Source of the DNA: a virus
Lineage: Duplodnaviria; Caudoviricetes
Strand: one strand, 5' to 3'
Virus record (IMG/VR): IMGVR_UViG_3300033562_001863
Coordinates: 1-59,489 of that record
DNA: 59,489 nucleotides
A program made the position numbers and the translations under genes. How positions within the stretch are numbered: position 1 is the first letter of the stretch; each line of letters opens with the position of its first letter. The notes under the pieces are model-generated. The model was not told where the DNA came from, searched no databases, and was given only the letters and a program-made list of their open reading frames with translations. Positions 1 to 59,489 of the stretch are shown here, in pieces.

Positions 1-177
1 AAAGTTGCCAGAATATTAAATAGAGAAACTAGCTTTAAGTATCATTTAGAGTTCTTTGAAAATGTAAATGGGCATACTTGCGGCGGTAGTGTCGAAATGG
101 GTCATGGGTACTATATTGGAGATAGGGAAATGGATGACTTAGAGTTAGTCAGTAAACAACTAGAGTTCCCATTCTAG
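1..177 (+). CDS. Partial (5'-truncated) small SH3-like family protein ending QLEFPF
   Basis: Frame 1 is open from base 1: ...EFFENVNGHTCGGSVEMGHGYYIGDREMDDLELVSKQLEFPF*; aligns by eye with ORF 13392-13658. Confidence 0.8.
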   Translation, partial: KVARILNRETSFKYHLEFFENVNGHTCGGSVEMGHGYYIGDREMDDLELVSKQLEFPF

Positions 178-184
178 AAAATAC

Positions 185-213
185 TTGACAAAGTTTTTAT
201 TTCATGGTATAAT
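185..213 (+). promoter_or_regulatory. sigma70-type promoter (repeated family)
   Basis: TTGACA-N17-TATAAT with TG extended -10. Confidence 0.85.
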
Positions 214-264
214 AATAGTACAAGGAAATAGCTCGTATGAGCGAAAAAACTTATAGGGGGTTAT

Positions 265-546
265 ATGAAGAAAGTGTTTTGCCTTTATTCTATTTATGGT
301 TCTGGCGATGGAGACACCGAGTTTCAACTGGAAGCAATCTGCGAAACCATAGAAAGGGCTTTAGAAGAAGCAAAGCGTGTTTTTTCTTATTTTAAAGACC
401 GAAGAATTAACCCTATCAATAAAAAAATGAATATCGAAAATAGCTTTACCTTCATTGGAAGTAGAGAAGACGCAGATGAAATCCACGGATGTGGTTATGA
501 CAATGCTGGCGGTTTCGTAATAGAAGAAACAGAAGTTCTATCGTAA
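265..546 (+). CDS. hypothetical protein
   Basis: ORF with GGGGG RBS after promoter. Confidence 0.75.
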   Translation: MKKVFCLYSIYGSGDGDTEFQLEAICETIERALEEAKRVFSYFKDRRINPINKKMNIENSFTFIGSREDADEIHGCGYDNAGGFVIEETEVLS

Positions 547-589
547 TAAATCCTATTTTAAGATATAATATATTGAGGAAGGGGGAAAG

Positions 590-982
590 ATGAAAATGAG
601 TAAAAATGTGGCAAATGTTGTCACGCTCGTTTCTACGGTACTATTGATACTGTTGATAGTATTCACAAGTTCCTGTGGTTTGGCGGCAAGGTCTGCCTAC
701 GGCGTAGCGCAGCGAACGCTTGACCCGGACAAGATTATCGGGGACTACCACTGGTTTGAAGACCAGTACGGTGTCATCAAGTCGATGGGCTTCAACATCG
801 AGCAGAAACAGGCAGAGTTCAACTCCATGGAAAATGGAGACGCCAGAGAGCGTATGCGAATGGAGCTGTCTGGTATGAAGGCCGTGTATTCAAGGAATGT
901 CCAAGAATACAACTCAAAATCTCGGCAGATAGATAGGGTGCTTTGGAAAAGCAAAGACCTACCTTATGAAATAACGCAGTAG
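590..982 (+). CDS. predicted lipoprotein
   Basis: Basic N-terminus, hydrophobic stretch, lipobox FTSS-C. Confidence 0.7.
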   Translation: MKMSKNVANVVTLVSTVLLILLIVFTSSCGLAARSAYGVAQRTLDPDKIIGDYHWFEDQYGVIKSMGFNIEQKQAEFNSMENGDARERMRMELSGMKAVYSRNVQEYNSKSRQIDRVLWKSKDLPYEITQ

Positions 983-1007
983 CACAAACATCCAAGGGGG
1001 AAAAAGA

Positions 1008-1541
1008 ATGAAGAAGATTTCAATGTTTCTGTTGGCCGTGATAGCTTTCACTATCACTTCGTGCGGACTTGACCTATCAGGCGGCTACGTCCCAACAGCG
1101 CAGCAGACGGCAGAAGTTGCATCTAAGGAATCGGCAAAGGTATCCTCAACTACCATTCCTGTTCCGAATCTCTCCTACTTTCAGGAGAGGCGAACCATCG
1201 CAAAGTGGGCTGAAAGGTGGGATATTCCCAACGTTGTAACCTATGTCTATCTTGTGTCCTACGGGAACATTATTGGATACTATGTGGCTGATGGTAAGCC
1301 CGCTTCTACTCGTTCGTATGTTACTCCTGAAAATACCTTTGTACACGGCGTCGATGTGGGGGAAAGTTATGGAGATGTCCTTGTGGAGGCTCCCGATATA
1401 GACGGAACCTATGGAGAAAACAACTCTGGTATTCGTTTCTTCACGGCAGATGGAGCCGCAGTAGAATGGGGAGGCAATGGAGCAACCTATCTGTATAGCG
1501 ATGTGCCGTTGTCGATAAACGTTCCCTTGCTCCATAAGTAG
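1008..1541 (+). CDS. predicted lipoprotein, paralog of 1590-2093
   Basis: Lipobox ITS-C; shares PVPxLSYFQERRT, DGKPASTRSY, APDIDGTYG with next ORF. Confidence 0.75.
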   Translation: MKKISMFLLAVIAFTITSCGLDLSGGYVPTAQQTAEVASKESAKVSSTTIPVPNLSYFQERRTIAKWAERWDIPNVVTYVYLVSYGNIIGYYVADGKPASTRSYVTPENTFVHGVDVGESYGDVLVEAPDIDGTYGENNSGIRFFTADGAAVEWGGNGATYLYSDVPLSINVPLLHK

Positions 1542-1546
1542 CTCCA

Positions 1547-1576
1547 AGCCCCACCTTTTGGTGGGGCTATTTTTTC
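1547..1576 (+). terminator. Rho-independent terminator
   Basis: AGCCCCACC-TTTT-GGTGGGGCT followed by T-run. Confidence 0.7.
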
Positions 1577-1589
1577 ATAAGGAACAAAA

Positions 1590-2093
1590 ATGAAGAAGTT
1601 CATCGTTCTATTCATTGCCATACTGGTAATGTTTTCTTCGTGTTCTATTGAGCCAAGTGCTCGGCAAAAAGCAGACACCGCTTCAAGGAGTACGGCAGAG
1701 GTAGCCATTTCTACCATTCCAGTCCCACAGCTTTCCTACTTTCAAGAGCGAAGAACAGCCAAAAAGTGGGCAGAGTATTGGGATATTCCCAATGTCATCA
1801 CATACGTCTACGTAGTAGCCAATAATGGCTCCATAGTAGGGTATTTTGTAAGTGATGGTAAACCCGCTTCTACTCGTTCATACCTGACGCCAGAGGAACA
1901 GTTTTATTCCTATGGTAATTCTACTATTGTGTCTGCTCCCGACATAGACGGAACCTATGGAGACAATAACCCCGGCATTCGTTTCTTTACAGCAGAGGGT
2001 GTCCCTGTAGAGGTTGGAGGCAACCTTGGCTATATCTATAGCCCTGCCCCATTGCCGCTCAATGTTCCGGTGCTTACACCAGTCAAGAAGTAG
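1590..2093 (+). CDS. predicted lipoprotein, paralog of 1008-1541
   Basis: Lipobox FSS-C; tandem paralog. Confidence 0.75.
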   Translation: MKKFIVLFIAILVMFSSCSIEPSARQKADTASRSTAEVAISTIPVPQLSYFQERRTAKKWAEYWDIPNVITYVYVVANNGSIVGYFVSDGKPASTRSYLTPEEQFYSYGNSTIVSAPDIDGTYGDNNPGIRFFTAEGVPVEVGGNLGYIYSPAPLPLNVPVLTPVKK

Positions 2094-2112
2094 CTTAAAA
2101 ACTAACTAATAG

Positions 2113-2140
2113 AAAGCCCTACCATTCTGGTAGGGCTTTT
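2113..2140 (+). terminator. Rho-independent terminator
   Basis: AAAGCCCTACCA-TTC-TGGTAGGGCTTTT. Confidence 0.7.
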
Positions 2141-2144
2141 GCTA

Positions 2145-2173
2145 TTTACAAAGTTTTGATTTCAGGGTATAAT
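2145..2173 (+). promoter_or_regulatory. sigma70-type promoter
   Basis: TTTACA-N17-TATAAT. Confidence 0.75.
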
Positions 2174-2194
2174 AATAGGGTGGAGGGCAACAAC

Positions 2195-2419
2195 ATGGCA
2201 ATACAAGATGCTATAAGTTTTATAAAGAGCAAAGCATTTAATGACTTACAGTACCTCTTTGAGCATGAAGTTAGTTATTGCTGGCAAGAAGAAACTCCTG
2301 ACGAGGTAAGGGCAAGTAGGGCTGGAACTATAATAAGAAGAGCAAACGAAGAAATAAAAAAAGCAAAAGAAAAATACAGGTCGAAGGTTGCGGAAAACTC
2401 TAACAGTTCTATCCTATAA
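2195..2419 (+). CDS. hypothetical protein
   Basis: ATG at 2195 after GGAGG. Confidence 0.65.
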   Translation: MAIQDAISFIKSKAFNDLQYLFEHEVSYCWQEETPDEVRASRAGTIIRRANEEIKKAKEKYRSKVAENSNSSIL

Positions 2420-2430
2420 GGAAGGTTACA

Positions 2431-2718
2431 ATGCCAACAGTTGATAAAGAAACACTGATAAGAAACTGTAAAATAATAATAGAAAAAGGAAAGTGTGTTG
2501 ATATTTTCTCAGAATATACTAAAACAATCTTTCGTGTAACTTGTGAAACCTGCCCTTTTACTTATCACCATCGTGAAAACAGCTTTGTAGATAAAGACAA
2601 AAAAATAGGTTGCGTAGAAAAGCTTGGATGTTTTGCTGAAAATGGGGATATAAAAGTTGCTTGGTTCAAAAAATGGTTGGCTAAAAATACTACTCCAGAA
2701 CAGTTTGAGCTTTTTTAG
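2431..2718 (+). CDS. Cys-rich small protein (NCKIII...WFKKWL family) ending QFELF
   Basis: Paralog of 9463-9723 and 10761-11000. Confidence 0.75.
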   Translation: MPTVDKETLIRNCKIIIEKGKCVDIFSEYTKTIFRVTCETCPFTYHHRENSFVDKDKKIGCVEKLGCFAENGDIKVAWFKKWLAKNTTPEQFELF

Positions 2719-2731
2719 AAAGGAGAAACAA

Positions 2732-3289
2732 ATGGATAAAGATTTCGCGTTAAGCAAAGGCATTTATCTTGAAGTTATCTCCTATGTACAAGAAAAACAC
2801 GCAGACCAATATAGAAAGTTTAGCATGGCTCCTTACTGGGTTCATCCCATACAAGTAGCTTGCTTGATTCAGAAATATAAAAAATCCCACAAAATAGATG
2901 AACTTGTGATTGCTTCCTTGCTCCATGATGTAGTAGAGGACACTGACACTACCATAGAAGAAATAGAAGAACTGTATGGCTCACTTGTAGCATCTTTGGT
3001 TGGAGAACTTACGTCTGATAAAACTGAAATAAAAATACTTGGTAAAACAACATATCTTTCTAGTAAAATGAAAAAGATGAGTTCTTGGGGTTTGGCAATA
3101 AAGTTATGTGATAGATTGAATAATATATCTGACCTTATATATGCCGACGAAGCATTTAGAAAAAAGTATATAAAAGAAACAGTGCTTATACTAAAAGCAC
3201 TAGAAGAAAGAGAGCTGACTTCAACACACTTAGAGATTATAAAAAGTATCAAGAGTTTTATTAGCATAGTAGCGGGGGAAAACCAATGA
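2732..3289 (+). CDS. HD-domain hydrolase, (p)ppGpp hydrolase (SAH/MESH1)-like
   Basis: HxxQxRK..PYxxHP, LLHDVVEDT, KLCDRLNN motifs; AGGAG RBS before ATG 2732. Confidence 0.85.
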   Translation: MDKDFALSKGIYLEVISYVQEKHADQYRKFSMAPYWVHPIQVACLIQKYKKSHKIDELVIASLLHDVVEDTDTTIEEIEELYGSLVASLVGELTSDKTEIKILGKTTYLSSKMKKMSSWGLAIKLCDRLNNISDLIYADEAFRKKYIKETVLILKALEERELTSTHLEIIKSIKSFISIVAGENQ

Positions 3290-3630
3290 ACGACCTTAAT
3301 AGTATAATACTCGAAGGAGTAGCTAAACTGGATGAACTACACGAAGTTCCTGGTGAAGAAGAAGTTTCTATTACTGTTTATAGTACAAAAACAAAAGTAC
3401 AAGTAATAGCTAAAAGCGCACTTGCTTTATCTGTGAGGGATTTTTGTGTTGGAGTAGATGCTTTTAGGTGCAGAGTAGTTGGTAGGCTAGAGTATGATGG
3501 TGGCGGTGTTTTTCTCGTAGCAGAACATATAGAATTCAGGCCCAAGCCCGAAGTTAAAATCCGGATTCCTTTTATCGGTTATCCAATGAAATATAGAGTA
3601 AGAGACAAACAGAAGAAGTTTGATTTCTAA
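3286..3630 (+). CDS. SSB-like OB-fold protein (spirochete-type), ends QKKFDF
   Basis: MNDLNSIILEG...RVVGRL...VAEHIEFRP resembles spirochete SSB-family proteins (recalled, not searched). Confidence 0.6.
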   Translation: MNDLNSIILEGVAKLDELHEVPGEEEVSITVYSTKTKVQVIAKSALALSVRDFCVGVDAFRCRVVGRLEYDGGGVFLVAEHIEFRPKPEVKIRIPFIGYPMKYRVRDKQKKFDF

Positions 3631-3635
3631 AAGTA

Positions 3636-3664
3636 TTTACAAAGTTCCATATCTATGGTATCAT
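3636..3664 (+). promoter_or_regulatory. sigma70-type promoter
   Basis: TTTACA-N17-TATCAT. Confidence 0.65.
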
Positions 3665-3690
3665 TATAGCAGCAACTATATGGGGGTTTT

Positions 3691-4620
3691 ATGGCAGTAG
3701 ATATGGTTTTACTTTTGGATATTTTTAATATATACTCTTCTTCTGGCGAAGAGAAAGAAATGGCAACTTTCATTATGGGACATCTTTCCAAAAATGGAAT
3801 ACCATTCAAAACAGATGCTTATGGCAATATATTTAGCATAAGCAACAATACTCCTTTGCTATCCTCTCATATGGATACAGTAATGAGGGAGAGGAAAATG
3901 TTTGATTCTCGGCCTATAACTGTTATTAAAAATCTTCTAACCAACAAGATGGAAGTAAGGGGAGAAAGGCCAAGAATAATAGGTGCTGACGACAAATGCG
4001 GTATCTATATAATACTAAAACTCCTTGAAGAGAAAAAGGACATAAACTTTTTGTTCTCTACTGGAGAGGAAGTTGGAGCAGTTGGAGCATTTGGCTTTGT
4101 TGAGGAAAACAACTTGACACATATTCCCTATGCCATAGTTCTAGATAGAGGACATAGCGGGGATATCATTTGCTCTAAAAACAACTACGGAACAAAAGAG
4201 TTTGAAGAGGCTCTTGAAAAAATAGGTGTTGGCTTTGGTTATAAATCAACGGGCGGTGTTTTCTCTGACTGCGATGCCATTAACGGGAAACTGTCCTGTG
4301 CCAATCTTTCGGTTGGATACTATGGCGCTCATTCGTTCAAAGAATATTTTGTCATAGAAGAAATGGAAAATGCTTTAAACTTTACGAGAGCTATCCTTGA
4401 AAATATAAAGGAAAAGTTCCCAGCACCAGATCTTCATAAAGTATATTTTTCAAGCAGACTCGATGATATATTTGTGAAAAAATGTTCTGTGTCTGGAGAG
4501 ACAAATATTGAAAAACTTATCTTCCTTGAAAAATATGGAGAGTACATTAGTATCGATGTTGTGCGCGAACTTATGATAAGGTTTAATCTTGTTCAAGATA
4601 AAACTATTAAAGGTAAGTAA
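3691..4620 (+). CDS. M20/M28-family zinc peptidase
   Basis: SSHMDTV, GADDKCG, GEEVG, SD, NLSVGY..H motifs. Confidence 0.85.
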   Translation: MAVDMVLLLDIFNIYSSSGEEKEMATFIMGHLSKNGIPFKTDAYGNIFSISNNTPLLSSHMDTVMRERKMFDSRPITVIKNLLTNKMEVRGERPRIIGADDKCGIYIILKLLEEKKDINFLFSTGEEVGAVGAFGFVEENNLTHIPYAIVLDRGHSGDIICSKNNYGTKEFEEALEKIGVGFGYKSTGGVFSDCDAINGKLSCANLSVGYYGAHSFKEYFVIEEMENALNFTRAILENIKEKFPAPDLHKVYFSSRLDDIFVKKCSVSGETNIEKLIFLEKYGEYISIDVVRELMIRFNLVQDKTIKGK

Positions 4621-4641
4621 AACATATTATAAGGAGTATCT

Positions 4642-4887
4642 ATGGTTGATTCTTCAAAGATAACCCCTTTCCCTGTTTTTCTTATTCAGGATTTAATAAA
4701 CATAGGAATACCTGAAACTTGGAATAGAAAAATACTTTACGGCGACAAATATATAAATACACTCAACTCCCTTATTGTAACTCAAGGTAAGACAACTGAT
4801 GATTGTTATGATAAGATTTTCAAAGTTCCAGATAGCCAGATGGTGGAGATGCCAGAGAACTTTTTTGATGGATCATTTACTCTATAA
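4642..4887 (+). CDS. hypothetical protein
   Basis: ORF with AGGAG RBS. Confidence 0.6.
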   Translation: MVDSSKITPFPVFLIQDLINIGIPETWNRKILYGDKYINTLNSLIVTQGKTTDDCYDKIFKVPDSQMVEMPENFFDGSFTL

Positions 4888-4893
4888 AAACTC

Positions 4894-4922
4894 TTTACAA
4901 AGAAAACTACTCATGGTATAAT
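4894..4922 (+). promoter_or_regulatory. sigma70-type promoter
   Basis: TTTACA-N17-TATAAT. Confidence 0.75.
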
Positions 4923-4956
4923 AATAGCACGGGACAAGAAAACTAAGGAGGCCACT

Positions 4957-5235
4957 ATGAGCAAGACTTGGGATGACGGTGCTATTCTCTATAAAGATAC
5001 AGAAGATGAAATCAAGATGATGGAAGAGCAGGAAGTCACGGCCAAAAATCGCGGAGAGGTTTATGGCGCTCATTGCTCGTTCCACGGCAAGGCAAGGGGA
5101 AGCTTCAAAACAAACACGAAGGTTTCTGTCCCCAGGGTCAAGAAAATGCACGTCAATACTTCTTCCAAGGTTTGGAAGGATTATATGGACAAGAAGATCT
5201 CTTTCGCTCAGATGAAATCTACTCTCGGCATATAA
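4957..5235 (+). CDS. hypothetical protein
   Basis: AGGAGG RBS. Confidence 0.7.
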   Translation: MSKTWDDGAILYKDTEDEIKMMEEQEVTAKNRGEVYGAHCSFHGKARGSFKTNTKVSVPRVKKMHVNTSSKVWKDYMDKKISFAQMKSTLGI

Positions 5236-5248
5236 GGAGAAATGGCAA

Positions 5249-7006
5249 ATGACAGAAGATGACAAGAACAATCTAGTTATTCTTGACAAAATGTTTGAGA
5301 AAAACTTTGACCTTGACCCAAAGTCGATAGAGTTTGCCAAGAACTGGCTTCGTGAGCCAAAACTTGACCCGAAGTTCGCTGCCATAGTGGGTGATGACTT
5401 TCGCGCTCGGTGGGATATTCCCGTTAGTGATTTTGGTGAAAACAAGGACAAGGCATGGGCTTTGTTCCAGATGTATTTTGGTAGTGGAACTTGCTCTTCG
5501 CTTGGTATAACATATGATGCGTTCTTGTCAAATACCTGTAAGGTTGGTAAGGACAATGTAAAAATAAGCAAAGTTCTCAACAAGTGTTTTGCTTCTAACC
5601 CCGGAATCTTCAAATCGCTTATATCCAATCAAGGTAGGCAAGTTTTTGCTGACCTCAAGGTTCCAGTAGACATTGGGGCCATGATTAGCGAATCGAATGA
5701 AGAGAAAATAAAGGGAAATATAGAAATATATATCACCAGAGCGAACGAAAAAATAGGGCAGATAAAACTACCCAAAGAGCAAGCTGGCTATCAGATAGTT
5801 CTTTCGTTCAACTTTGTTGATTGGCTCCTGGCTTCTACCGGAGATAGTTTCACTTCTTGCATCGGACTTGAAAGCTCTCATGGATATTGGTTCGGCCTCC
5901 CTTTTATGCTCGACGACAGGAGTAGGGGCTTCCTATACATAACAAAGAAGGTCGCTGAAAAGAAAGAATATCTCGGACTTAAGGCAGATCATCTCTCAAA
6001 TAGAGAATGGGTTTTTCTTGCGAACGACGATACGCTTCATGGCTTTAGGTGGTACCCGAAAGATACCCCTGTTGAGATTACTTTTCCTATGTTGTCTAAG
6101 CTAACTGGATTAAGTATTTCCAGTGAAGGATTTACAAAGTCGAAGTATCCTATAGGCGAAAATATTCATGTAAAAAATACAAATGTTTTTTGTACGCCAT
6201 ACCTTGATAATGTTGGAATCCAAAAATACTCAGAGGATGGTAAATATTACTATTCAACCCGTAATGGAAGTTCTGGAGCAAATATTTGTGGAGATAGGCA
6301 CAATGGTTCAAATATATATAATGGCTCTATTTTGCTTAAGACTCTATATAAGACTGGACTTGGCAATATAGAGGCAAGAGATTATTCAGTTTGCTCGCAG
6401 TGTATGGTAAAATACAAAAGAACAGAAATAAGATTTTTTGACGTTGTAAGTGAGGATGGTGTTTCCGAAAGTGTTTGTCCTACTTGCTACGAAAAGAAAT
6501 ATACGAAGTGCGAAGAGTGCGGAAGAACACACATAAAAGAAGAACTAAAGAAAACCAAGGATTATAAAAAAGGCATTTGCAAATCTTGTTTTAGTTCTTT
6601 ATATATAAAATGCGAAAGCTGCGGAGAAATTTCTCTGGCGAGAAGTTTGAAGAATGGCATATGCGAGAAGTGTGTTACAGACACGACTAAAATAGTTATC
6701 TGCGAATACAGCAAGGAACTTCTTGTGAAGAAAAAGGCATTCCCTGTTTACAACAAAGATACGATTTGGTATTTCAAGGATGCTGATGCCTATTCTTTGT
6801 TTGCCGAGGACGAAGGGTTGAACAAGAAAAACTTCAAAGGTTGTGATACTTGTGGAGAGGTAAGCCATAATTCTGTATTGATACAGAGTTACACTGGCGA
6901 AGTGATATGTAGAAAATGCGCTGACAAAGCAGCATTAAAGAAGCAGTTATGGTTTGACTTCAGTGTTCCAAAGAAAAAGAAGGAAAAAGCAGTAAAGGCC
7001 GGGTAA
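5249..7006 (+). CDS. Cys-motif protein (NFxDWxLxSTxxxxxSC family) with C-terminal CxxC zinc ribbons; sub-terminal QLWFDF
   Basis: NFVDWLLASTGDSFTSC...YWFGLP...D..R shared with 45071, 48096, 49529; many CxxC pairs. Confidence 0.75.
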   Translation: MTEDDKNNLVILDKMFEKNFDLDPKSIEFAKNWLREPKLDPKFAAIVGDDFRARWDIPVSDFGENKDKAWALFQMYFGSGTCSSLGITYDAFLSNTCKVGKDNVKISKVLNKCFASNPGIFKSLISNQGRQVFADLKVPVDIGAMISESNEEKIKGNIEIYITRANEKIGQIKLPKEQAGYQIVLSFNFVDWLLASTGDSFTSCIGLESSHGYWFGLPFMLDDRSRGFLYITKKVAEKKEYLGLKADHLSNREWVFLANDDTLHGFRWYPKDTPVEITFPMLSKLTGLSISSEGFTKSKYPIGENIHVKNTNVFCTPYLDNVGIQKYSEDGKYYYSTRNGSSGANICGDRHNGSNIYNGSILLKTLYKTGLGNIEARDYSVCSQCMVKYKRTEIRFFDVVSEDGVSESVCPTCYEKKYTKCEECGRTHIKEELKKTKDYKKGICKSCFSSLYIKCESCGEISLARSLKNGICEKCVTDTTKIVICEYSKELLVKKKAFPVYNKDTIWYFKDADAYSLFAEDEGLNKKNFKGCDTCGEVSHNSVLIQSYTGEVICRKCADKAALKKQLWFDFSVPKKKKEKAVKAG

Positions 7007-7015
7007 GGAGATAAA

Positions 7016-7342
7016 ATGAAAGTTCTTCTGGTAGAGGATAGCACCTATAGAATAGATGACTTCAAAATCTTGGCTAAAGCAAGAAAATGGGATTTGTGCA
7101 TAGCTAAGACCTACCAGAAGGCCATTTTATTTCTTATACTCTTTAAGTTTGAAACCATATATTTAGACCATGATTTAGCCAGTGATAAAACTGGATATGA
7201 TGTGGCTAAGTTTATAAAGAAACATAATATAAAAAGCTCTATCTATATACATAGTCAAAATGTTGTAGGAGCAGAAAACATAAATAGGATTCTTCCATAC
7301 GCTGAAAGGGTTCCTTTCCATCTTATCAGAGAGAGGATTTAA
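7016..7342 (+). CDS. cyclic-phosphate-processing receiver-like domain protein
   Basis: LLVED, YLDHDL, TGYDVAKFI, IHSQNVVG motifs. Confidence 0.7.
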   Translation: MKVLLVEDSTYRIDDFKILAKARKWDLCIAKTYQKAILFLILFKFETIYLDHDLASDKTGYDVAKFIKKHNIKSSIYIHSQNVVGAENINRILPYAERVPFHLIRERI

Positions 7343-7894
7343 ATGAATGAAAACGAAGCAATAAATCTGTTAAATCTGTGGCGATCCGTATCATTAACCG
7401 ATGACGCCTGCGAGTTTGCTGACCATGTTGGTATCGATTATGATCATGCTGCGGTCTCATTTTATTTAGGTTACAAAGCTGCCATAAACTCGCTGGCCGT
7501 GGAGCCAACAAAGCCCAAGATATCCAAAACCTGTTGGACGTGCAGAAAGAACAAAGGCGATAAGGACTGCGCAGACCACGACCAGCAGTACATGGGAGGG
7601 TGTCCTATTTGGGCTAGCATTGCACCAGAAATTGTAGAACCAAGTGATGATGCTGACGAGATAGCATGGAATATTGAAGGCTTATTTCATAAGAGGGAGC
7701 ATTATACAGACGATCATGAAAAGATAAAGTCTATCATAACCGCCCGCGACGAGCGCATCAGGCGGGAGTGCGCGGACAGGGCTCGGGAGGCGATAGTGAG
7801 TAAGCGTTGTTCCGTGATTCATAAATCTATGGCGGCTAATTACGCAGAACGAGCCATCCTCGGCACCGAGCCAGCTCGGGAGGAATCAGAATGA
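7343..7894 (+). CDS. hypothetical protein (higher-GC patch)
   Basis: CxxC..C..C cluster; ITARDERIR repeat also in next ORF. Confidence 0.65.
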   Translation: MNENEAINLLNLWRSVSLTDDACEFADHVGIDYDHAAVSFYLGYKAAINSLAVEPTKPKISKTCWTCRKNKGDKDCADHDQQYMGGCPIWASIAPEIVEPSDDADEIAWNIEGLFHKREHYTDDHEKIKSIITARDERIRRECADRAREAIVSKRCSVIHKSMAANYAERAILGTEPAREESE

Positions 7895-8424
7895 ACGAAC
7901 TTAAACCATGCCCGTTTTGCGGCGGAGAAGCAAGGCGAATTGATATCGATGCTACCAAGCCATCGGTACCTGACGCTGGTGCATCTTATATAGCTTGCGG
8001 AAGATGCTATGCCTGCTCGCCCATTATGTTCGGAGAAAAAACAGGTCTTGAAGAGTCATGGAATCGCCGTGCCCTCTCCACCATCGACCCCGATGCGAAG
8101 CCGAAAGAGCTAAGCAAGGATGTGCGTGATTTTACCCTGCAACTTACCAAGAGTTACGACACCTTGGGGGTTACTTACAAGAGATTGGATTGCCTAGATG
8201 CCCTCATAACCGCCCATGACGAGCGCATTCGCAATGAATATGAAAAAGTTATAAAACTTAAAGATGAAGCTAGAATAAATAATATACATCATTGTGCAGA
8301 AGTGATAAAATCGTCTAATGAAAATACAAGACAGAAAGCTTTGCTAGAAGCAGCTATGGAAATAGAGAAGATTAAAAAGCTGCTTCAAGATGAATATGAA
8401 TCTCAAGCAGGAGAATCGCTGTGA
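7891..8424 (+). CDS. Lar-like restriction alleviation zinc-finger protein
   Basis: LKPCPFCGGEA...C..C...WNRR. Confidence 0.7.
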   Translation: MNELKPCPFCGGEARRIDIDATKPSVPDAGASYIACGRCYACSPIMFGEKTGLEESWNRRALSTIDPDAKPKELSKDVRDFTLQLTKSYDTLGVTYKRLDCLDALITAHDERIRNEYEKVIKLKDEARINNIHHCAEVIKSSNENTRQKALLEAAMEIEKIKKLLQDEYESQAGESL

Positions 8425-8451
8425 GAAAAATACAACGAATAAGGAAAACAA

Positions 8452-9171
8452 ATGAAACTATTTGTTACAGGAGATATTCACGGAACACACAGCATAAGCA
8501 AACTATATAAAGAAAACTGGGAAGAAAAAGAGTACGATAGTTTTACAAAAGAAGATGTCATGCTCGTTACTGGAGACCTTGGGGCTGTATGGAATGGTGG
8601 TAGTGAAGATAAGGAAGTTCATAATATTTATGAAACACTTCCTTTTACTACGGTGTCTGTAAGGGGAAACCACGAAAACCATGAACTCATAAACCAACTC
8701 CCTTTGGTTGAGAAGTTTGGCGGTATGGTTAGAAAAATAAATGATAGCTTGTTTTTTCTTGAAACAGGCAGCATCTATAATATAGGCAAATGTTCTGTTC
8801 TTGCTTTTGGTGGCGGGTTGTCAATAGACAAAGAATACAGAATTCCTGGGAAATCTTGGTGGCCGGAAGAAATACCGGATATGGATACATTCAAGAGAAC
8901 ACTCGATCTATTAGAGAGAGTAAAGAAAGTAGATATAGTTTTAACCCACGCTATTTTTCAAAGTTCTTTCTTTGAAATACCTCGCAAGTTTGGATTGTCT
9001 CCTTTGAGCAGCCCAAAGTTTCAAGACCCACTACTGAATATGCTTGAGGCAATAAAAGCAGCTGTCAAATATAAGAAGTGGTTCTGCGGGCATTATCATA
9101 TAGATTACATCGACAAAGTGAATAAAGTTGAATATCTATATAATGATATAGTGAAAATAGGAGAGTGGTAA
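8452..9171 (+). CDS. calcineurin-like metallophosphoesterase
   Basis: GDIHG, GD, GNHE, TH, CGHYH motifs. Confidence 0.9.
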   Translation: MKLFVTGDIHGTHSISKLYKENWEEKEYDSFTKEDVMLVTGDLGAVWNGGSEDKEVHNIYETLPFTTVSVRGNHENHELINQLPLVEKFGGMVRKINDSLFFLETGSIYNIGKCSVLAFGGGLSIDKEYRIPGKSWWPEEIPDMDTFKRTLDLLERVKKVDIVLTHAIFQSSFFEIPRKFGLSPLSSPKFQDPLLNMLEAIKAAVKYKKWFCGHYHIDYIDKVNKVEYLYNDIVKIGEW

Positions 9172-9479
9172 TGTCTAAACTATACAGGGTAGTTAGAGAA
9201 GAAGAGGCTATAGAAAAGGTTAGAAAATGCTACCGTATTTCTAAAGAGAAAGCCACTGAAAGAGTAAAATATGGAAACTTATTTCATTTTTCTCCTGGTA
9301 TTAGTGTAATACCTTATTCTTTGAAAAGGAGACTTGGAAAATCTTTTAGAAGAGTTGATGAAAAAACAATAAGATTTTCTGGAGAAAAAGATACTCTTAC
9401 TTATAGTAAAGAAAGAGTAGAAGAGCTTTTAAATGTATATATTTTCTCCGAGGCAGAACAATATGAGTTCGAGTTTTAA
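9171..9479 (+). CDS. hypothetical protein ending QYEFEF
   Basis: ORF; C-terminal tail motif. Confidence 0.7.
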   Translation: MSKLYRVVREEEAIEKVRKCYRISKEKATERVKYGNLFHFSPGISVIPYSLKRRLGKSFRRVDEKTIRFSGEKDTLTYSKERVEELLNVYIFSEAEQYEFEF

Positions 9480-9723
9480 TTTTAACGATACTGACGAGAA
9501 AATAAAGGTAACTCTTGTTTCTAACTGCAAAATGATAATAAAAGAAAAAAATTGTGAGGGTGTTAGGTGTAGTATTATGACTTGCCCTTTTTATTTTGAG
9601 AGTGGTAGTTCTGACTGCGTGTCTATTTTTGGATATTTTGGTAGAGACGATGATAAACCAATGATTTGGTTCAAAAAATGGTTAAAAAAATACACATCAA
9701 TGCAATATGAGTTTGATTTCTAA
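9463..9723 (+). CDS. Cys-rich small protein ending QYEFDF
   Basis: Paralog of 2431 and 10761; start uncertain (9433 or 9463). Confidence 0.7.
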   Translation: MSSSFNFNDTDEKIKVTLVSNCKMIIKEKNCEGVRCSIMTCPFYFESGSSDCVSIFGYFGRDDDKPMIWFKKWLKKYTSMQYEFDF

Positions 9724-9728
9724 AAGTA

Positions 9729-9757
9729 TTGACAAAGAAAATAGTTTATGATATAAT
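9729..9757 (+). promoter_or_regulatory. sigma70-type promoter
   Basis: TTGACA-N17-TATAAT. Confidence 0.8.
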
Positions 9758-9771
9758 AGAAGGTATAGAAA

Positions 9772-10764
9772 ATGAGAAAACTTGCTTCGATAAAAATAGT
9801 TTCCATAGTTCCTCATAACAACGCAGATAAACTTGAAATAGCAAAAATAGATGGTTGGCAATGTGTAGTTGGAAAGGGCGAGTTCAAAACTGGAGATAGG
9901 GCTGTTTATTTTGAAATCGATAGTATTCTTAATAAAGAAGATGAGAGATTTTCTTTTATGGAAGATAAAAAATATAGGGTAAGAACTATATCTCTTCGTG
10001 GTCAGATTTCTCAAGGTTTGGCCATGCCTATTTCAAAGTTTCCAGAGTTAAAAAGCTATACGATAAATGATGACGTTACAGAAATATTGAAAGTAGAAAA
10101 ATATGATCCTCCCTTACCAGTATGCTTAGGGGGAGAGCATCGATGTTATTTCCCAGGGATAGTTCCAAAAACAGATGAACCAAGAATACAGTTGTTCCCT
10201 AATATATTTGATGATTTCAAAGGAAAAGAAATATATATTTCCGTGAAGTGTGATGGAACCTCTGGCTCCTTTATAAATATAGATGGAGATTATCACGTTT
10301 GTGGAAGGTCTGTTTCCTTCAAAGAAAATGACGATAATACTTTCTGGAAGTTAAGCAAAAAATATAATCTAAAAGAAAAAATGCTTGCTTATGGCAACTA
10401 TGCTATTCAAGGCGAAGTGTGCGGCCCAAAAATACAGAAGAATAGGTTGAATTTAAAAGACCACGAACTGTTTGTATTCAATGTCTATGATATAGATAAT
10501 AAGAGATATTTTGATTTTGACGATTTTATGCATTTTTGTAATAGTTTAGAGCTTAAAACAGTCCCTATTATATTTAGAGGAGAGTTACCTTTTTCAACTA
10601 TAGAAGAAGGGTTGCTATATGCTGATGGGAAATATGAAGGGACTGATAATCTTCGAGAAGGTATTGTAATAAGAGCGACTAAAGGTTTTCATTCAAACGT
10701 AATAGGTGGTAGAAGTTCGTTCAAGATAATTTCTAATAAATATCTTCTTGAAGGCGGGGAATGA
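9772..10764 (+). CDS. ATP-dependent RNA ligase, DRB0094/Rnl5-like
   Basis: N-terminal RKLAS..ADKLE..DGWQCVV..YFEIDS module; KCDGTS, QGE, EGIV, SFK motifs. Confidence 0.85.
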   Translation: MRKLASIKIVSIVPHNNADKLEIAKIDGWQCVVGKGEFKTGDRAVYFEIDSILNKEDERFSFMEDKKYRVRTISLRGQISQGLAMPISKFPELKSYTINDDVTEILKVEKYDPPLPVCLGGEHRCYFPGIVPKTDEPRIQLFPNIFDDFKGKEIYISVKCDGTSGSFINIDGDYHVCGRSVSFKENDDNTFWKLSKKYNLKEKMLAYGNYAIQGEVCGPKIQKNRLNLKDHELFVFNVYDIDNKRYFDFDDFMHFCNSLELKTVPIIFRGELPFSTIEEGLLYADGKYEGTDNLREGIVIRATKGFHSNVIGGRSSFKIISNKYLLEGGE

Positions 10765-11000
10765 AAAAGCCAACAGAACTGCTTATTGAAAACTGTAAAA
10801 TAATAATAAGCAATAAAAACTGTTATCATTGCGGTATTAGATGCACTCGTGATAGTTGCCCGCTTGTCTTCGAAATAAAAAGTATGGACTGTGCTTCTAC
10901 TTTTGGACATTTCAATGATGAAAACAATAAAAAGCCATTAGTTTGGTTCAAAAAATGGTTAAAAAAATACACATCAATACAATATGAGTTTGACTTCTAA
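10761..11000 (+). CDS. Cys-rich small protein ending QYEFDF
   Basis: Paralog of 2431 and 9463. Confidence 0.75.
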   Translation: MKKPTELLIENCKIIISNKNCYHCGIRCTRDSCPLVFEIKSMDCASTFGHFNDENNKKPLVWFKKWLKKYTSIQYEFDF

Positions 11001-11006
11001 AATCAC

Positions 11007-11035
11007 TTTACAAAGTTTTTAGTTAATGGTATGAT
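11007..11035 (+). promoter_or_regulatory. sigma70-type promoter
   Basis: TTTACA-N17-TATGAT. Confidence 0.65.
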
Positions 11036-11053
11036 TATAGCAAGGAGCAAAAT

Positions 11054-12166
11054 GTGCTTAAAATACAAGAGTTCATATCTTCTCATAATGACTGGGAAGC
11101 GCTTCTTAAAGAAAAACCATATGCTATATCTACTACCAAAAAAAATGGTCTTGTTCTATTCTCATATAATATGATAGACAGTGACCCAAAGAATGAAATA
11201 GTAAAAGAAGCAAGAGGGCTTATTCTTGAGGCCATTACTTTCAAGGCTGTTTGTGTTCCTTTCTTTCGATTCTACAATCATACAGAATCATACTGCTCTC
11301 CAATAGATTGGAACACTGCCAAAGTACAAGAGAAAATAGATGGAAGTCTAGAAAAACTTTACTTCTATAATGACAAATGGAATGTAGCAACGAATAATAC
11401 GATAGATGCTTTCGAGTGTAATCTTAATGTTGGTAAATATAACTTCTTTGGCGATTTGTTTGTAGCAGCTATGAGAATGTCTGCTCCTAAAGAGTTCCAG
11501 GATGATTTTTTCCATAACACGGGAGAAGTTCTTAACAAAAACTACACCTATATTTTTGAACTTGTATCGTTGTTTAATAGGATAGTAGTTCCATATGATA
11601 TCCCCGCTATCTATCACATTGGAACAAGAGATAATGTCTCACTCCAAGAAATAAATATTGACCTTGGAGTACAGAAGCCAAAAGAATATAAGTTTTCAAC
11701 AAAAGAAGATTGTTATGCTATGGCTGAAAAACTTCCATTTAGCGAAGAAGGATATGTGGTAGTTGATGCTGAGTGGAATAGGGTGAAAGTAAAGTCCCCT
11801 GCTTATTTGGCGGTTCATCACTTGAGGTCAAACGATGGTTCTGTGTCCCCAAAGAGAGCAGTAGAACTTATTATGACAGGAGAGGATATAGAGTTCCTTT
11901 CTTATTACAAAGAATATACTGAATACTTTGAAGAAATGCGAGCAAAAATAAACAACTATAAAAATGAGCTATTACTTATACAAAAACATTTAAGCGATGC
12001 TTATTATACCAATCGTAAGGAGCTTGCTTTGTGGGCTAAGACAACCATAAACAGTGATTTTGCTTTTGGGTTTGAGGATGGAAAATATAGCAATCCAGAT
12101 GATTACATGAATATTCTTTTCAAATCAAAAGGTTCTGATAGAATAGTGTCCATTCTGGAAGAATGA
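11054..12166 (+). CDS. T4 Rnl1 (RnlA)-like RNA ligase
   Basis: EARGLIL, PFFRFYN, QEKIDGS, FEL, EGYVV, RVKVK motifs. Confidence 0.85.
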   Translation: MLKIQEFISSHNDWEALLKEKPYAISTTKKNGLVLFSYNMIDSDPKNEIVKEARGLILEAITFKAVCVPFFRFYNHTESYCSPIDWNTAKVQEKIDGSLEKLYFYNDKWNVATNNTIDAFECNLNVGKYNFFGDLFVAAMRMSAPKEFQDDFFHNTGEVLNKNYTYIFELVSLFNRIVVPYDIPAIYHIGTRDNVSLQEINIDLGVQKPKEYKFSTKEDCYAMAEKLPFSEEGYVVVDAEWNRVKVKSPAYLAVHHLRSNDGSVSPKRAVELIMTGEDIEFLSYYKEYTEYFEEMRAKINNYKNELLLIQKHLSDAYYTNRKELALWAKTTINSDFAFGFEDGKYSNPDDYMNILFKSKGSDRIVSILEE

Positions 12167-12167
12167 A

Positions 12168-12437
12168 ATGAAACTAAAAACAGGGGACAAAGTAAAATGT
12201 ATTAACGGGTATCTGGGTGGTTGGGGAGGTATGACTGGAACCGTAGTAGATTTAAAAAAAGCAGCCGATTATTCTGATGACCACATACCAATAGATTTTG
12301 GCAAAAAAAGCCCCAAAGGCGAAGGCCATAAACTTGACGGCCTAATAAAAACTGAAACTGGTTGGTGGTTTCCCATCTGCCGCTGTGACTATTATTTACA
12401 AAAAGTGTCTGTAAAGCAGTATGAGTTTAGTTTCTAA
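12168..12437 (+). CDS. small SH3-like protein (GDKV..GW.G..G.V..DF..GH.L..TGWWFP) ending QYEFSF
   Basis: Paralog of 17566, 40306, 41253. Confidence 0.75.
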   Translation: MKLKTGDKVKCINGYLGGWGGMTGTVVDLKKAADYSDDHIPIDFGKKSPKGEGHKLDGLIKTETGWWFPICRCDYYLQKVSVKQYEFSF

Positions 12438-12448
12438 TAGGAGGTTCT

Positions 12449-12922
12449 ATGAAAGATTCCGTTTCTCTTATAGAAAGATTACCCTCCAATATAGTAGAAG
12501 CTTTGAAAAAGGCAGAGCAAAGTAAAAAATGGCATAAAGAAGGTTGTGTTTATAACCATATTTTAGAAGTAGTAGATAGAGCCATGCTGACTGGAGACAA
12601 TGATTTAGTGGTAGCAGCTATATTCCACGATCTTGGCAAACTTGATACCGAGACAAGAACCATAGTAAATGGGGAAGAAGCCATCCATCACTTCGGGCAC
12701 GAGTTTATTTCTCTCCGCTATTTAAGGGAACATTATTCTCTTTACGAAGATTTGATTATAGATTATAATAAAGTAGAGGAAATAGTTCTCAATCATATGA
12801 GAGCGCACTTATATGAAAATGGCACGTTGTCAAAGCCTAAAAAAAGAGAAACTTTCGAGAACCTGAAATATTTTAATGATATAATAGCGTTCTCCAAATG
12901 CGACGATGGAGGAAAACAATAA
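12449..12922 (+). CDS. HD-domain phosphohydrolase
   Basis: WHxEG..H, AAIFHDLGK, HFGHE, NHM. Confidence 0.8.
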   Translation: MKDSVSLIERLPSNIVEALKKAEQSKKWHKEGCVYNHILEVVDRAMLTGDNDLVVAAIFHDLGKLDTETRTIVNGEEAIHHFGHEFISLRYLREHYSLYEDLIIDYNKVEEIVLNHMRAHLYENGTLSKPKKRETFENLKYFNDIIAFSKCDDGGKQ

Positions 12923-13395
12923 TGAGTAAGCTGCTGATGTTATACGGTGTGGCAGGTTCTGGTAAATCAACTTGGGCTAAAAAGTTCTGTCTTGAAAATA
13001 AATATATGAGGATTTGTCCCGACGATATAAGGGAAGAAGTTGGCACTTCTATAAGTGATATGAGCAATGAATATATGGTTTGGATGATAGCGGAAGAACG
13101 ATTAACCCATTGTTTGGCTACCGATATTGATGTTGTTTTTGACGCTACCAATGTGAAGGCAAAAAACAGAAGAATGCCATTATTTATAGCAGGAGAGTTT
13201 GGAGCTGATGTGTCTTTTGCTATATTCTCTTGCGACAAAGAAGAAGCAAAAAGAAGAATACATAAAGATATAAAAGAAAAAGTAAATAGGTCAAATGTCC
13301 CAGACGATGTAGTTGATGCTATGTATAATTCTTATCTTGAAAATATAGAAGAAGCAAAAAAATATAAACACATAATAATAGAAAATGAAAAATGA
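12922..13395 (+). CDS. polynucleotide kinase-like P-loop protein (AAA_33)
   Basis: GVAGSGKST, DDIR, DATN..R, R..VP..V. Confidence 0.85.
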   Translation: MSKLLMLYGVAGSGKSTWAKKFCLENKYMRICPDDIREEVGTSISDMSNEYMVWMIAEERLTHCLATDIDVVFDATNVKAKNRRMPLFIAGEFGADVSFAIFSCDKEEAKRRIHKDIKEKVNRSNVPDDVVDAMYNSYLENIEEAKKYKHIIIENEK

Positions 13396-13658
13396 AACAT
13401 ACGTTCAAAGTAGGAGACGTAGTAGTAGTAAAAAGCCAAGGTTGGGATAAGCCAGAGATAGTTGGGAAAAAAGCAAAAGTATTGAAAGTTTTAAAGGATG
13501 TTTATAGTAGTAACCTTTATTATGGATTAAAGTTCTTTGAGAATATAGACGGCAACGATTGTTATGGAATGACTCGAATAGGATATGGATATTATTTAGG
13601 AACAAGAAAAGAAGATGATTTAGAGCTATATAACAAACAACTGGAGTTTTCGTTTTGA
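13392..13658 (+). CDS. small SH3-like protein ending QLEFSF
   Basis: FKVGDVV; paralog of ORF 1-177. Confidence 0.75.
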   Translation: MKHTFKVGDVVVVKSQGWDKPEIVGKKAKVLKVLKDVYSSNLYYGLKFFENIDGNDCYGMTRIGYGYYLGTRKEDDLELYNKQLEFSF

Positions 13659-14098
13659 AAAAAATAATGTTTGAGGATGCTATATATACTTTGAATAAAA
13701 AGATAAAAAAATATATAGTCAAAAACAAAATACCAGTGAGAGAAATAGATAAAGGATCACCTACTTGGTCTGGATATTGTATAGTAACAAGTAGAGACAA
13801 AGAAATAGTTATCAATAACAAACAAAGTATTTTTATAAAGCCATTTACTACATTACATGAGATAGGACATTTTTTTGATGAAAACTATGCAAATGTATCT
13901 GGCATTGGTGTAATAAAAGATTTTAATCTTGAAAAAACAGCAGACAACTATATATACACTTTCTGTAGAAAAAGATGCTCTATAATAGAACTTTTTTTAT
14001 TGAAAAAAATAATAGAGAACACCTCAAAAATGAGTATAGAGTTTTCTATTTTTGAGAAGCTGTGTATTAGTGTATTGAAAAAAGTTGGAAGAGTTTAG
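13655..14098 (+). CDS. HExxH metallopeptidase-like (ImmA/IrrE-type) protein
   Basis: TLHEIGH ... E..AD. Confidence 0.55.
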   Translation: MKKIMFEDAIYTLNKKIKKYIVKNKIPVREIDKGSPTWSGYCIVTSRDKEIVINNKQSIFIKPFTTLHEIGHFFDENYANVSGIGVIKDFNLEKTADNYIYTFCRKRCSIIELFLLKKIIENTSKMSIEFSIFEKLCISVLKKVGRV

Positions 14099-14114
14099 AA
14101 CTTAATAAAAGTTC

Positions 14115-14143
14115 TTGACGAAGTTTTTACTTCGTGGTATAAT
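14115..14143 (+). promoter_or_regulatory. sigma70-type promoter with palindromic spacer
   Basis: TTGACGAAGTttttACTTCGTggTATAAT. Confidence 0.8.
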
Positions 14144-14359
14144 AATAGCACGGGGAAATAAGTTTCCCTATAAAATGTTTTTTGGTTGTTATTCACTTTA
14201 TAGAAAACAGCTACACTGAAAGGCGCTATACAAAATGGATAGCTCCATTAGTAGAAAGGCCGCTGTGTTAAGTAGGTTCGGTAGGTTTCGTAGAGTAAAA
14301 CCTTATGTAAAGCCACGTTTATTGTATCGGGCATCCTACCAAACTTTATAAGGATAAAT

Positions 14360-14791
14360 ATGAATAAAGAAATAGATGAACTATTTGATAAACTTTATAT
14401 TTATATTTATAAAAAATACTATAATACACCTTGGCCAAAGCCAGATTTCTTTAGTGAAAGAGAAGGTATCGGCATTTTTTTTGATAGGTTCAAAATGGTA
14501 GGTGGTAAAGAAATAAAAATAGATGGAATAAAGGCATTGTTAAAAGAAGATAAAATATTAAGAAAGTTAGCGTATAACACATTTTCATCAAATGCTTTTT
14601 ACGAAATAGAGAGGTGCCCAGCGAGAGATGGGTTCTTTTGTTCTTGTAATAAAATATTTGAAGTAAATAATGAAAGTCTATATTCTGGATTTGGCGGCTC
14701 TTCTTGCGATAGATACTTTAGACAAGCCGTAAGTAAAAAAGTTAAAGCTCTCAAAGCAAAAGATGTTGATCAGCTTGAGTTTGAGTTCTAA
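14360..14791 (+). CDS. hypothetical protein ending QLEFEF
   Basis: ORF; tail motif. Confidence 0.7.
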   Translation: MNKEIDELFDKLYIYIYKKYYNTPWPKPDFFSEREGIGIFFDRFKMVGGKEIKIDGIKALLKEDKILRKLAYNTFSSNAFYEIERCPARDGFFCSCNKIFEVNNESLYSGFGGSSCDRYFRQAVSKKVKALKAKDVDQLEFEF

Positions 14792-14810
14792 TAAGTTAGG
14801 GGATAACTTT

Positions 14811-15083
14811 ATGGCTAGTGATTTTTTTGTGGGTGGTAAAAAAGTAACAATGACGCTGGAAAGTTTCTCCAAGAACCCAGTTAGAAATGACTTACATATC
14901 CCAAAAAAATGTATAATGGAAATGATAGAAAAGTGTAGAAAAGAAGACTTTACAATTATTAAGGATTGCAGCAAATCTGGAAATGACTTTTGCAAGTATT
15001 TATATACCTTTGAATATAGTCCATATGTATGGCCGACAGAATGGTTTTTTGAAACAAAAAAACAGCTTGAGTTTGAGTTCTAA
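14811..15083 (+). CDS. small protein ending QLEFEF
   Basis: ATG 14811 after GGGG RBS. Confidence 0.7.
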   Translation: MASDFFVGGKKVTMTLESFSKNPVRNDLHIPKKCIMEMIEKCRKEDFTIIKDCSKSGNDFCKYLYTFEYSPYVWPTEWFFETKKQLEFEF

Positions 15084-15092
15084 CAAAACTCC

Positions 15093-15121
15093 TTTACAAA
15101 GTTTTTCAATCGTGTTATAAT
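15093..15121 (+). promoter_or_regulatory. sigma70-type promoter
   Basis: TTTACA-N17-TATAAT. Confidence 0.75.
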
Positions 15122-15370
15122 AATAGCACGAAGAAAATAAAATCCCTGAGTATATCAGGGCGTCAGTAGGAACGATACACTTGCCGTTTTGAGTGTTCTC
15201 ATTAGTTAAACAATGCTCCCGCAAAACACTAAAGCGGATATCGTCAGTGTGATAACAGATTTAGCTTATAGTAAAGCATTCCGGTATAGCACCGGAAAAG
15301 AAGTTGGGTCGAACCGCATTCTGTTAAATGTTTCCTCGTATGAGGAACAAACTTTTTCTAGGGGGCAAAT

Positions 15371-15964
15371 ATGGATTTCAAGAAGATGATGGGCGCAGAT
15401 TTCGGCAAGGTAGATGGCAAGTACGGTCTCAGGCTCACGATGCTCGGTATCGGAGTTCTAACCAAGAACGGACAGATTTCTGTCTATGACAAGACGGCCA
15501 AGACCATTACGACCGTTCCCGACGATCTCTCCATTGGAGAGCTTCCCTTCTTCGCTTTCCCTGCTGACAAGATCGAAGTAGGTGATCTTGTCATCCACAA
15601 CGGGCTTATCAAGTCCATCACAGAGATAGATGAAAGTGGCGTAATCGCCATTGACATCCTCGCCCAGCGTGAGGAAATCATCCTCGTTTCCAAGAACTTG
15701 TTCGGCTTCAAGGGCATTTCCAAGGTCATCAGCTTGTTCCCCGCAGATGGCTTCGGCTCCGGTGGTTCTCCCTTCGGTGGAGATCTTACCAAGAACCCGA
15801 TGCTGATGATGGCGCTCATGGGCGACGGCAATCTCTTCGGTGGAGATGGCGACGACAGTCTCATGACAATGCTCATGCTTTCCCAGATGGGTGGTGTAGG
15901 CGGTGGCTTTGGAGACATTGCTAAGAACCCGATGCTGATGATGATGCTTATGAAGGGTCTTTAA
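15371..15964 (+). CDS. hypothetical protein with Met/Gly-rich C-terminal repeats (NPMLMM)
   Basis: Strong C/G-ending codon bias suggests high expression. Confidence 0.75.
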   Translation: MDFKKMMGADFGKVDGKYGLRLTMLGIGVLTKNGQISVYDKTAKTITTVPDDLSIGELPFFAFPADKIEVGDLVIHNGLIKSITEIDESGVIAIDILAQREEIILVSKNLFGFKGISKVISLFPADGFGSGGSPFGGDLTKNPMLMMALMGDGNLFGGDGDDSLMTMLMLSQMGGVGGGFGDIAKNPMLMMMLMKGL

Positions 15965-15974
15965 GGAGGCCGCA

Positions 15975-16394
15975 ATGAGCACAATAAACATCAAAGGCGT
16001 TCGCTTTGAGAAAGGAGCTGGCGCTCGCATCATAAGCGAGGAACAGCTCCGCGAAAGGTCGAGCCTCGCTTCAAGCTCCAAATGGCTTGAAATGATACGC
16101 AAGTACGGTGGTAAGAAACTCAAGGTGTATGGCTACGACCCCGACACCGACAGGGTATGGATGTCCGAAGACCACAGCGATACCTACAAATGGAAGTCGT
16201 TTATGTTGGACGATGTTTTCAAGGCAAATCCTGACAGAGAAAGTGTTCACAAAGAACTACATCGCCCAGTAGTTCAAAATGTTGCCGCCGTAAAACTTGA
16301 TCCGACCACCAACAAGGTGCTGAAGAAAAATAACCGCAGCAAGATTGTCAAGTTCATGCTCCTCATGAGCTTGATGAACAACGAAAAGAAGTAG
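15975..16394 (+). CDS. hypothetical protein
   Basis: AGGAGG RBS; followed by terminator. Confidence 0.7.
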   Translation: MSTINIKGVRFEKGAGARIISEEQLRERSSLASSSKWLEMIRKYGGKKLKVYGYDPDTDRVWMSEDHSDTYKWKSFMLDDVFKANPDRESVHKELHRPVVQNVAAVKLDPTTNKVLKKNNRSKIVKFMLLMSLMNNEKK

Positions 16395-16401
16395 ATTATA
16401 A

Positions 16402-16428
16402 GCGTAGTCCTTCGGGACTACGTTTTTT
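16402..16428 (+). terminator. Rho-independent terminator
   Basis: GCGTAGTCC-TTCG-GGACTACG-T6. Confidence 0.75.
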
Positions 16429-16431
16429 CAA

Positions 16432-16502
16432 GTTCCCTTCGTCTATCGGTAGGACAACACATTCTCAGTGTGTAAAGATTGGTTCGACTCCAGTAGGGAA
16501 TA
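16432..16502 (+). tRNA. tRNA-Glu(CTC) copy 1
   Basis: Cloverleaf; anticodon arm ACACA-TTCTCAG-TGTGT. Confidence 0.85.
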
Positions 16503-16520
16503 ATAAGTCAAGGAGAATCC

Positions 16521-17381
16521 ATGAAACTATTTTGTAATAACTGTGATGGAGTTTACGATAGTTTGGATGTTAGATTTACGAAATCCTGTGACAACAACTG
16601 TGATTTTTGTATAGAAAAACAAGGTATAGATAATCTTGGTATGGCAGAGCCATCTACTCTTATAGAAAGCACAAAAAAAGCAGGAATAAAAAGTGTTCTT
16701 ATTCTGGGTGGAGAACCCTTACTTTTTATTGAAAATGTTTTAGAATATATTAAAGGTATTAGAGATTTTGCTGATACCATATACCTTACAACTTCCCTAC
16801 CTATAACTATAATGAACAATAGAAAATCTGTTGATGAAATAATAAATCTTCTCGATGGAATAAATATTTCTATACAGAGTAGCGATTGGGAAGAGAATAA
16901 CAAAATACTAAAAGCCAGTAGTGAGTACAACAGAATAGAACTTTTAAAAAATCTAAATAAAAAACATTCAGATAAAATAAGGGTTTCTATCAACTTGGTG
17001 CGAGGTGGCATTGACAGCAAAGAAAAACTTTTGAAAACCATTTCAAAGCTTGAATCTTGTGGCTGTAAAAATATCAAGATAAATGAGCTTCAAAATAGTC
17101 CTTCTTTATATGTTTCATTTGAAGACATTATGAAAATAAAAATGAAATCTCCTTACTCTCACGGTTGTTCTACAAAGATAAAAATAGACGGAGTGACTGC
17201 TGGGCTTATTCTAAAAAGAAGTTGTTTCATAGAAGAAGTAAGTAGAGAAGCCACCGTAAGTGATTTTATAAAAGCACTTGTTAAGCATTATGTACATAAC
17301 AAGAAAAATCGTTTTTCTGTTATGTATGAAAACGGAATGGTGACAAAAGGATGGGCAACAAAATGTCAAACAAAAAACTGA
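16521..17381 (+). CDS. radical SAM enzyme
   Basis: CDNNCDFC (CxxxCxxC), GGEP. Confidence 0.9.
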   Translation: MKLFCNNCDGVYDSLDVRFTKSCDNNCDFCIEKQGIDNLGMAEPSTLIESTKKAGIKSVLILGGEPLLFIENVLEYIKGIRDFADTIYLTTSLPITIMNNRKSVDEIINLLDGINISIQSSDWEENNKILKASSEYNRIELLKNLNKKHSDKIRVSINLVRGGIDSKEKLLKTISKLESCGCKNIKINELQNSPSLYVSFEDIMKIKMKSPYSHGCSTKIKIDGVTAGLILKRSCFIEEVSREATVSDFIKALVKHYVHNKKNRFSVMYENGMVTKGWATKCQTKN

Positions 17382-17542
17382 CCGATATAACAAAAAAAAT
17401 CATTTACTTTGAGGAAGAGGAAGAAGCTCCAAAAACAAAAAGTAAAAAAACTTCTGGTGGTCACTGTGGAAGCAGTGGCGGTCACTGTGGAGTTTCTGGA
17501 ACTTCTGGTCACTGTGGAAGTAGTGGCGGTCACTGCGGCTGA
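17363..17542 (+). CDS. small peptide with four GHCG repeats; candidate RiPP precursor or metal-binding peptide
   Basis: Charged leader then SGGHCG-SSGGHCG-VSGTSGHCG-SSGGHCG; overlaps the rSAM stop. Confidence 0.7.
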   Translation: MSNKKLTDITKKIIYFEEEEEAPKTKSKKTSGGHCGSSGGHCGVSGTSGHCGSSGGHCG

Positions 17543-17565
17543 ACCTAAAATACATAGGAAGAAAT

Positions 17566-17862
17566 ATGATACCAAAGATTGGCACTAAAGCAGTATGTAT
17601 AAAAGATTATCACAATGGTGGATGGCTTAACTATACTGGAACTGTGGTAGCTATCAGGGGAAGTTTTACTAAAAATGTTGGTGTTGATTTTGGCGTCAGG
17701 TCAAGGAGTGGTTACGGACATAATCTACTTTGGAACGGAGACTCTGGCGGAGATTTCTTTAAGATAAAAAATGAAACTGGATGGTGGTTTCCTGCTGATA
17801 GATTTAATGAATATTTTAGATTATTAAAAGAACCAAAAGAGCAGTTTGAGTTTGTTTTCTAA
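17566..17862 (+). CDS. small SH3-like protein ending QFEFVF
   Basis: GGW..GTVV..VGVDF..GH.L..TGWWFP family. Confidence 0.75.
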   Translation: MIPKIGTKAVCIKDYHNGGWLNYTGTVVAIRGSFTKNVGVDFGVRSRSGYGHNLLWNGDSGGDFFKIKNETGWWFPADRFNEYFRLLKEPKEQFEFVF

Positions 17863-17868
17863 AAATGC

Positions 17869-17897
17869 TTGACAAAGTTTTTTGTTCGTGTTATAAT
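17869..17897 (+). promoter_or_regulatory. sigma70-type promoter
   Basis: TTGACA-N17-TATAAT. Confidence 0.8.
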
Positions 17898-17900
17898 AAT

Positions 17901-18109
17901 ACCAGAGAGAATGAAATGGCGGAACCCAAAAAAAGAAAATATACTTTTTTGAAATAAAAAAGTTTTTCTATTGGGTAGAAAATGAAAATGCCTGTTTTCA
18001 ATGTCTCTCTCCTGCCCTCTACTGCGTCGGACTGACGAGTAAGAGAAGGCCGATGAAACCATTGTGGAGTAGTTGGCACTGGCCGGTATCATTGATACCG
18101 GCTTTTTTT
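17901..18109 (+). ncRNA. candidate structured sRNA/leader between promoter and terminator
   Basis: No plus-strand ORF; several hairpins; ends in GCCGGTATC-ATT-GATACCGGC-T7. Confidence 0.45.
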
Positions 18110-18146
18110 ATTAAACTTATTGCTTTCTCTAACAAAGGAGAAAAGA

Positions 18147-18350
18147 ATGAACCTATACCTTGCTGAAATAAAATACGAAACAAGCTATTACGAAGGTAAG
18201 ACAGAAGAACTTCAAATGATTAGATTAGTCCGTGCCGATAGTCAGGAAGAAGCCGAAGGTAAGGCTTGGCATTATATTGAAAGTAAAACAGAAGAGTATT
18301 ACAAGTACTACAGAACTCTCTCTGTAGATATATCTTCCACAATAGAATAA
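18147..18350 (+). CDS. hypothetical protein
   Basis: ATG 18147 after AGGAG. Confidence 0.65.
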   Translation: MNLYLAEIKYETSYYEGKTEELQMIRLVRADSQEEAEGKAWHYIESKTEEYYKYYRTLSVDISSTIE

Positions 18351-18360
18351 AGGAAATAAA

Positions 18361-18723
18361 ATGAGTTCATATCTTACAAATAGATTAAGTTTGCTGGCTC
18401 AACTGAAAGCAGAATCTGCTAACTGGGTTGGTTATAACAGTGCTTTGGTAGATAAAGTAGCAAGTACTTTCAAAGACGTAGCCGAAGAAGCAGACGACGC
18501 AAGAAAAGAAAGAAAAATAGTTTTTGTTTGGGTGTTATCTATTTCTTTGGCTCTTATTGTTGGTATTGGTTTTTTAAAGAACGTAATAGACAACGATAAC
18601 TGGAGATTAAAAAAAGAAGCAGAACTTACCGAAACAATCACTAAAAATATATCTACAAAATACACTGAAGTTCATTCTGGGACAATATACCAGAAAGATG
18701 GTGTCTTGTATGTAAAGGAATAA
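18361..18723 (+). CDS. hypothetical single-TM protein
   Basis: Hydrophobic IVFVWVLSISLALIVGIGF. Confidence 0.65.
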   Translation: MSSYLTNRLSLLAQLKAESANWVGYNSALVDKVASTFKDVAEEADDARKERKIVFVWVLSISLALIVGIGFLKNVIDNDNWRLKKEAELTETITKNISTKYTEVHSGTIYQKDGVLYVKE

Positions 18724-18725
18724 AA

Positions 18726-19109
18726 ATGAATAAGTATCTTCTTAAGTTTATAAAGCAAATGAAAAAAGAAACCCTCATTGGCTCTCCTTATAAAGTTAAG
18801 AAGTATGTTTCTAAGTTTTGGGGAAAATATTTTGGAACTGTGTATATCATCACAGATGCTAAACATAAAATCAGAATAGATGTTAGAAGTGAAAAGCAAA
18901 AGGATGAAATCTGGCCGGTTATTTTTATTGATAGACAAGATTGTTTTGATAAACCTGCTAAATGCCCTATCCAGCTTCCTGTTCCAAAAAACGAAAAGGA
19001 GTATGAAAAACTTTTTATGTATATTCAGCTGATACTTATAGATGATTCTTGGTATGATATAAGCAATGAATATCAAACAGAGAAGTGGGTAAAAGGATAT
19101 GGCACCTGA
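18726..19109 (+). CDS. hypothetical protein
   Basis: ORF in tightly packed run. Confidence 0.6.
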   Translation: MNKYLLKFIKQMKKETLIGSPYKVKKYVSKFWGKYFGTVYIITDAKHKIRIDVRSEKQKDEIWPVIFIDRQDCFDKPAKCPIQLPVPKNEKEYEKLFMYIQLILIDDSWYDISNEYQTEKWVKGYGT

Positions 19110-19305
19110 CAACGATATGATTTTAACTGACAGAGAAGTTCAAGCATACAAAACTATTCTGGCAATATCTAGAGATAGTGATGTCAAGAAAGTTTTAACC
19201 AAAAGATTGACTAAGCATTTACTGCAAGTGATGTTCAGGGATGTGTACAGGCAATGTAGAAAAAAGAATATGAGATTTATGAAGGAACAAAAAGATGTGT
19301 CCTAA
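19099..19305 (+). CDS. hypothetical protein
   Basis: Overlapping-coupled ORF. Confidence 0.5.
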   Translation: MAPDNDMILTDREVQAYKTILAISRDSDVKKVLTKRLTKHLLQVMFRDVYRQCRKKNMRFMKEQKDVS

Positions 19306-19573
19306 GTGGTTATACTTAGGAGTTAGATATGCGCATCATTTCTATATTGACTTTTCGGATTCAACAAATCGAGGAACGAACTTTACTTGGAAAAAGTTTC
19401 CTAATCTAGTTGTTAGATTGACTTCTGTTCATGCTCCACTCTCTTATCCTAGAGGTAATAACAAATTGTTTGTGTCATTGAGTTGTATTACTGCCTATGC
19501 AGTAGCTTATATTTTGAGCTATGAGGATATTAAAATAGAGAAGAGATTGATTGAAGTAGAAGGGGCAATATGA
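19295..19573 (+). CDS. hypothetical protein
   Basis: Overlapping-coupled ORF. Confidence 0.45.
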   Translation: MCPKWLYLGVRYAHHFYIDFSDSTNRGTNFTWKKFPNLVVRLTSVHAPLSYPRGNNKLFVSLSCITAYAVAYILSYEDIKIEKRLIEVEGAI

Positions 19574-19854
19574 TACACTTTGATTTTACAGTGAACGAGG
19601 AAGATGCTACAAATATTTTTGATTGTATAAACTCAAAAATAACTGACGACGAAGTTCAACTAAGAAAATCTATAATAGATAACGAGAAGTACTTAAAATG
19701 GTACACAACAGATTGTGACGATAGAGCGCACGTAGCAGAGCTCTACAAAGACAGTAAAGAGAAAATATCTTGGTACGAAAAAGATATAGAATATTTGAAA
19801 GATTTGAAGATAAGAATGCGCAACAAATATAGTAACAAGGAAACTTTAGAATAA
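19570..19854 (+). CDS. hypothetical protein, paralog of 29603-29818
   Basis: MxHFDFxVxxExAxxIFDC shared. Confidence 0.65.
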   Translation: MIHFDFTVNEEDATNIFDCINSKITDDEVQLRKSIIDNEKYLKWYTTDCDDRAHVAELYKDSKEKISWYEKDIEYLKDLKIRMRNKYSNKETLE

Positions 19855-19878
19855 ATAAAAGAACTAAAGCGGGCAAAA

Positions 19879-20523
19879 ATGGGTCATTATGGTAGTGATT
19901 ATGAAGACAGCTATACATCAAAATCTGCTTGGACTCTTAGAGAAGGTTGTACTCCTTCTCCTGTTATACTAATGAATGCTAGTCAAGACAAACTTCATAT
20001 TGACCTTCCTGGGAGGAAATATATTAAGCACGAAAGATTAAGGAATGAGGGTTTTGCAGTTCATCAAAAACCAAATAGTCCAAGAGATACCATTGAAAAT
20101 AATGCAAAACCAAATATAGGTATTACAGAAGATTTAGAAAGTTTTGGGCACATACGAACATGGGAGCATTTTGGAGATTTAAGCCAAGATGATTATCCCC
20201 TTCTCGATTCTCTTGTCAGTAAGATTGGTTGGGTAGTTGGTAGTGATAAGCAAGGTAGAACTCTTTATCATTATTCAGCAGAACAATGTAAACAGCTTTT
20301 GCGTGAAGCTGGCTTTTTATGTGTTAAAATAAAAGATTGTCCTTTTTGTGGAAGTAAATCTAAAGTAGTTGAGTTACAAGATTGTGGAAGTAATAATCTA
20401 ACATATGTAGTTCAGTGTGAGAATTGCAAAGCAGAAACCACTGAGTTTGCTAATCCAGATATGGCTGTTCTAGCTTGGAACAATAGAATGACAGAAGAAA
20501 ATAAGTTAAAACAAAATACTTGA
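19879..20523 (+). CDS. protein with C-terminal Lar-like zinc finger
   Basis: CPFCGS...C..C...AWNNR. Confidence 0.6.
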   Translation: MGHYGSDYEDSYTSKSAWTLREGCTPSPVILMNASQDKLHIDLPGRKYIKHERLRNEGFAVHQKPNSPRDTIENNAKPNIGITEDLESFGHIRTWEHFGDLSQDDYPLLDSLVSKIGWVVGSDKQGRTLYHYSAEQCKQLLREAGFLCVKIKDCPFCGSKSKVVELQDCGSNNLTYVVQCENCKAETTEFANPDMAVLAWNNRMTEENKLKQNT

Positions 20524-20605
20524 CAAAGTTTTTATTTCATGGTATAATAATAGTACAAGGAAATAGCTCGTATGAGCGAAAAAACTTATAGGGGGTTATA
20601 TGAAG
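20513..20605 (+). repeat. 93-bp exact duplicate of 178-270 (promoter + leader hairpin + RBS + start)
   Basis: Base-by-base identity by eye; TTGACA at 20520, TATAAT at 20543. Confidence 0.85.
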
Positions 20606-20878
20606 CAGAAGAGTATCTATTCCATCGTCAGGGACGGTAACGGAAAGCGCATTGGAATGGTTGTGGCTTTTGGACCTGGGCAGGTGGGCTTTTCCAAGGT
20701 TCATCCCAAGGAAAAGTTCGACAAGAAACTCGGCATCTCCGTAGCCATCGCCAGGGCAGTTGATCCTGACACTATGGAATTTCATGTGAGCTACGTCAAA
20801 GGGAATATCCCGCCTGAATTCCAGTATCCCCTGGAAAGGATAAAGGATGCCTCGACCAGGTATTTTGCACCCGTGTAA
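20600..20878 (+). CDS. hypothetical protein
   Basis: GC-rich codons; follows duplicated leader. Confidence 0.7.
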   Translation: MKQKSIYSIVRDGNGKRIGMVVAFGPGQVGFSKVHPKEKFDKKLGISVAIARAVDPDTMEFHVSYVKGNIPPEFQYPLERIKDASTRYFAPV

Positions 20879-21143
20879 AAATTGCAAGCATTTCGCAGAA
20901 TATAGCACAGAAACAAGAAGCTACAAAGATGGTTATGGTTTTTGTTGTAATATAGATGCCGAACCATCTTTGACAAACTCTTCGTTTCATCCTTTTAGAA
21001 TAAATCCTACCGATACGGTAAGTTGCAATCAATACTTGGAGAAAAAGATTGAAAAGAACAAAGCAAGAGCGGCTGGAAAAGGAAAAGAAAGCAAAGACGA
21101 AGAAGATGACCTTGGAGAGTTCCAAAGAGATTTACAAGAATAG
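20847..21143 (+). CDS. hypothetical Cys-cluster protein
   Basis: CKNCKHF...GFCC...C; start uncertain. Confidence 0.5.
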   Translation: MPRPGILHPCKNCKHFAEYSTETRSYKDGYGFCCNIDAEPSLTNSSFHPFRINPTDTVSCNQYLEKKIEKNKARAAGKGKESKDEEDDLGEFQRDLQE

Positions 21144-21220
21144 ATTTCTAAATAAATACTCTTAAATAAGTTTAGTTTTGGCTCTCCTCTTTTGGAGAGC
21201 CAAAGTCATTGGAGGGGTAT

Positions 21221-21484
21221 ATGGAAAATACAGATTACTTATGTCCATATTGTGGATCTTTATCTTCTTTTACTTCTTCAAAGAAAGAACTCTTACATTG
21301 TAAAAAGTGTAATAACTTTTTTGCTTTGGAAAAAGAACTTGTAAGAAGAGAAAGCTGGAACCCGCATATTACAAGCAAAGAAAGAAGTGATATATTGAAT
21401 AAGGAGTATTACTTCTCTATGCTTAGAATAAAAGAAAGAATGGAAGAAGAGCTGAGGAGACAAAAAGATGAAAGTGAAAGTTAA
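21221..21484 (+). CDS. zinc-ribbon protein
   Basis: CPYCG...CKKC. Confidence 0.6.
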   Translation: MENTDYLCPYCGSLSSFTSSKKELLHCKKCNNFFALEKELVRRESWNPHITSKERSDILNKEYYFSMLRIKERMEEELRRQKDESES

Positions 21485-21593
21485 AGGGAAAACCGTAAAA
21501 ATCCCAAAAGGCATTGCTGGATTTGGTAATGTCAAGAAATATATAAAGAAAACAAAGAAAACTGGATCTTTCAAAGTTCAAAAAGGAAAGTAA
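21468..21593 (+). CDS. 41-aa very basic peptide
   Basis: MKVKVKGKTVKIPKG...; GAGGAG RBS; not in ORF track. Confidence 0.5.
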   Translation: MKVKVKGKTVKIPKGIAGFGNVKKYIKKTKKTGSFKVQKGK

Positions 21594-21884
21594 ATGCTTA
21601 AACTTGGAGATAAAGTAAGTTGCCTTGAAGAAGGAATAGACGAAGCCATAGTGGGTGGTATTTTTATTCCCGAAGACACAGATGAAACCCAGGTTCTATT
21701 GGTATTTCAAAAAATGTTTTCAAATACAATATCCGGGCACAATGGCTTTTGGATTAAGCCATATGCTAAAGATAAAAAATATTCTTATTTAGATAAAGAT
21801 TTCAGCAAAGAACAATACTCAAGTTATTGGGTTAGACCGCAGGAATGTAAGATTTTACGAACGCAGTTTGAGTTTGTATTCTAA
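21594..21884 (+). CDS. small SH3-like protein ending QFEFVF
   Basis: LKLGDKV..GH; tail motif. Confidence 0.7.
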   Translation: MLKLGDKVSCLEEGIDEAIVGGIFIPEDTDETQVLLVFQKMFSNTISGHNGFWIKPYAKDKKYSYLDKDFSKEQYSSYWVRPQECKILRTQFEFVF

Positions 21885-21889
21885 ACTTA

Positions 21890-21918
21890 TTGACAAAAAA
21901 TCGTATATACTGTATAAT
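21890..21918 (+). promoter_or_regulatory. sigma70-type promoter
   Basis: TTGACA-N17-TATAAT. Confidence 0.8.
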
Positions 21919-21935
21919 AATATGTAGGAGAAAAG

Positions 21936-22262
21936 ATGACGATAACTTCAAAACTGACTGTTCATTCTAACAGGATTTCAAAAGTAGATATATCAAGTGT
22001 GGTAGATGTAGAGGGCGATAATCCTGGCATTTTCAATATAAATGAAGTAGACACAAACTCTGTAGAGTTCGAGCTTGTTACTCCGTTCCCAAGTCAAACG
22101 GTAGATGTTCCTCAAGCTATTTTTGAAAATGAAACAGAACTAAAAAAGAATACTCTTGAGTACATTGAAGAGCTTATACAAATGTATAGGGAAATGTATG
22201 GCAGTATCTCTTCTTCCATAAACAAATTTGATGTAAGAAAAAAACTTGCAGAGGATGAATAA
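21936..22262 (+). CDS. hypothetical acidic protein
   Basis: AGGAG RBS. Confidence 0.65.
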   Translation: MTITSKLTVHSNRISKVDISSVVDVEGDNPGIFNINEVDTNSVEFELVTPFPSQTVDVPQAIFENETELKKNTLEYIEELIQMYREMYGSISSSINKFDVRKKLAEDE

Positions 22263-22489
22263 TGCTTCTTGTAAAATACAGTAATAAAGATACTGATTCT
22301 GCTGATTATGAAACATCTGGATATTCTATTAAAATAGACGGGAATATAGAAGCAGACCAAATATTAGAAAGTGTTATTATGCCACTTCTAAAATATCTTG
22401 ACTTCACCTTAGAGGAAGTGTTGGTTACTTCAGAAGAAAAACCTGAAAAGCGTAATAAAGCAACGAAAGAAAAATACGAAAATGTTTAA
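22262..22489 (+). CDS. hypothetical protein
   Basis: TAATG-coupled ORF. Confidence 0.55.
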   Translation: MLLVKYSNKDTDSADYETSGYSIKIDGNIEADQILESVIMPLLKYLDFTLEEVLVTSEEKPEKRNKATKEKYENV

Positions 22490-22563
22490 CCATATAGTAA
22501 GATTTTTTTTGAATGTAATACTATTCGCTGGATTAGTAATCTTATTTTTTTAAGGGGAGTAAA

Positions 22564-22737
22564 ATGGATCACAAGAATCTAAAAATTTTTTTGGACTGCT
22601 CTGGCAAGACGTTTGAATACAACCTCATCAATGACGATGGAGAGGTTATGCTCATGGGTGATGGATACGAAAGCGCGGATGAAATAATAGAAGAACTCTC
22701 TCTGTGGAACAATGCCCTTAAGCAAGTGTTTGGTTGA
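22564..22737 (+). CDS. 57-aa hypothetical protein
   Basis: MDHKNLKIFLDCSG...; GGGGAG RBS; not in ORF track. Confidence 0.55.
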   Translation: MDHKNLKIFLDCSGKTFEYNLINDDGEVMLMGDGYESADEIIEELSLWNNALKQVFG

Positions 22738-22743
22738 ACAAAA

Positions 22744-22847
22744 GGGGATAAAAGGTTTCGACATATATCTTGCTTAAAGCGACGCAAGGCCCACAGCTAT
22801 CGAAAGCTTAGAGATATATGGACCCGGCTTCAATGCCGGTATCTCCA
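22744..22847 (+). ncRNA. minimal tmRNA-like RNA (tRNA-like domain, ~40-nt interior)
   Basis: GGGGATA/TATCTCC-A acceptor with G3.U70; 5' GGTTTCGAC; 9-bp P2 CATATATCT/AGATATATG; GAC-CCGGC-TTCAAT-GCCGG T-arm. Confidence 0.75.
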
Positions 22848-22865
22848 GTACTTTAGAGGTATAAG

Positions 22866-23120
22866 ATGTATATTTTGAAAATGGTCGAGTGCATAGCTTA
22901 TTCAGGAACTTGGACAAGCTACTATGGCATTTTCTCAGATGATTCCATATCTTTAGTTGCCTTGGATAAGCTTAAAGTTTTTATTTCTAAACGTGATGGA
23001 TTAAAAATAGATTCGTGGGAAAGCATGGCTAGCGGAATTGGCTATGAATACCCTACAGGTGGAGATGGTTCTGTTGAAATATATTTAGAAGAAGTAGAGC
23101 TGAACAAAGAACTATTTTAA
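22866..23120 (+). CDS. hypothetical protein
   Basis: GAGG RBS. Confidence 0.6.
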   Translation: MYILKMVECIAYSGTWTSYYGIFSDDSISLVALDKLKVFISKRDGLKIDSWESMASGIGYEYPTGGDGSVEIYLEEVELNKELF

Positions 23121-23132
23121 GGAGCATCACCA

Positions 23133-23453
23133 ATGGCTATCACACTTCATAACGTAAAAATCAAAGATATAGAACATGAAATAAATGGTAGCAGTCTCGA
23201 TGATGCTATAAGTACTCTCAAAGAGCTTAGAGAGGAGTATTGGAATTCTTACGAGAAGCTTCATTTTGAAATTACTGTTGAAGACGATGCCGATTATAGA
23301 AGTGTCAGTGTTATGCTCGTAGGTGAGCGGAAAGAAACCGAGGAAGAGAAGATAAAAAGAGAGACAGAAGATAGGTTATCTCTAGAAACAGTAGAAACCT
23401 ACGAGAAGGCTGTACTCGCCAAGTTACTTGCTAAATATGGGACACCTGAATGA
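23133..23453 (+). CDS. hypothetical protein
   Basis: AGGAG RBS. Confidence 0.65.
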   Translation: MAITLHNVKIKDIEHEINGSSLDDAISTLKELREEYWNSYEKLHFEITVEDDADYRSVSVMLVGERKETEEEKIKRETEDRLSLETVETYEKAVLAKLLAKYGTPE

Positions 23454-23839
23454 CAAGTGTCTTTGTTTTATCAATAAGCATACCTTTGGTTTTCACTGTG
23501 CTTCTCAAAATTATCTATCTTATAAAAAATCCGTTTTTCTTAGAAACTCATCACACTATGACAAAAGAATCTTGCGACACTTACGAAAAAGGAACCTTTG
23601 ATGATTTTCTACGTTGCTATAATGCTAGAGTTTGGGAGCGAGATATAAACTTTCCAAGTTCTCATTTTGAAGCAGATATAGATTATCCTTATTATAATAG
23701 CCAAATCCACGCAAGCATTATCTGTTTTGATAAAGTAGGAATGTTGCTTGACAGAAAGTCGTACAAGAAGTTCAAAAAATGGGAAAAGGAAAACACTCTA
23801 TCTTGTAATAAAGAGGTTAATAATAAAATATGGAACTAA
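23450..23839 (+). CDS. hypothetical N-terminal TM protein
   Basis: Hydrophobic N-terminus. Confidence 0.6.
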   Translation: MTSVFVLSISIPLVFTVLLKIIYLIKNPFFLETHHTMTKESCDTYEKGTFDDFLRCYNARVWERDINFPSSHFEADIDYPYYNSQIHASIICFDKVGMLLDRKSYKKFKKWEKENTLSCNKEVNNKIWN

Positions 23840-23998
23840 ATCTTCTATTTAAGGAGCATCACCATGAAGAAGAATAAAGAGTTTATAGAGTTCTTTGGAG
23901 AGGGAGATATTCCAGAAGATGTCAAAAAGAAACTTCAAGAGACAATAGATAAAATGTCAAAAAAGGATATCGATAAAATCATTAAAGAAAAGGAATAG

Positions 23999-24454
23999 AT
24001 GAAAAATAAAATAATAAACTTATTTATAATAATATTGGCTGCATCCGCTCTTTCTTTTATGGCATATTTGTTAGGTGCTCCATTTTTAGCATCAAGCTGT
24101 TTTTTCTTTTCTTTTGGCTTTCTGGCTTTTGACAGCTATAATAGAAAGCAAAAGCAAATAGACTATCTAATAGACAGGATAGCTGAAGAAGCTATAATGA
24201 AGATTGATTTCATATTCAATGATGACACAAAAACTACTGAAGAAAAAGAAATTTTAGCCGAAGATGTGGTTGAATATAGCAATCTAATAAAAATCTTTAA
24301 CTCTATATTTGGCATTGATGAAAAAGAAAAAGACATTTCAATGGTAGTAGATGCTGTGCTTGGTGATTTTCTTTGCTTTAGTATAGAAAAATATGTAGTC
24401 CTGGAAAACAAGTTTCAATACTATTATTACGCAGAGTATAACAAAAACTATTGA
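23999..24454 (+). CDS. hypothetical membrane protein
   Basis: Two N-terminal hydrophobic segments. Confidence 0.6.
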   Translation: MKNKIINLFIIILAASALSFMAYLLGAPFLASSCFFFSFGFLAFDSYNRKQKQIDYLIDRIAEEAIMKIDFIFNDDTKTTEEKEILAEDVVEYSNLIKIFNSIFGIDEKEKDISMVVDAVLGDFLCFSIEKYVVLENKFQYYYYAEYNKNY

Positions 24455-24479
24455 CGAAGTTTTGACTTCGTGGCATAAT
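24451..24479 (+). promoter_or_regulatory. promoter with palindromic spacer
   Basis: TTGACGAAGTtttgACTTCGTggCATAAT. Confidence 0.65.
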
Positions 24480-24496
24480 AATACAGGGGAGAAAAA

Positions 24497-24886
24497 ATGG
24501 AAAATAGTTTTGATTTTATAACAAAGTGCCGCAAGAGGCATAATATATTTAATACTTCGATTTGTTTTTTGAAATCATTGAAAAACAACATTGCGAAGGT
24601 TCCTTGGTTTGATATAACTATGGAACATTCCTATCAGGAAGTTGAAGTCGATAAGAAAACTTCGTATCAACTTTATGAAAAGGGAATTATAATAGGCGAT
24701 GGTGATTTGATCTGTACCAAATGTGGAACTATTTCCCACAGTATGGTTGAACACAAAGATATAAAAGGGTATTTTTATTGTGATAACAACCATTGTGTTT
24801 ATACAAAGTCAGATTTTTCTGCTCAACTTTTTCTTTATATGGATTCAATAGCTGCTAGAGTAGAATCTTTTCTATCGAGGAAGTAA
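24497..24886 (+). CDS. hypothetical zinc-finger protein
   Basis: CTKCG...C...HC. Confidence 0.6.
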   Translation: MENSFDFITKCRKRHNIFNTSICFLKSLKNNIAKVPWFDITMEHSYQEVEVDKKTSYQLYEKGIIIGDGDLICTKCGTISHSMVEHKDIKGYFYCDNNHCVYTKSDFSAQLFLYMDSIAARVESFLSRK

Positions 24887-24891
24887 AATCT

Positions 24892-25215
24892 ATGGTTCCA
24901 CTTAGCAAAAGAGAAGAAGCAAGAAAAAATATATTGAATTGTGAGTGCCCAGAACCAGCAAAAAGGGTAAAGTTTCATGCAGAAACTGGCAATATATATT
25001 CTATATTTTCAAGTAACTTTTGGCCAAATAAAGTAGAAGAAGGACCTATAGCATATGTTGATAGAATAGCAAAATCTTTTTTATGGCCTGACTGCTTAAG
25101 TGATAAAAATCTTGTTTCTGCTATTCATAGGTATGATAGCTTAGAAGTAGCCGCATACTATATGATAAAGTATAGCAAAAAAGCTATGCAGTTTGAGTTT
25201 AACTTCAGCTCTTAA
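24892..25215 (+). CDS. hypothetical protein ending QFEFNFSS; paralog of 26219-26509
   Basis: RIAKxFLWPDCLxDKxLVSA shared. Confidence 0.7.
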   Translation: MVPLSKREEARKNILNCECPEPAKRVKFHAETGNIYSIFSSNFWPNKVEEGPIAYVDRIAKSFLWPDCLSDKNLVSAIHRYDSLEVAAYYMIKYSKKAMQFEFNFSS

Positions 25216-25280
25216 AGTAAAGGTAATAGCACCCTTTCTTATGGGCTGCTGATTTGCCCTCTTTTTTATTGGAGGAATGG

Positions 25281-25616
25281 GTGTATAAAGTTGGAGATAC
25301 TATAAAAATACGAAGTAAAGAGTATTTCCGGAATCTACCTGATTACGACGAAAGCGGATATGGGGTTCCTATTGGTGCTTATTTTACCGATATAATGTTT
25401 ATTTTTTGTGGTAGAAAGTTTATTATCGAATCGGAAACAAAGGCCAATATAATACTTCGTACTGGAGACCCTAAGATATATGGTGATTTAGACAAAATAT
25501 ATGCAGTAAGAAATATTGGTAAATACGATAGCAACGACGAATATGGAATAAGCAATTTTAAATTTTCAGAGTATATGTTTGAAAAACTAGCACAGCAGTT
25601 TGAGTTTAGCTTCTAA
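25281..25616 (+). CDS. small SH3-like protein ending QFEFSF
   Basis: GTG 25281 after GGAGG; YKVGDTIKIR. Confidence 0.7.
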   Translation: MYKVGDTIKIRSKEYFRNLPDYDESGYGVPIGAYFTDIMFIFCGRKFIIESETKANIILRTGDPKIYGDLDKIYAVRNIGKYDSNDEYGISNFKFSEYMFEKLAQQFEFSF

Positions 25617-25622
25617 AAATAC

Positions 25623-25651
25623 TTGACAAAGTTTTCTATTCATAATATAAT
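25623..25651 (+). promoter_or_regulatory. sigma70-type promoter
   Basis: TTGACA-N17-TATAAT. Confidence 0.8.
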
Positions 25652-25673
25652 AATAGCATACGTTTTTAATCTT

Positions 25674-25754
25674 GCCTCCGTGATGGAATGAATACATTTT
25701 GGACTTAAAATCCAACGCCCGTAAGGGATTGCGAGGTCGAACTCGTCGGAGGCA
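25674..25754 (+). tRNA. tRNA-Leu(TAA)
   Basis: TTGGA-CTTAAAA-TCCAA; long variable arm. Confidence 0.8.
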
Positions 25755-25780
25755 TATTCTGTTTTCTATAGAGGGGTTAT

Positions 25781-26143
25781 ATGTTTTGTAATAAAAAGTT
25801 GCGTGAAGCAATAAAAGTATTAAACGAGGAAGTAGAAAGAGCAAAGGCATATTGCGAAAAGGTAGAAAGAGAAAAGGCCAAACAGCCAGATGTTTTTGAA
25901 GTCCATTTTGATATGGAATATTTTTTCGACAGTTCTCCAGCTGATGTCAGAACTATCAGTAGGATTTTCTGCTATAGAAACAGAGAAAGAGCTTTGGCGG
26001 CAGTTAGTGCTCTACAAACAGGAAGCAAAATAAGCTTGCCTTCTATTATAGAAGAAGATACTGTGATAGAGGGTTTCTTTGAACATTATATTGATCCTAA
26101 AAATATAGTATTCAAAGATGTCTGGATAGAAATAATACCTTGA
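25781..26143 (+). CDS. hypothetical protein
   Basis: GAGGGG RBS. Confidence 0.6.
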   Translation: MFCNKKLREAIKVLNEEVERAKAYCEKVEREKAKQPDVFEVHFDMEYFFDSSPADVRTISRIFCYRNRERALAAVSALQTGSKISLPSIIEEDTVIEGFFEHYIDPKNIVFKDVWIEIIP

Positions 26144-26150
26144 AAAGTTC

Positions 26151-26179
26151 TTGACGAAGTTTTGACTTCGTGGTATAAT
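26151..26179 (+). promoter_or_regulatory. promoter with palindromic spacer (region ~26144-26206 duplicated at ~26799-26861)
   Basis: TTGACGAAGTtttgACTTCGTggTATAAT. Confidence 0.8.
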
Positions 26180-26218
26180 AATAGCACGGAAGAAAAAGTT
26201 AGAAAGGGGATATATTTT

Positions 26219-26509
26219 ATGGTTCCACTAAGGTATAGAGAAAATATAAGAAAATATATCATAGGAAACAAAAGTCCAAAGTCATTTGACGTAGTAAACT
26301 TTTATCATAGCCCTTATAACATTACTTCTTTTTTTGAAAAAAACTTTAGCAAGCGTGATAAAAATGAAAATATTACAGAATATATCAATAGGATTGCTAA
26401 GAATTTTTTATGGCCCGATTGTTTGAATGACAAAGAACTGGTTTCTGCTTTAAATTGTTTTGGATGTTTAGAAATAGCCAATTTCTATATGTTAAAATAC
26501 AATAAATAG
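26219..26509 (+). CDS. paralog of 24892-25215 lacking the QxEFxF tail
   Basis: ATG 26219 (MVPL...). Confidence 0.65.
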   Translation: MVPLRYRENIRKYIIGNKSPKSFDVVNFYHSPYNITSFFEKNFSKRDKNENITEYINRIAKNFLWPDCLNDKELVSALNCFGCLEIANFYMLKYNK

Positions 26510-26523
26510 CACGGGGGAAGAAA

Positions 26524-26796
26524 ATGAAAAATGAAAACATTTTTGGCCTTGATGTAGTTTCTTTTAATGTAGAAGATGCTCTTCCTCCAAAGAGGTCGTA
26601 TGTAATAGCAAAACTTGTAGACTCTGTTTCAAAGAAAGCAAAGTTGAGAAGTTCTTACTATGATAATGGTGTTTTCTGGGATAGCGAGAGCAGCCATGCT
26701 TCTGGTATAGAACATAGTTCAAGCGAATGTGACGATGAAGAAACATTGATATATAACTGGGAAGTAGTTTCTTGGTTTAAAGCTGATTTTTCTTAG
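26524..26796 (+). CDS. hypothetical protein (DUF551-like)
   Basis: VEDALP...V..W pattern. Confidence 0.5.
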   Translation: MKNENIFGLDVVSFNVEDALPPKRSYVIAKLVDSVSKKAKLRSSYYDNGVFWDSESSHASGIEHSSSECDDEETLIYNWEVVSWFKADFS

Positions 26797-26805
26797 TAAA
26801 AGTTC

Positions 26806-26834
26806 TTGACGAAGTTTTGACTTCGTGGTATAAT
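26806..26834 (+). promoter_or_regulatory. promoter with palindromic spacer heading the ncRNA/tRNA-Glu array
   Basis: TTGACG-N17-TATAAT. Confidence 0.8.
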
Positions 26835-27168
26835 AATAGCACGGAAGAAAAAGTTAGAAAGTTCCATGAAAATGTTGAGTTTTCTGACAGCGGCAAGGTA
26901 ATGTGGCTCACTCCGCATAGAGCGGTGGGTAAGACCTTGGAATAAGTCGTATAGACGACAACCACATAAAATGATTTTGGCTTTAGCAGTGTTCACCTTC
27001 CTTTTTTACGGTGGTAGGTTTGTGAACACTTAAATATAAATGAAAAACCGTTCCTATCTATGATGACCTGTTCCAACTTCATAGATGTATTAAAGTACAG
27101 GGGCAACTTTGGATGTTTTGACCTTTCTTCCTTAGTGGTAGTTTAATGGATTAGGTTATTGATTTTAG

Positions 27169-27313
27169 ATGCCCGTATAGACAAGCTTTTAGTTGTTGTA
27201 TTTTAAGTTGGGTGCAAGCCCACTTTAGCATGATAGCTACAAAGCCCTATATTCTAAAATCACTTATGCCTCTTAAGCCATGTTGCAACATGATTGCTTA
27301 GGCAAAATGGGCA
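27169..27313 (+). ncRNA. candidate structured RNA (ends pair)
   Basis: ATGCCCGT/ATGGGCAT closing stem just before tRNA-Glu copy 2. Confidence 0.45.
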
Positions 27314-27321
27314 TTTTATTT

Positions 27322-27392
27322 GTTCCCTTCGTCTATCGGTAGGACAGTTTGTTCTCAGCAAACAAAGATTGGTTCGACTCCAGTAGGGAATA
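27322..27392 (+). tRNA. tRNA-Glu(CTC) copy 2
   Basis: GTTTG-TTCTCAG-CAAAC. Confidence 0.85.
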
Positions 27393-27400
27393 TAGTTCAT

Positions 27401-27473
27401 TCTTCGGTAGCTCAGTTGGCAGAGCGTCTGGCTGTTAACCAGAATGTCGCAGGTTCAAGTCCTGCCCGGAGAG
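27401..27473 (+). tRNA. tRNA-Asn(GTT)
   Basis: Canonical cloverleaf. Confidence 0.9.
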
Positions 27474-27478
27474 CTAAA

Positions 27479-27727
27479 GTTTCTATCTAGTGTTTCTGTT
27501 CCATACAGCCAAAGTAGATCGACGTTTATGAGTAGGGGTAAGGAGTTATTGCGCCTTATCTTGAAAATAAGAATGGATGAAATGGTGTCGAGTTCAGGCA
27601 CAAAGGGAAACTCTTCTCTTGACTACTAAGAAGAGTGCGGCAAAAAGATTGAATGGAATGTTGGCAAACGGTGAAAGCTTATTGTCGATGTTTCAAACAA
27701 AACTTAAACGCAGGTAGGTAGTCAAAC
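27479..27727 (+). ncRNA. candidate structured RNA (ends pair)
   Basis: GTTT-CTATCTA / TAGGTAG..AAAC closing helix between tRNAs. Confidence 0.4.
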
Positions 27728-27729
27728 AA

Positions 27730-27800
27730 GTTCCCTTCGTCTATCGGTAGGACGCTCCCTTCTCAGGGGAGAAAGATTGGTTCGACTCCAGTAGGGAATA
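27730..27800 (+). tRNA. tRNA-Glu(CTC) copy 3
   Basis: CTCCC-TTCTCAG-GGGAG. Confidence 0.85.
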
Positions 27801-27807
27801 TATTTCT

Positions 27808-28151
27808 TTGGTGGCTTATAGAAAGAGGTTTAGCTCAACGTGCTACTGGTGATGTTGTTAAAATATGAAAATGATTTTAATAATGTTGCTTAGTTGCTAG
27901 GGCAAAACTCATTAGCTCGGCTTTTATTTTATTTTCGCCGTCTTGCTTTATTGTATTGCGAGATTAAGTAACAGTAAGACCCTGACCATAGGGTGACATG
28001 GCTCGCTAGGTTTGCGATAAGAAACTCCCTTGTTTTTTCGTTTAACTTTTTCTCTTGGGTTAAAAAGAAAAAGTAAAATAGTTTTATGTGCGCTGTGTTG
28101 CATATATAAAACTACTTATAGCCAGCTTGCAAACACAGGGCTGGCTACCAA
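27808..28151 (+). ncRNA. candidate structured RNA (ends pair)
   Basis: TTGGTGGCT/GGCTACCAA 9-bp closing stem bounded by tRNA-Glu copies 3 and 4. Confidence 0.45.
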
Positions 28152-28222
28152 GTTCCCTTCGTCTATCGGTAGGACAACACGTTCTCAGCGTGTAAAGATT
28201 GGTTCGACTCCAGTAGGGAATA
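28152..28222 (+). tRNA. tRNA-Glu(CTC) copy 4
   Basis: ACACG-TTCTCAG-CGTGT. Confidence 0.85.
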
Positions 28223-28249
28223 TACTTTCTTTTTTTAAGGAGGGTTGCT

Positions 28250-28426
28250 ATGAGTAGTGGAGAAAAGGAATGGCTTAAAGAAAGAGAAGCTTACGAAAAA
28301 GAACTGTATGAAGATTTCGAATCGCAAAATGCAAATGGCCCTGCTTTCTTGAGCAATGGAGAGTTTGTTCAGTATCTAATGTCCCGAATGTATCATGAAG
28401 GGCTTCCTTCAAAAGAACCAATGTAA
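28250..28426 (+). CDS. 58-aa hypothetical protein
   Basis: AGGAGG RBS; MSSGEKEWLKERE...; not in ORF track. Confidence 0.55.
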   Translation: MSSGEKEWLKEREAYEKELYEDFESQNANGPAFLSNGEFVQYLMSRMYHEGLPSKEPM

Positions 28427-28432
28427 AAGTCC

Positions 28433-28461
28433 TTGACTAAGTTTTTTGTTCAGTGTATAAT
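28433..28461 (+). promoter_or_regulatory. sigma70-type promoter
   Basis: TTGACT-N17-TATAAT. Confidence 0.75.
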
Positions 28462-28475
28462 ATAAGTAAGAGAAA

Positions 28476-28547
28476 GCGTTATTAGCTCAACAGTAGAGCA
28501 TTTGGCTTTTAACCAAAGGGCCGCAGGAGCGTCACCTGCATGACGCA
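28476..28547 (+). tRNA. tRNA-Lys(TTT), non-canonical D/T loops
   Basis: TTTGG-CTTTTAA-CCAAA; T-loop AGCGTCA. Confidence 0.75.
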
Positions 28548-28827
28548 TGAAAGTTTGTTATGAGAAGCGTTGAGTATGCCAACAAATCATAGAGTGAGTA
28601 TATCTTGCTGCTCCCTAATAAGGAATGGAAAAGTTGAAAGCAACTACATTTAAGTGCTGCTCTTCTGTTGTATCATAATAGGCATCCTCAACTTGCTATC
28701 GAGAGGAGAGCTTTAAACTTGTGGTGGAGAATGAGAGTTAGCTCCTTGTTAAGTTTTGAAAAAAACTTGTCTTGGAACGCTTTTGTTTTTTATTCATTAG
28801 CTAAGCTCAGGCGTAGATAGCATTCAA

Positions 28828-28898
28828 GTTCCCTTCGTCTATCGGTAGGACAGTTTGTTCTCAGCAAACAAAGATTGGTTCGACTCCAGTAGGGAATA
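28828..28898 (+). tRNA. tRNA-Glu(CTC) copy 5
   Basis: GTTTG-TTCTCAG-CAAAC. Confidence 0.85.
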
Positions 28899-28899
28899 T

Positions 28900-29211
28900 A
28901 GGCGTACTGTGGCTCATTGCTCACAGGCAAACAGCATTGGCGTAGCGAAGAGCTATACCAAGTTGCGCAAGTAGGTTTTGGTTAAGGGCTAAAAGCTGGT
29001 TGGGAGTAGTACAACTCTTGGGGCTTTAAAACAACCAGTAAAGCAAACTGTATAAGTCCCTGATTACAAATATGGTTATGTGATACAGTTTATGGAGGTA
29101 CTCAATCCTCCCCACATTAAGCAAGGTAGAGACGTTTATTTTGTGTGGTGCCTGAATAACTATTGCTTCACTCTGGCTAGCTGGTAACAAACTATCCCAG
29201 CCAGTACGCCT
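28900..29211 (+). ncRNA. candidate ~310-nt structured RNA
   Basis: Perfect AGGCGTACTG/CAGTACGCCT terminal stem bounded by tRNA-Glu copies 5 and 6. Confidence 0.55.
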
Positions 29212-29216
29212 TTTAA

Positions 29217-29287
29217 GTTCCCTTCGTCTATCGGTAGGACGGTTTGTTCTCAGCAAACAAAGATTGGTTCGACTCCAGTAGGGAATA
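29217..29287 (+). tRNA. tRNA-Glu(CTC) copy 6
   Basis: GTTTG-TTCTCAG-CAAAC. Confidence 0.85.
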
Positions 29288-29472
29288 ATAAGCCATTGGC
29301 CGCCCATTATTATCAGGGCGTGAGCTATTGGTTTTGATACGTTTGCTCAATTGCGTATCGCTGTTAAAAGCCGGTTTAATGCTGTTTTATTCCGTGGGTA
29401 ACTGCGGGTAGAATGATGTTCTATTGGCCTATAACAGTTGGGCTGTGCTATTAGAAATAATGGCACATTTAT

Positions 29473-29543
29473 GCACCGTTAGAATAGAAGTAGTTCGCAG
29501 GGTTTTCAACCCTGACAGGCGGGGGCGGTACCCGCACGGTGTA
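29473..29543 (+). tRNA. tRNA-Glu(TTC), non-canonical loops
   Basis: CAGGG-TTTTCAA-CCCTG; T-loop GGCGGTA. Confidence 0.7.
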
Positions 29544-29602
29544 TTGAACTCTAATGGCCTAGAACATTTTTAATCACCATTATATCATTTGGAGGTTCGC
29601 AG

Positions 29603-29818
29603 ATGGTTCATTTTGACTTTGTAGTAACGGACGAAGAAGCAGAAACTATTTTTGACTGTATGAACCTGGAAATAGAAAAATGCGATGACGAAGTTGATGT
29701 GATGAGTAAAGAAGAAGCTGCGCCAAACATTCAGTGGTTTTCTGACAGGAAAGGTTTCATAGATAAGCTCAAAGAAAAAATGAGCAACTATGTAGTAGAA
29801 GAAAGGGCAGTTGGATAA
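29603..29818 (+). CDS. hypothetical protein, paralog of 19570-19854
   Basis: GGAGG RBS; shared N-terminus. Confidence 0.65.
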   Translation: MVHFDFVVTDEEAETIFDCMNLEIEKCDDEVDVMSKEEAAPNIQWFSDRKGFIDKLKEKMSNYVVEERAVG

Positions 29819-29829
29819 ACGTATAACAT

Positions 29830-29901
29830 TGCCTTTTAGTTCAGAGGTAGAATAATGGTCTTTGAAGCCATTTGTCGCTGGTTCGAATCCAGCAAAGGCA
29901 A
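29830..29901 (+). tRNA. tRNA-Gln(TTG)
   Basis: ATGGT-CTTTGAA-GCCAT. Confidence 0.85.
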
Positions 29902-29956
29902 AAGAAAAAATAAAACAGATATTCAAAAGAAGAATATCAGAAAGGAGTGTTGCCAT

Positions 29957-30481
29957 ATGATATATTTTAGTTCAGATTGGCACCTTGGCCACTCCAATAT
30001 AATAAAGTTCTGTGACCGTCCCTTCTCTTCAACAGGAGAAATGGATAAAGCTATTCTGGATAGATACTGCGAAACAGTAAAACCAGAAGATACATTTTAT
30101 TTTCTTGGTGACTTTTCTTGGTATAACTGGAAAAGAAACTATGAAATCTGGAGTTCTCTCCCTGGAACCAAATATTTTATAAAGGGAAACCATGACAAGG
30201 ATGTAGATGAGTTTATAGACACATCCACCATAAGCAACATATGGGTTGAAAAAAACCCAGTAACTCTTTGCCATTATCCTATGCTATCATGGGATAAAAG
30301 CCATTTCGGGGCAATCCAGTTATACGGCCACCATCACACATTGGATACGAATAGTATTTTTCCAGGCAAGAGAATAAATGTAGCTTGCGACAAATGGGAC
30401 TTCAGGCCAGTTTCTTGGGATACTATAAAGCGTGTAGCAGATAAACTTCCAAACAACTGGGACTATATAGAGGGAAGATAG
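29957..30481 (+). CDS. calcineurin-like phosphoesterase (phage type)
   Basis: SDWHLGH, LGD, GNHD, CHYP, GHHH; ATG 29957 after AGGAG. Confidence 0.9.
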   Translation: MIYFSSDWHLGHSNIIKFCDRPFSSTGEMDKAILDRYCETVKPEDTFYFLGDFSWYNWKRNYEIWSSLPGTKYFIKGNHDKDVDEFIDTSTISNIWVEKNPVTLCHYPMLSWDKSHFGAIQLYGHHHTLDTNSIFPGKRINVACDKWDFRPVSWDTIKRVADKLPNNWDYIEGR

Positions 30482-30483
30482 TT

Positions 30484-30696
30484 ATGGATTATTCTATCGG
30501 TGAAAAAGTAGAATGTATCACAGATTTACATCCCTATATAAATAAAGGTTCTATTGGAAGAGTAATAGTTGTTGGTAGTATTATGTCAAGTATGGAAGTA
30601 GTTTTTTTAGATGTTTTGAAAGGTAAACCCATAGATTGGATATACGCTATACACATTAAAAAAACTATTCCAAAGCAACTTGAGTTTTCTTTTTGA
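30484..30696 (+). CDS. small SH3-like protein ending QLEFSF
   Basis: YSIGEKV..G..G.V. Confidence 0.7.
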   Translation: MDYSIGEKVECITDLHPYINKGSIGRVIVVGSIMSSMEVVFLDVLKGKPIDWIYAIHIKKTIPKQLEFSF

Positions 30697-30708
30697 AAGG
30701 TAAATAGC

Positions 30709-31209
30709 ATGGGTTTAAAGCATTGGTATAGATGGAATATACATACTCCAGTAAGACATTTTTTTGGGTTGAAAGCAAAGACAGATTGGATAGATGCTTA
30801 CTCTCATATGGCAAAAAAGATGCTCCCTTATCTCTATGATTTTAGGGATAATGAGAAGATGGGAACTCCTGTTTTTGACGAACCAAAATGTTGTATTGAT
30901 GAAACAAAAGAGCAAGCACAAACCAGAGAAGATAAATGGAAGCATATTATTGATGAAATAATCTTTGCTCTTGAATATTGCACTGGTGACAACGATGATG
31001 ATTGCCAAGTTCCAAATCTACTTTATAACCCCAACCAAAAAGAGTTCTTCAAAAGCACTCCTGTAGGTGAAGATGGAACATCGGCGCTTGAGTTCAATGA
31101 GGATTATGGAGCTACAAAAATAGACATAGAGCTTCTTAAAAAGAAAAATGAACGTGTTCAGAATGGCTTGAAACTAATGGGCGAATACTTTATGAACCTT
31201 TGGGATTGA
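30709..31209 (+). CDS. hypothetical protein
   Basis: W..IIDEIIFA...GLKLMGEYF.NLWD pattern seen in phage proteins. Confidence 0.65.
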   Translation: MGLKHWYRWNIHTPVRHFFGLKAKTDWIDAYSHMAKKMLPYLYDFRDNEKMGTPVFDEPKCCIDETKEQAQTREDKWKHIIDEIIFALEYCTGDNDDDCQVPNLLYNPNQKEFFKSTPVGEDGTSALEFNEDYGATKIDIELLKKKNERVQNGLKLMGEYFMNLWD

Positions 31210-31256
31210 AAGCGATGTAGCGACTGACGGTATATCCTTTTTATTTCATAAACTAC

Positions 31257-31285
31257 TTGACAAAGTTTTTTGTTTAGTGTATAAT
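31257..31285 (+). promoter_or_regulatory. sigma70-type promoter
   Basis: TTGACA-N17-TATAAT. Confidence 0.8.
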
Positions 31286-31290
31286 AATAG

Positions 31291-31582
31291 TACGGACAAT
31301 ATGGGAAGTTGGCTTAGAAGCAGCCATCTTATAATGAGTGAGGCATCGCGTTTTTGTCAGAGGGTTGAGTTCCAATAAGCCTACAGCTAAATATGAGCTA
31401 GGGGCGTAGTAAAGCTACAGATTGAATATAGTGAAGCCAAGTGGAAAGCTATATGCTGGTAATAAGTAGTTATTGGAGTAGTCTCACAAGACGAACGTTT
31501 TGGACGAAGGTAGTAGGGAGGCACCCCGTAAATGGTAAGGCTTAGCTCCTCTTTGGCGTAATAGCACACCATGTTGTCTGTA
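31291..31582 (+). ncRNA. RNA containing a mimic of 23S rRNA H43/H44 (L11-binding GTPase-associated centre)
   Basis: GTTGGCTTAGAAGCAGCCATC (31308-31328) and GCGTAATAGC (31556-31565); 14-bp terminal stem. Confidence 0.75.
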
Positions 31583-31589
31583 TTTTTTT

Positions 31590-31660
31590 GGATGTGTAGT
31601 GTAGTGGTAACACGCAAGCTTGTCGCGCTTGTATCGGGAGTTCGATCCTCCCTACGTCCG
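31590..31660 (+). tRNA. tRNA-Asp(GTC)
   Basis: CAAGC-TTGTCGC-GCTTG. Confidence 0.85.
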
Positions 31661-31663
31661 AAT

Positions 31664-31780
31664 ATGCCTCTGGCCAAGGATTCGTAGATCTCCTTAGCAG
31701 GCTCAAGTAGCAATACTTGACTGTACATAATTGAGGGCGCATCGTAGGGCGCTGACAGTCGGGAAGATAAAGACCGGCAT
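31664..31780 (+). ncRNA. candidate small structured RNA
   Basis: ATGCC/GGCAT closure, several hairpins, T-run after. Confidence 0.4.
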
Positions 31781-31799
31781 CTTTTTTAAAAGAATAAAT

Positions 31800-31922
31800 A
31801 GAGGTATGGTGTAATGGAAAAATAGTGCATGAAGCCACCGTCAAAAGAACTAGGTTAGGTTTCAGCATTAAACACACCGAGGCTGGTCTTCGGAGTTTTG
31901 GGTTCGATTCCTGATATCTCTG
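31800..31922 (+). tRNA. tRNA-like RNA with ~45-nt hairpin inserted in D-loop; atypical anticodon loop
   Basis: AGAGGTA/TATCTCT acceptor, GTGT/ACAC D-stem, TTCGATT T-loop; loop GCTGGTC. Confidence 0.55.
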
Positions 31923-31930
31923 ATTTTCAT

Positions 31931-32004
31931 AGCGGGTTAGAGCAGTGGTAGCTCGGGGGTCTCATAAGCCCTGTCTGTCAGTGGTTCGAACCCACTACCC
32001 GCTA
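31931..32004 (+). tRNA. tRNA-Met(CAT), initiator-like
   Basis: GGGGT-CTCATAA-GCCCT. Confidence 0.8.
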
Positions 32005-32069
32005 ACAGGTAAATGTGGATTAGTAGATGGTACCATCTGAAATCTAGGTTCGATTCCTAGGTACCTGTC
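32005..32069 (+). ncRNA. truncated tRNA-like element without anticodon loop
   Basis: ACAGGTA/TACCTGT stem; CTAGG-TTCGATT-CCTAG; palindromic AGATGGTACCATCT. Confidence 0.45.
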
Positions 32070-32077
32070 TTTTTTAT

Positions 32078-32153
32078 GCGGGTATATCCCCTCACTCTGA
32101 TAAGGTGTTGAAAGGGTAGTCGGTGCAGGGACGTTCAATTCGTCCAACCCGCA
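32078..32153 (+). tRNA. rearranged tRNA-like RNA, Ile(GAT)
   Basis: No D-arm 5' of anticodon; CACT-CTGATAA-GGTG; TAGTCGGT placed 3' of anticodon arm. Confidence 0.55.
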
Positions 32154-32170
32154 CTTTTAGTGAAAAAAAT

Positions 32171-32256
32171 GGCTTTGTGGCGGAACTGGAAGACGCAGCA
32201 GATTCAAAACCTGCCACACATAAAAGAGTGTATGGGTTCGAATCCCATCAAAGCTA
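32171..32256 (+). tRNA. tRNA-Leu(CAA)
   Basis: Loop TTCAAAA; long variable arm. Confidence 0.8.
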
Positions 32257-32284
32257 TAGATTATTATTTTTAAGGGGGACAAAA

Positions 32285-32494
32285 ATGGCAAGCAACAGTT
32301 CAGGTGGATTTGGCTTTACAGGGCTTTTGACGGTAGCATTTATTGTCTTAAAGCTTTCTGGTAAGATTGCTTGGAGTTGGCTGTGGGTACTAAGCCCAAC
32401 TTTAATCTCGGTTGCTGTAGGAGTTGTGATTTTTATCGCAATCGCAATTGAGAATAATCGCTGGTACGATAGAAAAAGTAAAAAATACAGGTAA
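32285..32494 (+). CDS. small two-TM membrane protein
   Basis: GGFGFTGLLTVAFIVLKL..I.WSWLWVLSP; ATG 32285. Confidence 0.75.
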   Translation: MASNSSGGFGFTGLLTVAFIVLKLSGKIAWSWLWVLSPTLISVAVGVVIFIAIAIENNRWYDRKSKKYR

Positions 32495-32501
32495 AGTATA
32501 G

Positions 32502-32575
32502 GGGCCTATAGACCAACGGCAGGAGTCACAAGTTTTAGACACTTGGTAGTTTGAGTTCGAATCTCAATAGGCCCA
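32502..32575 (+). tRNA. tRNA-Leu(TAG), short variable region
   Basis: CAAGT-TTTAGAC-ACTTG. Confidence 0.75.
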
Positions 32576-32599
32576 GTTTATTATTATAGATTTGAATAG

Positions 32600-32673
32600 G
32601 GGCTTGTAGCTTATCTAGCAGAAGCACCTGATTTGCAATCAGGATATAGTCGGGGCAGCACCGATCAGGTCCA
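32600..32673 (+). tRNA. tRNA-Ala(TGC), non-canonical T-loop
   Basis: G3.U70; CCTGA-TTTGCAA-TCAGG; T-loop GGCAGCA. Confidence 0.75.
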
Positions 32674-32710
32674 ATAAAAAGATATTATATAAGTTTCACG
32701 TTTCTAACAA

Positions 32711-32786
32711 CAGGGTGTATCTCAACAGTCTTCTAAACTGTAGCCGAGTAAATGGATCAATGCAGGTTCGATTCCTGTCTCCCTGA
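32711..32786 (+). tRNA. rearranged tRNA-like RNA, Arg(TCT)
   Basis: ACAGT-CTTCTAA-ACTGT enclosed by CTC/GAG; GG loop 3' of it; canonical T-arm. Confidence 0.55.
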
Positions 32787-32801
32787 TTAAAAGGATACTT
32801 C

Positions 32802-33179
32802 ATGAAAGAAAAGTATATTAAAGCTCTAGAGTTTTTAAAGCGCCCTGGTTATTCATATACCAATTTTCAAAGCAAGTATTTAGACCATTGCAATATTTTT
32901 AACCTTAAACTGTTTTTTACAGAAGATCCAAGAAATGAACATATTTACACTGATTTCAATGTAGAATCTATTTGGAAAAAATATAATAGATTTTGTCTTG
33001 AAATATTTCCTAATATTATGGAAAAAACTTATGATATAGAAACGAAAAGAAATCAGATGTTTAGCAGTGTTTATGAAAAAATGGGTATAAGGTTAAGTGA
33101 TTTATCTATAGAAAGTATTAACTTGATTTTGAATATTTTTTACGATAAAGAAGATAAGCAACTATATTTTGATTTTTAA
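32802..33179 (+). CDS. hypothetical protein ending QLYFDF
   Basis: ORF; tail motif. Confidence 0.7.
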   Translation: MKEKYIKALEFLKRPGYSYTNFQSKYLDHCNIFNLKLFFTEDPRNEHIYTDFNVESIWKKYNRFCLEIFPNIMEKTYDIETKRNQMFSSVYEKMGIRLSDLSIESINLILNIFYDKEDKQLYFDF

Positions 33180-33189
33180 GGGGTAAATA

Positions 33190-33420
33190 ATGGATGTAGA
33201 TGATGTTCTCAACGAGAGCTTCTATGTAGAGCAGCTTATGGCAGAAGATTAAGTTTTGGTTTTAAAAAACTTATTCTATGATTTTCTTACTGCTTGTAAA
33301 GAAAGTGAGGAAGAACCAAGAAAAAGTTATAGTGGTATAATAATAGACGATGACGGAGAAGAAGTTTTTGACGAGCTTGCCTATTTGACTTATTGGGATG
33401 GCTTAGATCAGGAACTTTAA
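33190..33420 (+). pseudogene. acidic ORF interrupted by in-frame TAA at 33250
   Basis: MDVDDVLNESFYVEQLMAED*VLVLKNLFYDF...DQEL* in one frame. Confidence 0.45.
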
Positions 33421-33679
33421 TATATATAAAAACCAGCACCATTCAGGAAAAGGTGAAAGGGTTCTAGATCTATCCTCAGTGAAGGTAGGCAGATAAATAT
33501 GACCTGAAAGGACTTGCGAGGCTGTTATCCGCAATATCCTGTTGGACTGCCCAAACTAAAAAAGTATATCCAGGGATGGTAAGTATCGGGCAGGTCATCT
33601 TATTAGCCATATATGTGGTACGCCGCTTTACAGCGACGTGGCTTGAAATAGTTAGCCGACAGTAGGGTGATAAAAAAGA

Positions 33680-33754
33680 GCTGGGAAAGTTTTTCAGGTA
33701 AAAACATACGGCTATCTTGTCGTAAGAATGTCAGTTCAACCCTGACTTCTAGCT
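33680..33754 (+). tRNA. tRNA-like RNA with 8-nt anticodon loop (undetermined)
   Basis: GCTGGGA/TTCTAGC acceptor; TACGG-CTATCTTG-TCGTA; GTCAG-TTCAACC-CTGAC. Confidence 0.5.
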
Positions 33755-33773
33755 TAAAATATAAGGGGATGCT

Positions 33774-34211
33774 ATGGGTTTTTCTATTATTATGTTTTTG
33801 ACAACAATGGCTGGTATGATTTATATTATTAAAAAAAATAATAATATAAATGCTTTTTATTTCATACTTATTCCAGTATTCATAACTATACTTATTATTA
33901 TTTTTACTTTTGCAGAGGGAGTTGGCAAAGGGTTTTTTGAAATAGAGAGAATACCAGTTGTAGAAAATATGTATGAGGGAAAATATCTTTTTAAAAGAGA
34001 TGTTGATGGCGGCTATTCTGTTTTAGAAAAAAGCAACAATAGTCTCGTCTATACTAAAATAATAAATGTTGATAAAGACAGTTCATATTCTCCAGATGAT
34101 AAACTGTATTTCATAGTATATGAAACTAAAGTTTCAAAGAGTGATTTTTTTAGAATAGGTGTAAAATCATTTAAACTAAAAGAATATTCCTTCAGTAGGA
34201 TAAAGAAATGA
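33774..34211 (+). CDS. membrane protein
   Basis: Two N-terminal TM segments. Confidence 0.6.
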   Translation: MGFSIIMFLTTMAGMIYIIKKNNNINAFYFILIPVFITILIIIFTFAEGVGKGFFEIERIPVVENMYEGKYLFKRDVDGGYSVLEKSNNSLVYTKIINVDKDSSYSPDDKLYFIVYETKVSKSDFFRIGVKSFKLKEYSFSRIKK

Positions 34212-34546
34212 AAGTAATAGTAGCAGGTGGAAGAAACTTTGAGCCAAAAAGCGAACACAAAAAATGGCTTAAAGAAACAATAAAAAAACTAAATGCTACT
34301 GAAATAGTTTGTGGTATGGCAAAAGGCGCTGATTTCTTTGGCTATGAAGTAGCCAAAGAAATGTATATTCCAGTAAAAGAGTTTCCAGCAAAATGGGCTT
34401 TGTTTGGTAAAGGTGCTGGATACTTAAGAAATGAGGATATGGCGCAATATGCTGATGCCTGTATATTATTTCCTGGAGGAAAGGGAACCGCTATAATGGA
34501 AATATTAGCAGCAAGATATAAACTGACTATCGTAAAATGGGAGTAA
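34208..34546 (+). CDS. SLOG (YspA/DUF2493) family protein
   Basis: VAGGRNF, GMAKGAD, AGYLRN..MA, FPGGKGT. Confidence 0.85.
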   Translation: MKVIVAGGRNFEPKSEHKKWLKETIKKLNATEIVCGMAKGADFFGYEVAKEMYIPVKEFPAKWALFGKGAGYLRNEDMAQYADACILFPGGKGTAIMEILAARYKLTIVKWE

Positions 34547-34551
34547 TCTTC

Positions 34552-34580
34552 TTTACAAAGTTTTAGTTCTATATTATAAT
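34552..34580 (+). promoter_or_regulatory. sigma70-type promoter
   Basis: TTTACA-N17-TATAAT. Confidence 0.7.
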
Positions 34581-34586
34581 ATATAC

Positions 34587-35255
34587 ATGGGGGAACAAAT
34601 GACTTATTTTTTTAGAAGATTATTCGGTGTAAAAAGTAATAGAACGAAGAACAAGATTATTACTTCTATGGATAAACTCAAAGCATCTGGAATAAAGCCC
34701 CCTTTTGTTTTTACTGTATTTGATACAGAGACAAATGGCCTTAATGCCAGAGACGGAGTTCTTTCTGTTTCTGCTGAAAAATGGTTTTTTGACGGTATTT
34801 CATACACACAGATTGGAACTTTTGAAAGGTTCTATTTTCCAAAATGGTTCCTTAATAAAAAAGCAATAGCAGTCAATGGCCTTAATAGAAAAGAGATTAG
34901 AAAAAGAAGAAAGGGACATAATTGGCCACGACTTTGGTATAAAGACATTGGCTCCCTTGCTTCTTTTATAGGAGCAGACACGGATGTGATAGTAGGGCAT
35001 AATGTGAATTTCGACCGTAAATTCTATAGATTCATGGATAACCGAAGATTATTCTGCACTATGTTTTCAAACATTAAAAAAGTAAATAGAAGAAATGAAA
35101 ATGGCAAGCTCATAGTTCCTAAACTAATAGGAACTGCCGAAGCTTATGAGATAAAAGTAGAAGAAGAAAAACTACATTTTTCATACTATGATGTGCATCT
35201 CACTGTAGAGGTTTTCAAGAAAATGGTAGATGAAAGTTTTATTCCAATATTTTAA
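34587..35255 (+). CDS. DEDDh 3'-5' exonuclease (DnaQ-like)
   Basis: FDTETNG, GHNVNFD, LH....DV. Confidence 0.85.
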   Translation: MGEQMTYFFRRLFGVKSNRTKNKIITSMDKLKASGIKPPFVFTVFDTETNGLNARDGVLSVSAEKWFFDGISYTQIGTFERFYFPKWFLNKKAIAVNGLNRKEIRKRRKGHNWPRLWYKDIGSLASFIGADTDVIVGHNVNFDRKFYRFMDNRRLFCTMFSNIKKVNRRNENGKLIVPKLIGTAEAYEIKVEEEKLHFSYYDVHLTVEVFKKMVDESFIPIF

Positions 35256-35282
35256 CAATAGAAACGGAGAAGAAATGAGAGT

Positions 35283-35807
35283 ATGATTAAAGAAATATTT
35301 ATAAATACTATCAGGGGTGACATTTCCCTTAAAAAGGAACAAAGCAAAAAAGAAACTGGTAGTTTTGCGGAACTATTAGGTTTTCCAAGCGTTCAAAGTT
35401 TTTCTATAAAGCTCGGTAACACAATAGAAAGTTGTTTCAGGAACTATGTTTTATCAAAAGGTATTGTTTTATCTAAGGGTTCTTTGGGCGGGCATCAAAT
35501 AGATTTGCTCTTTGAGTATGAAGATACAAAGTATTATTTTGAAATAAAAAATAATGTAAATCTTGATACAGAAAAATCTATAGCTGTTGTAAAAAAAATA
35601 ACTGATATGTGGAAATACGCAGATATATCTGCTTGTCTTTCTTTTAGAAAAGCAACGAATGAAGAGTTCTCAAGGTTTTCAAAACCTATTTTACAACCAT
35701 ACATATATGGGTATAACGACTTCTTTGATATATTTGGAGATTATCTGCCGGAAGCAGATTTTAATGAAATAATAGAAGAAATACTAGCCGTTTTTGAAGG
35801 TTCCTGA
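35283..35807 (+). CDS. putative PD-(D/E)xK restriction endonuclease
   Basis: IDLLF...YFEIK..NLDTEK; coupled to MTase. Confidence 0.6.
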   Translation: MIKEIFINTIRGDISLKKEQSKKETGSFAELLGFPSVQSFSIKLGNTIESCFRNYVLSKGIVLSKGSLGGHQIDLLFEYEDTKYYFEIKNNVNLDTEKSIAVVKKITDMWKYADISACLSFRKATNEEFSRFSKPILQPYIYGYNDFFDIFGDYLPEADFNEIIEEILAVFEGS

Positions 35808-36607
35808 TGACAAATAAAGAAACTGTGTTACCATTATTTAGATGGAGTGGCGGAAAGAGAAGTGAGATTGATTTATTCAGGCAGTTCTATCCAGAAAACT
35901 TTTCTACTTATGTAGAACCTTTCTTTGGAGCTGGCGCTGTATTCTTTGATTTACAATTCGCAGGAAATAATATCATAAGCGATATCCACCCAGAAAGTAT
36001 TAACTATTTAAAGGAAATACAAAAAGGGAATGGAAGAAAAATATATGATATGCTTAAAGAAGCAAGAAATGAAGAAGATTATTATTATTATATAAGAGAT
36101 GACTTTGAAATAAAAGACGATACTGATTCTGCTTTCAGGTTTATTTATCTCAGGAAAACTTGCTACCGTGGAATGTTAAGGTATAATAAAAAAGGCGGGT
36201 TCAACATTCCTTTTGGCAGGAGTAAATCTTTTACTTTTGAAGAAATACTAGACCCTAAATACTTTGAACTTCTATCAAGAACAACAATCTTGAACGAAGA
36301 TTTTAGAACAGTCATGGCAAAAACAGAAAGTCCAGAAAGTTTTGTTTTTTTAGACCCTCCATACGATTCTGTCTTCACTGATTATGGTTACTGTACGTTT
36401 GGCAGAAAAGACCATGAAGATTTAGCTAACATATTTAAATCTACTAAAAGCAAGTGCCTACTTATAATAGGTGGAACCCCTCTTATACAGGAGTTGTACG
36501 AACCTTATATTATTGGTAGTTATAGTAAAAAATATGCCTTCAAGATACATAGCGGTCGAGTATCATCTGAAATAGACAAAGAGCATTTAGTAATAAAAAA
36601 CTATTGA
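35807..36607 (+). CDS. DNA adenine methyltransferase (D12/Dam class)
   Basis: WSGGK, EPFFGAGA, FLDPPY. Confidence 0.9.
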   Translation: MTNKETVLPLFRWSGGKRSEIDLFRQFYPENFSTYVEPFFGAGAVFFDLQFAGNNIISDIHPESINYLKEIQKGNGRKIYDMLKEARNEEDYYYYIRDDFEIKDDTDSAFRFIYLRKTCYRGMLRYNKKGGFNIPFGRSKSFTFEEILDPKYFELLSRTTILNEDFRTVMAKTESPESFVFLDPPYDSVFTDYGYCTFGRKDHEDLANIFKSTKSKCLLIIGGTPLIQELYEPYIIGSYSKKYAFKIHSGRVSSEIDKEHLVIKNY

Positions 36608-36632
36608 CAAAGTTTCTATTATAGAGTATAAT
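36604..36632 (+). promoter_or_regulatory. sigma70-type promoter
   Basis: TTGACA-N17-TATAAT. Confidence 0.8.
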
Positions 36633-36652
36633 AAATATGAGGGAAAAATAAA

Positions 36653-36814
36653 ATGCAGAAAGCTATTTTTGTTCAAGATACTACTAAGGTTTTAAATGAC
36701 CATCTTGAAAATGGATGGGAAGTGTTAAAAATAGAAACTTCTAAACCAAGTTTTGGCGGAAATAGTTCCAGATCTGATGCTGGGCTTTTTCTAGTTATTT
36801 TGGAAAAGAAGTAA
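36653..36814 (+). CDS. 53-aa hypothetical protein
   Basis: MQKAIFVQ...LENGWEV...ILEKK; GAGG RBS. Confidence 0.55.
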   Translation: MQKAIFVQDTTKVLNDHLENGWEVLKIETSKPSFGGNSSRSDAGLFLVILEKK

Positions 36815-37039
36815 AAGAAGTTATATTGTAAATATAAATGTATAGGGTTTTAAAACGAGGCAATACTTTCCCTTAAAAAAAGTATATTAACCCATACCAC
36901 TTGTCGCCTTGGCAAAATGTAAAAAAGTTTATACAGTAATACAAGTGGTATATTTTTATTTTTATTGGGTCGTTGGCCGAGAGGTTTAAGGCATCTGTCC
37001 TGAATTATCATTTTGTGTTTTTTCAGACAAGATAATAAT

Positions 37040-37756
37040 ATGAAAAAAACAAAATGGATATGCCCTAAATGCGGTTTTGAGATAAAAAATAGCCGTGAGA
37101 AGCATTTAAATTATTGTAAAGGATACGGCCCCAGGAGCAAGAGGCATAAGATAATAAGAGGCTCCAAAGAGTTTAGCGAAAAAGTTTCAGACGGATTAAA
37201 GAAAAAATATTTAGATGATCCAGATTTAAAAAATAGAGTTAGAAATGGCCTAAAAAAATCATTTTTAGAAGAAAAGTATGATGGTAAAGCAAAAACTGAA
37301 AAACTAGAAGTAGAAAGAAGATTAAAAATATCTCTGACTGCTAAGAAAAACAAGATTTCTGGAGGATTGAGAAAAGGATCAGGAAGAGGTAAAAAGGGAT
37401 GGTATAAAGGATTTTGGTGTGATTCGTCATGGGAACTAGCTTATGTAATATATTGTTTAGACCATAATATAAAATTTTCAAGAAATAACAAAAAATTTGA
37501 ATACATATGGGAAAAAGAAGTACATCATTATACTCCTGATTTTATTATGGAAGATGGACTTTATATTGAAATTAAAGGGTATTTGACTAAACAAGTAGAG
37601 GAAAAAATAAGGCAATTTAATTATCCAATAGAAATAATAGATAAAAATAAAATTATAAAATATGTGGATTATGTCAAAGATAAGTATGGTAAAGATTTTA
37701 TTGAATTATATGAAAATGGAAGAAATAACTGGGAGGGCGTACCAGTGCTGCTTTGA
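37040..37756 (+). CDS. putative homing endonuclease (PD-(D/E)xK, TnsA-like C-terminal domain)
   Basis: CPKCG Zn finger; DSSWE..Y, YTPDF, IEIKG; ATG 37040. Confidence 0.75.
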   Translation: MKKTKWICPKCGFEIKNSREKHLNYCKGYGPRSKRHKIIRGSKEFSEKVSDGLKKKYLDDPDLKNRVRNGLKKSFLEEKYDGKAKTEKLEVERRLKISLTAKKNKISGGLRKGSGRGKKGWYKGFWCDSSWELAYVIYCLDHNIKFSRNNKKFEYIWEKEVHHYTPDFIMEDGLYIEIKGYLTKQVEEKIRQFNYPIEIIDKNKIIKYVDYVKDKYGKDFIELYENGRNNWEGVPVLL

Positions 37757-37803
37757 ATACAGATAGTGGTGAAAGCCATGCGGTTCGAACCCGCATTCTT
37801 CCG
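37718..37803 (+). tRNA. nested tRNA-Ser(TGA)-like RNA
   Basis: GGAAGAA/TTCTTCC-G; loop TTTGAAT; variable hairpin TGGT-GAAA-GCCA; TGCGG-TTCGAAC-CCGCA. Confidence 0.6.
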
Positions 37804-37847
37804 GTTGAAAGGCACCCAGGGTTCAAATCCCTGATGGCCCGTTTTTT

Positions 37848-37919
37848 CTAGTTGTAGCTCAGTGGCAGAGCGGGGCGTTTGGGACGCTCAGGTCGAGATT
37901 TCAAAATTCTCCAACTAGA
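37848..37919 (+). tRNA. tRNA-Pro(TGG)
   Basis: GGGCG-TTTGGGA-CGCTC. Confidence 0.85.
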
Positions 37920-38112
37920 CTTTCTTTCTAGGCTCGGGCCACTGCCTGACCGTTTGGGGCGACCTTACGGAATAAACCAAAGTGTGGAAGTTGTGGTAAT
38001 AAGCTAGAGGTGAAGAACCAGTTACCGAGAAGGAAGTTCCCCTATAAGTGGGTAAAAGATCCCAAATTCATCAAAGGGCGGCGGGCAGCGTGATTGTCCA
38101 CCTATATTTCTA

Positions 38113-38199
38113 GGGTAGTTGGTCGAGTGGTTTAAGACACGACCCTGCTAAGGTCGGGCATTTGAAAAGGTGCCGAGGGTTCAAATCCCTCATTACCCG
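38113..38199 (+). tRNA. tRNA-Ser(GCT)
   Basis: CGACC-CTGCTAA-GGTCG; long variable arm. Confidence 0.9.
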
Positions 38200-38208
38200 T
38201 TTTTTCTT

Positions 38209-38280
38209 ACCAGCATACCCAAATGGTTAGGGGACGCTCTGCAAAAGCGTTAGATGTGGGTTCAAGTCCCATTGCTGGTT
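38209..38280 (+). tRNA. tRNA-Cys(GCA)
   Basis: ACGCT-CTGCAAA-AGCGT; U discriminator. Confidence 0.85.
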
Positions 38281-38282
38281 CT

Positions 38283-38368
38283 GTGGTTGTGGCAGAGCGG
38301 TCGAATGCGTCAGTTTGTGGAACTGATAGGTTAAATCCTCAACGTGGGTTCGAATCCCATCAATCACC
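38283..38368 (+). tRNA. tRNA-His(GTG) with long variable arm
   Basis: TCAGT-TTGTGGA-ACTGA; C discriminator. Confidence 0.8.
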
Positions 38369-38394
38369 TCGCCGATATATTGGAGAAAAATGAA

Positions 38395-38730
38395 GTGAAA
38401 TGTAATGCATGCTTAATACACGAAGAAGTGACGAAATCACTAAATCATTTAGTTCTATCCTCCGATAGGGTTTATCGCTTGCTCGGTATATCCAGCGATG
38501 ATATGGATTGGTATTATATACTAGAAGCTATGAATGGAAAAATGGAATACCATTCTTGTGTTGGCGATTTTGAAGATTTGTTTCCAATACTGCCAGAGCA
38601 AAGGTATAAAGAACTTAGTGATAGTTTTGAAATGAACAAAAAATACAATTTAATACAAAAAAAGAGAATGGATAACATTCTTCCTACAATGTTAGATAAA
38701 TGTTATTGCGAAAAAATGGGATATAAATAA
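38395..38730 (+). CDS. hypothetical protein
   Basis: GTG 38395 after GGAG; the track's start lies inside tRNA-His. Confidence 0.6.
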   Translation: MKCNACLIHEEVTKSLNHLVLSSDRVYRLLGISSDDMDWYYILEAMNGKMEYHSCVGDFEDLFPILPEQRYKELSDSFEMNKKYNLIQKKRMDNILPTMLDKCYCEKMGYK

Positions 38731-38745
38731 CATTAGAAAAAGTCA

Positions 38746-38774
38746 TTGACAAAGTTTTTTAGATATGGTAAAAT
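38746..38774 (+). promoter_or_regulatory. sigma70-type promoter
   Basis: TTGACA-N17-TAAAAT. Confidence 0.7.
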
Positions 38775-38793
38775 TAAAGTAAGGAAGAAGTTT

Positions 38794-38866
38794 AGGCACA
38801 TAGTTCAACTGGCAGAATAGTGGATTCCAAATCCATTGGTTGAGGGCTCAAATCCTTCTGTGCCTG
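38794..38866 (+). tRNA. tRNA-Trp(CCA)
   Basis: GTGGA-TTCCAAA-TCCAT. Confidence 0.85.
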
Positions 38867-39154
38867 TAAAAGGAAACCAAGGAAGTAGCCACCCCCCCCC
38901 TTATTAGGTTGAAGGCTTTCCTTCTAGAAAAAAAGCTATACACAGTGTGGGATAAAACACTGCTAACGGCGTATCTTCCTTGGTGTAAAAGTTAGGTTCA
39001 TTCCTAACCATTACTGGGTCTAATTTTTGTTGGTTTTTATGGCCTGAAATAGAAAAACCAAAGAGGTTAGGTTCTGGTTACACCTGATCCAAAGGGTAAA
39101 AAAGGTGTTCTTGAAAATACCAGCAGAAATGCTGATAATATATAAGTTCTTTGA

Positions 39155-39238
39155 GGGTGATATTCCATACGGGAGACTGTAAATCTCTTGAGTTATTATG
39201 TATGGCGGCGTCAAGTGGTTCAACTCCTCTATCACCCA
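39155..39238 (+). tRNA. rearranged tRNA-like RNA, Tyr(GTA)
   Basis: GGGTGAT/ATCACCC-A; CCATAC/GTATGG encloses GGAGA-CTGTAAA-TCTCT. Confidence 0.55.
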
Positions 39239-39268
39239 AAGTTTTTTTATATCGTATATAATAATAGT

Positions 39269-39469
39269 ATGAAGAGAGAAGAACGTTTTATAGATTTTTG
39301 TTTTGGTAGTTATCGTGAAATGCTACAAATACATTATCTACCTGTTATTGAGATATATTCTCATAGGCATGGAGATAAGAAATACGGAAATCTGATACAT
39401 TTTCATGTTTTATTTCAGTTTATATTTTGGTATGCTGAAATACAAGTAGGAAGATATTTTAAAGAATAA
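39269..39469 (+). CDS. hypothetical protein
   Basis: ATG 39269. Confidence 0.45.
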   Translation: MKREERFIDFCFGSYREMLQIHYLPVIEIYSHRHGDKKYGNLIHFHVLFQFIFWYAEIQVGRYFKE

Positions 39470-39472
39470 ACT

Positions 39473-39545
39473 GCTTTGATAGCTCAGATGGCAGAGCATC
39501 TGCCTTGTAAGCAGAATGTCGAGTGTTCGATTCACTCTCAAAGCT
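39473..39545 (+). tRNA. tRNA-Thr(TGT)
   Basis: Canonical cloverleaf. Confidence 0.9.
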
Positions 39546-39584
39546 TGTAATCCCCCGTGGGCTGCTAATTAGCCCCTTTTTTAT

Positions 39585-39658
39585 GCGAGCTTAACTCAGT
39601 TGGTCAGAGTGTCTCGTTTACACCGAGAAAGTCGAAGGTTCAAATCCTCCAGTTCGTA
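39585..39658 (+). tRNA. tRNA-Val(TAC)
   Basis: TCTCG-TTTACAC-CGAGA. Confidence 0.85.
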
Positions 39659-39661
39659 AAT

Positions 39662-39733
39662 GCGGAAGTAACTCAATGGTAGAGTTTCAGATTTCCAATC
39701 TGACTGTTGCGGGTTCAAGTCCCGTCTTCCGCT
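39662..39733 (+). tRNA. tRNA-Gly(TCC)
   Basis: TCAGA-TTTCCAA-TCTGA. Confidence 0.9.
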
Positions 39734-40069
39734 TAATGAAGAAAGAAAAAATGCTTTTTATATTAGAATGGATATATAAATCTTTAACGTTCACTAGATA
39801 TAGAAATAGAGAACTAGAAAAAGATATTGAAGATCTAATAAGAGACATTAAAAAAGATACTAAAGATTGTTGAACACATTAAAAAGAATTTAGTGGGCGA
39901 GGCCGCAAGGAGGATTGGCGGCTGAATGTACGGGACTAAAGTGGCAATCTCGATGATATATAACGCCACCACCAGGCCGACGCTGGACACTTACAACACT
40001 GGCTGAAATAACGCCGCGAGATAGGGAAGTGCTATCCGCAACTCCTTGATGCGTGAAACGGGGATTTTT

Positions 40070-40151
40070 AGGAGCGTGGCAGACCGGGTAATGTCCCTAT
40101 CTTATAAGTAGTGTGCTCGAAAGAGAGTAGGTTCGATTCCTACCGCTCCTA
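40070..40151 (+). tRNA. tRNA-Ile(TAT) with long variable arm
   Basis: AGGAGCG/CGCTCCT; loop CTTATAA. Confidence 0.7.
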
Positions 40152-40152
40152 T

Positions 40153-40254
40153 AAATCATAGACCTTTAATGGTATTAGCTTGGTTCGACTCCAAGGCTGG
40201 GGTTAGCTTCGGCTTACCCTAGTGTTGTCATCGCGGAGGGATGGCCTATGATTT
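40153..40254 (+). ncRNA. Y-RNA (YrlA)-like circularly permuted tRNA mimic
   Basis: Closing stem, then T-arm, loop-closed acceptor-like stem, GG-containing D-like arm. Confidence 0.5.
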
Positions 40255-40258
40255 TTTT

Positions 40259-40286
40259 ATAACCTATTCAATATTGAATAGGTTAT
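40259..40286. terminator. perfect 28-bp palindrome / terminator
   Basis: ATAACCTATTCAAT|ATTGAATAGGTTAT followed by T-run. Confidence 0.55.
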
Positions 40287-40305
40287 TTTTATTAAGGGGA
40301 TAAAC

Positions 40306-40557
40306 GTGAAACTTTTTATAGGGCAGAAGGTTTTCTGTAATTTTGGCTCTTGGAAGAACCACACTGGTATTATAGCTGTAATTGTTGCCGATGAAGTCGG
40401 TATTGACTTTATTAAAGACCCTAGAACAAACCTGGGTCATAATCTAAGAGGGCACATAAACACTGATACTGGCTGGTGGTATCCAGGGTATATTTTTGAA
40501 GATAAAGAGTATTTCACGATTATTAAAGAAAATAAGCAACTTGAATTTGACTTCTAA
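40306..40557 (+). CDS. small SH3-like protein ending QLEFDF
   Basis: GH.L.G...TGWWYP family. Confidence 0.75.
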   Translation: MKLFIGQKVFCNFGSWKNHTGIIAVIVADEVGIDFIKDPRTNLGHNLRGHINTDTGWWYPGYIFEDKEYFTIIKENKQLEFDF

Positions 40558-40563
40558 AAGTTC

Positions 40564-40592
40564 TTGACGAAGTTTTGACTTCGTGGTATAAT
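40564..40592 (+). promoter_or_regulatory. promoter with palindromic spacer
   Basis: TTGACGAAGTtttgACTTCGTggTATAAT. Confidence 0.8.
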
Positions 40593-40613
40593 AATAGTAC
40601 GGGGGAAAGAAAA

Positions 40614-40958
40614 GTGAAAAAAAATATTTTTTTTATTGCGTTTATCTTTTCTGTTTTCTGCGCTTTTTCACAGGTTCCTAACGACAATATTTATGGAGAT
40701 TATAAAATAGATTGTGAAGGGTGCCCGTATTCTAGGATGTTTGTTTCTATAGATGGAACACTCTATCTTTTTCAAGATAAAAATACTAATCCTACCATTT
40801 ATGTTTATGATTTTATAGATAACCTTATGTTTATAGGAAACGCTGGTTATTATTACTCTTTCAAAAAAGAAAATGATATATGGGTTCTTACCATAATACC
40901 TGCTTTTGGAGAAGCTGGATACAATAAAGTTGTATGTTATAAACTCGGGAGTTATTGA
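40614..40958 (+). CDS. secreted hypothetical protein
   Basis: GTG 40614; signal peptide KKNIFFIAFIFSVFCAFS. Confidence 0.6.
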   Translation: MKKNIFFIAFIFSVFCAFSQVPNDNIYGDYKIDCEGCPYSRMFVSIDGTLYLFQDKNTNPTIYVYDFIDNLMFIGNAGYYYSFKKENDIWVLTIIPAFGEAGYNKVVCYKLGSY

Positions 40959-41242
40959 TGAGTTTTAAAGTTGGAGATAAAGTATTAGTTAAAAAAAATG
41001 TATGGGACAAAAAAGAACTAAATAATAAAATAGGCAAAATAGTAAAAATGAGTTCAGATAAAAGAGAATGTATTATTGAATTTAGAGAAAGCATGAAATT
41101 CTGTCACGACGGATGTAGATATTATATTGATGGAGTAGCAGATATTGTAGGAAAAGATGGATATTGCTGGGGCTTTATTATTAGTGGAGGGAACGATATT
41201 ATTGAGTTAGTTGGAGACAAGCAACTTGAGTTTGCTTTCTAA
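40955..41242 (+). CDS. small SH3-like protein ending QLEFAF
   Basis: FKVGDKV...IEF..H.G..GK.GYCW. Confidence 0.75.
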   Translation: MMSFKVGDKVLVKKNVWDKKELNNKIGKIVKMSSDKRECIIEFRESMKFCHDGCRYYIDGVADIVGKDGYCWGFIISGGNDIIELVGDKQLEFAF

Positions 41243-41252
41243 GGATAAACTT

Positions 41253-41525
41253 ATGAGACCACTTAAAATTGGAGACAGAGTAGTTTGTATTAGAGATTAC
41301 GACAATGGCGGGTGGGCGGGATTAAGTGGAACTGTTGTTGCCATATATGAAAAACGTGATGATGTTGGGGTTGAGTTTGATAGACAATCTAATAAAGGAT
41401 TTGGCTATGGGCACGACCTTAATAAAAGAATTGAAAATGATAACGGTTGGTGGTTTCCTTATTTCGATATATATTATTATGTAAAAATAGTAGAAAAAAA
41501 TAAGCAACTTGAATTTGATTTTTAG
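41253..41525 (+). CDS. small SH3-like protein ending QLEFDF
   Basis: ATG 41253; GGW.G..GTVV..VGVEF..GH.L..GWWFP. Confidence 0.75.
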   Translation: MRPLKIGDRVVCIRDYDNGGWAGLSGTVVAIYEKRDDVGVEFDRQSNKGFGYGHDLNKRIENDNGWWFPYFDIYYYVKIVEKNKQLEFDF

Positions 41526-41532
41526 AAAATGC

Positions 41533-41561
41533 TTGACGAAGTTTTTACTTCGTGGTATAAT
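41533..41561 (+). promoter_or_regulatory. promoter with palindromic spacer
   Basis: TTGACGAAGTttttACTTCGTggTATAAT. Confidence 0.8.
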
Positions 41562-41581
41562 TATTATACGGAGGGAGGAAA

Positions 41582-41776
41582 ATGCCAGAGTTTAAACCTA
41601 AATACCCTGTAGTTTGGAAAGCAATACTAAAAGCTTTAAGGGAAAGTGGAGGTTCTTCCTCTACAAAAATAGCGGTAGAATGTTATGAAGAAATAGAAAA
41701 CTTCATCAGTGCTACCAAGAAATGTGAATGTAAATGTCACGATGAAGATTTAATCAAAGCAGCAGAGAGTATGTAA
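41582..41776 (+). CDS. hypothetical protein
   Basis: GGAGG RBS; between two promoters. Confidence 0.6.
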   Translation: MPEFKPKYPVVWKAILKALRESGGSSSTKIAVECYEEIENFISATKKCECKCHDEDLIKAAESM

Positions 41777-41782
41777 AAATGC

Positions 41783-41811
41783 TTGACGAAGTTTTGACTT
41801 CGTGGTATAAT
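41783..41811 (+). promoter_or_regulatory. promoter with palindromic spacer
   Basis: TTGACGAAGTtttgACTTCGTggTATAAT. Confidence 0.8.
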
Positions 41812-41890
41812 AATAGTAAGAAGAAAATAACAACCCGTATGGGGGGTTCAACAAACAAATAGCTCCGTAAGAAGAGCACAGGAGAAACAC

Positions 41891-42262
41891 ATGAACAACA
41901 TTCAAACCAGCAAGACCGATGAGCGCTTCATTGCCGACATCTTCGTTCCCGGCGTTCCCGAGGAAGCCATTTCCGTTCTGGTAAGGCCAGACACCTGGGA
42001 AGGAAATGCTGGCGACCTCCGCGGCCACGACTTCACCGTGAAGATCAGGGCCGAGAGGCTCCCCGACAACTTCTGCGGTAACAAGTACGTTACCATGAAG
42101 CTCACCCAGGTCTTCGACGTGGACGTTGAGTTCGATCTCAAGAGGCTCCACTGGACTTACAAGGACGGCATCATTCGCGTGAGCGTTCCCAAGCAGCCCT
42201 TCGCCATTGGTGCGGCTGTTCCCAAGTCAGCCGACCTCTGGGTTGAAGCTACCAAGGCATAG
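41891..42262 (+). CDS. Hsp20/alpha-crystallin-like protein
   Basis: VPGV..E.I.V ... YKDGIIRVSVPK; high-expression codon bias. Confidence 0.65.
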   Translation: MNNIQTSKTDERFIADIFVPGVPEEAISVLVRPDTWEGNAGDLRGHDFTVKIRAERLPDNFCGNKYVTMKLTQVFDVDVEFDLKRLHWTYKDGIIRVSVPKQPFAIGAAVPKSADLWVEATKA

Positions 42263-42272
42263 TCCTTAAAAA

Positions 42273-42311
42273 GTGGCGGGGTCAGCTGTATAAGCTTGGC
42301 TCCGCCATTTT
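42273..42311 (+). terminator. Rho-independent terminator
   Basis: GTGGCGGGG...CTCCGCCAT-TTT. Confidence 0.6.
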
Positions 42312-42330
42312 GTTTTGTAAAGTTAATGGT

Positions 42331-42675
42331 ATGAAAATAAAAGATATCATTGTATTATTAGAATCTAAGAATAAACCTTGGACTGCTAATCAATACGAAA
42401 GAAAATGGAATCCTTCTGCTGGTAAGAAAGGTCTTTGGGAGTATAAACATAGGGCAAAGCTTGGCCTATATTCTACAGACACCGACAAAGTAGTCCACCA
42501 TAAGAATGGTAACATACACGATAACAGAAAAAGCAATCTCGAAATAGTTTCAAGGGCAACCCATGCAGCGTTGGGAAAACCGGCACTAAAACATGAAAAA
42601 TGTAGATACTGTAATAAACCTCATTTTGCTCATGGCCTTTGTAGAAGTCATTATTACAAGAAGTTCAAAAAGTAA
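42331..42675 (+). CDS. HNH endonuclease domain protein with C-terminal Zn finger
   Basis: VVHHKNGNIHDNRKSNL..H; C..C..H...GLC..HY. Confidence 0.8.
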   Translation: MKIKDIIVLLESKNKPWTANQYERKWNPSAGKKGLWEYKHRAKLGLYSTDTDKVVHHKNGNIHDNRKSNLEIVSRATHAALGKPALKHEKCRYCNKPHFAHGLCRSHYYKKFKK

Positions 42676-42725
42676 AACTCAAAAACCGTAAAGATAAATA
42701 AAATAAAAGTTTGGAGTTTTAATAT

Positions 42726-43286
42726 ATGAATATAGCAATGATTTTAGAGAGCGACACCTTCTATATAACAGAGGGTTTAACCTTTTTCAAAAACAGTAAA
42801 AGATTAAGTTCTTTAGCTAGTAAAATGGAAAGAAATCTTTCTTACGCCAGTAATGAACAAGAGCGTGAGGAAATAAGCGAATATATAAAAAACTTAAAAG
42901 AAGCAGCTCAAGAGTTTTCAAATATAGAAGCTAAATATACAACTGGAAATAAGATAGAAGCCAAAGCAGAATATGATAAACTTCGAGTAAGATATTTCAA
43001 ACTTATGAAAGACATCAACACAGAAACAATGAAAAAGTTCTTGCTTGGAGCTGGCCTATATGTAGGAATAGCTATTTTACTTAATGCTTTTCCTGTCGGA
43101 GTTTCTGGAGAGCAAATGCCTACAGGCCTTGATGCGATTAGAAAGCAGATAAGCATAAATAACTCACAGATTTCTTCAATAAAAAGCAGCACAAAACAAC
43201 TTGCTATAATGGAAAAGAATATGGGTCTTATGGAAAAACTACAGAGAGAAATGAGTAGGCTTCAAAGAAAGATGCCAAGAACTTAA
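42726..43286 (+). CDS. hypothetical coiled-coil protein with hydrophobic segment
   Basis: ORF with GGAG RBS. Confidence 0.6.
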   Translation: MNIAMILESDTFYITEGLTFFKNSKRLSSLASKMERNLSYASNEQEREEISEYIKNLKEAAQEFSNIEAKYTTGNKIEAKAEYDKLRVRYFKLMKDINTETMKKFLLGAGLYVGIAILLNAFPVGVSGEQMPTGLDAIRKQISINNSQISSIKSSTKQLAIMEKNMGLMEKLQREMSRLQRKMPRT

Positions 43287-43305
43287 TATCAACATCGGGG
43301 GAAGT

Positions 43306-43821
43306 ATGAAACAGCATAAATACGCATTTCTTGAAGAAAATGAAACTTCTTTCATTAGGACTTGGTATAACGATCAAACAAATAGTAAAGAAATAAGAAA
43401 CATTATAGAAAAAAATCCAATATACTTTTGTAGGTCAATAGATTTAAGTAAGGATAAGATAAAGGCAACTACTTCAATGGTCGTCCTCTCTTATTGTGAT
43501 AATGATTGTAAGCAGTTTTTCTTTAAGTATTTTAATAAATATGTTATAACAATACAGGACTTGGTTATTTTTCTAGACCAAGTAAAAGTATTCAGGGGAT
43601 TTGGAAAGGTTATCAAACTTTCAGTTTATAACTGGTTCAAAGATAAAACATTAGACCAAATAGAAAAAGAACTTTCCAGTAATATTGGAAACACCTCTTG
43701 GTCTAACAGGGACATTCTCAACAAGTTTCATATAAAACCTTGGAACGCTGATGTTTCAAATCTTTTCAAAAAGTTTGTAGAAGAGGAAAAAGTAAATGAG
43801 CAACGAGCTAGTTTTAGCTGA
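43306..43821 (+). CDS. hypothetical protein
   Basis: GGGGG RBS. Confidence 0.6.
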   Translation: MKQHKYAFLEENETSFIRTWYNDQTNSKEIRNIIEKNPIYFCRSIDLSKDKIKATTSMVVLSYCDNDCKQFFFKYFNKYVITIQDLVIFLDQVKVFRGFGKVIKLSVYNWFKDKTLDQIEKELSSNIGNTSWSNRDILNKFHIKPWNADVSNLFKKFVEEEKVNEQRASFS

Positions 43822-43984
43822 AAGTTTTATCGGTAAGCTAGTAAGTTTCAACAACGAACTTTCTAAAATAGTTTCTATAACTTATTCTTGCAATGATAAA
43901 ATACCTTTATTTCATTTAGAAAACGGATATGTTATGAATGCTAATATAGCAAAAGATGAAAATAACTCTTACTTTTATACTTGA
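43796..43984 (+). CDS. hypothetical protein
   Basis: Short ORF with GAGG RBS. Confidence 0.5.
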   Translation: MSNELVLAESFIGKLVSFNNELSKIVSITYSCNDKIPLFHLENGYVMNANIAKDENNSYFYT

Positions 43985-44009
43985 CAAAGTTTTATATTTA
44001 TAGTATAAT
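43981..44009 (+). promoter_or_regulatory. sigma70-type promoter
   Basis: TTGACA-N17-TATAAT. Confidence 0.75.
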
Positions 44010-44042
44010 ATATATAGGACATTTATATTATGGGGGACGAAA

Positions 44043-45074
44043 ATGACAACTTATTATAACGCTGATTCCATGAACTCACAATATGCCATAGGAACTCTTG
44101 CTACCAAAGCAATTTCTTTTAAGGATTGTTCTGTAGCTATTATGGAAGTTCCTACTGGAGCTAAAGCTTTCACTACAAAAATAGAGATGGAAAAAAACGC
44201 AGAAAACAAAGAAGTCCCAGTTGTTTATATTATGACAGATAATGTAGATAAAGATATACACATATTCAACGAAGGATTTGTGTCTGTATCAAAAAGACTA
44301 TTTGCTTACTTTGGCAGAGTAAAATATAATTTCGCTGGATATTATATAAAAGATGAAGCGGCTGAAAAATATGGTGTTCCAAGCGGAACTATCTGGATAC
44401 ATGACATCTATATCAATAGCAACTTTATTGACTTTCCACTTTTTACCAGAATAATGACAAATGCTGGACTTAAAATATTACCAGTTGTAAATATTATGAA
44501 GTTTTCTGAGGAAAGTGCAAAAAGCGTCATTGGAACTCCATCAATGATAAACCCAAAAGAAACAATAGAAGAAATATTTATTCGTAGAAGAATAGAAGAT
44601 TTGGAAGGTTCTGTTTCAACTTATAGTAGAGCGGCTTGCTTATATAAAAAACCAATTATAAATGTTCCAGCTATAATAAAAGAAGAGATCCCGTTATTGC
44701 CATTTGCTGAAACAGAAACAGAGGAAGAAGTTAGCCAGACAGAAATAGATAGAATACTGGAAGATATAAATGGAGAAAAAGAAGAAAAGCCAGTATCTAA
44801 AAAAATAGAAATGTTGAAAGAGTTCGTAAAGGATACTTTTGATTTCTATATAGAATCTAAAACAATGGCGGAAGAGCTTACCATTAGAAAAGTAGAACTT
44901 AAAAAAGAAAACTACTATCTTATATTAAGTTACATAAAATCAAAGTTTCTCAATTATATTCTTCTTGATAAAGATTATCAAGAAAGTAACCAGAAAGAGT
45001 TCAGGTTTTATTTTATAGATAAAATAATAACAGATGTTGCTAAAGATTTTATAAAGGAGAATCTTAAAGTATGA
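44043..45074 (+). CDS. hypothetical protein, possible degenerate RNA-ligase-2-like fold
   Basis: WIHDI, ILPVV, EEIFIR spaced like ligase motifs but no motif-I Lys. Confidence 0.45.
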   Translation: MTTYYNADSMNSQYAIGTLATKAISFKDCSVAIMEVPTGAKAFTTKIEMEKNAENKEVPVVYIMTDNVDKDIHIFNEGFVSVSKRLFAYFGRVKYNFAGYYIKDEAAEKYGVPSGTIWIHDIYINSNFIDFPLFTRIMTNAGLKILPVVNIMKFSEESAKSVIGTPSMINPKETIEEIFIRRRIEDLEGSVSTYSRAACLYKKPIINVPAIIKEEIPLLPFAETETEEEVSQTEIDRILEDINGEKEEKPVSKKIEMLKEFVKDTFDFYIESKTMAEELTIRKVELKKENYYLILSYIKSKFLNYILLDKDYQESNQKEFRFYFIDKIITDVAKDFIKENLKV

Positions 45075-46255
45075 ACGAAACAGATCTAGAAAACTTTTCT
45101 ATTATAAAAGATATAGTAGAAAAGGCCTTCTCTTTATCTGATAAGTCCTTATCTTTTTTCAAAGATTTTTTAGACTCGGGAGAAAATATAGCTCCCGAGT
45201 TTTTATCTATTTTAGGGCCAGATAGAAGAAAAAAGGTTAATGTTTCATTAAAAAACATAGAACCGTTTGATTCTGGTTGGGAAATATTCTCTCATGTATT
45301 TCAAGATTTTATAGAAGAAAATAAAATAGAATATAGTCATTTTAATTCTAATATATTTGATGGCAAAAAACTATTCAAGGCAATAATTAGTTCTTCTATT
45401 GGAAAAGAAGAGTATTATGGCAGAAGATATTGTGATAAATACACATTGCCTTATCATGCTTTTGTAAAATACATAAAAGAAGAAGATATAGTACAAAATA
45501 TATTAAAGACAATAGGGACAAAAAAACTTCCAAAATCAAATAGTTTTGAAATAATTATGACAGCAAACTTTGCCGATTGGTTTTTATGTTCTACAGGCGA
45601 AAGTTGGGGAAGCTGTATTGGGTTAGATAGTTCTTACGATAGTGCCTATTGGTCTGGACTTCCTGGTCTAGTAGGGGATAAAAATAGAATAATGATATAT
45701 CTTACTGATGGTAGCAAAAAAGATTATTTAGATATAAAAGTAGATAAAGTAATAGCTCGCTCTTTTGGGTTTTTAACAGAAGAAGGTTTTATCTATACTT
45801 TAAAAAACTATCCAGTAAATCTATTAAGTCCATTTTTTATGGAACATTGCTTCTCTAATTTTAAATTTTATCCTTTTAGTAACGATAGCAAAGTAAAATA
45901 TATTTCTAAATATCCAATAACTCCACTATATTTTAATGAAGGAAGTGGATGTTTTATATTCAACGATAATTCAGAGTTTTTTAAAAAAGCAGATGGTAGC
46001 TTATATATTAGTTCTAAAGGTGGCGGATATTCTGTATATAATGAAGAGGGAACATTATGCGAAGATTCCCCTGCTTTTTATTCAAGTGGGCTAACAAACT
46101 TACTTAGAAATGAAGAACAAATATCAGATCACTTTGAAGAGTTTTTTACTTGCCAAGAATGCGGTGTGGCTATGTCAAGTGAGGAATGCTTTCATATGGA
46201 CGATGGAATTTATTGTGAAGAGTGTTATATAAAAACTAATAGTAGGGAATACTAA
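45071..46255 (+). CDS. Cys-motif family protein with C-terminal zinc ribbon
   Basis: NFADWFLCSTGESWGSC..YWSGLPG..D.NR..YLTDG. Confidence 0.75.
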   Translation: MNETDLENFSIIKDIVEKAFSLSDKSLSFFKDFLDSGENIAPEFLSILGPDRRKKVNVSLKNIEPFDSGWEIFSHVFQDFIEENKIEYSHFNSNIFDGKKLFKAIISSSIGKEEYYGRRYCDKYTLPYHAFVKYIKEEDIVQNILKTIGTKKLPKSNSFEIIMTANFADWFLCSTGESWGSCIGLDSSYDSAYWSGLPGLVGDKNRIMIYLTDGSKKDYLDIKVDKVIARSFGFLTEEGFIYTLKNYPVNLLSPFFMEHCFSNFKFYPFSNDSKVKYISKYPITPLYFNEGSGCFIFNDNSEFFKKADGSLYISSKGGGYSVYNEEGTLCEDSPAFYSSGLTNLLRNEEQISDHFEEFFTCQECGVAMSSEECFHMDDGIYCEECYIKTNSREY

Positions 46256-46263
46256 AAAAATAC

Positions 46264-46292
46264 TTTACAAAGTTTTTACTCTATGGTATAAT
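46264..46292 (+). promoter_or_regulatory. sigma70-type promoter
   Basis: TTTACA-N17-TATAAT. Confidence 0.75.
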
Positions 46293-46359
46293 ATTATATG
46301 AAGAAATAGATTGTTTCTACTTTTGTAGGAAAAGCTTATTATTTGGGGGATGAAGCATT

Positions 46360-47454
46360 ATGTATGAAAAAATAAATAATGAAATGCTTCTTGAACTTTT
46401 TAGAATACCTGCTATGTCAGGAAAAGAAGATGCTGTAGCTGATTTTATTAAAAAGAAGTTAGTAGCAATGGAAGTTTCTTTTAATATAGATTCCTATGGA
46501 AATATTTATAATGTTTCCAATAAAAATAAGCCAATACTTTCATCTCATATGGATACCGTTCAAAGAGATGACGATGAAAAACTTTGCAAGTTTATAAATA
46601 TTTATCAAACAGATTCTGGCGTTGATGTTCTTAAGGGCCTCGGCGTAATTGGCGGGGATGACAAATGTGGTATATATGCCATTCTTGAAATATTAAGAAA
46701 GCACAAAGACATAAACTTCGTTTTTTCAAAAGAAGAAGAAGTTGGCTGTAAGGGAATAAGTGCCTTCGCCAAAGAGATAAATCTTAAAGATAAAGAAATA
46801 CTTTATGGTCTTATAATAGACAGAAGATTTGCAACAGATATAATCTGTACCCTCAACTCTTATGGATCAACTTCCTTTCAAGATGAATTATCTAAAATAG
46901 GAAAAGATTTTGGGTATTCTCCAGCAAGTGGATCTCTAAGTGACGCAAATACTTTAAAAGAATATTTTAGTTGCGCAAATCTTAGTTCGGGATATTTTAG
47001 ACCGCACTCAAAGCAGGAATATGTAAAACTTCCTGATCTTCTAAAAACGATAAACTATATCGAAAGTATAATAGAAAAAGTAACTGTTCCATTTTCTCCT
47101 TATGTTGCTCCAACAGTAAAGACCTATGATTATTCTAGTTATAGAGGTAAGGGGCCTTACTATGGTAAAGGTGAAAAAAAAGATTGGCGAAAAGACGATT
47201 GGGACGACGAGTATGCTTTTTATGGTAGAGAAGAAAAAAAAGTAAAAACAAAAGCAAGAGTAAGTAGCGGGGGTCTTGATAAATATTTTCCAGTTAAGCA
47301 TATTTGTGACTGCTGCAGTATTTTGACAGAATGCTATAGGTTAGATACTTTTTCTAAACCAATTTATGTATGCTCTGTTTGTTCCGATAAGCTGGAAACT
47401 GAATTGTCTGATATAAAGGTCTTGACTGATCCTTATTATTATGATGAAGTTTAA
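46360..47454 (+). CDS. M20/M28-family zinc peptidase, paralog of 3691-4620
   Basis: SSHMDTV, GGDDKCG, EEEVG, SD, NLSSGY..H. Confidence 0.85.
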   Translation: MYEKINNEMLLELFRIPAMSGKEDAVADFIKKKLVAMEVSFNIDSYGNIYNVSNKNKPILSSHMDTVQRDDDEKLCKFINIYQTDSGVDVLKGLGVIGGDDKCGIYAILEILRKHKDINFVFSKEEEVGCKGISAFAKEINLKDKEILYGLIIDRRFATDIICTLNSYGSTSFQDELSKIGKDFGYSPASGSLSDANTLKEYFSCANLSSGYFRPHSKQEYVKLPDLLKTINYIESIIEKVTVPFSPYVAPTVKTYDYSSYRGKGPYYGKGEKKDWRKDDWDDEYAFYGREEKKVKTKARVSSGGLDKYFPVKHICDCCSILTECYRLDTFSKPIYVCSVCSDKLETELSDIKVLTDPYYYDEV

Positions 47455-47662
47455 TATATTTGGGGGAAATAAAATAAGGAGAAAAACAGGATAAATAATG
47501 GGAGTGGATAAGTTAATAATAGTTTGCGCAACTGTGGTTTTGATAATATTTTTAATGGGCTCTTTTCCAACTGTGGCAGTTGCCCTTACTGCTATTTCTC
47601 TTGTAGCTCTATTTCTGCTAGATCGCAACTAGATTTTGGAAAGATAATCTTTAGAGGGTAAG

Positions 47663-47899
47663 ATGACGAAACTGACTTCAAACGAGCTAGCTGATTTAAT
47701 AGTAGATTATCTAGAGGAAAATAGATATCCAGATAAAATGTTATCTTTTATCTGGAAAACTATTTTTGATGGCGTTGAAGCATTTCCAGAAAATCCAAGA
47801 GAGTTTATAGATTTTATTCTTGATGAGATATATTCATCTGAATTAAAATACCTAGCAAAGATTTATAGAAAAATACAAAAAGAGGAAAACAATGAGTGA
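47663..47899 (+). CDS. hypothetical protein
   Basis: GAGG RBS. Confidence 0.55.
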   Translation: MTKLTSNELADLIVDYLEENRYPDKMLSFIWKTIFDGVEAFPENPREFIDFILDEIYSSELKYLAKIYRKIQKEENNE

Positions 47900-48074
47900 A
47901 AAAGTAGAAGTTAATATAGCTCCTAGTAATGTTGGAAAAACTGGAACTGTAATAGACATGCCAGTAATAAAAACTGAAGTTAAAGATGGATTAGAAGTTT
48001 CGTTTGAGACGTTTGTTTCAGCCAAGAAAGGCGTAGAGGTTTCTTTTGAGGTTGAAACTGTAAGCGGAAAATAA
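47892..48074 (+). CDS. hypothetical protein with internal KxGxEVSFE repeat
   Basis: KDGLEVSFE / KKGVEVSFE. Confidence 0.55.
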   Translation: MSEKVEVNIAPSNVGKTGTVIDMPVIKTEVKDGLEVSFETFVSAKKGVEVSFEVETVSGK

Positions 48075-48095
48075 AATATTTGGGGGTAAAGAGAT

Positions 48096-49475
48096 ATGAA
48101 CTCTTTAGATAGTAAAAACTTCTCTATAATAAATAAACTGGCTGGGGATTATTTTTCTTTATCTCCAGACAGTTTTATTGTTTTTAATAAAGCTCTTATG
48201 GAAGGAAGAGAACTTCCAGAAGAATTTGCTGCAATACTAAAAGACTCTCCTGATGGTAGAGCAAGGTTTAAGGCCCCAGTCACTATAAACGAAAAAATAG
48301 ATGATGGCTGGAGACTATGGAAAGAAAAGTATAGCTCATTTTTTCAAACAAATAAAATAAGCTATGAAGAGTATTACAACAATAGAGTTAATAGCGAAGA
48401 TAGCAAAGTTCAAAAACTATCAAAATTTATTTCTAAATGGTTTTTTGAAAATACAAAAAGTTTTATAGAGCAAATGGCAAGATATAACACTTTGCGCATT
48501 ATTTATTCTTTTCTTGCTGCAAATGATATATCAAAAGAAAAATTCTTCTCTGATGTATTTGAAAAAGAAGAAAATATAAAAGCAGCAGTTGAAACTTGCC
48601 AAGCAATGAAACTGTCTGCTAAAGACGGTAAGCTTAAGATAAAGTTTTCTGTTTCAAAGAATGAAAAAAGTTTTAGTTTATATATAACTTTAGAGAAGTT
48701 TTCAAAGATACCTTATCTTGAAAGTTTGATAAACTATTATATACTAAAATCAAATGAAGAGGTTGGCAGAGTTGCTCTTCCTAAATCAAAAGATTTAGAG
48801 ATAGTGTTTTCTACAAACTTTGCTGACTGGTTTCTTTGTTCTACATCAGAAAGTTGGAGCAGTTGTCTGTCCCTTACAGCTAACTATTCCTCTGCTTATT
48901 GGGCTGGTCTTCCAGGGACGATAACTGACAAAAATAGAGCTTTAGTTTATTTGACCGACGGTAAGAAAAAAAACTACGAAGGAATAGAAGTAGATAGAAT
49001 TATTACAAGGTCTTGGGTTCTTTTGATGTCAAATGGGAAAAAAGATGTGCTTCATTTTGTAAATGAATATCCTGGCGGGTTTTCCTTATTTGGATTAACT
49101 AAAGAAATATTAAAGGGTTTCTTTGAAAATATTCTTTCCATAAAAGATTTGGATGAATACTACACTTCAAAATATCCTTTTGTTGGTTTGTTTCACAGTG
49201 CAGACCAAAAAGCTTATATCATAAGTTCTATTTTCTTTGATACTACTTACTTAAGGTTTATTAAAGCAAATAAAGATGAATGCTTATTCAAACACTGTGT
49301 GGGAGGAAGAGGCGGAAGTTGTTATGGCTTCAGTAAGAACACAAACAGAATAGAAAATGATTACGGCCATATAGATTTAGATAGTAGTTATAATGGTGAA
49401 GAGGATGCTGGTAGTGGATTAGAGTATTTGAAAAATACTGGGAAAACAATAGCTGACAATATCGTTACAGGGTAA
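48096..49475 (+). CDS. Cys-motif family protein
   Basis: NFADWFLCSTSESWSSC..YWAGLPG..DKNR..YLTDG..RSW. Confidence 0.75.
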   Translation: MNSLDSKNFSIINKLAGDYFSLSPDSFIVFNKALMEGRELPEEFAAILKDSPDGRARFKAPVTINEKIDDGWRLWKEKYSSFFQTNKISYEEYYNNRVNSEDSKVQKLSKFISKWFFENTKSFIEQMARYNTLRIIYSFLAANDISKEKFFSDVFEKEENIKAAVETCQAMKLSAKDGKLKIKFSVSKNEKSFSLYITLEKFSKIPYLESLINYYILKSNEEVGRVALPKSKDLEIVFSTNFADWFLCSTSESWSSCLSLTANYSSAYWAGLPGTITDKNRALVYLTDGKKKNYEGIEVDRIITRSWVLLMSNGKKDVLHFVNEYPGGFSLFGLTKEILKGFFENILSIKDLDEYYTSKYPFVGLFHSADQKAYIISSIFFDTTYLRFIKANKDECLFKHCVGGRGGSCYGFSKNTNRIENDYGHIDLDSSYNGEEDAGSGLEYLKNTGKTIADNIVTG

Positions 49476-49481
49476 AAAATA

Positions 49482-49510
49482 TTTACAAAGTTTTTATTCT
49501 ATGGTATAAT
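49482..49510 (+). promoter_or_regulatory. sigma70-type promoter
   Basis: TTTACA-N17-TATAAT. Confidence 0.75.
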
Positions 49511-49528
49511 ATTATATAGGGGGATACG

Positions 49529-51961
49529 ATGGGAACCAATGAAGAAGCTATTTTTGAAATAGTTAAAAATAACTTTGGATATGACGCAGAGAGTAGTGAT
49601 TTTATATACAAGCAACTATACGATAGAAACTTGGATAAAAGTATTACTGAAGCATTCTCATCGTATCCAGATGGAAGAATAAGAGTAAAAATAGACAACA
49701 AATATAAGGAAAATATAGACGAAGGTTGGAGAACTTTCATAAGCTTTTTCCCTACATTTACAAAAGAGTATAAAGTATCTTATGAAGACTTTGTAGAAAA
49801 TAGAGTTCTTGTTAATAAGAACACTATGAAACTAAAGAAAGCTATCACAAACTATAATGTTGATAAAGCATTCTCTCAAATGAGAGAAAAGAACTATGAT
49901 TTTTCTAATAAAATAGAATACATTTCAATAATAGACGATGTTATAGGAAAGGATAAAGTCTCCGCTATTATAGAAATTAAAGATGGAAATAGAAACATAA
50001 CTAATGTAATCACTGCTAGGGTTCCTGGCAGCGGATCTTCAAACATTTCTTTCATAGATATATCAAGCATGAGTTTTAAAAAGAAAATGTCAAAAGTAGA
50101 TACTCCAAAGATTATTTGTTTTAATGCTTTTTCAAATGGAGGGAAAGCAAGAACCTCTGGAAGAATTGTAACAAAATATGTAGTGACTAAAAGTGAAAAT
50201 ATTTTTTCTTTATTCACAAGTTCTGGGTCAAATCTTAGTTTTTCTCATCTGTTTGATATCAACAATGAAGAAGTAATCTCGTTGCTAGAAAAATCCACTT
50301 GGGTATCTTCTTATAGCAATGCCTTAAATGAAATATTTTTAGTTGTTTCTAGCAAAGAAGGAATAAGTACATTTGGATTTGATATTGAAAGTGAAAAATT
50401 TGTTTTAACAACACCTATAACAAAGACCAATCTTCCAGCAACAGATTTTCCTTTGTTTTGTAAAATAAAAGAAACCTCAGAGTTTTTGATTGGTGTTGCA
50501 CTTAACAATGATAAATTTACTGTAGGATACATAAGTAAAGATGGTATAAACTTTGAAGAAACTACTAGAGTAAATAAGGTAAGAAATAAAGAAATGGTTG
50601 GAAATCTGAACGGGGTTAATGCCTATCTTTATCAAAATACTTCTATCCTGTTAAGTCCAGATGCTGATGATAAAGCAATTAAAGAAGCTCTATTTGATAA
50701 AGTAGATAGAGATATTACAGAAAAGTTTGAAATAATAGGAGCAAAGTCGCTACCTAAAAATAAACAACTTGAAATAGTTTTCTCTATAAACTTTGCTGAC
50801 TGGTTTCTTTGTTCTACATCAGAAAACTGGACTTCTTGCTTGAATCTTGATAGTCATAGTCCATCAAGCCATTATCAAGGTTTGCCTGGCCTCCTTGGAG
50901 ATCCTAATAGAATGATGGTTTATATAACAGATGGTTCAGTGAAAGCTTACGATAATATAAGATCAGAAAAAATGTTTTCAAGAGCCTGGGTTCTTTTGGA
51001 TAAAGATAGTATATTTAATATAATAAAATTTTATCCATTAGAACTGTTAGGTCCAAAAGATTTAGATGAAATAGCACACGATATAGGTTTTAAGTTTAAA
51101 TTTATGGGAGAAGATTTTGTTTCAAAGAATAGCATAACTCCTGTTTATTTTAGCTATCCTCGTAATGATAAATTAAAGTTTTCGTCTTTCATATTCCAAG
51201 ACAAAACTACATTCAAGCAAATAAAGGATAAGTTTCATTTAGTATGGTCTCCTTCGAATAGTTATTATACTATAGTTAAAGACAACAACACAAGCAAATC
51301 TAAAATAAAGAATACAAGTTTGTTTCATTATGATGGCGGAACAAGAAATCTTATAAGAGCGGGAATTAAGATTACTTCATATTTCAAAATGTTAGGAGAT
51401 ATTTTTGCTGTTTGTACTGTTTGTGGAATTGATATAAATGAAACTTCCTCAAGAGCATTTAGTCATGATGATAAACGTTATTGTAGGCATTGCTACGAGA
51501 AAATGTTTTCAAGATGTAGCATATGTGGTATTAACTTCTTATCAGAAGAAGCTAAAGAAATAGATGGAAAAACTATTTGTCCTAGCTGCCACGAAAGATT
51601 TTCTACATCTTGCCATATATGTGGGAAAAACACTATAAAAAGATATACTGTTTATGAAGGAAAAGAGACAGTACATTTATGCGAAGGATGTTGTAATGAA
51701 ATTTCGTGCGACTCACATGAACCTAAGTATAAGAAATATGTAGATGGTATAAGATGCGTTGAATGTTCTGCTATATTTGTAGATAAAGAAGCCGAACAAT
51801 ACAACGGGGAAGTATTCAAAACCAGGGACGGAACAAAAATGATAAAATGTGTTCCTTGCTTACACAAGTATCAAGAAGAAAATCATTATGATGATACAAA
51901 CAGTGATGAAGATGACGAGTATTACAATGACGAAGAAAACGGCGACGATAATGAAGAATAA
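49529..51961 (+). CDS. Cys-motif family protein with large insert, zinc ribbons and acidic tail
   Basis: NFADWFLCSTSENWTSC..GLPG..DPNR..YITDG..RAW; multiple CxxC. Confidence 0.75.
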   Translation: MGTNEEAIFEIVKNNFGYDAESSDFIYKQLYDRNLDKSITEAFSSYPDGRIRVKIDNKYKENIDEGWRTFISFFPTFTKEYKVSYEDFVENRVLVNKNTMKLKKAITNYNVDKAFSQMREKNYDFSNKIEYISIIDDVIGKDKVSAIIEIKDGNRNITNVITARVPGSGSSNISFIDISSMSFKKKMSKVDTPKIICFNAFSNGGKARTSGRIVTKYVVTKSENIFSLFTSSGSNLSFSHLFDINNEEVISLLEKSTWVSSYSNALNEIFLVVSSKEGISTFGFDIESEKFVLTTPITKTNLPATDFPLFCKIKETSEFLIGVALNNDKFTVGYISKDGINFEETTRVNKVRNKEMVGNLNGVNAYLYQNTSILLSPDADDKAIKEALFDKVDRDITEKFEIIGAKSLPKNKQLEIVFSINFADWFLCSTSENWTSCLNLDSHSPSSHYQGLPGLLGDPNRMMVYITDGSVKAYDNIRSEKMFSRAWVLLDKDSIFNIIKFYPLELLGPKDLDEIAHDIGFKFKFMGEDFVSKNSITPVYFSYPRNDKLKFSSFIFQDKTTFKQIKDKFHLVWSPSNSYYTIVKDNNTSKSKIKNTSLFHYDGGTRNLIRAGIKITSYFKMLGDIFAVCTVCGIDINETSSRAFSHDDKRYCRHCYEKMFSRCSICGINFLSEEAKEIDGKTICPSCHERFSTSCHICGKNTIKRYTVYEGKETVHLCEGCCNEISCDSHEPKYKKYVDGIRCVECSAIFVDKEAEQYNGEVFKTRDGTKMIKCVPCLHKYQEENHYDDTNSDEDDEYYNDEENGDDNEE

Positions 51962-51978
51962 ATAATAAAATAGCTAAC

Positions 51979-52007
51979 AAAAAAGCCCACCATTATGGTG
52001 GGCTTTT
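51979..52007. terminator. bidirectional terminator between convergent blocks
   Basis: A6-GCCCACCA-TTA-TGGTGGGC-T4. Confidence 0.8.
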
Positions 52008-52023
52008 GTATTTCTAAGTAATC

Positions 52024-54717
52024 TTAACTGATGGTAGTTCCAGTTTTATAAACGTTAAGATTGAGCTCTATGATTTCAATGGTTCCAGTTGGAACTATCT
52101 TGATAATACCCTTCATTATGTTTTGTGCCATAACGTCGGCTGTATTTATAGAACTGTCAATAACAACCTTATACTGCTCTATACCATTATCCTGCCTTAT
52201 TGGCTCAAGGATTGAGTTAATAAGGTTAGTAGCGCTCTGCCAGCTGTCAGTGTTATTCGGCTCAAAAAGCATCGTGTTCATTGCCTGCTTAATAAGCTTC
52301 TTTGCGTATATCGTCATTCTTCTTACATTAACTCTATCTAGAGCTGATGTATTTCTCAGGGCAGTTTTCTGTCCATAAACGATAACACCTTTGCTGATAA
52401 AATTGACTATCGGATTTACACAGTTAAGGCCACCATAAAGTTCCTCACGCTCATTGAACGAAGGGGACTTTTCAAGGTCTTGAACTGACAGCACGCCTCT
52501 AGTGTCTCCAGCTGGAGCATACCAAGGATTGTAAAGCCTATCAACCTCAAGAAGCTTAGCAGCCATAAACACAGACGGTGGGCACCAAACGTAAGCTTTG
52601 TTCTCACTGTCATATTCTTTGAGCCAAGGCCAATAAACAGCAGCGTAAGAAGAAGTAACAGCTGAAGTCCTTACAAACTTACCATTGTGCCAGTTTTTAA
52701 CCTGGAGGTAAGTGTAACCCATAGGCGGATCAACCAAATAAATAAAGTCAGCTCTATTTTCAGCAAGAGCTATAGCCGCATCCTGAACTATCTGGGACGT
52801 ATTATCTGGAGTGATAAGAATGTGGAAATTGTAAAGTTCGTCGTTTGCCAAATCGCCAGAGGTAGAAAGGGCATTAACAAACAGATCTTCTCCTCCGATA
52901 GATGGAATACCATCAGTTCCAATCATGTAGTCGTATGAACCAATAGAGTTATTTATATCACCATAAGAAACGTCGGTTGAACCATCGTTAGCTTTTCCTA
53001 AATTATAGGTTCCGTCTGGGAAATCTACTTTTCCATCTCCAGTAGTATCTACAGTATCAAACTTAACCCACTCAGAACCACCCTCTTCAACTGAGACATT
53101 TATAACTTTCTCTATAAAGTTATCATCTGCTATGGTGAGAGATATGTTTCCAAAAGTCTCTTGTAGCTCTCCATCATAATAAACTTCAACAGTATAAATA
53201 TCTTCATCTGTCAAAGCATTGACAGTGGTACTTTTTACTACTGATATTCTGGATGTTGAACTACCAGTCTCTAAGCTGTCTATGATTACTTTATCAGAAG
53301 TATCTGATGTAACAGCAGGTTCTCCGGTTTCTGGGTCATCAACAAGCAACATAGTTGTTAAGCTGCTTCCAACTGTTCCAGTAACAACGCTAGGAGCTGT
53401 GGTTGTATTGCTGGTGAATCTTATTTTTCTTGTTGCACTGCTTCTGGAAACAGTATAACCAGTTATTGCTAGTCTGCCTAAGTTAGCGGCATCAACTGTT
53501 CCAAATAAAGTTATTAAACTTGTTCCATTTATTGAGGTATCGTTGATAGCTAAAGTAACATCTCCAGTCTTGGATTCTCCAAGGGTTAATCTAACCTTAA
53601 GAGTATTTGGATTTTGTTCAGCTGAAACTATGCCAGCCACTATTCCTGACTGACCAGGTTCTGTTATTTCACTGCCCTCTGTTACAAGAGCCCTTAATAT
53701 GTTCTCAGATCCTTCAACAACAGATTCAGGAATACTATTAACTCCAACAAAAGCAGAACTGCCCATAGCAGTTGAAACAAATAGTAAGTTACCACCTACA
53801 TGATAACACCTTGCCGCTATCTTCTGAGTAATCAAGGCATTATTTATTAGAGATACTGCTCCATTAACATCAACTGATGTTGGAGTTGGAATATATACTT
53901 CAGTGAATAAACTGTCGGTAGATACTGTCTTTATGAAAAGCTTGTATCCTGTATGCCCATCTCCACCTATAGTTATAGTTCCAGCTTCTCCATCTAAAGC
54001 CCATGATGTATATCCTCTTGTTCCACTAGTTATAGCTTCATTTATTTTTGTGGCTATATTAGAAAGACTGTCCGTGCTTGAAAGCTGGAGCATTATTTCT
54101 TGGTTATTTGATGAGTTTGAATATATATTAGCTCCACCAACGAGTATGTTCATTCCATAAATAGTTGAGCCATTTATTGAAACAGCTCCAGAAGAAAACT
54201 CTTGGAAGCTTCTAGTTACTCCAAAACCACTTTCTATCTGTGAATAGATATTATCCATATACCATCCACCAGAAGCAGGTGATGATAGATAAATCGGAGC
54301 TTCTGATCCAGATGCTCCAACTTTAAATGAATAAACTTTACCATTAGTAAAACCAGCTGTGCCTACAGGAACATCACTACTTCTTGTAAATTCAGTGTAT
54401 CCATTTATCTGATCTTTTGTATTGTTTATAACCCTTCTTGATGAAAGAGCCATATCACCACCATCTATCTTAGCCACTCTAGTAAACACTACTTGGTTTC
54501 CTTGCTTAAAAGCATTGATGATAGCTAGATAAGAGTACGGTATCCTCGAGCAATATCCAAAAATCTTTTTAAAACTTTTGAGAGAAGTTACCATAGTAGG
54601 TACTCCAATAGGTCCTTTAGTAGCGTATCCTACCACTGCAAGCACAGTTTCTGAGCTTGTCACTGTATAAGTAGATAAGTCTTTTTCTATAAGCGTTACG
54701 CTTGGTGACTTTGCCAT
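52024..54717 (-). CDS. contractile tail sheath protein with large inserted domains
   Basis: N-terminal SP.V...E.DLS..G.A.KGP; C-terminal YWPW, PPS, W.APAG..RG, GQKT..SALDRVNVRR, FEPN. Confidence 0.9.
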   Translation of the reverse strand: MAKSPSVTLIEKDLSTYTVTSSETVLAVVGYATKGPIGVPTMVTSLKSFKKIFGYCSRIPYSYLAIINAFKQGNQVVFTRVAKIDGGDMALSSRRVINNTKDQINGYTEFTRSSDVPVGTAGFTNGKVYSFKVGASGSEAPIYLSSPASGGWYMDNIYSQIESGFGVTRSFQEFSSGAVSINGSTIYGMNILVGGANIYSNSSNNQEIMLQLSSTDSLSNIATKINEAITSGTRGYTSWALDGEAGTITIGGDGHTGYKLFIKTVSTDSLFTEVYIPTPTSVDVNGAVSLINNALITQKIAARCYHVGGNLLFVSTAMGSSAFVGVNSIPESVVEGSENILRALVTEGSEITEPGQSGIVAGIVSAEQNPNTLKVRLTLGESKTGDVTLAINDTSINGTSLITLFGTVDAANLGRLAITGYTVSRSSATRKIRFTSNTTTAPSVVTGTVGSSLTTMLLVDDPETGEPAVTSDTSDKVIIDSLETGSSTSRISVVKSTTVNALTDEDIYTVEVYYDGELQETFGNISLTIADDNFIEKVINVSVEEGGSEWVKFDTVDTTGDGKVDFPDGTYNLGKANDGSTDVSYGDINNSIGSYDYMIGTDGIPSIGGEDLFVNALSTSGDLANDELYNFHILITPDNTSQIVQDAAIALAENRADFIYLVDPPMGYTYLQVKNWHNGKFVRTSAVTSSYAAVYWPWLKEYDSENKAYVWCPPSVFMAAKLLEVDRLYNPWYAPAGDTRGVLSVQDLEKSPSFNEREELYGGLNCVNPIVNFISKGVIVYGQKTALRNTSALDRVNVRRMTIYAKKLIKQAMNTMLFEPNNTDSWQSATNLINSILEPIRQDNGIEQYKVVIDSSINTADVMAQNIMKGIIKIVPTGTIEIIELNLNVYKTGTTIS

Positions 54718-54789
54718 TTTTATTCCTCCAAATTTATTTTTTCTATAAAAAGTTCTATATCTTTACTTTATCTTTGCCAAATGAGAAAA

Positions 54790-54945
54790 CTACATTAGTT
54801 TGACTGTTATAAATCCCTTGTTTTGTAGCTGACTTATTTGATCTGTTAGCTTTTCTATAATAATAGAATCACTAGGCCATATATTCTTACCATCATCTAA
54901 TGTTATAACTTGCCTTAGTTTATTTGTTATCTTATACTTCTTCAC
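54790..54945 (-). CDS. 51-aa hypothetical protein
   Basis: GTG start after GAGG; MKKYKITNKLRQ...; not in ORF track. Confidence 0.5.
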   Translation of the reverse strand: MKKYKITNKLRQVITLDDGKNIWPSDSIIIEKLTDQISQLQNKGFITVKLM

Positions 54946-54963
54946 AAAATAACCTCTCTTATT

Positions 54964-55572
54964 TTATTTATTTATTTCTTCTTCCAAATCTATATTTTGT
55001 ATTAAATAATCCTCTGAAAAATCTACAGGTAGATAAGCTCTTGGAATGGTTATTGTAAATGTTTTTTTAACTAACAAATCCTCTAATCCTGGGTCTGCTA
55101 CACTTTCATTATTTAGTGAGTGGGAATACCACTCTATCCATTGCCCATCAAAAAATAAAGCCATTTTGTTGTTTTTTCGGGCATAAGCCAATGCTTGATA
55201 AGCCATTCTATCGCAATCTACTGGATTAGCAGCTAAAATAGTTACTTTATAGTTCAACTTATATATAATAGGTGCAGGAACCATTCTTGCCTTATCGCTT
55301 ACTGTCTTGAATTCTTTTACATATCCAAGAAGGTTTTCATTTTCAGAATACTCCGTGCTTTCCAAAAAGAATGTTATAGTAGGGTTTAGGTTCCCGCCAT
55401 TCATAACAGGAACAAGATATTTAGCAAATGCTCTTGATGGAGTTGCGTAATTTACATCTACATTCTCATCTTCTGGATATCTATTAAGGTAGAATACTTT
55501 CTTGAGAAACTCTTTGGTTTTTTTACCGTAAGAAACAAAAAGGTCAAACTCGCTTGGTCTTGTTTGTATCAT
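54964..55572 (-). CDS. putative tail completion/terminator protein
   Basis: Position upstream of sheath; P.I.YKLNY.V.I pattern. Confidence 0.5.
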   Translation of the reverse strand: MIQTRPSEFDLFVSYGKKTKEFLKKVFYLNRYPEDENVDVNYATPSRAFAKYLVPVMNGGNLNPTITFFLESTEYSENENLLGYVKEFKTVSDKARMVPAPIIYKLNYKVTILAANPVDCDRMAYQALAYARKNNKMALFFDGQWIEWYSHSLNNESVADPGLEDLLVKKTFTITIPRAYLPVDFSEDYLIQNIDLEEEINK

Positions 55573-55862
55573 ATATTTAAAAAGCCATTGACAACAAAGA
55601 AATCATCATCTTCTATTTTTTCTTTGTCTTTGGCAGAAGTTTTTTTAATAACCCCTCCAGACAAGAAAATGTTTCCTATATTGCCCTTGACTTCTACTCC
55701 TTCTTTAAAACTTAAATCCAAAACACCATCTTTGAAAGAACAATCTTTAACAAAAGAATGTGTCTTTATATAAGCAATGAAAGAGTTTATTTTGCTTTGT
55801 ATCAAAGCATCCTTACTTTTTTCTATGGCATTTAAAAAAGACTCAGTACTAAACTTTTCCAT
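55569..55862 (-). CDS. hypothetical protein
   Basis: ORF in structural operon. Confidence 0.55.
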   Translation of the reverse strand: MEKFSTESFLNAIEKSKDALIQSKINSFIAYIKTHSFVKDCSFKDGVLDLSFKEGVEVKGNIGNIFLSGGVIKKTSAKDKEKIEDDDFFVVNGFLNI

Positions 55863-55866
55863 TTTG

Positions 55867-56694
55867 CTATATACTTATCTTTCTCATTCCATACTGGCGC
55901 TTTTCTATTTCCAATCTATAGTTGCCTGGCAGTCCATCCAAGACATCAAGTTCTATAAGATTGCATTCTAGTGTGTATGTAGCATAGTTCCAGCCAAAAT
56001 CACTTGTAGGGTTAGCACTCTTTACTTCATAAACTCGCCATTTTTCTGTTATTAAAACGTCCCCCATTTCAATAACGTCTGTCATCTTATCGTAAGTTAT
56101 ATCTTTTATGACAAGTACTAAACGTTGGTTTCTAAAGCTGGTCTTGTTAAAATCTTCTATTTTAGAACTCTCTTCGTTTAATAGATATGTAGCAGACATA
56201 CCAGGTACAGTGTTTATTTCAGCAGACAGTTTTTTGAATGTCCCAAAATCTACTGTGGAAACAGTTTTGGTTAAAATAGTATTTAGATAAATATTTATTA
56301 TATTGCCCGTTTTTTCTATCTCTGGCTTCTCCGCTCCAGCATATTCTATATACATTTCTGTAATATTCTTGTCTTTTATATCTCGTATTGTTTTAACCAT
56401 ATTGTCAAAATTTACTACTATTTTTATATTTTCTTCTTTTTCTTCATAATCATCTGACCCTATAAGCCCCTGCCAAGGGTTGGTAGCATGCATAGCATTT
56501 ATCTCAAACGGAGGCAGGTATATACGGGAATGAGTTTCTGTTCCATATAGTTCATGTATCTTGGTATTTTCTTTATCGAGCTTAAATATCTTAATCTTTG
56601 GTCCTACCAGATTTATATACTTCTCGTTCATATAAGAAAAATATCTTGAGGTGTCAGAGTTTTTTAATAAATCATAGTAGTTAGTATCACTCAT
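55867..56694 (-). CDS. putative neck/head-closure protein (T4 gp14-like)
   Basis: E.I...G..I..F......LYG..; GD.L...YEV...FGW..Y.L.C; synteny. Confidence 0.55.
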   Translation of the reverse strand: MSDTNYYDLLKNSDTSRYFSYMNEKYINLVGPKIKIFKLDKENTKIHELYGTETHSRIYLPPFEINAMHATNPWQGLIGSDDYEEKEENIKIVVNFDNMVKTIRDIKDKNITEMYIEYAGAEKPEIEKTGNIINIYLNTILTKTVSTVDFGTFKKLSAEINTVPGMSATYLLNEESSKIEDFNKTSFRNQRLVLVIKDITYDKMTDVIEMGDVLITEKWRVYEVKSANPTSDFGWNYATYTLECNLIELDVLDGLPGNYRLEIEKRQYGMRKISI

Positions 56695-57301
56695 TATTTA
56701 TTTTTTCCATCGACTTCACGGCATTATATTTGAACGCAGTAGCTTGAGCTTTGGCTTCCCTGATACCAATGGTATATTTTATGGCTTGATATGTTATATT
56801 GCCGGGAGATGGGGGCCAAATAGGTGGCTCGCCAGTAGATTTAATAATAGCATTTATAATAGCTCTTTTTACATCTGGTGAGTTTTGTATATTTTTAGGA
56901 AGTTTCAAGAACTCTTCCTTTGCTCTACTTGTTTCTTTGCCGTAAGATTTTTCATCAATGGCAGAATATACATCCTTTAAAAGGTCTCCATATTCCCTTA
57001 AGTTCTGTTTTTCATCATTATATATTTTATTAACCAGAGGATCTTTTCTGGCATAACCCATATATTTTGAAACATCTTCATCTTTTACATCTTTTATTTC
57101 TTTAAACTCTTTTATGGCAATATTCCAACTGCGGGTTATTCCCTTTAAACCTTTTGACAAAGCAAAAAGAAGTTGGGCTCCGCCATAAGCAGAAACTAGA
57201 GCGACAGTAGGAAGACCAAGTACGACAGCAGCCGCCATCCCAGCATCTTCATTTAAAGCGTTTTCTTCTTTGCTATCTATAAAATCCCTAAAATCGTTCA
57301 T
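56687..57301 (-). CDS. hypothetical virion-region protein
   Basis: ORF in structural operon. Confidence 0.55.
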   Translation of the reverse strand: MNDFRDFIDSKEENALNEDAGMAAAVVLGLPTVALVSAYGGAQLLFALSKGLKGITRSWNIAIKEFKEIKDVKDEDVSKYMGYARKDPLVNKIYNDEKQNLREYGDLLKDVYSAIDEKSYGKETSRAKEEFLKLPKNIQNSPDVKRAIINAIIKSTGEPPIWPPSPGNITYQAIKYTIGIREAKAQATAFKYNAVKSMEKINNE

Positions 57302-57717
57302 TAAATAACTCCTTCTCTTTTTATACCAGAAATCTTGTCAGCCCAGTTTTCTGGATATCTTTTATAATAATCTTTTCCAAACTCATTTGAAAGCCTTGAT
57401 ATGATATTAAAAGTTATAGAAGGTATTCCAACTATTATCAAATAGAGTGGGCCAAGTATAACACTTTGTATTGTATGTCCGTATTCGTGTTTTTTGGTTG
57501 TCTCTCCAGCATCTTTTGTAGTTTTATAAATAGTTCCTAAAAAAATCATAGTACCAAGAGACACTCCATAGTTCCAGTTACCAACCCAATATACTGTGGC
57601 AACTCCAATGGTTTCTTTTTCTACTATTTTCTTACATAAAAAAAGCCAGACAAGAAAACCAAGAATATGTTGAGGAAATCCTATTACGCTTAATATAATC
57701 TTTAAAAATATTTTCAT
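57301..57717 (-). CDS. membrane protein with HExGH motif
   Basis: HEYGHTIQS.ILGPLYL...PS...E.WAD. Confidence 0.65.
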   Translation of the reverse strand: MKIFLKIILSVIGFPQHILGFLVWLFLCKKIVEKETIGVATVYWVGNWNYGVSLGTMIFLGTIYKTTKDAGETTKKHEYGHTIQSVILGPLYLIIVGIPSITFNIISRLSNEFGKDYYKRYPENWADKISGIKREGVI

Positions 57718-57728
57718 TTGTTTTTTCC

Positions 57729-59489
57729 TTATCCAAACATTATTAAAAGAGGTTCGCTTTGCGATTTCATTTTTTCTTTCAAAGCAGCAAGTTCTTCTTT
57801 GCCTTGTGATATTAAATCTGCACCATTAAGCTGTATCATTTCACCACCACCAGGGATGGAAGAACCAAAGGTAGAACGTATAGTTCCAAGTATTATCTTT
57901 GCTTTTGCTAAAACATACTCCCTGATATGCTGATTTGTGAGTATCTCATCTATAGTAAGAGTTGCTCTATATTTTATGCCAACCTGTAATCCAGATGAAG
58001 GAGGTATAGGATACAAGAACATTTTACCACCAACTATCTCCCAGCGTGGTTCTGTTCCAAGTATTAAGTTCATATCCTTTTCAAAAGACAGGAATAAAGA
58101 ATAATCAGTTAAGAAACCTGGCTCTGTAGGACGTCCATATTTATGGAATAAATACTGAATATAAATATTACTTGCCATCTCACCAGAAGCAGAGAAGTAT
58201 CCAAACGGCATTCTTGGCTTAACTATTACATCAATAATAAAATCAGAGCCACCTATAATAGATGGAACATCATAGCCAGACCTACCATCTCCAGTAAGTG
58301 TCATATAATGGATACTTTCATTAAAGTTTCTCCATCTATTTACTTCATAAACTGCTTCTGAAAGACAGGTTTCGAGTTGCCCGTCTGTAAGTTCTACTGG
58401 AACAATCGGTGCTCCAAGATTATGTCTTACAAAATCAAATATTGGAGAATAATCTACTACATTAACCACACCAGCATCTTCTCCAAGATCAGTTGCTTCG
58501 TATCCCCATATAATATCAAGACAGTCATCAGCAGTAGCTTCGCTTATAGATATAAAAGCATCGGCTCCTTTGGTAGCTGTTTGAAGAACGAGATGACCGA
58601 ACCCATCATCTTTGGCTATATCTAACCCAGGAACAGCAGCGGCATTTATAGCAGATTTTATTTCTTCCAGGGTAACAGCTGACGGATTAGCAGCTCCCAC
58701 AGAGACATCTACTTCCAGAGTTCCTTGGTCAGTAGTTATTTTTACTTTGTTATTAACAGATAAATCTACTGCGGTAATCGCTATTGTTCCAGTAATGACA
58801 GCAGATTTCTCGTCTCCACTTTCTGTTATGATATCTATATTGTCTATCCAGCAGTCAGTGGTTCCATCACTTTCAAAAAATACACGTATTATAAGAGATG
58901 CTTCTTCGTTGAAATAAAGATCCTGAAACTTTGTTTCTATTACTGATGCTGTTACACTTTGTGAGAAAGTTCCATCTCCACTTCTCCAATCTCCAGACAA
59001 ATAGTAATACCAAGTGGCTCCTATTTTTACCGAGAAGTGACATCCACTCGAACAAACTACATTTAAATCTTTTACTTCTTCTTCTTTAAATCCAGTTCCG
59101 AACTCTATATCAACATAAGGAGTGTCTGTAGGGTATGGAGTTAAAGCAGCTGTCTCTACTATATAGTTCTTAAAGTTTTGAGGAACCTTATAGACAACCA
59201 GTTCATCAATCTTATAAATATTGGTTGGGCTTCCAGACAAAACAAGCTTTGTATTTACAGAACTTCTAACAAGCTCATATGGCTCAACTCCAATAAGTTT
59301 TCCATCAAGGAATAAGAATAAAGAACTGTCTGTCCAAGTTAGCTCAAAAGCATAGAATGTAGTATTTACATTTGAGAATATCCCAAAATCTTTTTCTACT
59401 ACCAAGGCACCAAGATAGTTATACATTTTAACTATTATGTGGGAAGTAGTAGTATGAGTTATTTCTATTTTATTGTTGTTGTTTATTCC
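57729..59489 (-). CDS. neck protein (T4 gp13-like C-terminus) with long N-terminal extension; start lies beyond the window end
   Basis: LGAP.V.VEL..Q, A.AK..LG..R..F...PGG..LNG..L...G.EE; frame open to base 59489. Confidence 0.7.
   Translation of the reverse strand, partial: GINNNNKIEITHTTTSHIIVKMYNYLGALVVEKDFGIFSNVNTTFYAFELTWTDSSLFLFLDGKLIGVEPYELVRSSVNTKLVLSGSPTNIYKIDELVVYKVPQNFKNYIVETAALTPYPTDTPYVDIEFGTGFKEEEVKDLNVVCSSGCHFSVKIGATWYYYLSGDWRSGDGTFSQSVTASVIETKFQDLYFNEEASLIIRVFFESDGTTDCWIDNIDIITESGDEKSAVITGTIAITAVDLSVNNKVKITTDQGTLEVDVSVGAANPSAVTLEEIKSAINAAAVPGLDIAKDDGFGHLVLQTATKGADAFISISEATADDCLDIIWGYEATDLGEDAGVVNVVDYSPIFDFVRHNLGAPIVPVELTDGQLETCLSEAVYEVNRWRNFNESIHYMTLTGDGRSGYDVPSIIGGSDFIIDVIVKPRMPFGYFSASGEMASNIYIQYLFHKYGRPTEPGFLTDYSLFLSFEKDMNLILGTEPRWEIVGGKMFLYPIPPSSGLQVGIKYRATLTIDEILTNQHIREYVLAKAKIILGTIRSTFGSSIPGGGEMIQLNGADLISQGKEELAALKEKMKSQSEPLLIMFG

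Follow-up and report, generated by a model that had tools for sequence, protein, structure and literature searches.

A C-terminal tail common to small early proteins of an uncultured large phage resembles beta-clamp-binding motifs

Clamp-binding tails in bacteria and phages

Canonical beta-clamp-binding motifs (CBMs) follow the patterns Q-phi-x-[LM]-[FL] and Q-phi-x-[LM]-x-[FL] and are commonly C-terminal and disordered (PMC11139829). The same review reports that position 4 of natural E. coli CBMs is limited to Leu or Met, that Phe there weakened an inhibitory peptide, and that phage display yielded LQLELDF. Pol I carries QLELF, and the E. coli alpha C terminus is QVELEF. The QLSFF motif of B. 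subtilis MutS, where Phe occupies position 4, is 1.5- to 3-fold weaker than QLSLF in its binding to both clamps, and hexamer CBMs bind the B. subtilis clamp 10- to 20-fold more weakly than the E. coli clamp (10.64898/2026.05.27.728225).

Mobile elements and phages use such motifs as well. Peptides from IS200 C termini bind to the beta clamp of E. coli and compete with the little finger of Pol IV, whereas Q1/L4 mutants fail to bind (PMC3971601); an interaction of IS608 TnpA with DnaN was found in two-hybrid assays (PMC5027513). The phage Mu proteins MuC and Mor use CBMs (PMC12867686), and Twort gp168 and G1 gp240 are listed in a review table as targeting DnaN (PMC3594737). In T4 (NC_000866), gp43 ends in ...ASLDFLFG, gp55 in ...PSLDFLYEAND, and gp33 in ...NTLDFLL. 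One such tail can replace another, and the linkers that carry them vary (PMC2988020).

A tail common to 19 small early proteins

The window analyzed here, a 59,489-nucleotide genome fragment of an uncultured large phage, encodes 19 small early proteins of several unrelated families that have a six-residue C-terminal tail in common (Table 1). They are tiny ORFans located behind sigma-70-type promoters. On the plus strand, 18 ORFs terminate in Q..F.F, including one with two extra residues (QFEFNFSS), and no minus-strand ORF of the window has an end of this type. The set contains both hexamer and pentamer forms, the pentamer being QFELF at 2718. All of the ORF ends and tails quoted in an earlier note on this DNA are present as written, among them the variants QKKFDF at 3630 and QLWFDF inside 5249-7006.

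Could so many similar ends arise by chance? A search of the 106 predicted proteins (16,861 aa) for the strict pattern Q[LFY]EF.F gives 16 matches, of which 15 lie at the exact C terminus, 1 lies two residues before it, and none is internal. The loose pattern Q..F.F has 20 (17 terminal, 1 near-terminal, and 2 internal). Shuffled termini, the comparison that the earlier note had proposed, gave means of 0.0001 strict and 0.0076 loose matches, with a maximum of 1 in 20,000 draws. A broad clamp-motif regular expression found 23 matches in the same proteins, 18 of them no more than 2 residues from the end; the 5 internal ones compare with 5.4 expected anywhere in shuffled proteins. When stop-to-stop ORFs of 40 aa or more are counted, the window has 15 strict and 17 loose matches among 618 ORFs, versus 0 strict and 1 loose in 100 unrelated IMG/VR viral loci (941,176 bases, 8,449 ORFs). 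The tail excess is purely C-terminal and far beyond chance.

What kinds of proteins carry the tail? BLASTP places 4 of them in family A, 3 each in families B and C, and 1 in family D, which also includes an untagged paralogue; 8 are singletons. Profile comparison merges A, B, and the protein ending at 30696 into one SH3-like superfamily. The carriers then fall into an SH3/KOW-like superfamily of 8 members, a Cys-rich family of 3, and about 8 further proteins. The earlier wording of unrelated families needs correction: the independent body types number roughly 8 rather than some 20. Because about 8 carriers form one superfamily, fewer independent acquisitions of the tail are needed than had been implied.

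In an AlphaFold2 model of a family A protein (mean pLDDT, 80.1), residues 1 to 79 form a beta barrel and the last block is coil with a mean pLDDT of 56. This low-confidence coil suggests that the tail is an unstructured appendix to the fold, and the length of the linker before it differs among members. The family D protein encoded at 24892-25215 has a paralogue at 26162-26509, 47% identical over 96 aa, that stops where the tail begins. It offers a natural "minus-tail" comparator.

Table 1. Tail-bearing ORFs of the window and related sequences
Position	Strand	Family	Length (aa)	Tail	Remarks
1..177	+	B		QLEFPF	3' part, 5' cut by window edge; promoter next at 185
2431..2718	+	C, Cys-rich	95	QFELF	pentamer variant
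3286..3630	+	singleton	114	QKKFDF	variant tail
5249..7006	+	viral hypothetical protein	585	QLWFDF	residues 566-571, 14 from end; possible internal motif copy
9165..9479	+	singleton	104	QYEFEF	no promoter after
9433..9723	+	C, Cys-rich		QYEFDF	true start probably Met at about 9463
10761..11000	+	C, Cys-rich	79	QYEFDF
12168..12437	+	A, SH3-like	89	QYEFSF
13392..13658	+	B, SH3-like	88	QLEFSF
14360..14791	+	singleton	143	QLEFEF
14763..15083	+	singleton		QLEFEF	probable start Met at about 14811, behind GGGG..ATG
17566..17862	+	A, SH3-like	98	QFEFVF
21594..21884	+		96	QFEFVF	family A likeness in first strand only
24892..25215	+	D	107	QFEFNF	followed by SS
25254..25616	+	singleton	120	QFEFSF
26162..26509	+	D			untagged paralogue, ends ...MLKYNK
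30484..30696	+	SH3-like superfamily, remote member	70	QLEFSF
32802..33179	+	singleton	125	QLYFDF	variant tail
40306..40557	+	A, SH3-like	83	QLEFDF
40955..41242	+	B, SH3-like	95	QLEFAF
41211..41525	+	A, SH3-like		QLEFDF	folded and docked on DnaN (models); database form P0001, 90 aa, start about 41253

Conservation of the peptide

In 17 homologues whose bodies are 28 to 47% identical, of which 13 come from other metagenomes, Q, E, and the last F never vary; position 4 holds F in 14 of them and L in the other 3 (QLELDF, QYELPF, and QFELPF). Across the 13 metagenomic homologues, the tail is the most conserved part. One protein, P0056, has a tail variant with a C-terminal extension, QFELPFGENNEI. 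These alignments indicate that purifying selection acts on the tail peptide. The synonymous codon variation described earlier is real for Gln (CAA in 9 and CAG in 6 of 15 tails), and position 2 uses CTT, CTA, CTG, TAT, and TTT, but variation is not free: GAG encodes Glu in 13 of the 15 tails, versus 26% across the genome, and TTC encodes the final Phe in 11 of them, versus 28%. This bias shows an extra constraint at the nucleotide or translation level, which clamp binding leaves unexplained.

Might the repeat then be a DNA or RNA element, such as an upstream promoter part, a terminator, or a processing site, with the peptide a by-product of ORFs that enter it? The codon bias speaks for such an element, and eight tails are followed within 20 nt by one of the repeated promoters, with two more preceding weaker variants. 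However, tail-like DNA is missing upstream of 14 of the 22 promoters, and 9 of the 19 tails are followed by no promoter. The element keeps to a single reading frame and a single strand throughout, with only synonymous or conservative variation at positions 1, 2, and 5. Moreover, the peptide is kept in homologues of other metagenomes, and unrelated phages and bacteria encode it by other codons. These observations largely refute a DNA-level explanation, to which we give almost no credence.

Predicted docking on the beta clamp

A complex was modeled with ESMFold2 from two B. subtilis DnaN chains and the 90-aa family A protein with a 17-row alignment; this DnaN stands in for the clamp of the host, a putative spirochete in the earlier note. 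The best score was 0.71 (runs of 0.71, 0.70, and 0.71) versus 0.24 for the best of three controls. When the tool was calibrated, 58 of 80 solved complexes attained this mark, as did 2 of 110 mismatched pairs. The runs had at least 95% of contacts in common, with a partner pLDDT of at least 83. Contact with the clamp is made only by partner residues 80 to 88 and 90. On DnaN, the residues contacted (159, 162, 179, 181-182, 184, 250, 255, 287-289, 329, 331, 355, and 373-378) appear to match E. coli subsites I and II, the canonical cleft, as outlined in PMC11139829, the mapping being by numbering offset only, with an alignment of E. coli 1-365 to 4TR6 chain residues 3-378 bearing on the C-terminal end. 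Docking of the tail in the clamp cleft is thereby predicted, though the model may pass because of its likeness to the many clamp-peptide complexes already solved rather than because of real binding.

The terminal excess, the homologues, the CBM fit, and the predicted docking support the earlier proposal of a peptide-level docking tag with a sliding clamp as first candidate. We regard it as probable that Q-[L/F/Y]-E-F-x-F-COOH is a clamp-docking label shared by a swarm of early effectors; that the partner is the host beta clamp DnaN is a more tentative view, held with slightly less than even confidence. A search for DnaN-type clamps found no clamp gene in the window, which holds about 25% of the genome. 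How would such a label work? Host sigma-70 RNA polymerase would transcribe many short early operons from near-identical strong promoters, and about 19 small products would bear the tail on a short Lys-rich linker behind SH3/KOW-like barrels, Cys-rich helical domains, or one of several ORFan folds. The tail would lie extended in the hydrophobic cleft, subsite II taking Gln and subsite I both Phe residues. Each cargo domain could thus be gathered on clamp-loaded DNA and at replication forks, and together the tails might compete with host polymerases and repair proteins for the same cleft. Which clamp is used, and what the cargo domains do there, we infer.

Carriers elsewhere and alternative partners

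Other carriers bear on the choice of partner. In 185,579 species genomes, K-Q-L-E-F-D-F-stop occurs in six 144-aa IS200-type Y1 transposases, ending ...PKQLEFDF, from three metagenome-assembled genomes (MAGs; delta-proteobacterial, Pseudomonadota, and Rikenellaceae). The two that were tested contain PF01797 (E values of 4e-36 and 1e-40, domain 10-129). A 60-aa fragment with the same end comes from a second delta-proteobacterial MAG. In other IMG/VR phages, the tail is also found at the end of VRR-NUC-like and HNH nucleases.

The tails of ribonucleotide reductase (RNR) R2 subunits bind R1, and R2-tail peptides inhibit RNR. Two IMG/VR phage R2 proteins (PF00268; E values of 4e-52 and 4e-28) end in ...GQLEFDF and ...MQFEFDF, and another ends in ...DDDTFKDFSF, with the same [DE]-F-x-F-COOH ending. 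That the tail is R2-like is nevertheless very doubtful. R1 has one known client, R2, and no swarm; R2 tails are diverse, without a conserved Gln or Glu (...SFEGLSL in G002); and the transposases and nucleases are clamp-type clients. No RNR gene lies in the window, and in one genome (G001) a small QLEFDF protein and the R2 have different tails.

Within the clamp explanation, the partner could be exclusively a phage-encoded, T4-type (gp45-like) clamp rather than host DnaN, and the tagged proteins would then be replisome accessory factors or clamp-activated transcription factors, like T4 gp33 and gp55. At positions 2, 3, 4, and 6, SLDFLF(G), SLDFLY.., and TLDFLL agree with the tail, and they have the same Phe at position 4, unusual in beta-clamp motifs; gp33, with such a tail itself, has just 112 residues (PMC2988020). 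The window's tail sheath is distantly T4-like or myoviral, and the genome, whose size is estimated at roughly 240 kb from 59 kb at 25% completeness, would probably encode its own replisome. We think this unlikely, as T4 tails begin with S or T, not the invariant Gln typical of beta and PCNA motifs, and the bacterial IS200 transposases, with an identical tail, could use only the host clamp. The tail is also kept across homologues of many different metagenomes, and a search for DnaN-type clamps in the window, about 25% of the genome, yielded no phage clamp.

Finally, the tail might serve as a C-terminal degron common to these proteins, or as a docking site for some hub other than a clamp, such as a protease of the Clp or Lon type or an adaptor of one, a chaperone, RNA polymerase, or a factor for packaging or localization. 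All of the early proteins would then meet a single fate, such as timed removal. C-terminal tags common to unrelated proteins are a degron hallmark, a free carboxylate could matter where 15 of 16 strict motifs are exactly terminal, all carriers are early genes, and clamp rules do not explain the invariant Glu. The tail is unlike well-known degron classes such as the ssrA-type LAA and MuA-type tags. Extensions are tolerated in functional-looking variants (QFEFNFSS and that of P0056), likewise in T4 gp55. The IS200 transposases, with the tail at a published clamp site, and the DnaN model with its controls point to a clamp, leaving a degron or other hub improbable.

Comparison with known systems

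How closely, then, does the putative clamp-docking label follow known motifs? Three features of the sequence count against a clamp. The phage tails mostly have Phe at position 4 (17 of 19 terminal tails, and the internal copy), unlike E. coli CBMs; they are aromatic (Y or F) at position 2 in 9 of 19, where the CBM definition calls for an aliphatic residue; and Glu is invariant at position 3, where known CBMs are tolerant. Given this last difference, the partner would recognize a feature to which beta clamps are not known to respond. To our knowledge, clamp clients are not so numerous among the tiny ORFans of any other phage or cell, and for that reason the biological rationale is one that we infer. 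On the side of likeness, the tails of T4 gp43, gp55, and gp33 and those described here have a common L-acidic-F-x-aromatic pattern. Overall, the resemblance to a beta-clamp-binding motif that the earlier note had seen is borne out, the tail matching the published CBM definitions, the T4 clamp tails, and the tails at the clamp site of IS200 transposases.

The tail and its position

The earlier note had listed a series of ORFs, each named here by the coordinate at which it ends, whose products close with the tail Q-[LFY]-E-F-x-F, and all of these ends and tails are present as quoted. On the plus strand, 18 ORFs end in the looser form Q..F.F, one of them with two extra residues behind it. The pentamer QFELF closes one further ORF, and a protein of 585 residues carries QLWFDF 14 residues before its end. 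No ORF on the minus strand of the window has such a tail. How firmly is the motif tied to the end of the protein? Across the 106 predicted proteins (16,861 amino acids), the strict pattern Q[LFY]EF.F occurs 16 times: 15 times at the exact C terminus, once two residues earlier, and never internally. Shuffled termini (20,000 sets) gave a mean strict count of 0.0001, so the tail is indeed more frequent than shuffling of C termini would produce, as the earlier note expected. A broad regular expression for clamp-binding motifs matched 23 times; 18 matches are terminal, and the 5 internal ones are what chance predicts (5.4). As a background, 100 unrelated IMG/VR loci (941 kb, 8,449 ORFs) held no strict and one loose tail, versus 15 strict and 17 loose among the 618 ORFs of the window when counted in the same way.

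Gln stands at position 1 in all 19 terminal tails, in the internal copy, and in all 17 aligned homologues. Position 2 is Leu in nine tails, Phe in five, Tyr in four, and Lys in one, with Ile and Met also found in homologues. Position 4 is Phe in 17 of the 19 tails, counting the shifted QLYFDF and QKKFDF; Leu is found there only in QFELF (ORF 2718) and in 3 of the 17 homologues. Phe at position 5 (pentamer) or 6 (hexamer) is present in every one of the 19 tails and 17 homologues.

Carrier families and modularity

How many kinds of protein carry the tail? BLASTP sorts the carriers into four groups (see the table) and eight singletons, with group C being Cys-rich and group D consisting of the 25215 protein and an untagged paralogue at 47% identity. 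By profile comparison, families A and B form a single SH3-like superfamily together with the 30696 protein, with probabilities of 97.8% and 95.5% that are partly raised by the tails themselves; of the 21884 protein, only the first strand aligns with the SH3-like profile. The number of body types under the tail is therefore about 8 instead of about 20, part of the count being due to inheritance. The claim of about 20 proteins from unrelated families thus holds as to the sharing of one tail by several families but not as to their number. Among the 17 tagged window proteins scanned, none matched a Pfam family above the cutoff, SH3_12 and SH3_13 falling just below it. Family A has only weak KOW/SH3-like matches in the PDB by Foldseek (E values of 5e-3 or more), and the 585-residue protein matched viral hypotheticals only in the ESM Atlas.

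The tail behaves as a module set apart from these bodies. In its AlphaFold2 model (mean pLDDT, 80.1), family A forms a small beta barrel whose strands extend to residue 69, followed by a short helix and a strand up to residue 79, while the last 11 residues are coil (mean pLDDT, 56) outside the fold formed by residues 1 to 79. The family C model (pLDDT, 49.5 overall and below 50 in the tail) is usable only as an indication of a helical body with an unstructured tail. The linkers before the tails vary in length and are rich in Lys (38 of 180 residues), and the untagged paralogue in family D ends where the linker of its sister starts.

Is the tail retained in related proteins? HMMER searching of 1.84 billion representative proteins returned 180 matches, among which all small single-domain proteins that reach the end of the profile are tailed (QLELDF, QLEFSF, QYEFKF, QIEFDF, QFEFEF, QLEFEF twice, QMEFEF, QLEFDF, QLEFSF, and QFELPF plus six residues). 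A word-index search added QLEFDF and QYELPF. The 13 tailed homologues all come from metagenome contigs of 614 to 5,554 bases; multidomain, more distant homologues are without the tail. In a 17-row alignment of bodies only 28 to 47% identical, the invariant positions are four core residues and the Q, E, and last F of the tail, with position 4 being F in 14 rows and L in 3. The nonsynonymous drift that the earlier note had named as damaging to its reading is therefore not seen in the tail.

Ten more distant single-domain SH3-like homologues in other metagenomes (P0065, P0073, P0084, P0090, P0091, P0103, P0123, P0127, P0146, and P0156) end in other acidic-hydrophobic tails, such as ...DLEEVL, ...LDNLFAPV, ...FDSLFSESEE, and ...ILSLMF. 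Judging from these ends, the docking tail borne by the SH3-like barrel may differ from phage to phage.

The surrounding region and its relatives

CheckV puts the completeness of the record at about 25%; the 59,489 bases therefore imply a whole genome of about 240 kb. Positions 1 to 52,000 are read rightwards, and the last 7.5 kb, with genes for a tail sheath and a head-tail adaptor, are read leftwards. The part read rightwards, an early or accessory region, has 22 to 24 tRNA genes and many tiny ORFans, and it codes for Lar-like proteins, a Dam methylase, an RNA ligase, a polynucleotide kinase, HD and metallophosphoesterases, a radical-SAM protein, and an M20 peptidase. Two tRNA matches beyond the ARAGORN calls come from Rfam, and an RNA-repair-like gene set (an RNA ligase with an OB domain, an AAA_33 kinase, a cREC_REC protein, and HD and metallophosphoesterases), seen among the larger proteins, adjoins the tRNA clusters.

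Close relatives were found neither among isolate phages nor in IMG/VR. Megablast of 10 kb of the window and tblastn of family A returned no relative among isolate phages, nor did family A in IMG/VR, whether searched as a single protein or as a 6-row alignment. The tail sheath found one distant 10-kb locus in IMG/VR, and the closest matches of the sheath and the peptidase are to Listeria/Bacillus, Flavobacterium, and Campylobacter phages at 27 to 38% identity. Six loci from a metagenome scan with a 3-row alignment encode a different, 150-residue fusion protein without the tail and were rejected as relatives.

Peptide or DNA signal?

The rightward part contains 22 near-identical promoters of the sigma-70 type (TTGAC/TTTAC-RAAG...TGnTATAAT), the exact pattern of which matches 12 times in the window and not once in 100 shuffles. 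Their -10 element is of the extended type (TGnTATAAT), AAGTTTT is conserved directly behind the -35 element, and several of these strong promoters are identical over 29 nucleotides. This promoter type argues for a host with a canonical sigma-70/sigma-A, not one of the Bacteroidota. A metagenome scan with the exact pattern gave no match, and the 100 IMG/VR stretches found with a looser pattern were all unrelated and had no strict tail.

Could the tail be a by-product of these promoters? A promoter of the repeated family starts within 20 nucleotides downstream of 8 tails, and weaker variants follow two more. For this reason the tail was tested as an upstream promoter part, that is, as a DNA-level promoter repeat or UP element. 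However, 14 of the 22 promoters have unrelated DNA upstream, with the common part beginning only at TAAAA; 9 of the 19 tails have no promoter downstream; the motif lies always in one reading frame; and its codons differ at positions 1, 2, and 5. The promoter or UP-element reading was rejected on this comparison, on the frame, and on the codon variation, and we consider it scarcely credible.

The codons do, however, hold a second signal. The earlier note had pointed to synonymous codon variation, which is true of positions 1, 2, and 5 but not of the Glu, which is GAG in 13 of 15 tails versus 26% overall (292 of 1,138 Glu codons), or of the last Phe, which is TTC in 11 of 15 versus 28% overall. 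This bias is a nucleotide-level signal that may arise from selection for accuracy at a critical residue or from tRNA-gated translation. Six tRNA-Glu(CUC)-like genes of the region correspond to GAG. They agree exactly in the acceptor, D, and T arms but have compensatory differences in the anticodon stem (ACACA/TGTGT, GTTTG/CAAAC, CTCCC/GGGAG, and ACACG/CGTGT), and only two of the six reach the Rfam gathering score for tRNA. One speculation, given that genes for an RNA ligase and a kinase lie close by, is that they serve as decoys or replacements when a host anticodon nuclease attacks.

Coordinates of tail carriers, promoters, and RNA genes in the window
Feature	Position	Strand	Remark
Family A carrier	ends 12437	+	SH3/KOW-like
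Family A carrier	ends 17862	+	SH3/KOW-like
Family A carrier	ends 40557	+	tail at 40537-40557
Family A carrier	ends 41525	+	SH3/KOW-like
Family B carrier	ends 177	+	SH3/KOW-like
Family B carrier	ends 13658	+	SH3/KOW-like
Family B carrier	ends 41242	+	SH3/KOW-like
Family C carrier	ends 2718	+	QFELF
Family C carrier	ends 9723	+	Cys-rich
Family C carrier	ends 11000	+	Cys-rich
Family D carrier	ends 25215	+	
Family D paralogue	26162-26509		untagged
Carrier	ends 30696	+	joined to A and B by profile
Carrier	ends 21884	+	
585-residue protein	5249-7006		internal QLWFDF
Promoter	185	+	
Promoter	2145	+	
Promoter	4894	+	
Promoter	9729	+	
Promoter	12741	+	
Promoter	14115	+	
Promoter	15093	+	
Promoter	17869	+	
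Promoter	20520	+	
Promoter	21890	+	
Promoter	25623	+	
Promoter	26151	+	
Promoter	26806	+	
Promoter	31257	+	
Promoter	34552	+	
Promoter	36604	+	
Promoter	40564	+	
Promoter	41533	+	
Promoter	41783	+	
Promoter	43981	+	
Promoter	46264	+	
Promoter	49482	+	
tRNA-Glu(CUC)-like gene	16432-16502	+	
tRNA-Glu(CUC)-like gene	27321-27393	+	
tRNA-Glu(CUC)-like gene	27730-27800	+	
tRNA-Glu(CUC)-like gene	28152-28222	+	
tRNA-Glu(CUC)-like gene	28828-28898	+	
tRNA-Glu(CUC)-like gene	29217-29287	+	
tRNA match (Rfam)	32600-32673	+	40.2 bits
tRNA match (Rfam)	32711-32786	+	35.6 bits
RNA-repair-like gene set	~33774-37756		and neighbors

The same tail elsewhere

At least 101 stretches matched Q-L-E-F-[DE]-F-TAA in a scan of IMG/VR. 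Of 100 loci examined, 62 have the match in frame at the end of an ORF of at least 40 residues, and several of these look noncoding (for example, nine copies of one 44-residue frame). Among the carriers are a coiled-coil family that keeps QLEFEF on a diverging body, VRR-NUC-like endonucleases (phrog_93), an HNH endonuclease, and a TreK-family protein (PF24229), although the TreK proteins in Staphylococcus phage K and Aeromonas phage 4L372D are without the tail. How many copies does each phage hold? Each of five large tailed IMG/VR records has exactly one, which makes the swarm special to the phage of the window.

Two further IMG/VR carriers are RNR small subunits (R2; PF00268), ending in QLEFDF (L145:4103-5221) and QFEFDF (L192:5491-6582). 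These raise the question of whether the tail is of the kind by which R2 docks on the large subunit, R1. A third R2 ends in DFSF, and others end in F-x-F or L-x-L. Yet nucleases and transposases are tailed too, no tagged protein of the window is an R2 (PF00268 is absent from the 50 larger window proteins), and R1 is not known as a multiclient hub. An R2-like tail is thus an improbable account of the set in the window. The tailed R2 proteins themselves have either one natural type of R1-binding tail or a clamp contact as well.

A scan for K-Q-L-E-F-D-F-TAA in one genome per prokaryote species gave 14 stretches, six of which are ends of 144-residue IS200-type Y1 transposases (...HRHEEK[IT]PKQLEFDF). 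Both of the IS200-type proteins tested match PF01797 over residues 10 to 129 (E values of 4e-36 and 1e-40). The carriers come from three MAGs of different phyla, and a 60-residue fragment lies in a further, deltaproteobacterial MAG. In the GTDB MAG contigs L211, L220, L221, L223, and L224, the Y1 transposases have ...PKQLEFDF 15 residues past the Pfam domain. Another contig, L212, from a Spirochaetia MAG (6,037 bases, 25% G+C), encodes a 74-residue zinc-ribbon-like protein that ends in ...NEKQLEFDF and adjoins an integrase-size gene; no protein similarity connects L212 to the window.

What is known of such transposase tails? Gomez et al. (2014; PMC3971601) showed that peptides from the C terminus of IS200 proteins bind the beta clamp of E. 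coli and compete with the little finger of Pol IV, and that Q1/L4 mutants fail to bind; archaeal IS200 elements have a PCNA motif in the same place. Those authors argue that C-terminal clamp motifs are easily gained and lost. Exact QLEFDF was not found among the IS200 motifs in the main text of that article, the full variant list being in its supplement S5. Lavatine et al. (2016; PMC5027513) describe a two-hybrid interaction between IS608 TnpA and DnaN that was unchanged when the putative motif was mutated. Because insertion sequences do not bring their own clamp, the transposase tails are independent evidence that the bacterial beta clamp, DnaN, reads QLEFDF-COOH.

A sliding clamp as the probable docking partner

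Bacterial clamp-binding motifs (CBMs) are defined as Q-phi-x-[LM]-[FL] and Q-phi-x-[LM]-x-[FL] and often lie in disordered C termini; the Gln occupies subsite II and the last two hydrophobic residues occupy subsite I (PMC11139829). In the account given there, position 2, nominally aliphatic and preferably Leu, is tolerant, and natural E. coli CBMs have only Leu or Met at position 4, where Phe weakened an inhibitory peptide. Phage display in the same source selected the clamp binder LQLELDF. A preprint (10.64898/2026.05.27.728225) lists Pol I QLELF and the E. coli alpha C terminus QVELEF, reports that B. subtilis MutS QLSFF binds 1.5- to 3-fold more weakly than QLSLF on both clamps, and reports that hexamer CBMs are 10- to 20-fold weaker on the B. 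subtilis clamp.

Does the tail fit into a clamp? A complex of two B. subtilis DnaN chains, as a stand-in clamp, and the 90-residue family A protein was modeled with ESMFold2 using the 17-row alignment. It scored 0.71 (runs of 0.71, 0.70, and 0.71) versus 0.24 for the best of three controls; in the calibration of the tool, 58 of 80 solved complexes attained this mark, as did 2 of 110 mismatched pairs. The runs agree in at least 95% of their contacts, with a partner pLDDT of at least 83. In the predicted pose, only residues 80 to 88 and 90 of the partner, which form the tail, touch the clamp; Q85 lies by DnaN residues 182, 331, 373, and 375, and F88 lies by residues 179, 181, 182, 184, and 250. 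These contacts appear to match E. coli subsite II (H175, Y323, and M362 to M364) and subsite I (T172, G174, H175, L177, and P242), respectively, by a numbering offset alone (E. coli 1 to 365 aligned to residues 3 to 378 of the 4TR6 chain) and not residue by residue. Many clamp-peptide complexes have been solved, and the pass may therefore reflect likeness to them; the stand-in model supports binding of the tail without showing it.

The earlier note's proposal of a peptide-level docking tag, with a sliding clamp as the first candidate, is supported by the C-terminal enrichment, modularity, conservation, and fit to clamp motifs, together with the predicted binding. The tail is probably a sliding-clamp docking motif. 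Might it be a degron instead, or a handle for another hub? The exact terminal position and the invariant Glu would suit either, but the extended tail variants and the IS200 evidence do not, and the tail does not look like the familiar degron classes, the ssrA-like ones among them. We regard this alternative as unlikely.

If the tail docks on a clamp, which clamp would it be? We infer the identity of the clamp and the consequences of docking from the comparisons made here. Host DnaN is a plausible partner, though we hold this with clearly less assurance than clamp docking itself, and a T4-type clamp encoded by the phage seems an outside candidate. The tagged proteins could act as early effectors or adaptors concentrated on clamp-loaded DNA, and together they might compete with host clamp clients.

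A more ambitious reading, which we offer only tentatively, treats the clamp cleft as a postal address, with a viral clamp interactome, a motif grammar of its own, and production of tails gated by tRNA. A detachable six-residue address would be spread over at least eight unrelated ORFan folds, or about one-sixth of the region's proteins; the interactome would exceed any known in a phage, its effectors flooding host forks and displacing host clients; and Phe 4 with the invariant Glu would constitute the variant grammar. Since the Glu is almost always GAG and there are six tRNA-Glu(CUC)-like genes, the phage tRNA supply may gate functional tails.

The early genes of large phages are mostly ORFans that offer no experimental handle. 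With a docking tail in common, about 19 of them can be tested against one partner and altered by one simple type of mutation. Should that partner prove to be the host beta clamp, no larger collection of viral clamp clients would have been described; the proteins would amount to a naturally occurring library of domains carried to the replisome, and their tails to a natural form of the CBM (Phe 4, fixed Glu) that matters for the clamp as a target of antibacterials. Clamp clients outside the window are marked by the rule Q-x-E-F-x-F-COOH as well, among them IS200 transposases, phage nucleases, and perhaps RNR, and the rule could serve to annotate them.

Comparison with known systems

CBMs, T4 tails, Mu MuC, transposase motifs, and phage DnaN inhibitors are all known already. 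Literature searches on phage clamp motifs and with motif strings found no description of a clamp-type tail shared by about eight ORFan families and one-sixth of a region's proteins, and none of the Q-x-E-F-x-F variant. The CBMs of Pol II, Pol IV, Pol III alpha, Hda, and MutS share with the tail a leading Gln, a hydrophobic second residue, a free third position, and hydrophobic residues at 4 and 6 (or 5); the register agrees, and both have hexamer and pentamer forms. They bring many unrelated clients to one cleft from a disordered C-terminal tail, a placement similar to that seen here. The tail differs in its Phe at position 4, which among the known motifs given in the sources cited here occurs only in B. 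subtilis MutS QLSFF, in the frequent Tyr or Phe at position 2, and in its invariant Glu 3. The carriers of CBMs are DNA enzymes, whereas those of the tail, with its predicted binding, are about 19 tiny phage ORFans.

The transposases of the IS200/IS605 type (TnpA) have an identical ...KQLEFDF beyond the Y1 domain in MAGs, but these are cellular mobile elements with one such protein each. Phage Mu offers small regulators, MuC and Mor, that bind host DnaN via N- and C-terminal CBMs (QHDLF and QPDLF) and are toxic through the clamp when overexpressed (PMC12867686); they are a single family with pentamer motifs, in contrast to the multifamily set of the window. Twort gp168 and G1 gp240 are small early phage proteins that hit DnaN and shut off host replication (PMC3594737), each a single inhibitor as opposed to a set of about 19 proteins.

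In phage T4 (NC_000866), gp43 ends in ...ASLDFLFG, gp55 ends in ...PSLDFLYEAND, and gp33 ends in ...NTLDFLL. These ends and the tail have in common L at position 2, an acidic residue at 3, Phe at 4, an aromatic residue or Leu at 6, and a variable linker. The T4 pattern, [ST]-L-D-F-L-[FYL], sets L-D-F-L-F/Y/L against L/F/Y-E-F-x-F here, with Ser or Thr in place of Gln at position 1 and three proteins in place of about 19 carriers. Its partner is the phage clamp, gp45, and no such clamp is seen in the roughly 25% of the genome represented here. T4 clamp tails are interchangeable between proteins, on divergent linkers (PMC2988020), and the body of the 112-residue gp33 holds RNA polymerase while its tail holds the clamp. 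By analogy, gp33 is the nearest mechanistic model for a single tagged member.

Follow-up and report, generated by a model that had tools for sequence, protein, structure and literature searches.

Promoter cassettes and a shared C-terminal tail in the accessory genes of a giant T4-like phage

Tagged genes and predicted promoters in the window

The stretch of DNA analysed here (the window, 59,489 nt) is a fragment of a giant T4-like phage in which many small genes share a six-residue C-terminal tail, here also called the tag. The tail sheath and the gp63-type RNA ligase of the phage are T4-like, and no close relatives of it were found. The strict form of the tag is present on 17 of the 375 stop-to-stop frames of at least 30 codons on the + strand, while a loose pattern occurs on 2 of 574 frames on the - strand, neither of which contains E-F. 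The tag is carried by 17 or more accessory proteins of several unrelated families, and by 20 if variants are counted.

The initial annotation had listed ten tagged ORFs that stop shortly before a -35 box. We find that all ten end in Q-x-[E/K]-F-x-F and that the gap to the box is 5-9 bp.

157-218 (+), junction 1: QLEFPF, stop 177, 7-nt A-rich gap, P185 with TTGACA, 17 nt and TATAAT, then AATAG
3610-3669 (+), junction 2: QKKFDF, stop 3630, 5-nt gap, P3636 with TTTACA and TATCAT
9703-9762 (+), junction 3: QYEFDF, stop 9723, 5-nt gap, P9729
10980-11040 (+), junction 4: QYEFDF, stop 11000, 6-nt gap, P11007 with TTTACA and TATGAT
15063-15126 (+), junction 5: QLEFEF, stop 15083, 9-nt gap, P15093
17842-17902 (+), junction 6: QFEFVF, stop 17862, 6-nt gap, P17869
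21864-21923 (+), junction 7: QFEFVF, stop 21884, 5-nt gap, P21890
25596-25656 (+), junction 8: QFEFSF, stop 25616, 6-nt gap, P25623
40537-40597 (+), junction 9: QLEFDF, stop 40557, 6-nt gap, P40564 of the spacer-hairpin class
41505-41566 (+), junction 10: QLEFDF, stop 41525, 7-nt gap, P41533 of the spacer-hairpin class

The semi-conserved tag-plus-promoter sequence described earlier is also real, in that an exact form of it, GAGTTY-NNN-TTY-TAR-N4-10-TTKACR, has seven matches on the + strand and none in each of 100 dinucleotide shuffles. There are departures from the consensus: the GAG codon is replaced by AAG at 3630 and by GAA at 40557 and 41525, the stop codon is TAG at 177 and 41525, three of the ten -35 boxes read TTTACA in place of TTGACA, and two -10 boxes read TATCAT or TATGAT. 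The junctions at 40557 and 41525 have about 22 identical nucleotides that reach into the tag and include the rare GAA codon, in genes whose proteins are just 37% identical.

The junction promoters belong to a family of 26 intergenic promoters, predicted from their sequences to be strong early promoters of the sigma70/sigmaA type. The layout of the cassette is an A-rich stretch, TTGACA, 17 nt and TGnTATAAT, followed by AATAG as the conserved start region, then a leader and an SD. The stop codon of the upstream gene lies within the A-rich stretch or immediately before it, and 24 of the 26 promoters start -4 to 16 bp from that stop. Ten of these 24 abut tagged genes and 14 abut untagged genes, and the same A-rich edge is present at the 14 promoters without a tag. 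At four promoters, the TGA inside TTGACA is the stop of an untagged ORF. Seven of the 26 have a hairpin in the spacer, with a folding energy between -7.6 and -8.3 kcal/mol. Besides the junction promoters and the identical copies treated below, the family contains:

2137-2178 (+), P2145: non-abutting, 51-nt gap, with a hairpin terminator before the promoter
4886-4927 (+), P4894: 6 nt past an untagged stop
14107-14148 (+), P14115: hairpin class, 16 nt past an untagged stop
24443-24484 (+), P24451: hairpin class, untagged ORF stopping at TGA within the -35 box
28425-28466 (+), P28433: 6 nt past an untagged stop
31249-31290 (+), P31257: non-abutting, 47-nt gap
34544-34585 (+), P34552: 5 nt past an untagged stop
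36596-36637 (+), P36604: untagged ORF stopping at TGA within the -35 box
38738-38779 (+), P38746: 15 nt past an untagged stop
41775-41816 (+), P41783: hairpin class, 6 nt past an untagged stop
43973-44014 (+), P43981: untagged ORF stopping at TGA within the -35 box
46256-46297 (+), P46264: 8 nt past an untagged stop
49474-49515 (+), P49482: 6 nt past an untagged stop

Boundaries, copies and remnants of the promoter cassette

Two pairs of cassettes are identical over 93 nt and 64 nt, respectively, and the flanks are unrelated in both pairs.

178-270 (+), cassette copy A: A-tract, promoter, leader, SD and ATGAAG, 93/93 identical to 20513-20605
20513-20605 (+), cassette copy B, P20520: the upstream untagged ORF ends at TGA within TTGACA
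26143-26206 (+), cassette P26151, hairpin class: 64/64 identical to 26798-26861
26798-26861 (+), cassette P26806, hairpin class: twin of P26151, in front of a tRNA block

Being 100% identical between unrelated flanks, these cassettes therefore appear to have been copied recently. In both identical pairs the repeat begins 7-8 nt left of the -35 box, immediately behind the upstream stop, and excludes the tag. Among all 325 cassette pairs, the similarity extends leftward by a median of 1 nt, and by no more than 14 nt where at most one of the two upstream genes is tagged, and the identity between cassettes ends at the stop codon, 7-14 nt left of the -35 box. Where both genes are tagged and the gaps are equal, the similarity can span the junction over as much as 62 nt, at 85% identity (17869 and 25623), and could serve as extra homology for recombination. 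Since the cassette begins at the stop codon of the upstream gene, whatever that gene is, a tagged gene at the end of any transcription unit yields the 55-bp “unit”. Contigs in Logan break at the repeated cassettes, and the linkage across cassettes is that of the original assembly. We propose that the promoter cassette alone would be the DNA unit that is copied, decays and is deleted, with the tag lying outside it.

A pair of paralogs, of which one is tagged, bears on the loss of cassettes.

25189-25206 (+): tag QFEFNF, followed by Ser-Ser and the stop at 25215, in the tagged paralog 24892-25215
26498-26523 (+): promoter-leader remnant with TACAAT, a AATAGCACGG-type leader in which TAG is the stop, and the SD of gene 26524, at the end of the untagged paralog

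The proteins encoded at 24892-25215 and 26219-26509 are 47% identical over 96 residues, and the tagged copy is 11 residues longer. As had been noted from the sequence, the untagged paralog ends in what normally follows a -10 box: of the five copies of the 10-mer AATAGCACGG in the window, four directly follow -10 boxes and one, at 26505, is this end. The end would fit a deletion of the tag, the -35 box and the spacer, which looks to have arisen by microhomology inside a single unit rather than by an exchange between two units.

The tail as a peptide

At seven of the 17 strict tags no promoter follows, and the tail also occurs in variant forms.

9459-9479 (+): QYEFEF and stop, overlapped by the next tagged ORF
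12417-12437 (+): QYEFSF and stop, then an RBS and the next gene
13638-13658 (+): QLEFSF and TGA
14771-14791 (+): QLEFEF and stop, tagged gene next
30676-30696 (+): QLEFSF and TGA
33159-33179 (+): QLYFDF and stop
41222-41242 (+): QLEFAF and stop, tagged gene next
6944-6961 (+): near-terminal tag QLWFDF in a 585-aa ORF (5249-7006), with a Lys-rich tail of 14 residues after it
2701-2718 (+): five-residue variant QFELF and stop in ORF 2431-2718, a paralog of the tagged Cys-rich family

The DNA shared by the tags is explained by the back-translation of the same peptide under genome-wide avoidance of AATT, which is observed 107 times versus 397.5 expected. Within gene bodies, Glu before Phe is encoded by GAG in 34 of 39 cases, with GAA making up 75% of the Glu codons overall. 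The tags share 12.94 identical nucleotides of 18, compared to 12.56 +/- 0.23 in simulated back-translations (p ~0.06, not significant), and relative to these simulations there is no sign of shared DNA ancestry among the tag codons.

The six-residue tail ends 16 of the 152 sequences examined, four of which are window copies and 12 of which come from other samples, and in one further sequence it is located seven residues before the end. The identity of these 17 tail-bearing homologues to the first sequence is 29-43% (80% in one close pair), and the Q, the E and the last F are invariant in all of them. One homologue has the tail QYELPF, a six-residue form like QLEFPF in the window. Two distant relatives have one QLEFEF tail each, on proteins that are unrelated to the families in the window and with no promoter following; one of these tails is encoded with CAATTG and GAATTT. 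A tagged protein is modelled as a KOW/SH3-like barrel (pLDDT 88.8) in which the last ~11 residues are without secondary structure, and in this predicted structure the tail is exposed. We suggest that the K-Q-hydrophobic-E-F-x-F C-terminus may be a short docking motif that is selected at the peptide level.

Tagged genes touch a promoter in 10 of 17 cases and untagged genes in 14 of 73 (odds ratio 6, p = 0.002), and among small genes only, 10 of 17 tagged versus 8 of 43 untagged genes are last in their transcription unit and abut a promoter (p = 0.004), with paralogs being non-independent events in both comparisons. This bias exceeds pure coincidence. Moreover, three of the seven non-adjacent tags precede another tagged gene that abuts a promoter. 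The upstream neighbours of many tagged genes are RNA-repair genes (two RNA ligases, a kinase and an HD phosphohydrolase). We infer that the tagged proteins are adaptor subunits made after their partner enzyme, with genes that trail their units, often right after the gene for an RNA-repair enzyme.

The initial annotation had proposed that tag-plus-promoter repeats recombine and re-tag the accessory array. The repeated and copied promoter cassettes in the array bear out one part of this, while the inclusion of the tag in the unit is not supported. It is improbable that the tag-coding DNA and the promoter form one homologous-recombination repeat of ~55-65 bp, exchanges between which expand, contract and re-tag the array. 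Such a repeat would account for the promoter bias, the three tags that precede a promoter-abutting tagged gene, the alignment of tagged-tagged junction pairs over 56-62 nt, the identical codons into the tag at 40557 and 41525, and the leader at the end of the untagged paralog, as though tag and promoter were lost jointly; PeSL recombination and mini-circles are also described as established in T4-type phages (PMC2839356). However, the only perfect repeat pairs exclude the tag, the peptide and the avoidance of AATT account for the similarity of the tag DNA (p ~0.06), 7 of 17 tags are away from promoters and 14 of 24 abutting promoters follow untagged genes. Furthermore, the best-sampled family inherits the tail with its domain across the 17 diverged homologues, the promoter is absent after the tail in the two distant relatives, and the paralog case reads as a deletion within one unit. 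It is far less plausible still that the tag-coding DNA is an upstream (UP-like) promoter element and the shared peptide a by-product of ORFs reading into it. The tag is T-rich and located at about -38 to -60, and TTC ends nine of the ten promoter-adjacent tags, followed by TAA in eight of these, but just three of the seven non-adjacent ones. Yet the same peptide and codon habits are found at the seven promoterless sites and at further variant sites, the tail is also present on homologues and unrelated proteins from other samples, and the 14 tagless promoters share the A-rich edge. We consider it probable that the tag and the promoter are two independent features that touch, and that the copied DNA unit, as it looks, is the promoter cassette alone.

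Candidate partners of the tail and comparison with known systems

The bacterial beta-clamp motif is given as QL(S/D)LF at C-termini (PMC9690074), and both five-residue (QADMF, QLDLF) and six-residue motifs (QTSMAF, QLSLPL) are listed (PMC3664792). The tail in the window is similar to these in its leading Gln, its hydrophobic residues at positions 2, 4 and last, its small or acidic position 3, its frequent placement at the very C-terminus and its occurrence in six- and five-residue forms. It differs in having Phe for Leu at positions 4 and 6 and an almost invariant Glu at position 3, and in that ~20 accessory proteins of one phage fragment carry the candidate tail. In T4, the proteins gp43, gp55 and gp33 are described as having interchangeable hydrophobic, acidic C-termini that bind the clamp gp45, with the motif LDFLF, and a loop in the T4 ligase as also binding the clamp (PMC2988020, PMC6212786). 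The window tail is likewise short, hydrophobic and acidic, and ends otherwise unrelated proteins of a T4-type phage; we count the interchangeability of the T4 tails between proteins as another likeness. In contrast to the alternating hydrophobics of the window tail, LDFLF has three consecutive hydrophobics and no Gln. The polymerase and clamp of the phage itself are outside the window, and the likeness was judged without them.

Our best guess for the partner of the tail, one slightly more apt to be wrong than right, is the sliding clamp of the phage or the host. Neither the window nor five more distant relatives yielded a clamp or a DNA polymerase, so this reading is drawn from the likeness of the motifs. 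It is rather unlikely, though well worth weighing, that the tail is a real peptide-level feature with another role, either as a degradation signal that times early proteins or in docking to another hub, which could be a peptide-binding domain taking a free hydrophobic C-terminus, RNA polymerase, the ribosome or an RNA-repair scaffold. The position of many tagged genes after RNA-repair genes points in this direction, as does the KOW/SH3-like fold of the best-sampled family, which is typical of RNA- and ribosome-binding proteins. The Glu at position 3 is conserved beyond the need of the printed clamp motifs, and the lack of a clamp gene in the window and the five distant relatives also favours another role. 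On the other hand, the six-residue (QLEFPF, QYELPF) and five-residue (QFELF) forms mirror the bacterial clamp motifs (PMC3664792, PMC9690074), and the further residues after two copies argue against a strict need for a free C-terminus.

The cassettes have a known counterpart in the PeSLs of T4-type phages, for which shuffling and mini-circles in accessory regions are reported as established (Arbiol et al. 2010, PMC2839356; Comeau et al. 2014, PMC4122927). These are described as having a stop codon in an AT-rich region, sigma70 boxes, a stem-loop that is often placed between -35 and -10, and an SD and start codon at the 3' end; they are found in accessory regions, with degraded copies near indels. 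Similarly, sigma70-type promoters close to the consensus recur in an accessory-gene region of this T4-like myovirus, the cassettes have the upstream stop in their A/T-rich left edge and an SD and start codon at their right edge, some copies contain a stem-loop between -35 and -10, a degraded copy is next to an apparent deletion, and identical copies have unrelated flanks. However, the name-giving stem-loop is present in just 7 of the 26 copies, and the phage is a distant uncultured member of the T4 superfamily whose signals are Gram-positive in style (a TGn-extended -10 and strong ribosome sites, GGAGG/GGGGG). A further difference from the PeSLs as described is that the gene upstream of 10 of the 24 abutting cassettes encodes a shared C-terminal tail. 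A copied promoter cassette in an accessory array is thus of a kind already known for T4-type phages, and the expansion of the candidate docking tail is the notable addition.

The accessory array and its promoter cassettes

The record is 59,489 bp long and was judged to be about 25% complete. Late genes, a gp18-type tail sheath among them, occupy the - strand at its right end, and positions 1-52,000 form a single-direction array with 22 tRNA genes and about 90 further genes, most of them unknown. The array, in which most ORFs have no Pfam or PHROG match, holds a gp63-type RNA ligase and a group of RNA-repair-type genes, and is the kind of accessory region found between the core blocks of T4-type phages. 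The gp18-like tail sheath and the gp63-like RNA ligase suggest a T4-like kinship, as judged from sequence in a record that has no replication core genes: DNA polymerase, gp55, gp33 and the clamp were not identified within the 59.5 kb. Four large paralogs (5249-7006, 45071-46255, 48096-49475 and 49529-51961) share the core NFADWFLCST..SW.SC and have Cys-rich, zinc-finger-like tails. This family gave weak LIM-like matches only and no other family assignment, has homologs in IMG/VR, on six other contigs between 26 and 201 kb long, and is located near two M20/M28-like peptidase paralogs (3691-4620 and 46360-47454). The array also contains six tRNA-Glu genes with the anticodon CUC.

tRNA-Glu (CUC) genes in the array
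16432-16502, tRNA-Glu (CUC)
27321-27393, tRNA-Glu (CUC)
27730-27800, tRNA-Glu (CUC)
28152-28222, tRNA-Glu (CUC)
28828-28898, tRNA-Glu (CUC)
29217-29287, tRNA-Glu (CUC)

The acceptor, D and T arms of these tRNAs are almost identical, their anticodon stems differ through compensated changes, and only two of the six reach the Rfam tRNA threshold. Their RNA-repair-type neighbours include two RNA ligases, a kinase, two HD proteins, a metallophosphatase and a cyclic-phosphate receiver domain. The six variant copies and these neighbours suggest either a role in defence against an anticodon nuclease of the host or a supply for the GAG codons imposed by AATT avoidance.

A single family of predicted promoters is present at 26 intergenic sites on the + strand, with the consensus TTKACRAA(G), a 17-nt spacing, an extended TATAAT-like -10 box and AATAG (score 10-12 out of 12), while a 27th match is intragenic. 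Every site in 1-40000 that scores at least 11 is on the + strand. Each promoter is part of a cassette with an A-rich left edge, a leader and an SD. The left edge, mostly TAAAA(G/A)T, provides or immediately follows the stop codon of whichever gene lies to the left, and for 24 of the 26 promoters the distance from this stop to the -35 box is -4 to 16 nt. In four cases the TGA within the TTGACA/TTGACG hexamer is itself the stop of the preceding ORF (20521-20523, 24452-24454, 36605-36607 and 43982-43984). Canonical terminators are scarce in the array. The spacers of seven promoters contain a 7-bp hairpin of -7.6 to -8.3 kcal/mol, equalled by at most 2% of shuffles, and the remaining 19 spacers do not fold above shuffles.

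Promoters with a spacer hairpin, from folding against shuffles (start of the -35 box)
14115, + strand, promoter with spacer hairpin
24451, + strand, promoter with spacer hairpin
26151, + strand, promoter with spacer hairpin
26806, + strand, promoter with spacer hairpin
40564, + strand, promoter with spacer hairpin
41533, + strand, promoter with spacer hairpin
41783, + strand, promoter with spacer hairpin

The available text on PeSLs describes an upstream stop codon inside an AT-rich stretch, sigma70 boxes, and a 3' end with an SD and start codon, often with a stem-loop placed between -35 and -10; these elements cluster in accessory regions and precede genes without relatives (PMC2839356). As far as that text goes, its description fits the promoters in the window closely. 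They have repeated sigma70-like boxes with about 17-nt spacing, an A/T-rich left edge with an upstream stop and a right edge with SD and start codon, and they are located in an accessory region ahead of genes mostly without database matches. The stem-loop is a feature of 7 of the 26 only. The cassettes are a fresh instance of an already known kind. A conserved promoter cassette series of its own is also present in each of the distant relatives that were reached via a large family of paralogs. Near-identical cassettes are found in L027, a 201-kb IMG/VR record (1457-8205, with the same spacer in six copies), and in the related record L028 (1118-9443). Since both carry their own series, lineage-specific cassette families seem to be the rule in this phage group.

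The copied unit and the spelling of the tag

The initial annotation proposed that the DNA encoding a C-terminal tag on ORFs of the accessory array is fused to the next promoter into one recombining unit of about 55 bp. The ten junctions on which this was based are as described: every ORF ends with Q-x-[E/K]-F-x-F, the -35 box starts 5 to 9 nt on, and the exact form of the unit occurs seven times, versus 0 in 100 shuffles. Abutment is not confined to the tagged genes, in that 14 of the 24 abutting promoters come after untagged ORFs, and the tag-promoter junction is an ordinary outcome of how PeSL-type cassettes are built.

The longest perfect repeats are 178-270 and 20513-20605 (93/93), and 26143-26206 and 26798-26861 (64/64). 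Both pairs begin 7-8 nt to the left of the -35 box and have unrelated flanks on both sides, and the 93-nt repeat extends from the A-tract exactly to the next gene's ATGAAG. Three of the four copies come after an untagged gene. For all 325 promoter pairs, the median similarity leftward from the -35 box is 1 nt and the maximum is 14 nt, except for pairs in which both upstream genes are tagged and the gaps are equal, where codons constrained by the peptide contribute another 22-29 nt, about 85% identical. Because the edges of the repeats exclude the tag, the copied unit is the promoter cassette. The reading of these sites as cassette junctions therefore holds for the promoter, which is repeated and copied, but not for the tag, which is outside the copied DNA. 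The 93-nt cassettes, identical and in direct orientation, enclose a 20.3-kb block of the array, and recombination between them would excise this block as a circle.

The tag DNA had also been considered semi-conserved as sequence. The tag Glu codon is GAG in 14 of 16 cases, whereas GAA represents 75% of the Glu codons. Glu codons preceding Phe in gene bodies are likewise GAG (34 of 39), because AATT is strongly avoided, with 107 occurrences in the whole window versus 397.5 expected. The same rule imposes CAG before TTT and bars TTA and TTG after CAA, and a distant relative without AATT avoidance spells the same tail with CAATTG and GAATTT. The preference for GAG, CAG and TTC was considered as proof of a common DNA descent of the tags and rejected, as it follows from AATT avoidance. 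We simulated the 17 tails by back-translation with the genome's own context-dependent codon usage and counted identical nucleotides out of 18 per pair. All 17 tags gave 12.94 observed versus 12.56 +/- 0.23 simulated (p ~0.06), and the ten promoter-adjacent tags gave 13.20 versus 12.72 +/- 0.32 (p ~0.09). The peptide and AATT avoidance thus suffice, and the tag is conserved as peptide, not as DNA. An apparent conserved DNA unit can be an illusion that arises from a conserved peptide and restriction-site avoidance. Other palindromes are also avoided, such as ATTAAT (0 versus 16.3 expected), GTATAC (0 versus 10.3) and GAGCTC (2 versus 9.3), and TGCA and GATC are low in the window.

The paralog pair that was initially recognized is confirmed. 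It consists of a tagged (24892-25215) and an untagged (26219-26509) member that are 47% identical over 96 residues, with 11 extra residues on the tagged member. AATAGCACGG is found five times in the window, four times right after -10 boxes and once at the end of the untagged paralog, where it supplies both the stop codon and the ribosome site downstream and is preceded by TACAAT. This arrangement of the sequence fits a deletion from the gene end into the -10 region of the former following cassette, probably at a short microhomology, which would take out the tag along with the -35 box and spacer. The loss of tag plus promoter suggested for this copy is thus compatible with a deletion, but such an event lies within one unit and is not an exchange between two. 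The remnant resembles the degraded half-PeSLs described near indels (PMC4122927). The segment 25216-25240, located 3' of the tagged paralog, reads TAAAGT...GGTAATAGCAC with both boxes missing; it may be a collapsed cassette consisting of the left edge and the start region, a tentative reading because the shared 8-mer also occurs by chance at other places in the window.

The C-terminal tail and its possible partner

Of 375 + strand frames with 30 or more codons, 17 carry the strict tail, and the same scan gave no convincing copy on the - strand. There are three variants, two with a few residues after the tail and one of the five-residue form QFELF. The carriers belong to several families without detectable mutual similarity, including a KOW/SH3-like family, a Cys-rich family and a 585-residue protein. 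The predicted structure of the KOW/SH3-like protein 40306-40557 (mean pLDDT 88.8) has no secondary structure in the final ~11 residues, with values of 80 and 75 in the last blocks, which places the tail in an exposed, flexible segment of the model. Foldseek gave weak KOW/SH3-like matches only (E >= 0.036).

A profile search with this family against 1.84 billion representatives identified 178 relatives at E <= 0.001. Among 152 C-termini, from the best 150 of the 178 relatives plus two earlier homologs, the six-residue tail was terminal in 16 (four copies in the window and 12 from other samples) and in one more was located 7 residues before the end. In an alignment of the 17 tailed homologs, Q, E and the last F never vary; identity of the domains to the first sequence is 29-43%, save one close pair at 80%. 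The homologs of this tagged family are all on contigs of at most 5.5 kb. Two distant relatives contain one QLEFEF tail each, with no promoter after it and on proteins unrelated to those in the window. Conserved in other samples and present on unrelated proteins, the tail is therefore an old, putative docking signal at the peptide level, the use of which has multiplied in this phage.

The bacterial clamp-binding motifs have five- and six-residue forms with the pattern Q-L-x-L-(x)-L/F in the consulted sections of PMC9690074 and PMC3664792. The tail matches both forms as a pattern likeness, with 17 strict C-terminal copies of Q-x-x-[FLWY]-x-[FL] and one C-terminal QFELF. According to the accessible portions of PMC2988020 and PMC6212786, interchangeable "hydrophobic and acidic C-termini" tether unrelated T4 proteins to gp45, and the tail is similar to these in form, as a hydrophobic and acidic C-terminus on unrelated proteins. 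Searches of five distant-relative records for a family-B polymerase and a beta clamp were negative, and the gp45 model had no match in these five records, nor in any control genome, so that its negative outcome carries no weight. A thin literature search identified no publication describing a phage in which many accessory proteins have a clamp-type tail in common.

Tagged genes are last in their transcription unit in 10 of 17 cases, versus 14 of 73 for all untagged genes and 8 of 43 for small untagged ones, and are depleted in the first place (1 of 17 versus 24 of 72). Several are located directly after the gene for an enzyme (RNA ligase, gp63-like ligase, kinase or HD phosphohydrolase) with an overlap of a few bases, and the tagged proteins may be adaptors whose synthesis follows that of their partner enzyme. 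Pairs of an enzyme gene and its trailing tagged gene include 9772-10764 and 10761-11000, 11054-12166 and 12168-12437, and 12898-13395 and 13392-13658. The bias to unit ends leaves room for the initial idea that tag and cassette together serve as a longer stretch of homology for recombination, but the perfect repeats stop short of the tag, and we consider this idea unlikely. It is also rather improbable, in our view, that the tail defines a plug-in kit in which about 20 accessory proteins are addressed to one hub and "already addressed" modules are swapped between genomes. Many tailed proteins would then be small adaptors of the KOW/SH3-like type, produced directly after RNA-repair enzymes, and the hub would be a sliding clamp on the DNA of the phage or some other ring or scaffold. 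With tagged genes located at the ends of units, tag and cassette would provide about 60 bp of shared sequence, which could enable the swapping of whole addressed modules.

Relatives, sequencing reads and implications

Near-identity DNA searches of the phage collection gave no match, phages, IMG/VR and metagenome contigs yielded no close relative, and a tail-sheath search of IMG/VR identified no relative. Searches with the promoter and tag-plus-promoter patterns gave 0 matches in one case and four single, chance-like matches in another, and the promoter pattern had 0 matches in metagenome contigs. Thirteen further pattern matches were rejected as tag-plus-promoter units, as none had a Gln at -6 or a -10 box. 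Among the matches listed from a metagenome scan with a two-sequence alignment, there were four distant KOW-like loci, all without the tag and one of them a ribosomal protein operon; the contig that holds the JGI homolog was not in this listing.

The DNA of the window was found as contigs in one sequencing run only, and no RNA run was listed. The Logan contigs of this run break at the repeated cassettes, and linkage across the cassettes thus rests on the original assembly. All five contig joints were taken as repeat artefacts because each has a short side of 20-57 letters or lies within tRNA repeats. One low-depth joint, from 14143 to 20564, with 16 other letters between and a side of 29, could be a chimeric cassette of a minor strain, too short to count. 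At 15698-15850 and 16982-17099, low-depth contigs (~4-7x versus 18-23x) differ at many sites, and a related minor strain, diverged by about 10%, therefore co-occurs in the microbial-mat sample and could serve for breakpoint mapping.

These results extend the PeSL idea of regulatory cassettes as gene-shuffling seams to a distant, uncultured T4-like lineage, and provide a clean case of cassette copying with exact edges. More interesting, and worth follow-up, is the expanded docking tail: the motif is present on roughly a fifth of the accessory genes and on unrelated folds, its conservation extends to other samples, and its genes often lie beside those of RNA-repair enzymes. If its partner is the sliding clamp, this would be an unusually large accessory set tethered to one hub, and a single tail peptide would be a direct handle on the targets of dozens of unknown early proteins.

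What the first reader, a model, noticed from the sequence alone, without database searches (positions are those of the whole stretch)
16432..29287. Six tRNA-Glu(CUC) copies identical except for compensatory swaps of the anticodon stem
Seen: acceptor, D arm, anticodon loop (TTCTCAG) and T arm are identical in all six copies. The 5-bp anticodon stem is ACACA/TGTGT, GTTTG/CAAAC (three copies), CTCCC/GGGAG or ACACG/CGTGT, always fully paired, and base 26 is A or G. Variation confined to one helix with pairing preserved implies diversifying selection or a targeted mechanism. Established: host anticodon nucleases (PrrC, RloC, PARIS AriB) are evaded by phage tRNA variants. Inference: a panel of nuclease-resistant variants or decoys for a tRNA-Glu-cleaving defence, or Glu-tRNA donors for a non-ribosomal reaction.
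Basis: partly seen in the sequence, partly recalled or inferred. Interest (0 to 1): 0.7.

Follow-up and report, generated by a model that had tools for sequence, protein, structure and literature searches.

The report
Six phage tRNA-Glu genes, variable anticodon stems
A fragment of a large uncultured phage carries six glutamate tRNA genes that are identical except for a fully re-paired anticodon stem, a pattern best explained by selection to escape host enzymes that cut tRNAs in that stem.

Summary
Six 71-nt tRNA-Glu(CUC) genes share 60 of 71 positions. Only position 26 and the five anticodon-stem pairs vary. All 5 stem pairs change on both sides and stay paired, while 16 of 16 other pairs never vary.

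Flanks are unrelated. The body matches chromosomal tRNA-Glu(CUC) of Spirochaetota, differing at 8-9 of 61 positions. Host orthologues differing at 4-5 stem pairs also differ at 3-21 body positions; phage copies differ at 0-1. Ten same-anticodon paralogue pairs from other phage contigs differ throughout. Drift alone therefore does not fit.

The window also encodes RNA healing and sealing enzymes. Published Toprim nucleases (AriB, P2-OLD) cut inside the anticodon stem, and phage tRNAs escape through stem changes.

My best reading, at confidence 0.4, is a panel of chargeable, nuclease-resistant tRNA-Glu(CUC) variants. This rests on inference: no close relative was found, no tRNA-Glu nuclease is known, and the host is inferred from the tRNA alone. 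The decoy and non-ribosomal-donor readings find no support. I class it as a new variant of a known kind.

The parts
16432..16502 (+). tRNA-Glu(CUC) copy 1, stem ACACA/TGTGT, A26. It sits alone, 10.9 kb upstream of the cluster, between an ORF (15975-16394) and a radical SAM gene (16521-17381).
27322..27392 (+). tRNA-Glu(CUC) copy 2, stem GTTTG/CAAAC, A26. It is followed 8 nt later by tRNA-Asn(GUU) at 27401-27474.
27730..27800 (+). tRNA-Glu(CUC) copy 3, stem CTCCC/GGGAG, G26.
28152..28222 (+). tRNA-Glu(CUC) copy 4, stem ACACG/CGTGT, A26.
28828..28898 (+). tRNA-Glu(CUC) copy 5, stem GTTTG/CAAAC, A26. It is identical to copy 2.
29217..29287 (+). tRNA-Glu(CUC) copy 6, stem GTTTG/CAAAC, G26.
26806..26834 (+). 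Sigma-70-like promoter (11 of 12, with TG extension), a member of a repeated promoter family. It is the likely start of the transcript carrying copies 2-4 and tRNA-Asn; this is inferred.
28433..28461 (+). Sigma-70-like promoter (11 of 12). It is the likely start of the transcript carrying tRNA-Lys, copies 5-6 and tRNA-Gln; this is inferred.
8452..13395 (+). Context: an RNA healing-and-sealing gene cluster. It holds a metallophosphoesterase (8452-9171), an RNA ligase of the DRB0094 family (9772-10764), an Rnl1-like ligase (11054-12166), an HD phosphohydrolase (12449-12922) and a Pnkp-like P-loop kinase (12898-13395).
27401..40152 (+). Context: the rest of the tRNA array. ARAGORN further tRNAs, and Rfam adds two hits at 32600-32673 and 32711-32786. 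Each anticodon occurs once, and no tRNA-Glu(UUC) lies in the window.

Best explanation
These are six real, expressed-type tRNA-Glu(CUC) genes of a large uncultured myophage. Their body copies the tRNA-Glu(CUC) of the probable host group, Spirochaetota, so the host GluRS should charge them and they should read GAG.

The body is held constant because it carries the GluRS determinants: the D arm, the 4-nt variable region and the anticodon loop. The anticodon arm (position 26 plus five pairs) has been replaced again and again under diversifying selection.

The most likely selective agent is a host or rival-element tRNA nuclease that reads and cuts the anticodon stem, as the Toprim nucleases AriB and P2-OLD do. 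A cut there cannot be mended by the phage's own ligases. The phage therefore keeps a panel of stem alleles, none like the host's, so that at least one GAG decoder survives in any host strain.

Shown here: the genes, the pattern, its departure from orthologue and paralogue controls, and the repair genes. Inferred: charging, the host, the nuclease and the resistance.
For: (1) Variation is confined to the anticodon arm. All 5 of 5 stem pairs change on both sides and stay 100% paired, while 16 of 16 other pairs are invariant.

(2) The copies are not recent segmental duplicates. Flanks and spacers show no mutual homology.

(3) The body is host-type. A 20-nt D-arm word found 6 records among one genome for each of 185,579 species. 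Five of them are Spirochaetales, Spirochaetaceae or Treponema MAGs, each with a tRNA-Glu(CUC) beside tRNA-Gln(CUG). The phage body differs from the nearest of these at 8-9 of 61 positions. Host genes likewise lack an encoded CCA.

(4) Rates are reversed relative to the hosts. Among 26 distinct host sequences the per-site difference is 0.291 in the stem and 0.163 in the body. Among the 5 distinct phage sequences it is 0.70 in the stem and 0.010 in the body. The 49 host pairs that differ at 4-5 stem pairs differ at 3-21 body positions, whereas phage pairs differ at 0-1.

(5) The GGAGA/TCTTC stem occurs in 21 of 38 host gene rows, and none of the 10 host stem types occurs in the phage. A G-U pair sits in the stem of 32 of 38 host rows and in 0 of 6 phage copies.

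(6) Ten same-anticodon paralogue pairs from other phage contigs are 53-75% identical, with changes in every arm.

(7) The GluRS determinants listed for E. coli are all present in the invariant part. They are U35, C36, A37, U11-A24, U13-G22:A46 and absence of residue 47 (PMC9976931 passages; read off).

(8) Glu(CUC) x6 is the outlier in the array. In the rough ORF set GAA outnumbers GAG by 808 to 297, and most other phage tRNAs have U34.

(9) There is precedent. AriB cuts between positions 40 and 41 in the stem, and T5 tRNA-Lys escapes through two changes there (PMC12409363 passages). P2-OLD cuts both stem strands, phage tRNA-Thr escapes through stem changes, and phage ligases cannot repair the cut (PMC12445682 abstract and passages).

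(10) The window carries two RNA ligases, a Pnkp-like kinase and phosphoesterases, so tRNA damage evidently matters to this phage.
Against: No nuclease that cuts tRNA-Glu(CUC) is known to me, and none turned up in the searches.

The P2-OLD recognition motif (a paired CNG) is absent from the phage stems and also from the host-type stem, by my reading. Only the principle carries over, not that enzyme's specificity.

The OLD-like TOPRIM family was found in 1 of 5 candidate-clade MAGs.

A CUC anticodon reads GAG only, so the panel could not rescue GAA decoding. Any tRNA-Glu(UUC) would have to lie in the unseen three quarters of the genome (CheckV completeness 25%).

Three of the six copies share one stem, which looks like gene dosage rather than diversity.

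Across host orthologues the stem is already the faster-evolving part (0.291 against 0.163), so relaxed constraint explains some of the signal.

The host assignment rests on the tRNA alone. Whole-window DNA searches against the five MAGs gave only tRNA-level matches.

No relative carrying this tRNA could be found, so allele turnover among relatives is untested.
Confidence: 0.4

Rival explanations
1. This is ordinary relaxed constraint. The anticodon stem is the least constrained helix of tRNA-Glu and drifts by compensatory change. Strong purifying selection, gene conversion between copies, or both keep the body identical. No particular agent selects for diversity.
For: Among host orthologues the stem already varies more per site than the body (0.291 against 0.163). 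The GluRS determinants lie outside the stem. Short shared trailers do not follow the stem alleles, which hints at recombination between copies. Copies 1 and 6 share 7 of 8 bases, and copies 3 and 4 share 9 bases with one indel.
Against: The phage stem-to-body ratio is about 70, against about 1.8 in hosts. No host pair with 4-5 stem pairs changed has fewer than 3 body changes. Three of the five pair positions show transversion-type swaps (A-U, C-G, U-A, G-C), which cannot pass through G-U intermediates, and no intermediate is seen. Gene conversion strong enough to homogenise both halves should also homogenise the 17-nt middle unless diversity there is selected.
Confidence: 0.2
2. The alleles are functionally specialised decoders. 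Stem strength, the 26-44 hinge and sites for stem modifications would tune GAG decoding speed, accuracy or stability. Different alleles might serve different infection stages or temperatures.
For: Predicted anticodon-arm stability ranges from -3.3 to -7.9 kcal/mol among alleles. The copies lie in at least two or three transcription units.
Against: Nothing ties an allele to a stage, since all lie among early-type promoters. Specialisation does not explain why none resembles the host stem. It also does not explain why only Glu(CUC) is multiplied.
Confidence: 0.12
3. The variation protects against recombination. Six copies are wanted for gene dosage, and the middle of the repeat was diversified to shorten perfect homology. 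That would prevent deletions between direct repeats.
For: Stem divergence cuts the longest identical run from 71 nt to 29 nt or less between unlike alleles. Three copies share one allele, which is consistent with a dosage need.
Against: Compensatory changes in the acceptor or T stems would serve equally well and are absent. Copies 2 and 5 remain 100% identical over 71 nt and lie 1.5 kb apart. GAG is the minor Glu codon.
Confidence: 0.08
4. The copies are decoys or sponges. They would be tRNA-like baits that soak up a host nuclease or another tRNA-binding defence protein instead of serving translation.
For: Copy number is high, and the isoacceptor reads the phage's minor Glu codon.
Against: A bait should mimic the target, yet 0 of 4 alleles matches any of the 10 host stem types. 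All features needed for charging and for a normal cloverleaf are kept.
Confidence: 0.07
5. A targeted diversification mechanism, or a role as Glu donor for a non-ribosomal reaction. The first would be something like a diversity-generating retroelement or templated hairpin mutagenesis. The second would be, for example, a RiPP enzyme that uses Glu-tRNA.
For: Variation is sharply bounded. A radical SAM gene and a Cys/His/Gly-repeat peptide gene follow copy 1.
Against: No reverse transcriptase and no tRNA-dependent enzyme family appeared among the 43 of 88 ORFs scanned. Substitutions involve all four bases, not adenines only. Radical SAM maturases do not use tRNA; this is recalled. Neither idea explains the need for several stems.
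Confidence: 0.05

Closest known systems
[quoted passage not shown] Sources: PMC11464382 (abstract seen) and PMC12409363 (passages).
   Same: These are phage-encoded tRNAs with the host's anticodon. Their anticodon-stem sequence differs from the host's at the site where a Toprim nuclease cuts (between 40 and 41), and they replace the cut host tRNA.
   Different: T5 has one variant per anticodon, and both nuclease and resistance are shown by experiment. Here there are six copies with four stem alleles of a single anticodon. The amino acid is Glu, which is not a reported AriB target. The nuclease is unknown and nothing has been tested.
Phage tRNA-Thr(UGU) resistant to P2-OLD anticodon-arm amputation. 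Source: PMC12445682 (abstract and passages).
   Same: Escape works through a change of stem sequence. The cut lies beyond the reach of phage RNA ligases, which would explain why a phage with repair enzymes still needs stem variants.
   Different: P2-OLD reads a paired CNG motif, and the resistant tRNAs also have a shortened stem. Here neither the phage stems nor the host-type stem has that motif, and all stems keep five Watson-Crick pairs.
Mycobacteriophage tRNAs with anticodon-loop mutations. Source: PMC10264068 (title and abstract seen).
   Same: The idea is the same: phage tRNAs exist to outlast host tRNA-targeting defences rather than to compensate codon usage.
   Different: There the changes are in the anticodon loop. 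Here the loop is invariant in all six copies and the stem varies.
T4-type tRNA repair (polynucleotide kinase-phosphatase plus RNA ligase 1) against the PrrC anticodon nuclease. [quoted passage not shown]
   Same: The window encodes an Rnl1-like ligase, a second ligase, a Pnkp-like kinase and phosphoesterases.
   Different: Repair deals with loop cuts. The tRNA-Glu panel would be a second, sequence-based line of defence, and the two are not shown to be linked.
Eukaryotic isodecoder families, meaning same anticodon with different bodies. Source: PMC1693877 (abstract seen).
   Same: Both involve several genes with one anticodon and different sequences.
   Different: From that abstract and my recall, isodecoder differences are spread over the tRNA body. 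Here the body is invariant and only one helix differs.

Membership tests
Bacterial-type tRNA-Glu (substrate of GluRS) | Cloverleaf that matches the general tRNA model | tested here: met
   ARAGORN calls all six. Rfam RF00005 scores 44.5-49.3 bits against a gathering score of 29 for all six. The MFE fold is the cloverleaf, with the stem extended into the loop by U32-G38 and U33-A37.
Bacterial-type tRNA-Glu (substrate of GluRS) | Anticodon-loop determinants U35, C36 and A37. Position 34 is U in E. coli and C in CUC isoacceptors. | tested here: met
   The loop is TTCTCAG in all six copies. The determinant list comes from PMC9976931 passages. C34 is shared with 38 spirochaete CUC gene rows.
Bacterial-type tRNA-Glu (substrate of GluRS) | Augmented D helix: U11-A24, U13-G22 with A46, and no residue 47 | tested here: met
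   The D stem is GTCT/GGAC and the variable region is the 4-nt AAAG, both invariant in all six copies.
Bacterial-type tRNA-Glu (substrate of GluRS) | Acceptor pairs G1-C72 and U2-A71, which are weak determinants in E. coli | tested here: inconclusive
   U2-A71 is present. Pair 1-72 is G-U, not G-C. The same G1-U72 occurs in the nearest spirochaete genes, so it is probably tolerated by that GluRS.
Bacterial-type tRNA-Glu (substrate of GluRS) | Actual aminoacylation with glutamate | not testable with these tools
   This needs a charging assay with a spirochaete GluRS.
Nuclease-escape phage tRNA (T5 / PARIS and P2-OLD type) | Same anticodon as a tRNA of the host | tested here: inconclusive
   Spirochaetota genomes carry tRNA-Glu(CUC): 11 of 11 in one order, and 40 of 151 in a phylum sample matched at E <= 1e-5. 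However, the host is inferred from the tRNA alone.
Nuclease-escape phage tRNA (T5 / PARIS and P2-OLD type) | Sequence differs from the host tRNA at the nuclease's site in the anticodon stem | tested here: met
   None of the four phage stems is among the 10 host stem types. Phage stems have 0 of 6 G-U pairs against 32 of 38 in host rows.
Nuclease-escape phage tRNA (T5 / PARIS and P2-OLD type) | A defence nuclease in the host that cuts this tRNA | not tested
   None is known. The OLD-like TOPRIM family PF20469 is present in 1 of 5 candidate-clade MAGs, which says nothing about its target.
Nuclease-escape phage tRNA (T5 / PARIS and P2-OLD type) | Resistance of the phage tRNA and rescue of infection | not testable with these tools
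   This needs cleavage and infection assays.
Diversity-generating retroelement or similar targeted diversifier | Reverse transcriptase and template repeat nearby, with adenine-specific changes | tested here: not met
   No reverse transcriptase family appeared in the 40 of 88 ORFs scanned with Pfam. No second copy of the arm was found as a template. Changes involve all four bases.
tRNA-like decoy of a defence target | Mimics the target's recognised part | tested here: not met
   No phage stem equals a host stem.

The most novel reading that the evidence does not exclude
The phage keeps a standing library of anticodon-stem alleles on one constant, chargeable tRNA-Glu(CUC) body. Gene conversion holds the body constant and diversifying selection keeps the stems apart, as in a set of antigenic-variation cassettes. 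This would be the genomic footprint of an arms race with a polymorphic, stem-reading tRNA nuclease that targets tRNA-Glu(CUC) in spirochaetes of microbial mats. Neither such a defence specificity nor such a host group has been described for tRNA-directed immunity.
Probability: 0.3. Interest if true: 0.8.

Novelty: new variant of a known kind. Interest (0 to 1): 0.64.

Why it matters
Stem-cutting tRNA nucleases (AriB, P2-OLD) and single escape tRNAs were described only recently, and only in E. coli phages. A natural series of four escape-type stems on one invariant tRNA body would show the conflict is old, recurrent and present far from the model hosts. It would also point to tRNA-Glu(CUC) as a defence target.

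The system is ready for testing. Four alleles plus the host-type stem differ only in 11 nucleotides, so cleavage, charging and rescue assays would map a nuclease's recognition rules directly.

It also offers a simple sequence signature for finding such conflicts in other phage genomes: paralogous tRNAs with an invariant body and one hypervariable helix.

Tried and rejected
**Relatives**
- Megablast of 26500-30500 against 50,697 phage records gave no match.
- blastn of one tRNA copy gave a single hit, a tRNA at 81% identity in a KVP40-like Vibrio phage. It is a lone tRNA-Glu and not a relative.
- tblastn of the tail sheath gave at best about 35% identity over part of the protein.
- The search for related loci in viral contigs found one distant locus for the tail sheath (31% identity). 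It found none for ORF 30709-31209 or the radical SAM protein.
- Pattern scans of viral contigs found nothing for the middle of the tRNA, the 5' 20-mer or the 3' 22-mer.
- In metagenome contigs the first pattern found nothing. The 5' 23-mer found one unrelated tRNA-Glu(UUC) beside tRNA-Phe on a 1.2-kb contig.

**Sequencing runs**
- No RNA holder was listed.
- One microbial-mat DNA run holds 95% of the sampled words and may be the source sample. A freshwater run holds 10%.
- Only contigs could be laid. They break at the tRNA-Glu repeats, and no variant at a stem position appears among the 40 differences shown, with 67 more not shown.
- This says nothing firm about polymorphism within the population.

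**Host**
- DNA searches of the whole window against the five MAGs gave only tRNA-level matches and no spacer-like hit. The stretch 20001-27299 was not searched.
- The other phage tRNAs show only generic similarity to tRNAs of those MAGs.

**Spacers**
- The spacers between copies have no ORFs with ribosome sites, apart from two small genes (28250-28426 and 29603-29818).
- They show no homology to each other and no Rfam match at E <= 1.
- Their MFE z-scores run from -2.0 to -4.5, but one of three coding controls scored -4.15. I make no claim of structured RNAs.

**P2-OLD motif.** It is absent from both the phage and host-type stems, so that enzyme's own specificity is rejected as the agent.

**Literature.** Searches found no description of phage tRNA paralogues that differ only in the anticodon stem. 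Supplementary files were not consulted. Those of PMC12445682 and PMC12409363 may list phage tRNA libraries that bear on this.

Full report
**What the window is.** It is a complete IMG/VR virus record of 59,489 bases, classed as linear and 25% complete by CheckV. It therefore looks like about a quarter of a phage of roughly 240 kb.

It encodes a contractile-tail sheath (52024-54717, minus strand; phrog_23, E 2e-60). The best tblastn matches among 50,697 phage records are about 35% identical over part of the protein. No close relative was found by DNA or protein in the phage, viral-contig or metagenome collections.

G+C content is 29-43% per 2-kb window. A family of near-consensus sigma-70-type promoters recurs through 17.8-31.3 kb.

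**The observation.** ARAGORN finds 22 tRNA genes, all on the + strand, and six of them are tRNA-Glu(CUC). Rfam adds two more tRNA matches, at 32600-32673 and 32711-32786.

All six Glu copies match the Rfam tRNA model at 44.5-49.3 bits, against a gathering score of 29. Default filters listed only two of them. Laxer filters listed four of the five in range, and the last was found when searched alone.

In the 71-nt alignment, 60 columns are invariant. The 11 variable ones are position 26 and the ten stem positions 27-31 and 39-43.

The stems are ACACA/TGTGT, ACACG/CGTGT, CTCCC/GGGAG and, three times, GTTTG/CAAAC. Position 26 is G in the copies at 27730 and 29217 and A in the others.

Counting pairs on the cloverleaf shows all 5 anticodon-stem pairs changing on both sides, with every cell a standard pair. 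The 16 pairs of the other three helices never vary. Zero of 500 shuffles reach the observed covariation score.

Three of the five pair positions hold three pair types, including transversion-type swaps, and no G-U intermediate is present.

**Not recent duplicates, not an artefact.** The copies sit at six different places, one of them 10.9 kb from the rest. Their flanks and spacers share no detectable similarity.

Only a few trailer bases are shared. Copies 1 and 6 share 7 of 8, and copies 3 and 4 share 9 with one indel. These pairings cut across the stem alleles. That is a weak hint that arms have been exchanged or replaced after duplication.

Fully compensated differences cannot come from sequencing error. 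An independent assembly of a public run also covers junctions between unique flanks and tRNA halves (table 8).

**Whose tRNA it resembles.** I searched a 20-nt word from the D arm in one genome for each of 185,579 prokaryote species. It hit six records, and five are Spirochaetales, Spirochaetaceae or Treponema MAGs. In each the word lies in a 71-nt tRNA-Glu(CUC) next to tRNA-Gln(CUG).

These genes share several features with the phage copies:
- the whole D arm
- the loop through position 37
- the 4-nt variable region
- A73 and the G1-U72 pair
- the lack of an encoded CCA

I enlarged the sample with the genome search. All 11 of 11 genomes of one order matched, and 40 of 151 in a phylum-wide sample did. 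This gave 38 tRNA-Glu(CUC) rows and 26 distinct sequences. One gene was counted twice because L012 and L060 are the same gene, so there are 37 genes.

The phage body differs from the nearest of them at 8-9 of 61 positions. This makes a spirochaete host the best guess, at perhaps 55%. It rests on this tRNA alone.

The other phage tRNAs are only generically similar to tRNAs of those MAGs. DNA searches of most of the window against the five MAGs gave no spacer-like match.

**Controls for the pattern.** There are two.

The first is orthologues. Among the 26 distinct host sequences the mean pairwise difference per site is 0.291 in the stem and 0.163 in the body. Among the five distinct phage sequences it is 0.70 and 0.010. 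So the stem is the freer part in hosts too, but the phage ratio is about forty times larger.

The 49 host pairs that differ at 4-5 stem pairs differ at 3-21 body positions. Phage pairs of that kind differ at 0-1, and that one is position 26.

The stem GGAGA/TCTTC is kept in 21 of 38 host rows, and none of the ten host stem types occurs in the phage. A G-U pair sits in the stem of 32 of 38 host rows and none of the six phage copies.

The second is paralogues. A degenerate D-loop pattern found 17 other viral contigs, each with one match. Ten pairs of same-anticodon tRNAs on those contigs are 53-75% identical, with differences in every arm. In some pairs the anticodon arm is actually the most conserved part.

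The window's pattern is therefore not what tRNA paralogues or orthologues normally show.

**Are they working tRNAs?** The invariant part holds every GluRS determinant listed for E. coli in the review I read in passages (PMC9976931). These are U35, C36, A37, U11-A24, U13-G22 with A46, and absence of residue 47.

C34 and G1-U72 are shared with the host-type genes. All six fold to the cloverleaf, with predicted arm stabilities from -3.3 to -7.9 kcal/mol. Charging itself is inferred.

**Why codon compensation does not explain them.** In 78 roughly called ORFs, GAA outnumbers GAG by 808 to 297. Most of the other phage tRNAs carry U34 and read A-ending codons, as expected for an A+T-rich phage. Six GAG-only decoders are the outlier, and no tRNA-Glu(UUC) lies in the window.

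**Context.** Between 8.4 and 13.4 kb the phage encodes five relevant enzymes:
- a metallophosphoesterase
- an RNA ligase of the DRB0094 family (201.5 bits against a cut-off of 151)
- an Rnl1-like ligase (phrog_562, E 2e-37)
- an HD phosphohydrolase resembling the HD domain of CCA-adding/repair enzymes
- a P-loop kinase resembling the kinase of bacterial Pnkp

These are the activities of a tRNA healing-and-sealing pathway. A SpoT-like HD hydrolase (2732-3286) and two proteins with Lar restriction-alleviation domains are also present. The phage is thus equipped against host defences, including RNA damage.

**Mechanism I think most likely (0.4).** Two papers, read in abstract and passages, show that Toprim defence nucleases cut inside the anticodon stem.

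AriB of PARIS cuts between positions 40 and 41, and T5 tRNA-Lys escapes through two changes around the site (PMC12409363). P2-OLD cuts both strands at a paired motif and detaches the arm. Phage tRNA-Thr escapes by stem changes, and phage ligases cannot repair the damage (PMC12445682).

A tRNA-Glu cannot change its loop without losing GluRS recognition, so the stem and the 26-44 hinge are the only places where it can evade an enzyme that grips the anticodon arm. I therefore read the six genes as a panel of chargeable tRNA-Glu(CUC) variants. Their stems have been driven away from the host's and from each other by one or more stem-reading nucleases, while the rest is kept constant by GluRS and translation constraints, perhaps helped by gene conversion.

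The pattern and the controls are shown. The nuclease, the resistance, the charging and the host are inferred.

**What speaks against it.**
- No tRNA-Glu-cutting defence is known.
- The P2-OLD motif is absent from phage and host-type stems alike, so only the principle transfers.
- An OLD-like TOPRIM domain was found in only 1 of 5 candidate-clade MAGs.
- GAG-only decoders cannot rescue GAA.
- Three copies share a stem.
- Relatives could not be surveyed.

**Rivals.**
- Relaxed constraint with purifying selection or gene conversion on the body (0.2). It explains the direction of the bias but not its size, nor the transversion-type swaps without intermediates.
- Functional tuning of decoding (0.12).
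- Protection of a dosage array against recombination (0.08). It fails to explain why no other helix varies and why two copies stay identical.
- Decoys (0.07). These should mimic the host stem and do not.
- A targeted diversifier or a non-ribosomal Glu donor (0.05). No reverse transcriptase or tRNA-dependent enzyme was found among the 43 of 88 ORFs scanned, and changes are not adenine-specific.

**Comparison with what is known, and novelty.** The genes are members of the bacterial tRNA-Glu family by every sequence feature I could test. They work like the T5 and anti-OLD escape tRNAs only by inference.

The new element is the form: several alleles of one helix on an invariant body within one genome, for Glu, in a phage that probably infects spirochaetes. 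Four full-text searches found no description of this, though supplements were not available. I rate it a new variant of a known kind, with interest 0.64.

Noticed in passing
window 16521-17542: A radical SAM gene (Pfam Radical_SAM, E 1e-11; weak NCBIfam likeness to MoaA, viperin and peptide maturases) lies directly after tRNA-Glu copy 1. A 63-aa ORF follows it, and its C-terminal half is four repeats of G-G-H-C-G joined by Ser/Gly. It may be a phage-encoded modified peptide (RiPP-like) pair.
   Followed up: partly
window 8452-13395: This is a cluster of RNA healing and sealing genes. It holds a metallophosphoesterase, a DRB0094-family RNA ligase, an Rnl1-like ligase, an HD phosphohydrolase and a Pnkp-like kinase.
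   Followed up: partly
window 38283-38368 and 40069-40152: Two tRNAs have long variable arms and 3-bp D stems (class-II-like bodies) but carry anticodons GUG (His) and UAU (Ile). ATA is the commonest Ile codon in the rough ORF set (712, against 366 ATT and 138 ATC). Which amino acid these tRNAs carry is open.
   Followed up: partly
window 28476-28547 and 32600-32673: tRNA-Lys(UUU) and an Rfam-only tRNA with anticodon UGC and a G3-U70 pair (Ala-like) have T loops that lack the usual TTCRA sequence. ARAGORN misses the second of them, and also the Rfam hit at 32711-32786.
   Followed up: partly
window 32042-32062: An isolated T-arm-like hairpin (stem with a GTTCGATTC loop) lies 36 nt after tRNA-Met. 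It may be a tRNA remnant.
   Followed up: no
window 26842-29828: The tRNA-Glu copies are separated by non-coding spacers of 250-540 nt. These have no mutual homology and no Rfam match. Folding z-scores run from -2.0 to -4.5, but one coding control reached -4.15. Two small genes with good ribosome sites lie among them (28250-28426, 29603-29818).
   Followed up: partly
window 17860-31285: A family of at least seven near-consensus promoters shares a conserved context (A-rich, TTGAC, AAGTTTT, extended -10). Two 64-nt copies are 100% identical, at 26143-26206 and 26798-26861.
   Followed up: partly
window 2732-3289, 7891-8424, 19879-20523: A SpoT/RelA-type HD hydrolase domain protein (possibly an alarmone hydrolase) and two proteins with Lar restriction-alleviation domains. 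These are likely further counter-defence genes.
   Followed up: no
window 15371-15964: A 197-aa protein carries a tandemly repeated Met-rich motif (a G-D-x-x-K-N-P-M-L-M-M type) and has no family match.
   Followed up: no
L011 4043-7864: A contig filed under a Mesorhizobium MAG carries 15 tRNA genes in under 4 kb. It looks like a phage or mobile tRNA array binned with the genome. The D-arm word matched its tRNA-Gln(CUG).
   Followed up: no
L039 89-846: An IMG/VR contig carries three tRNA-Glu genes (two UUC, one CUC) and a tRNA-Gln within 760 nt. Unlike the window's copies, they differ in all arms (65-68% identity).
   Followed up: partly
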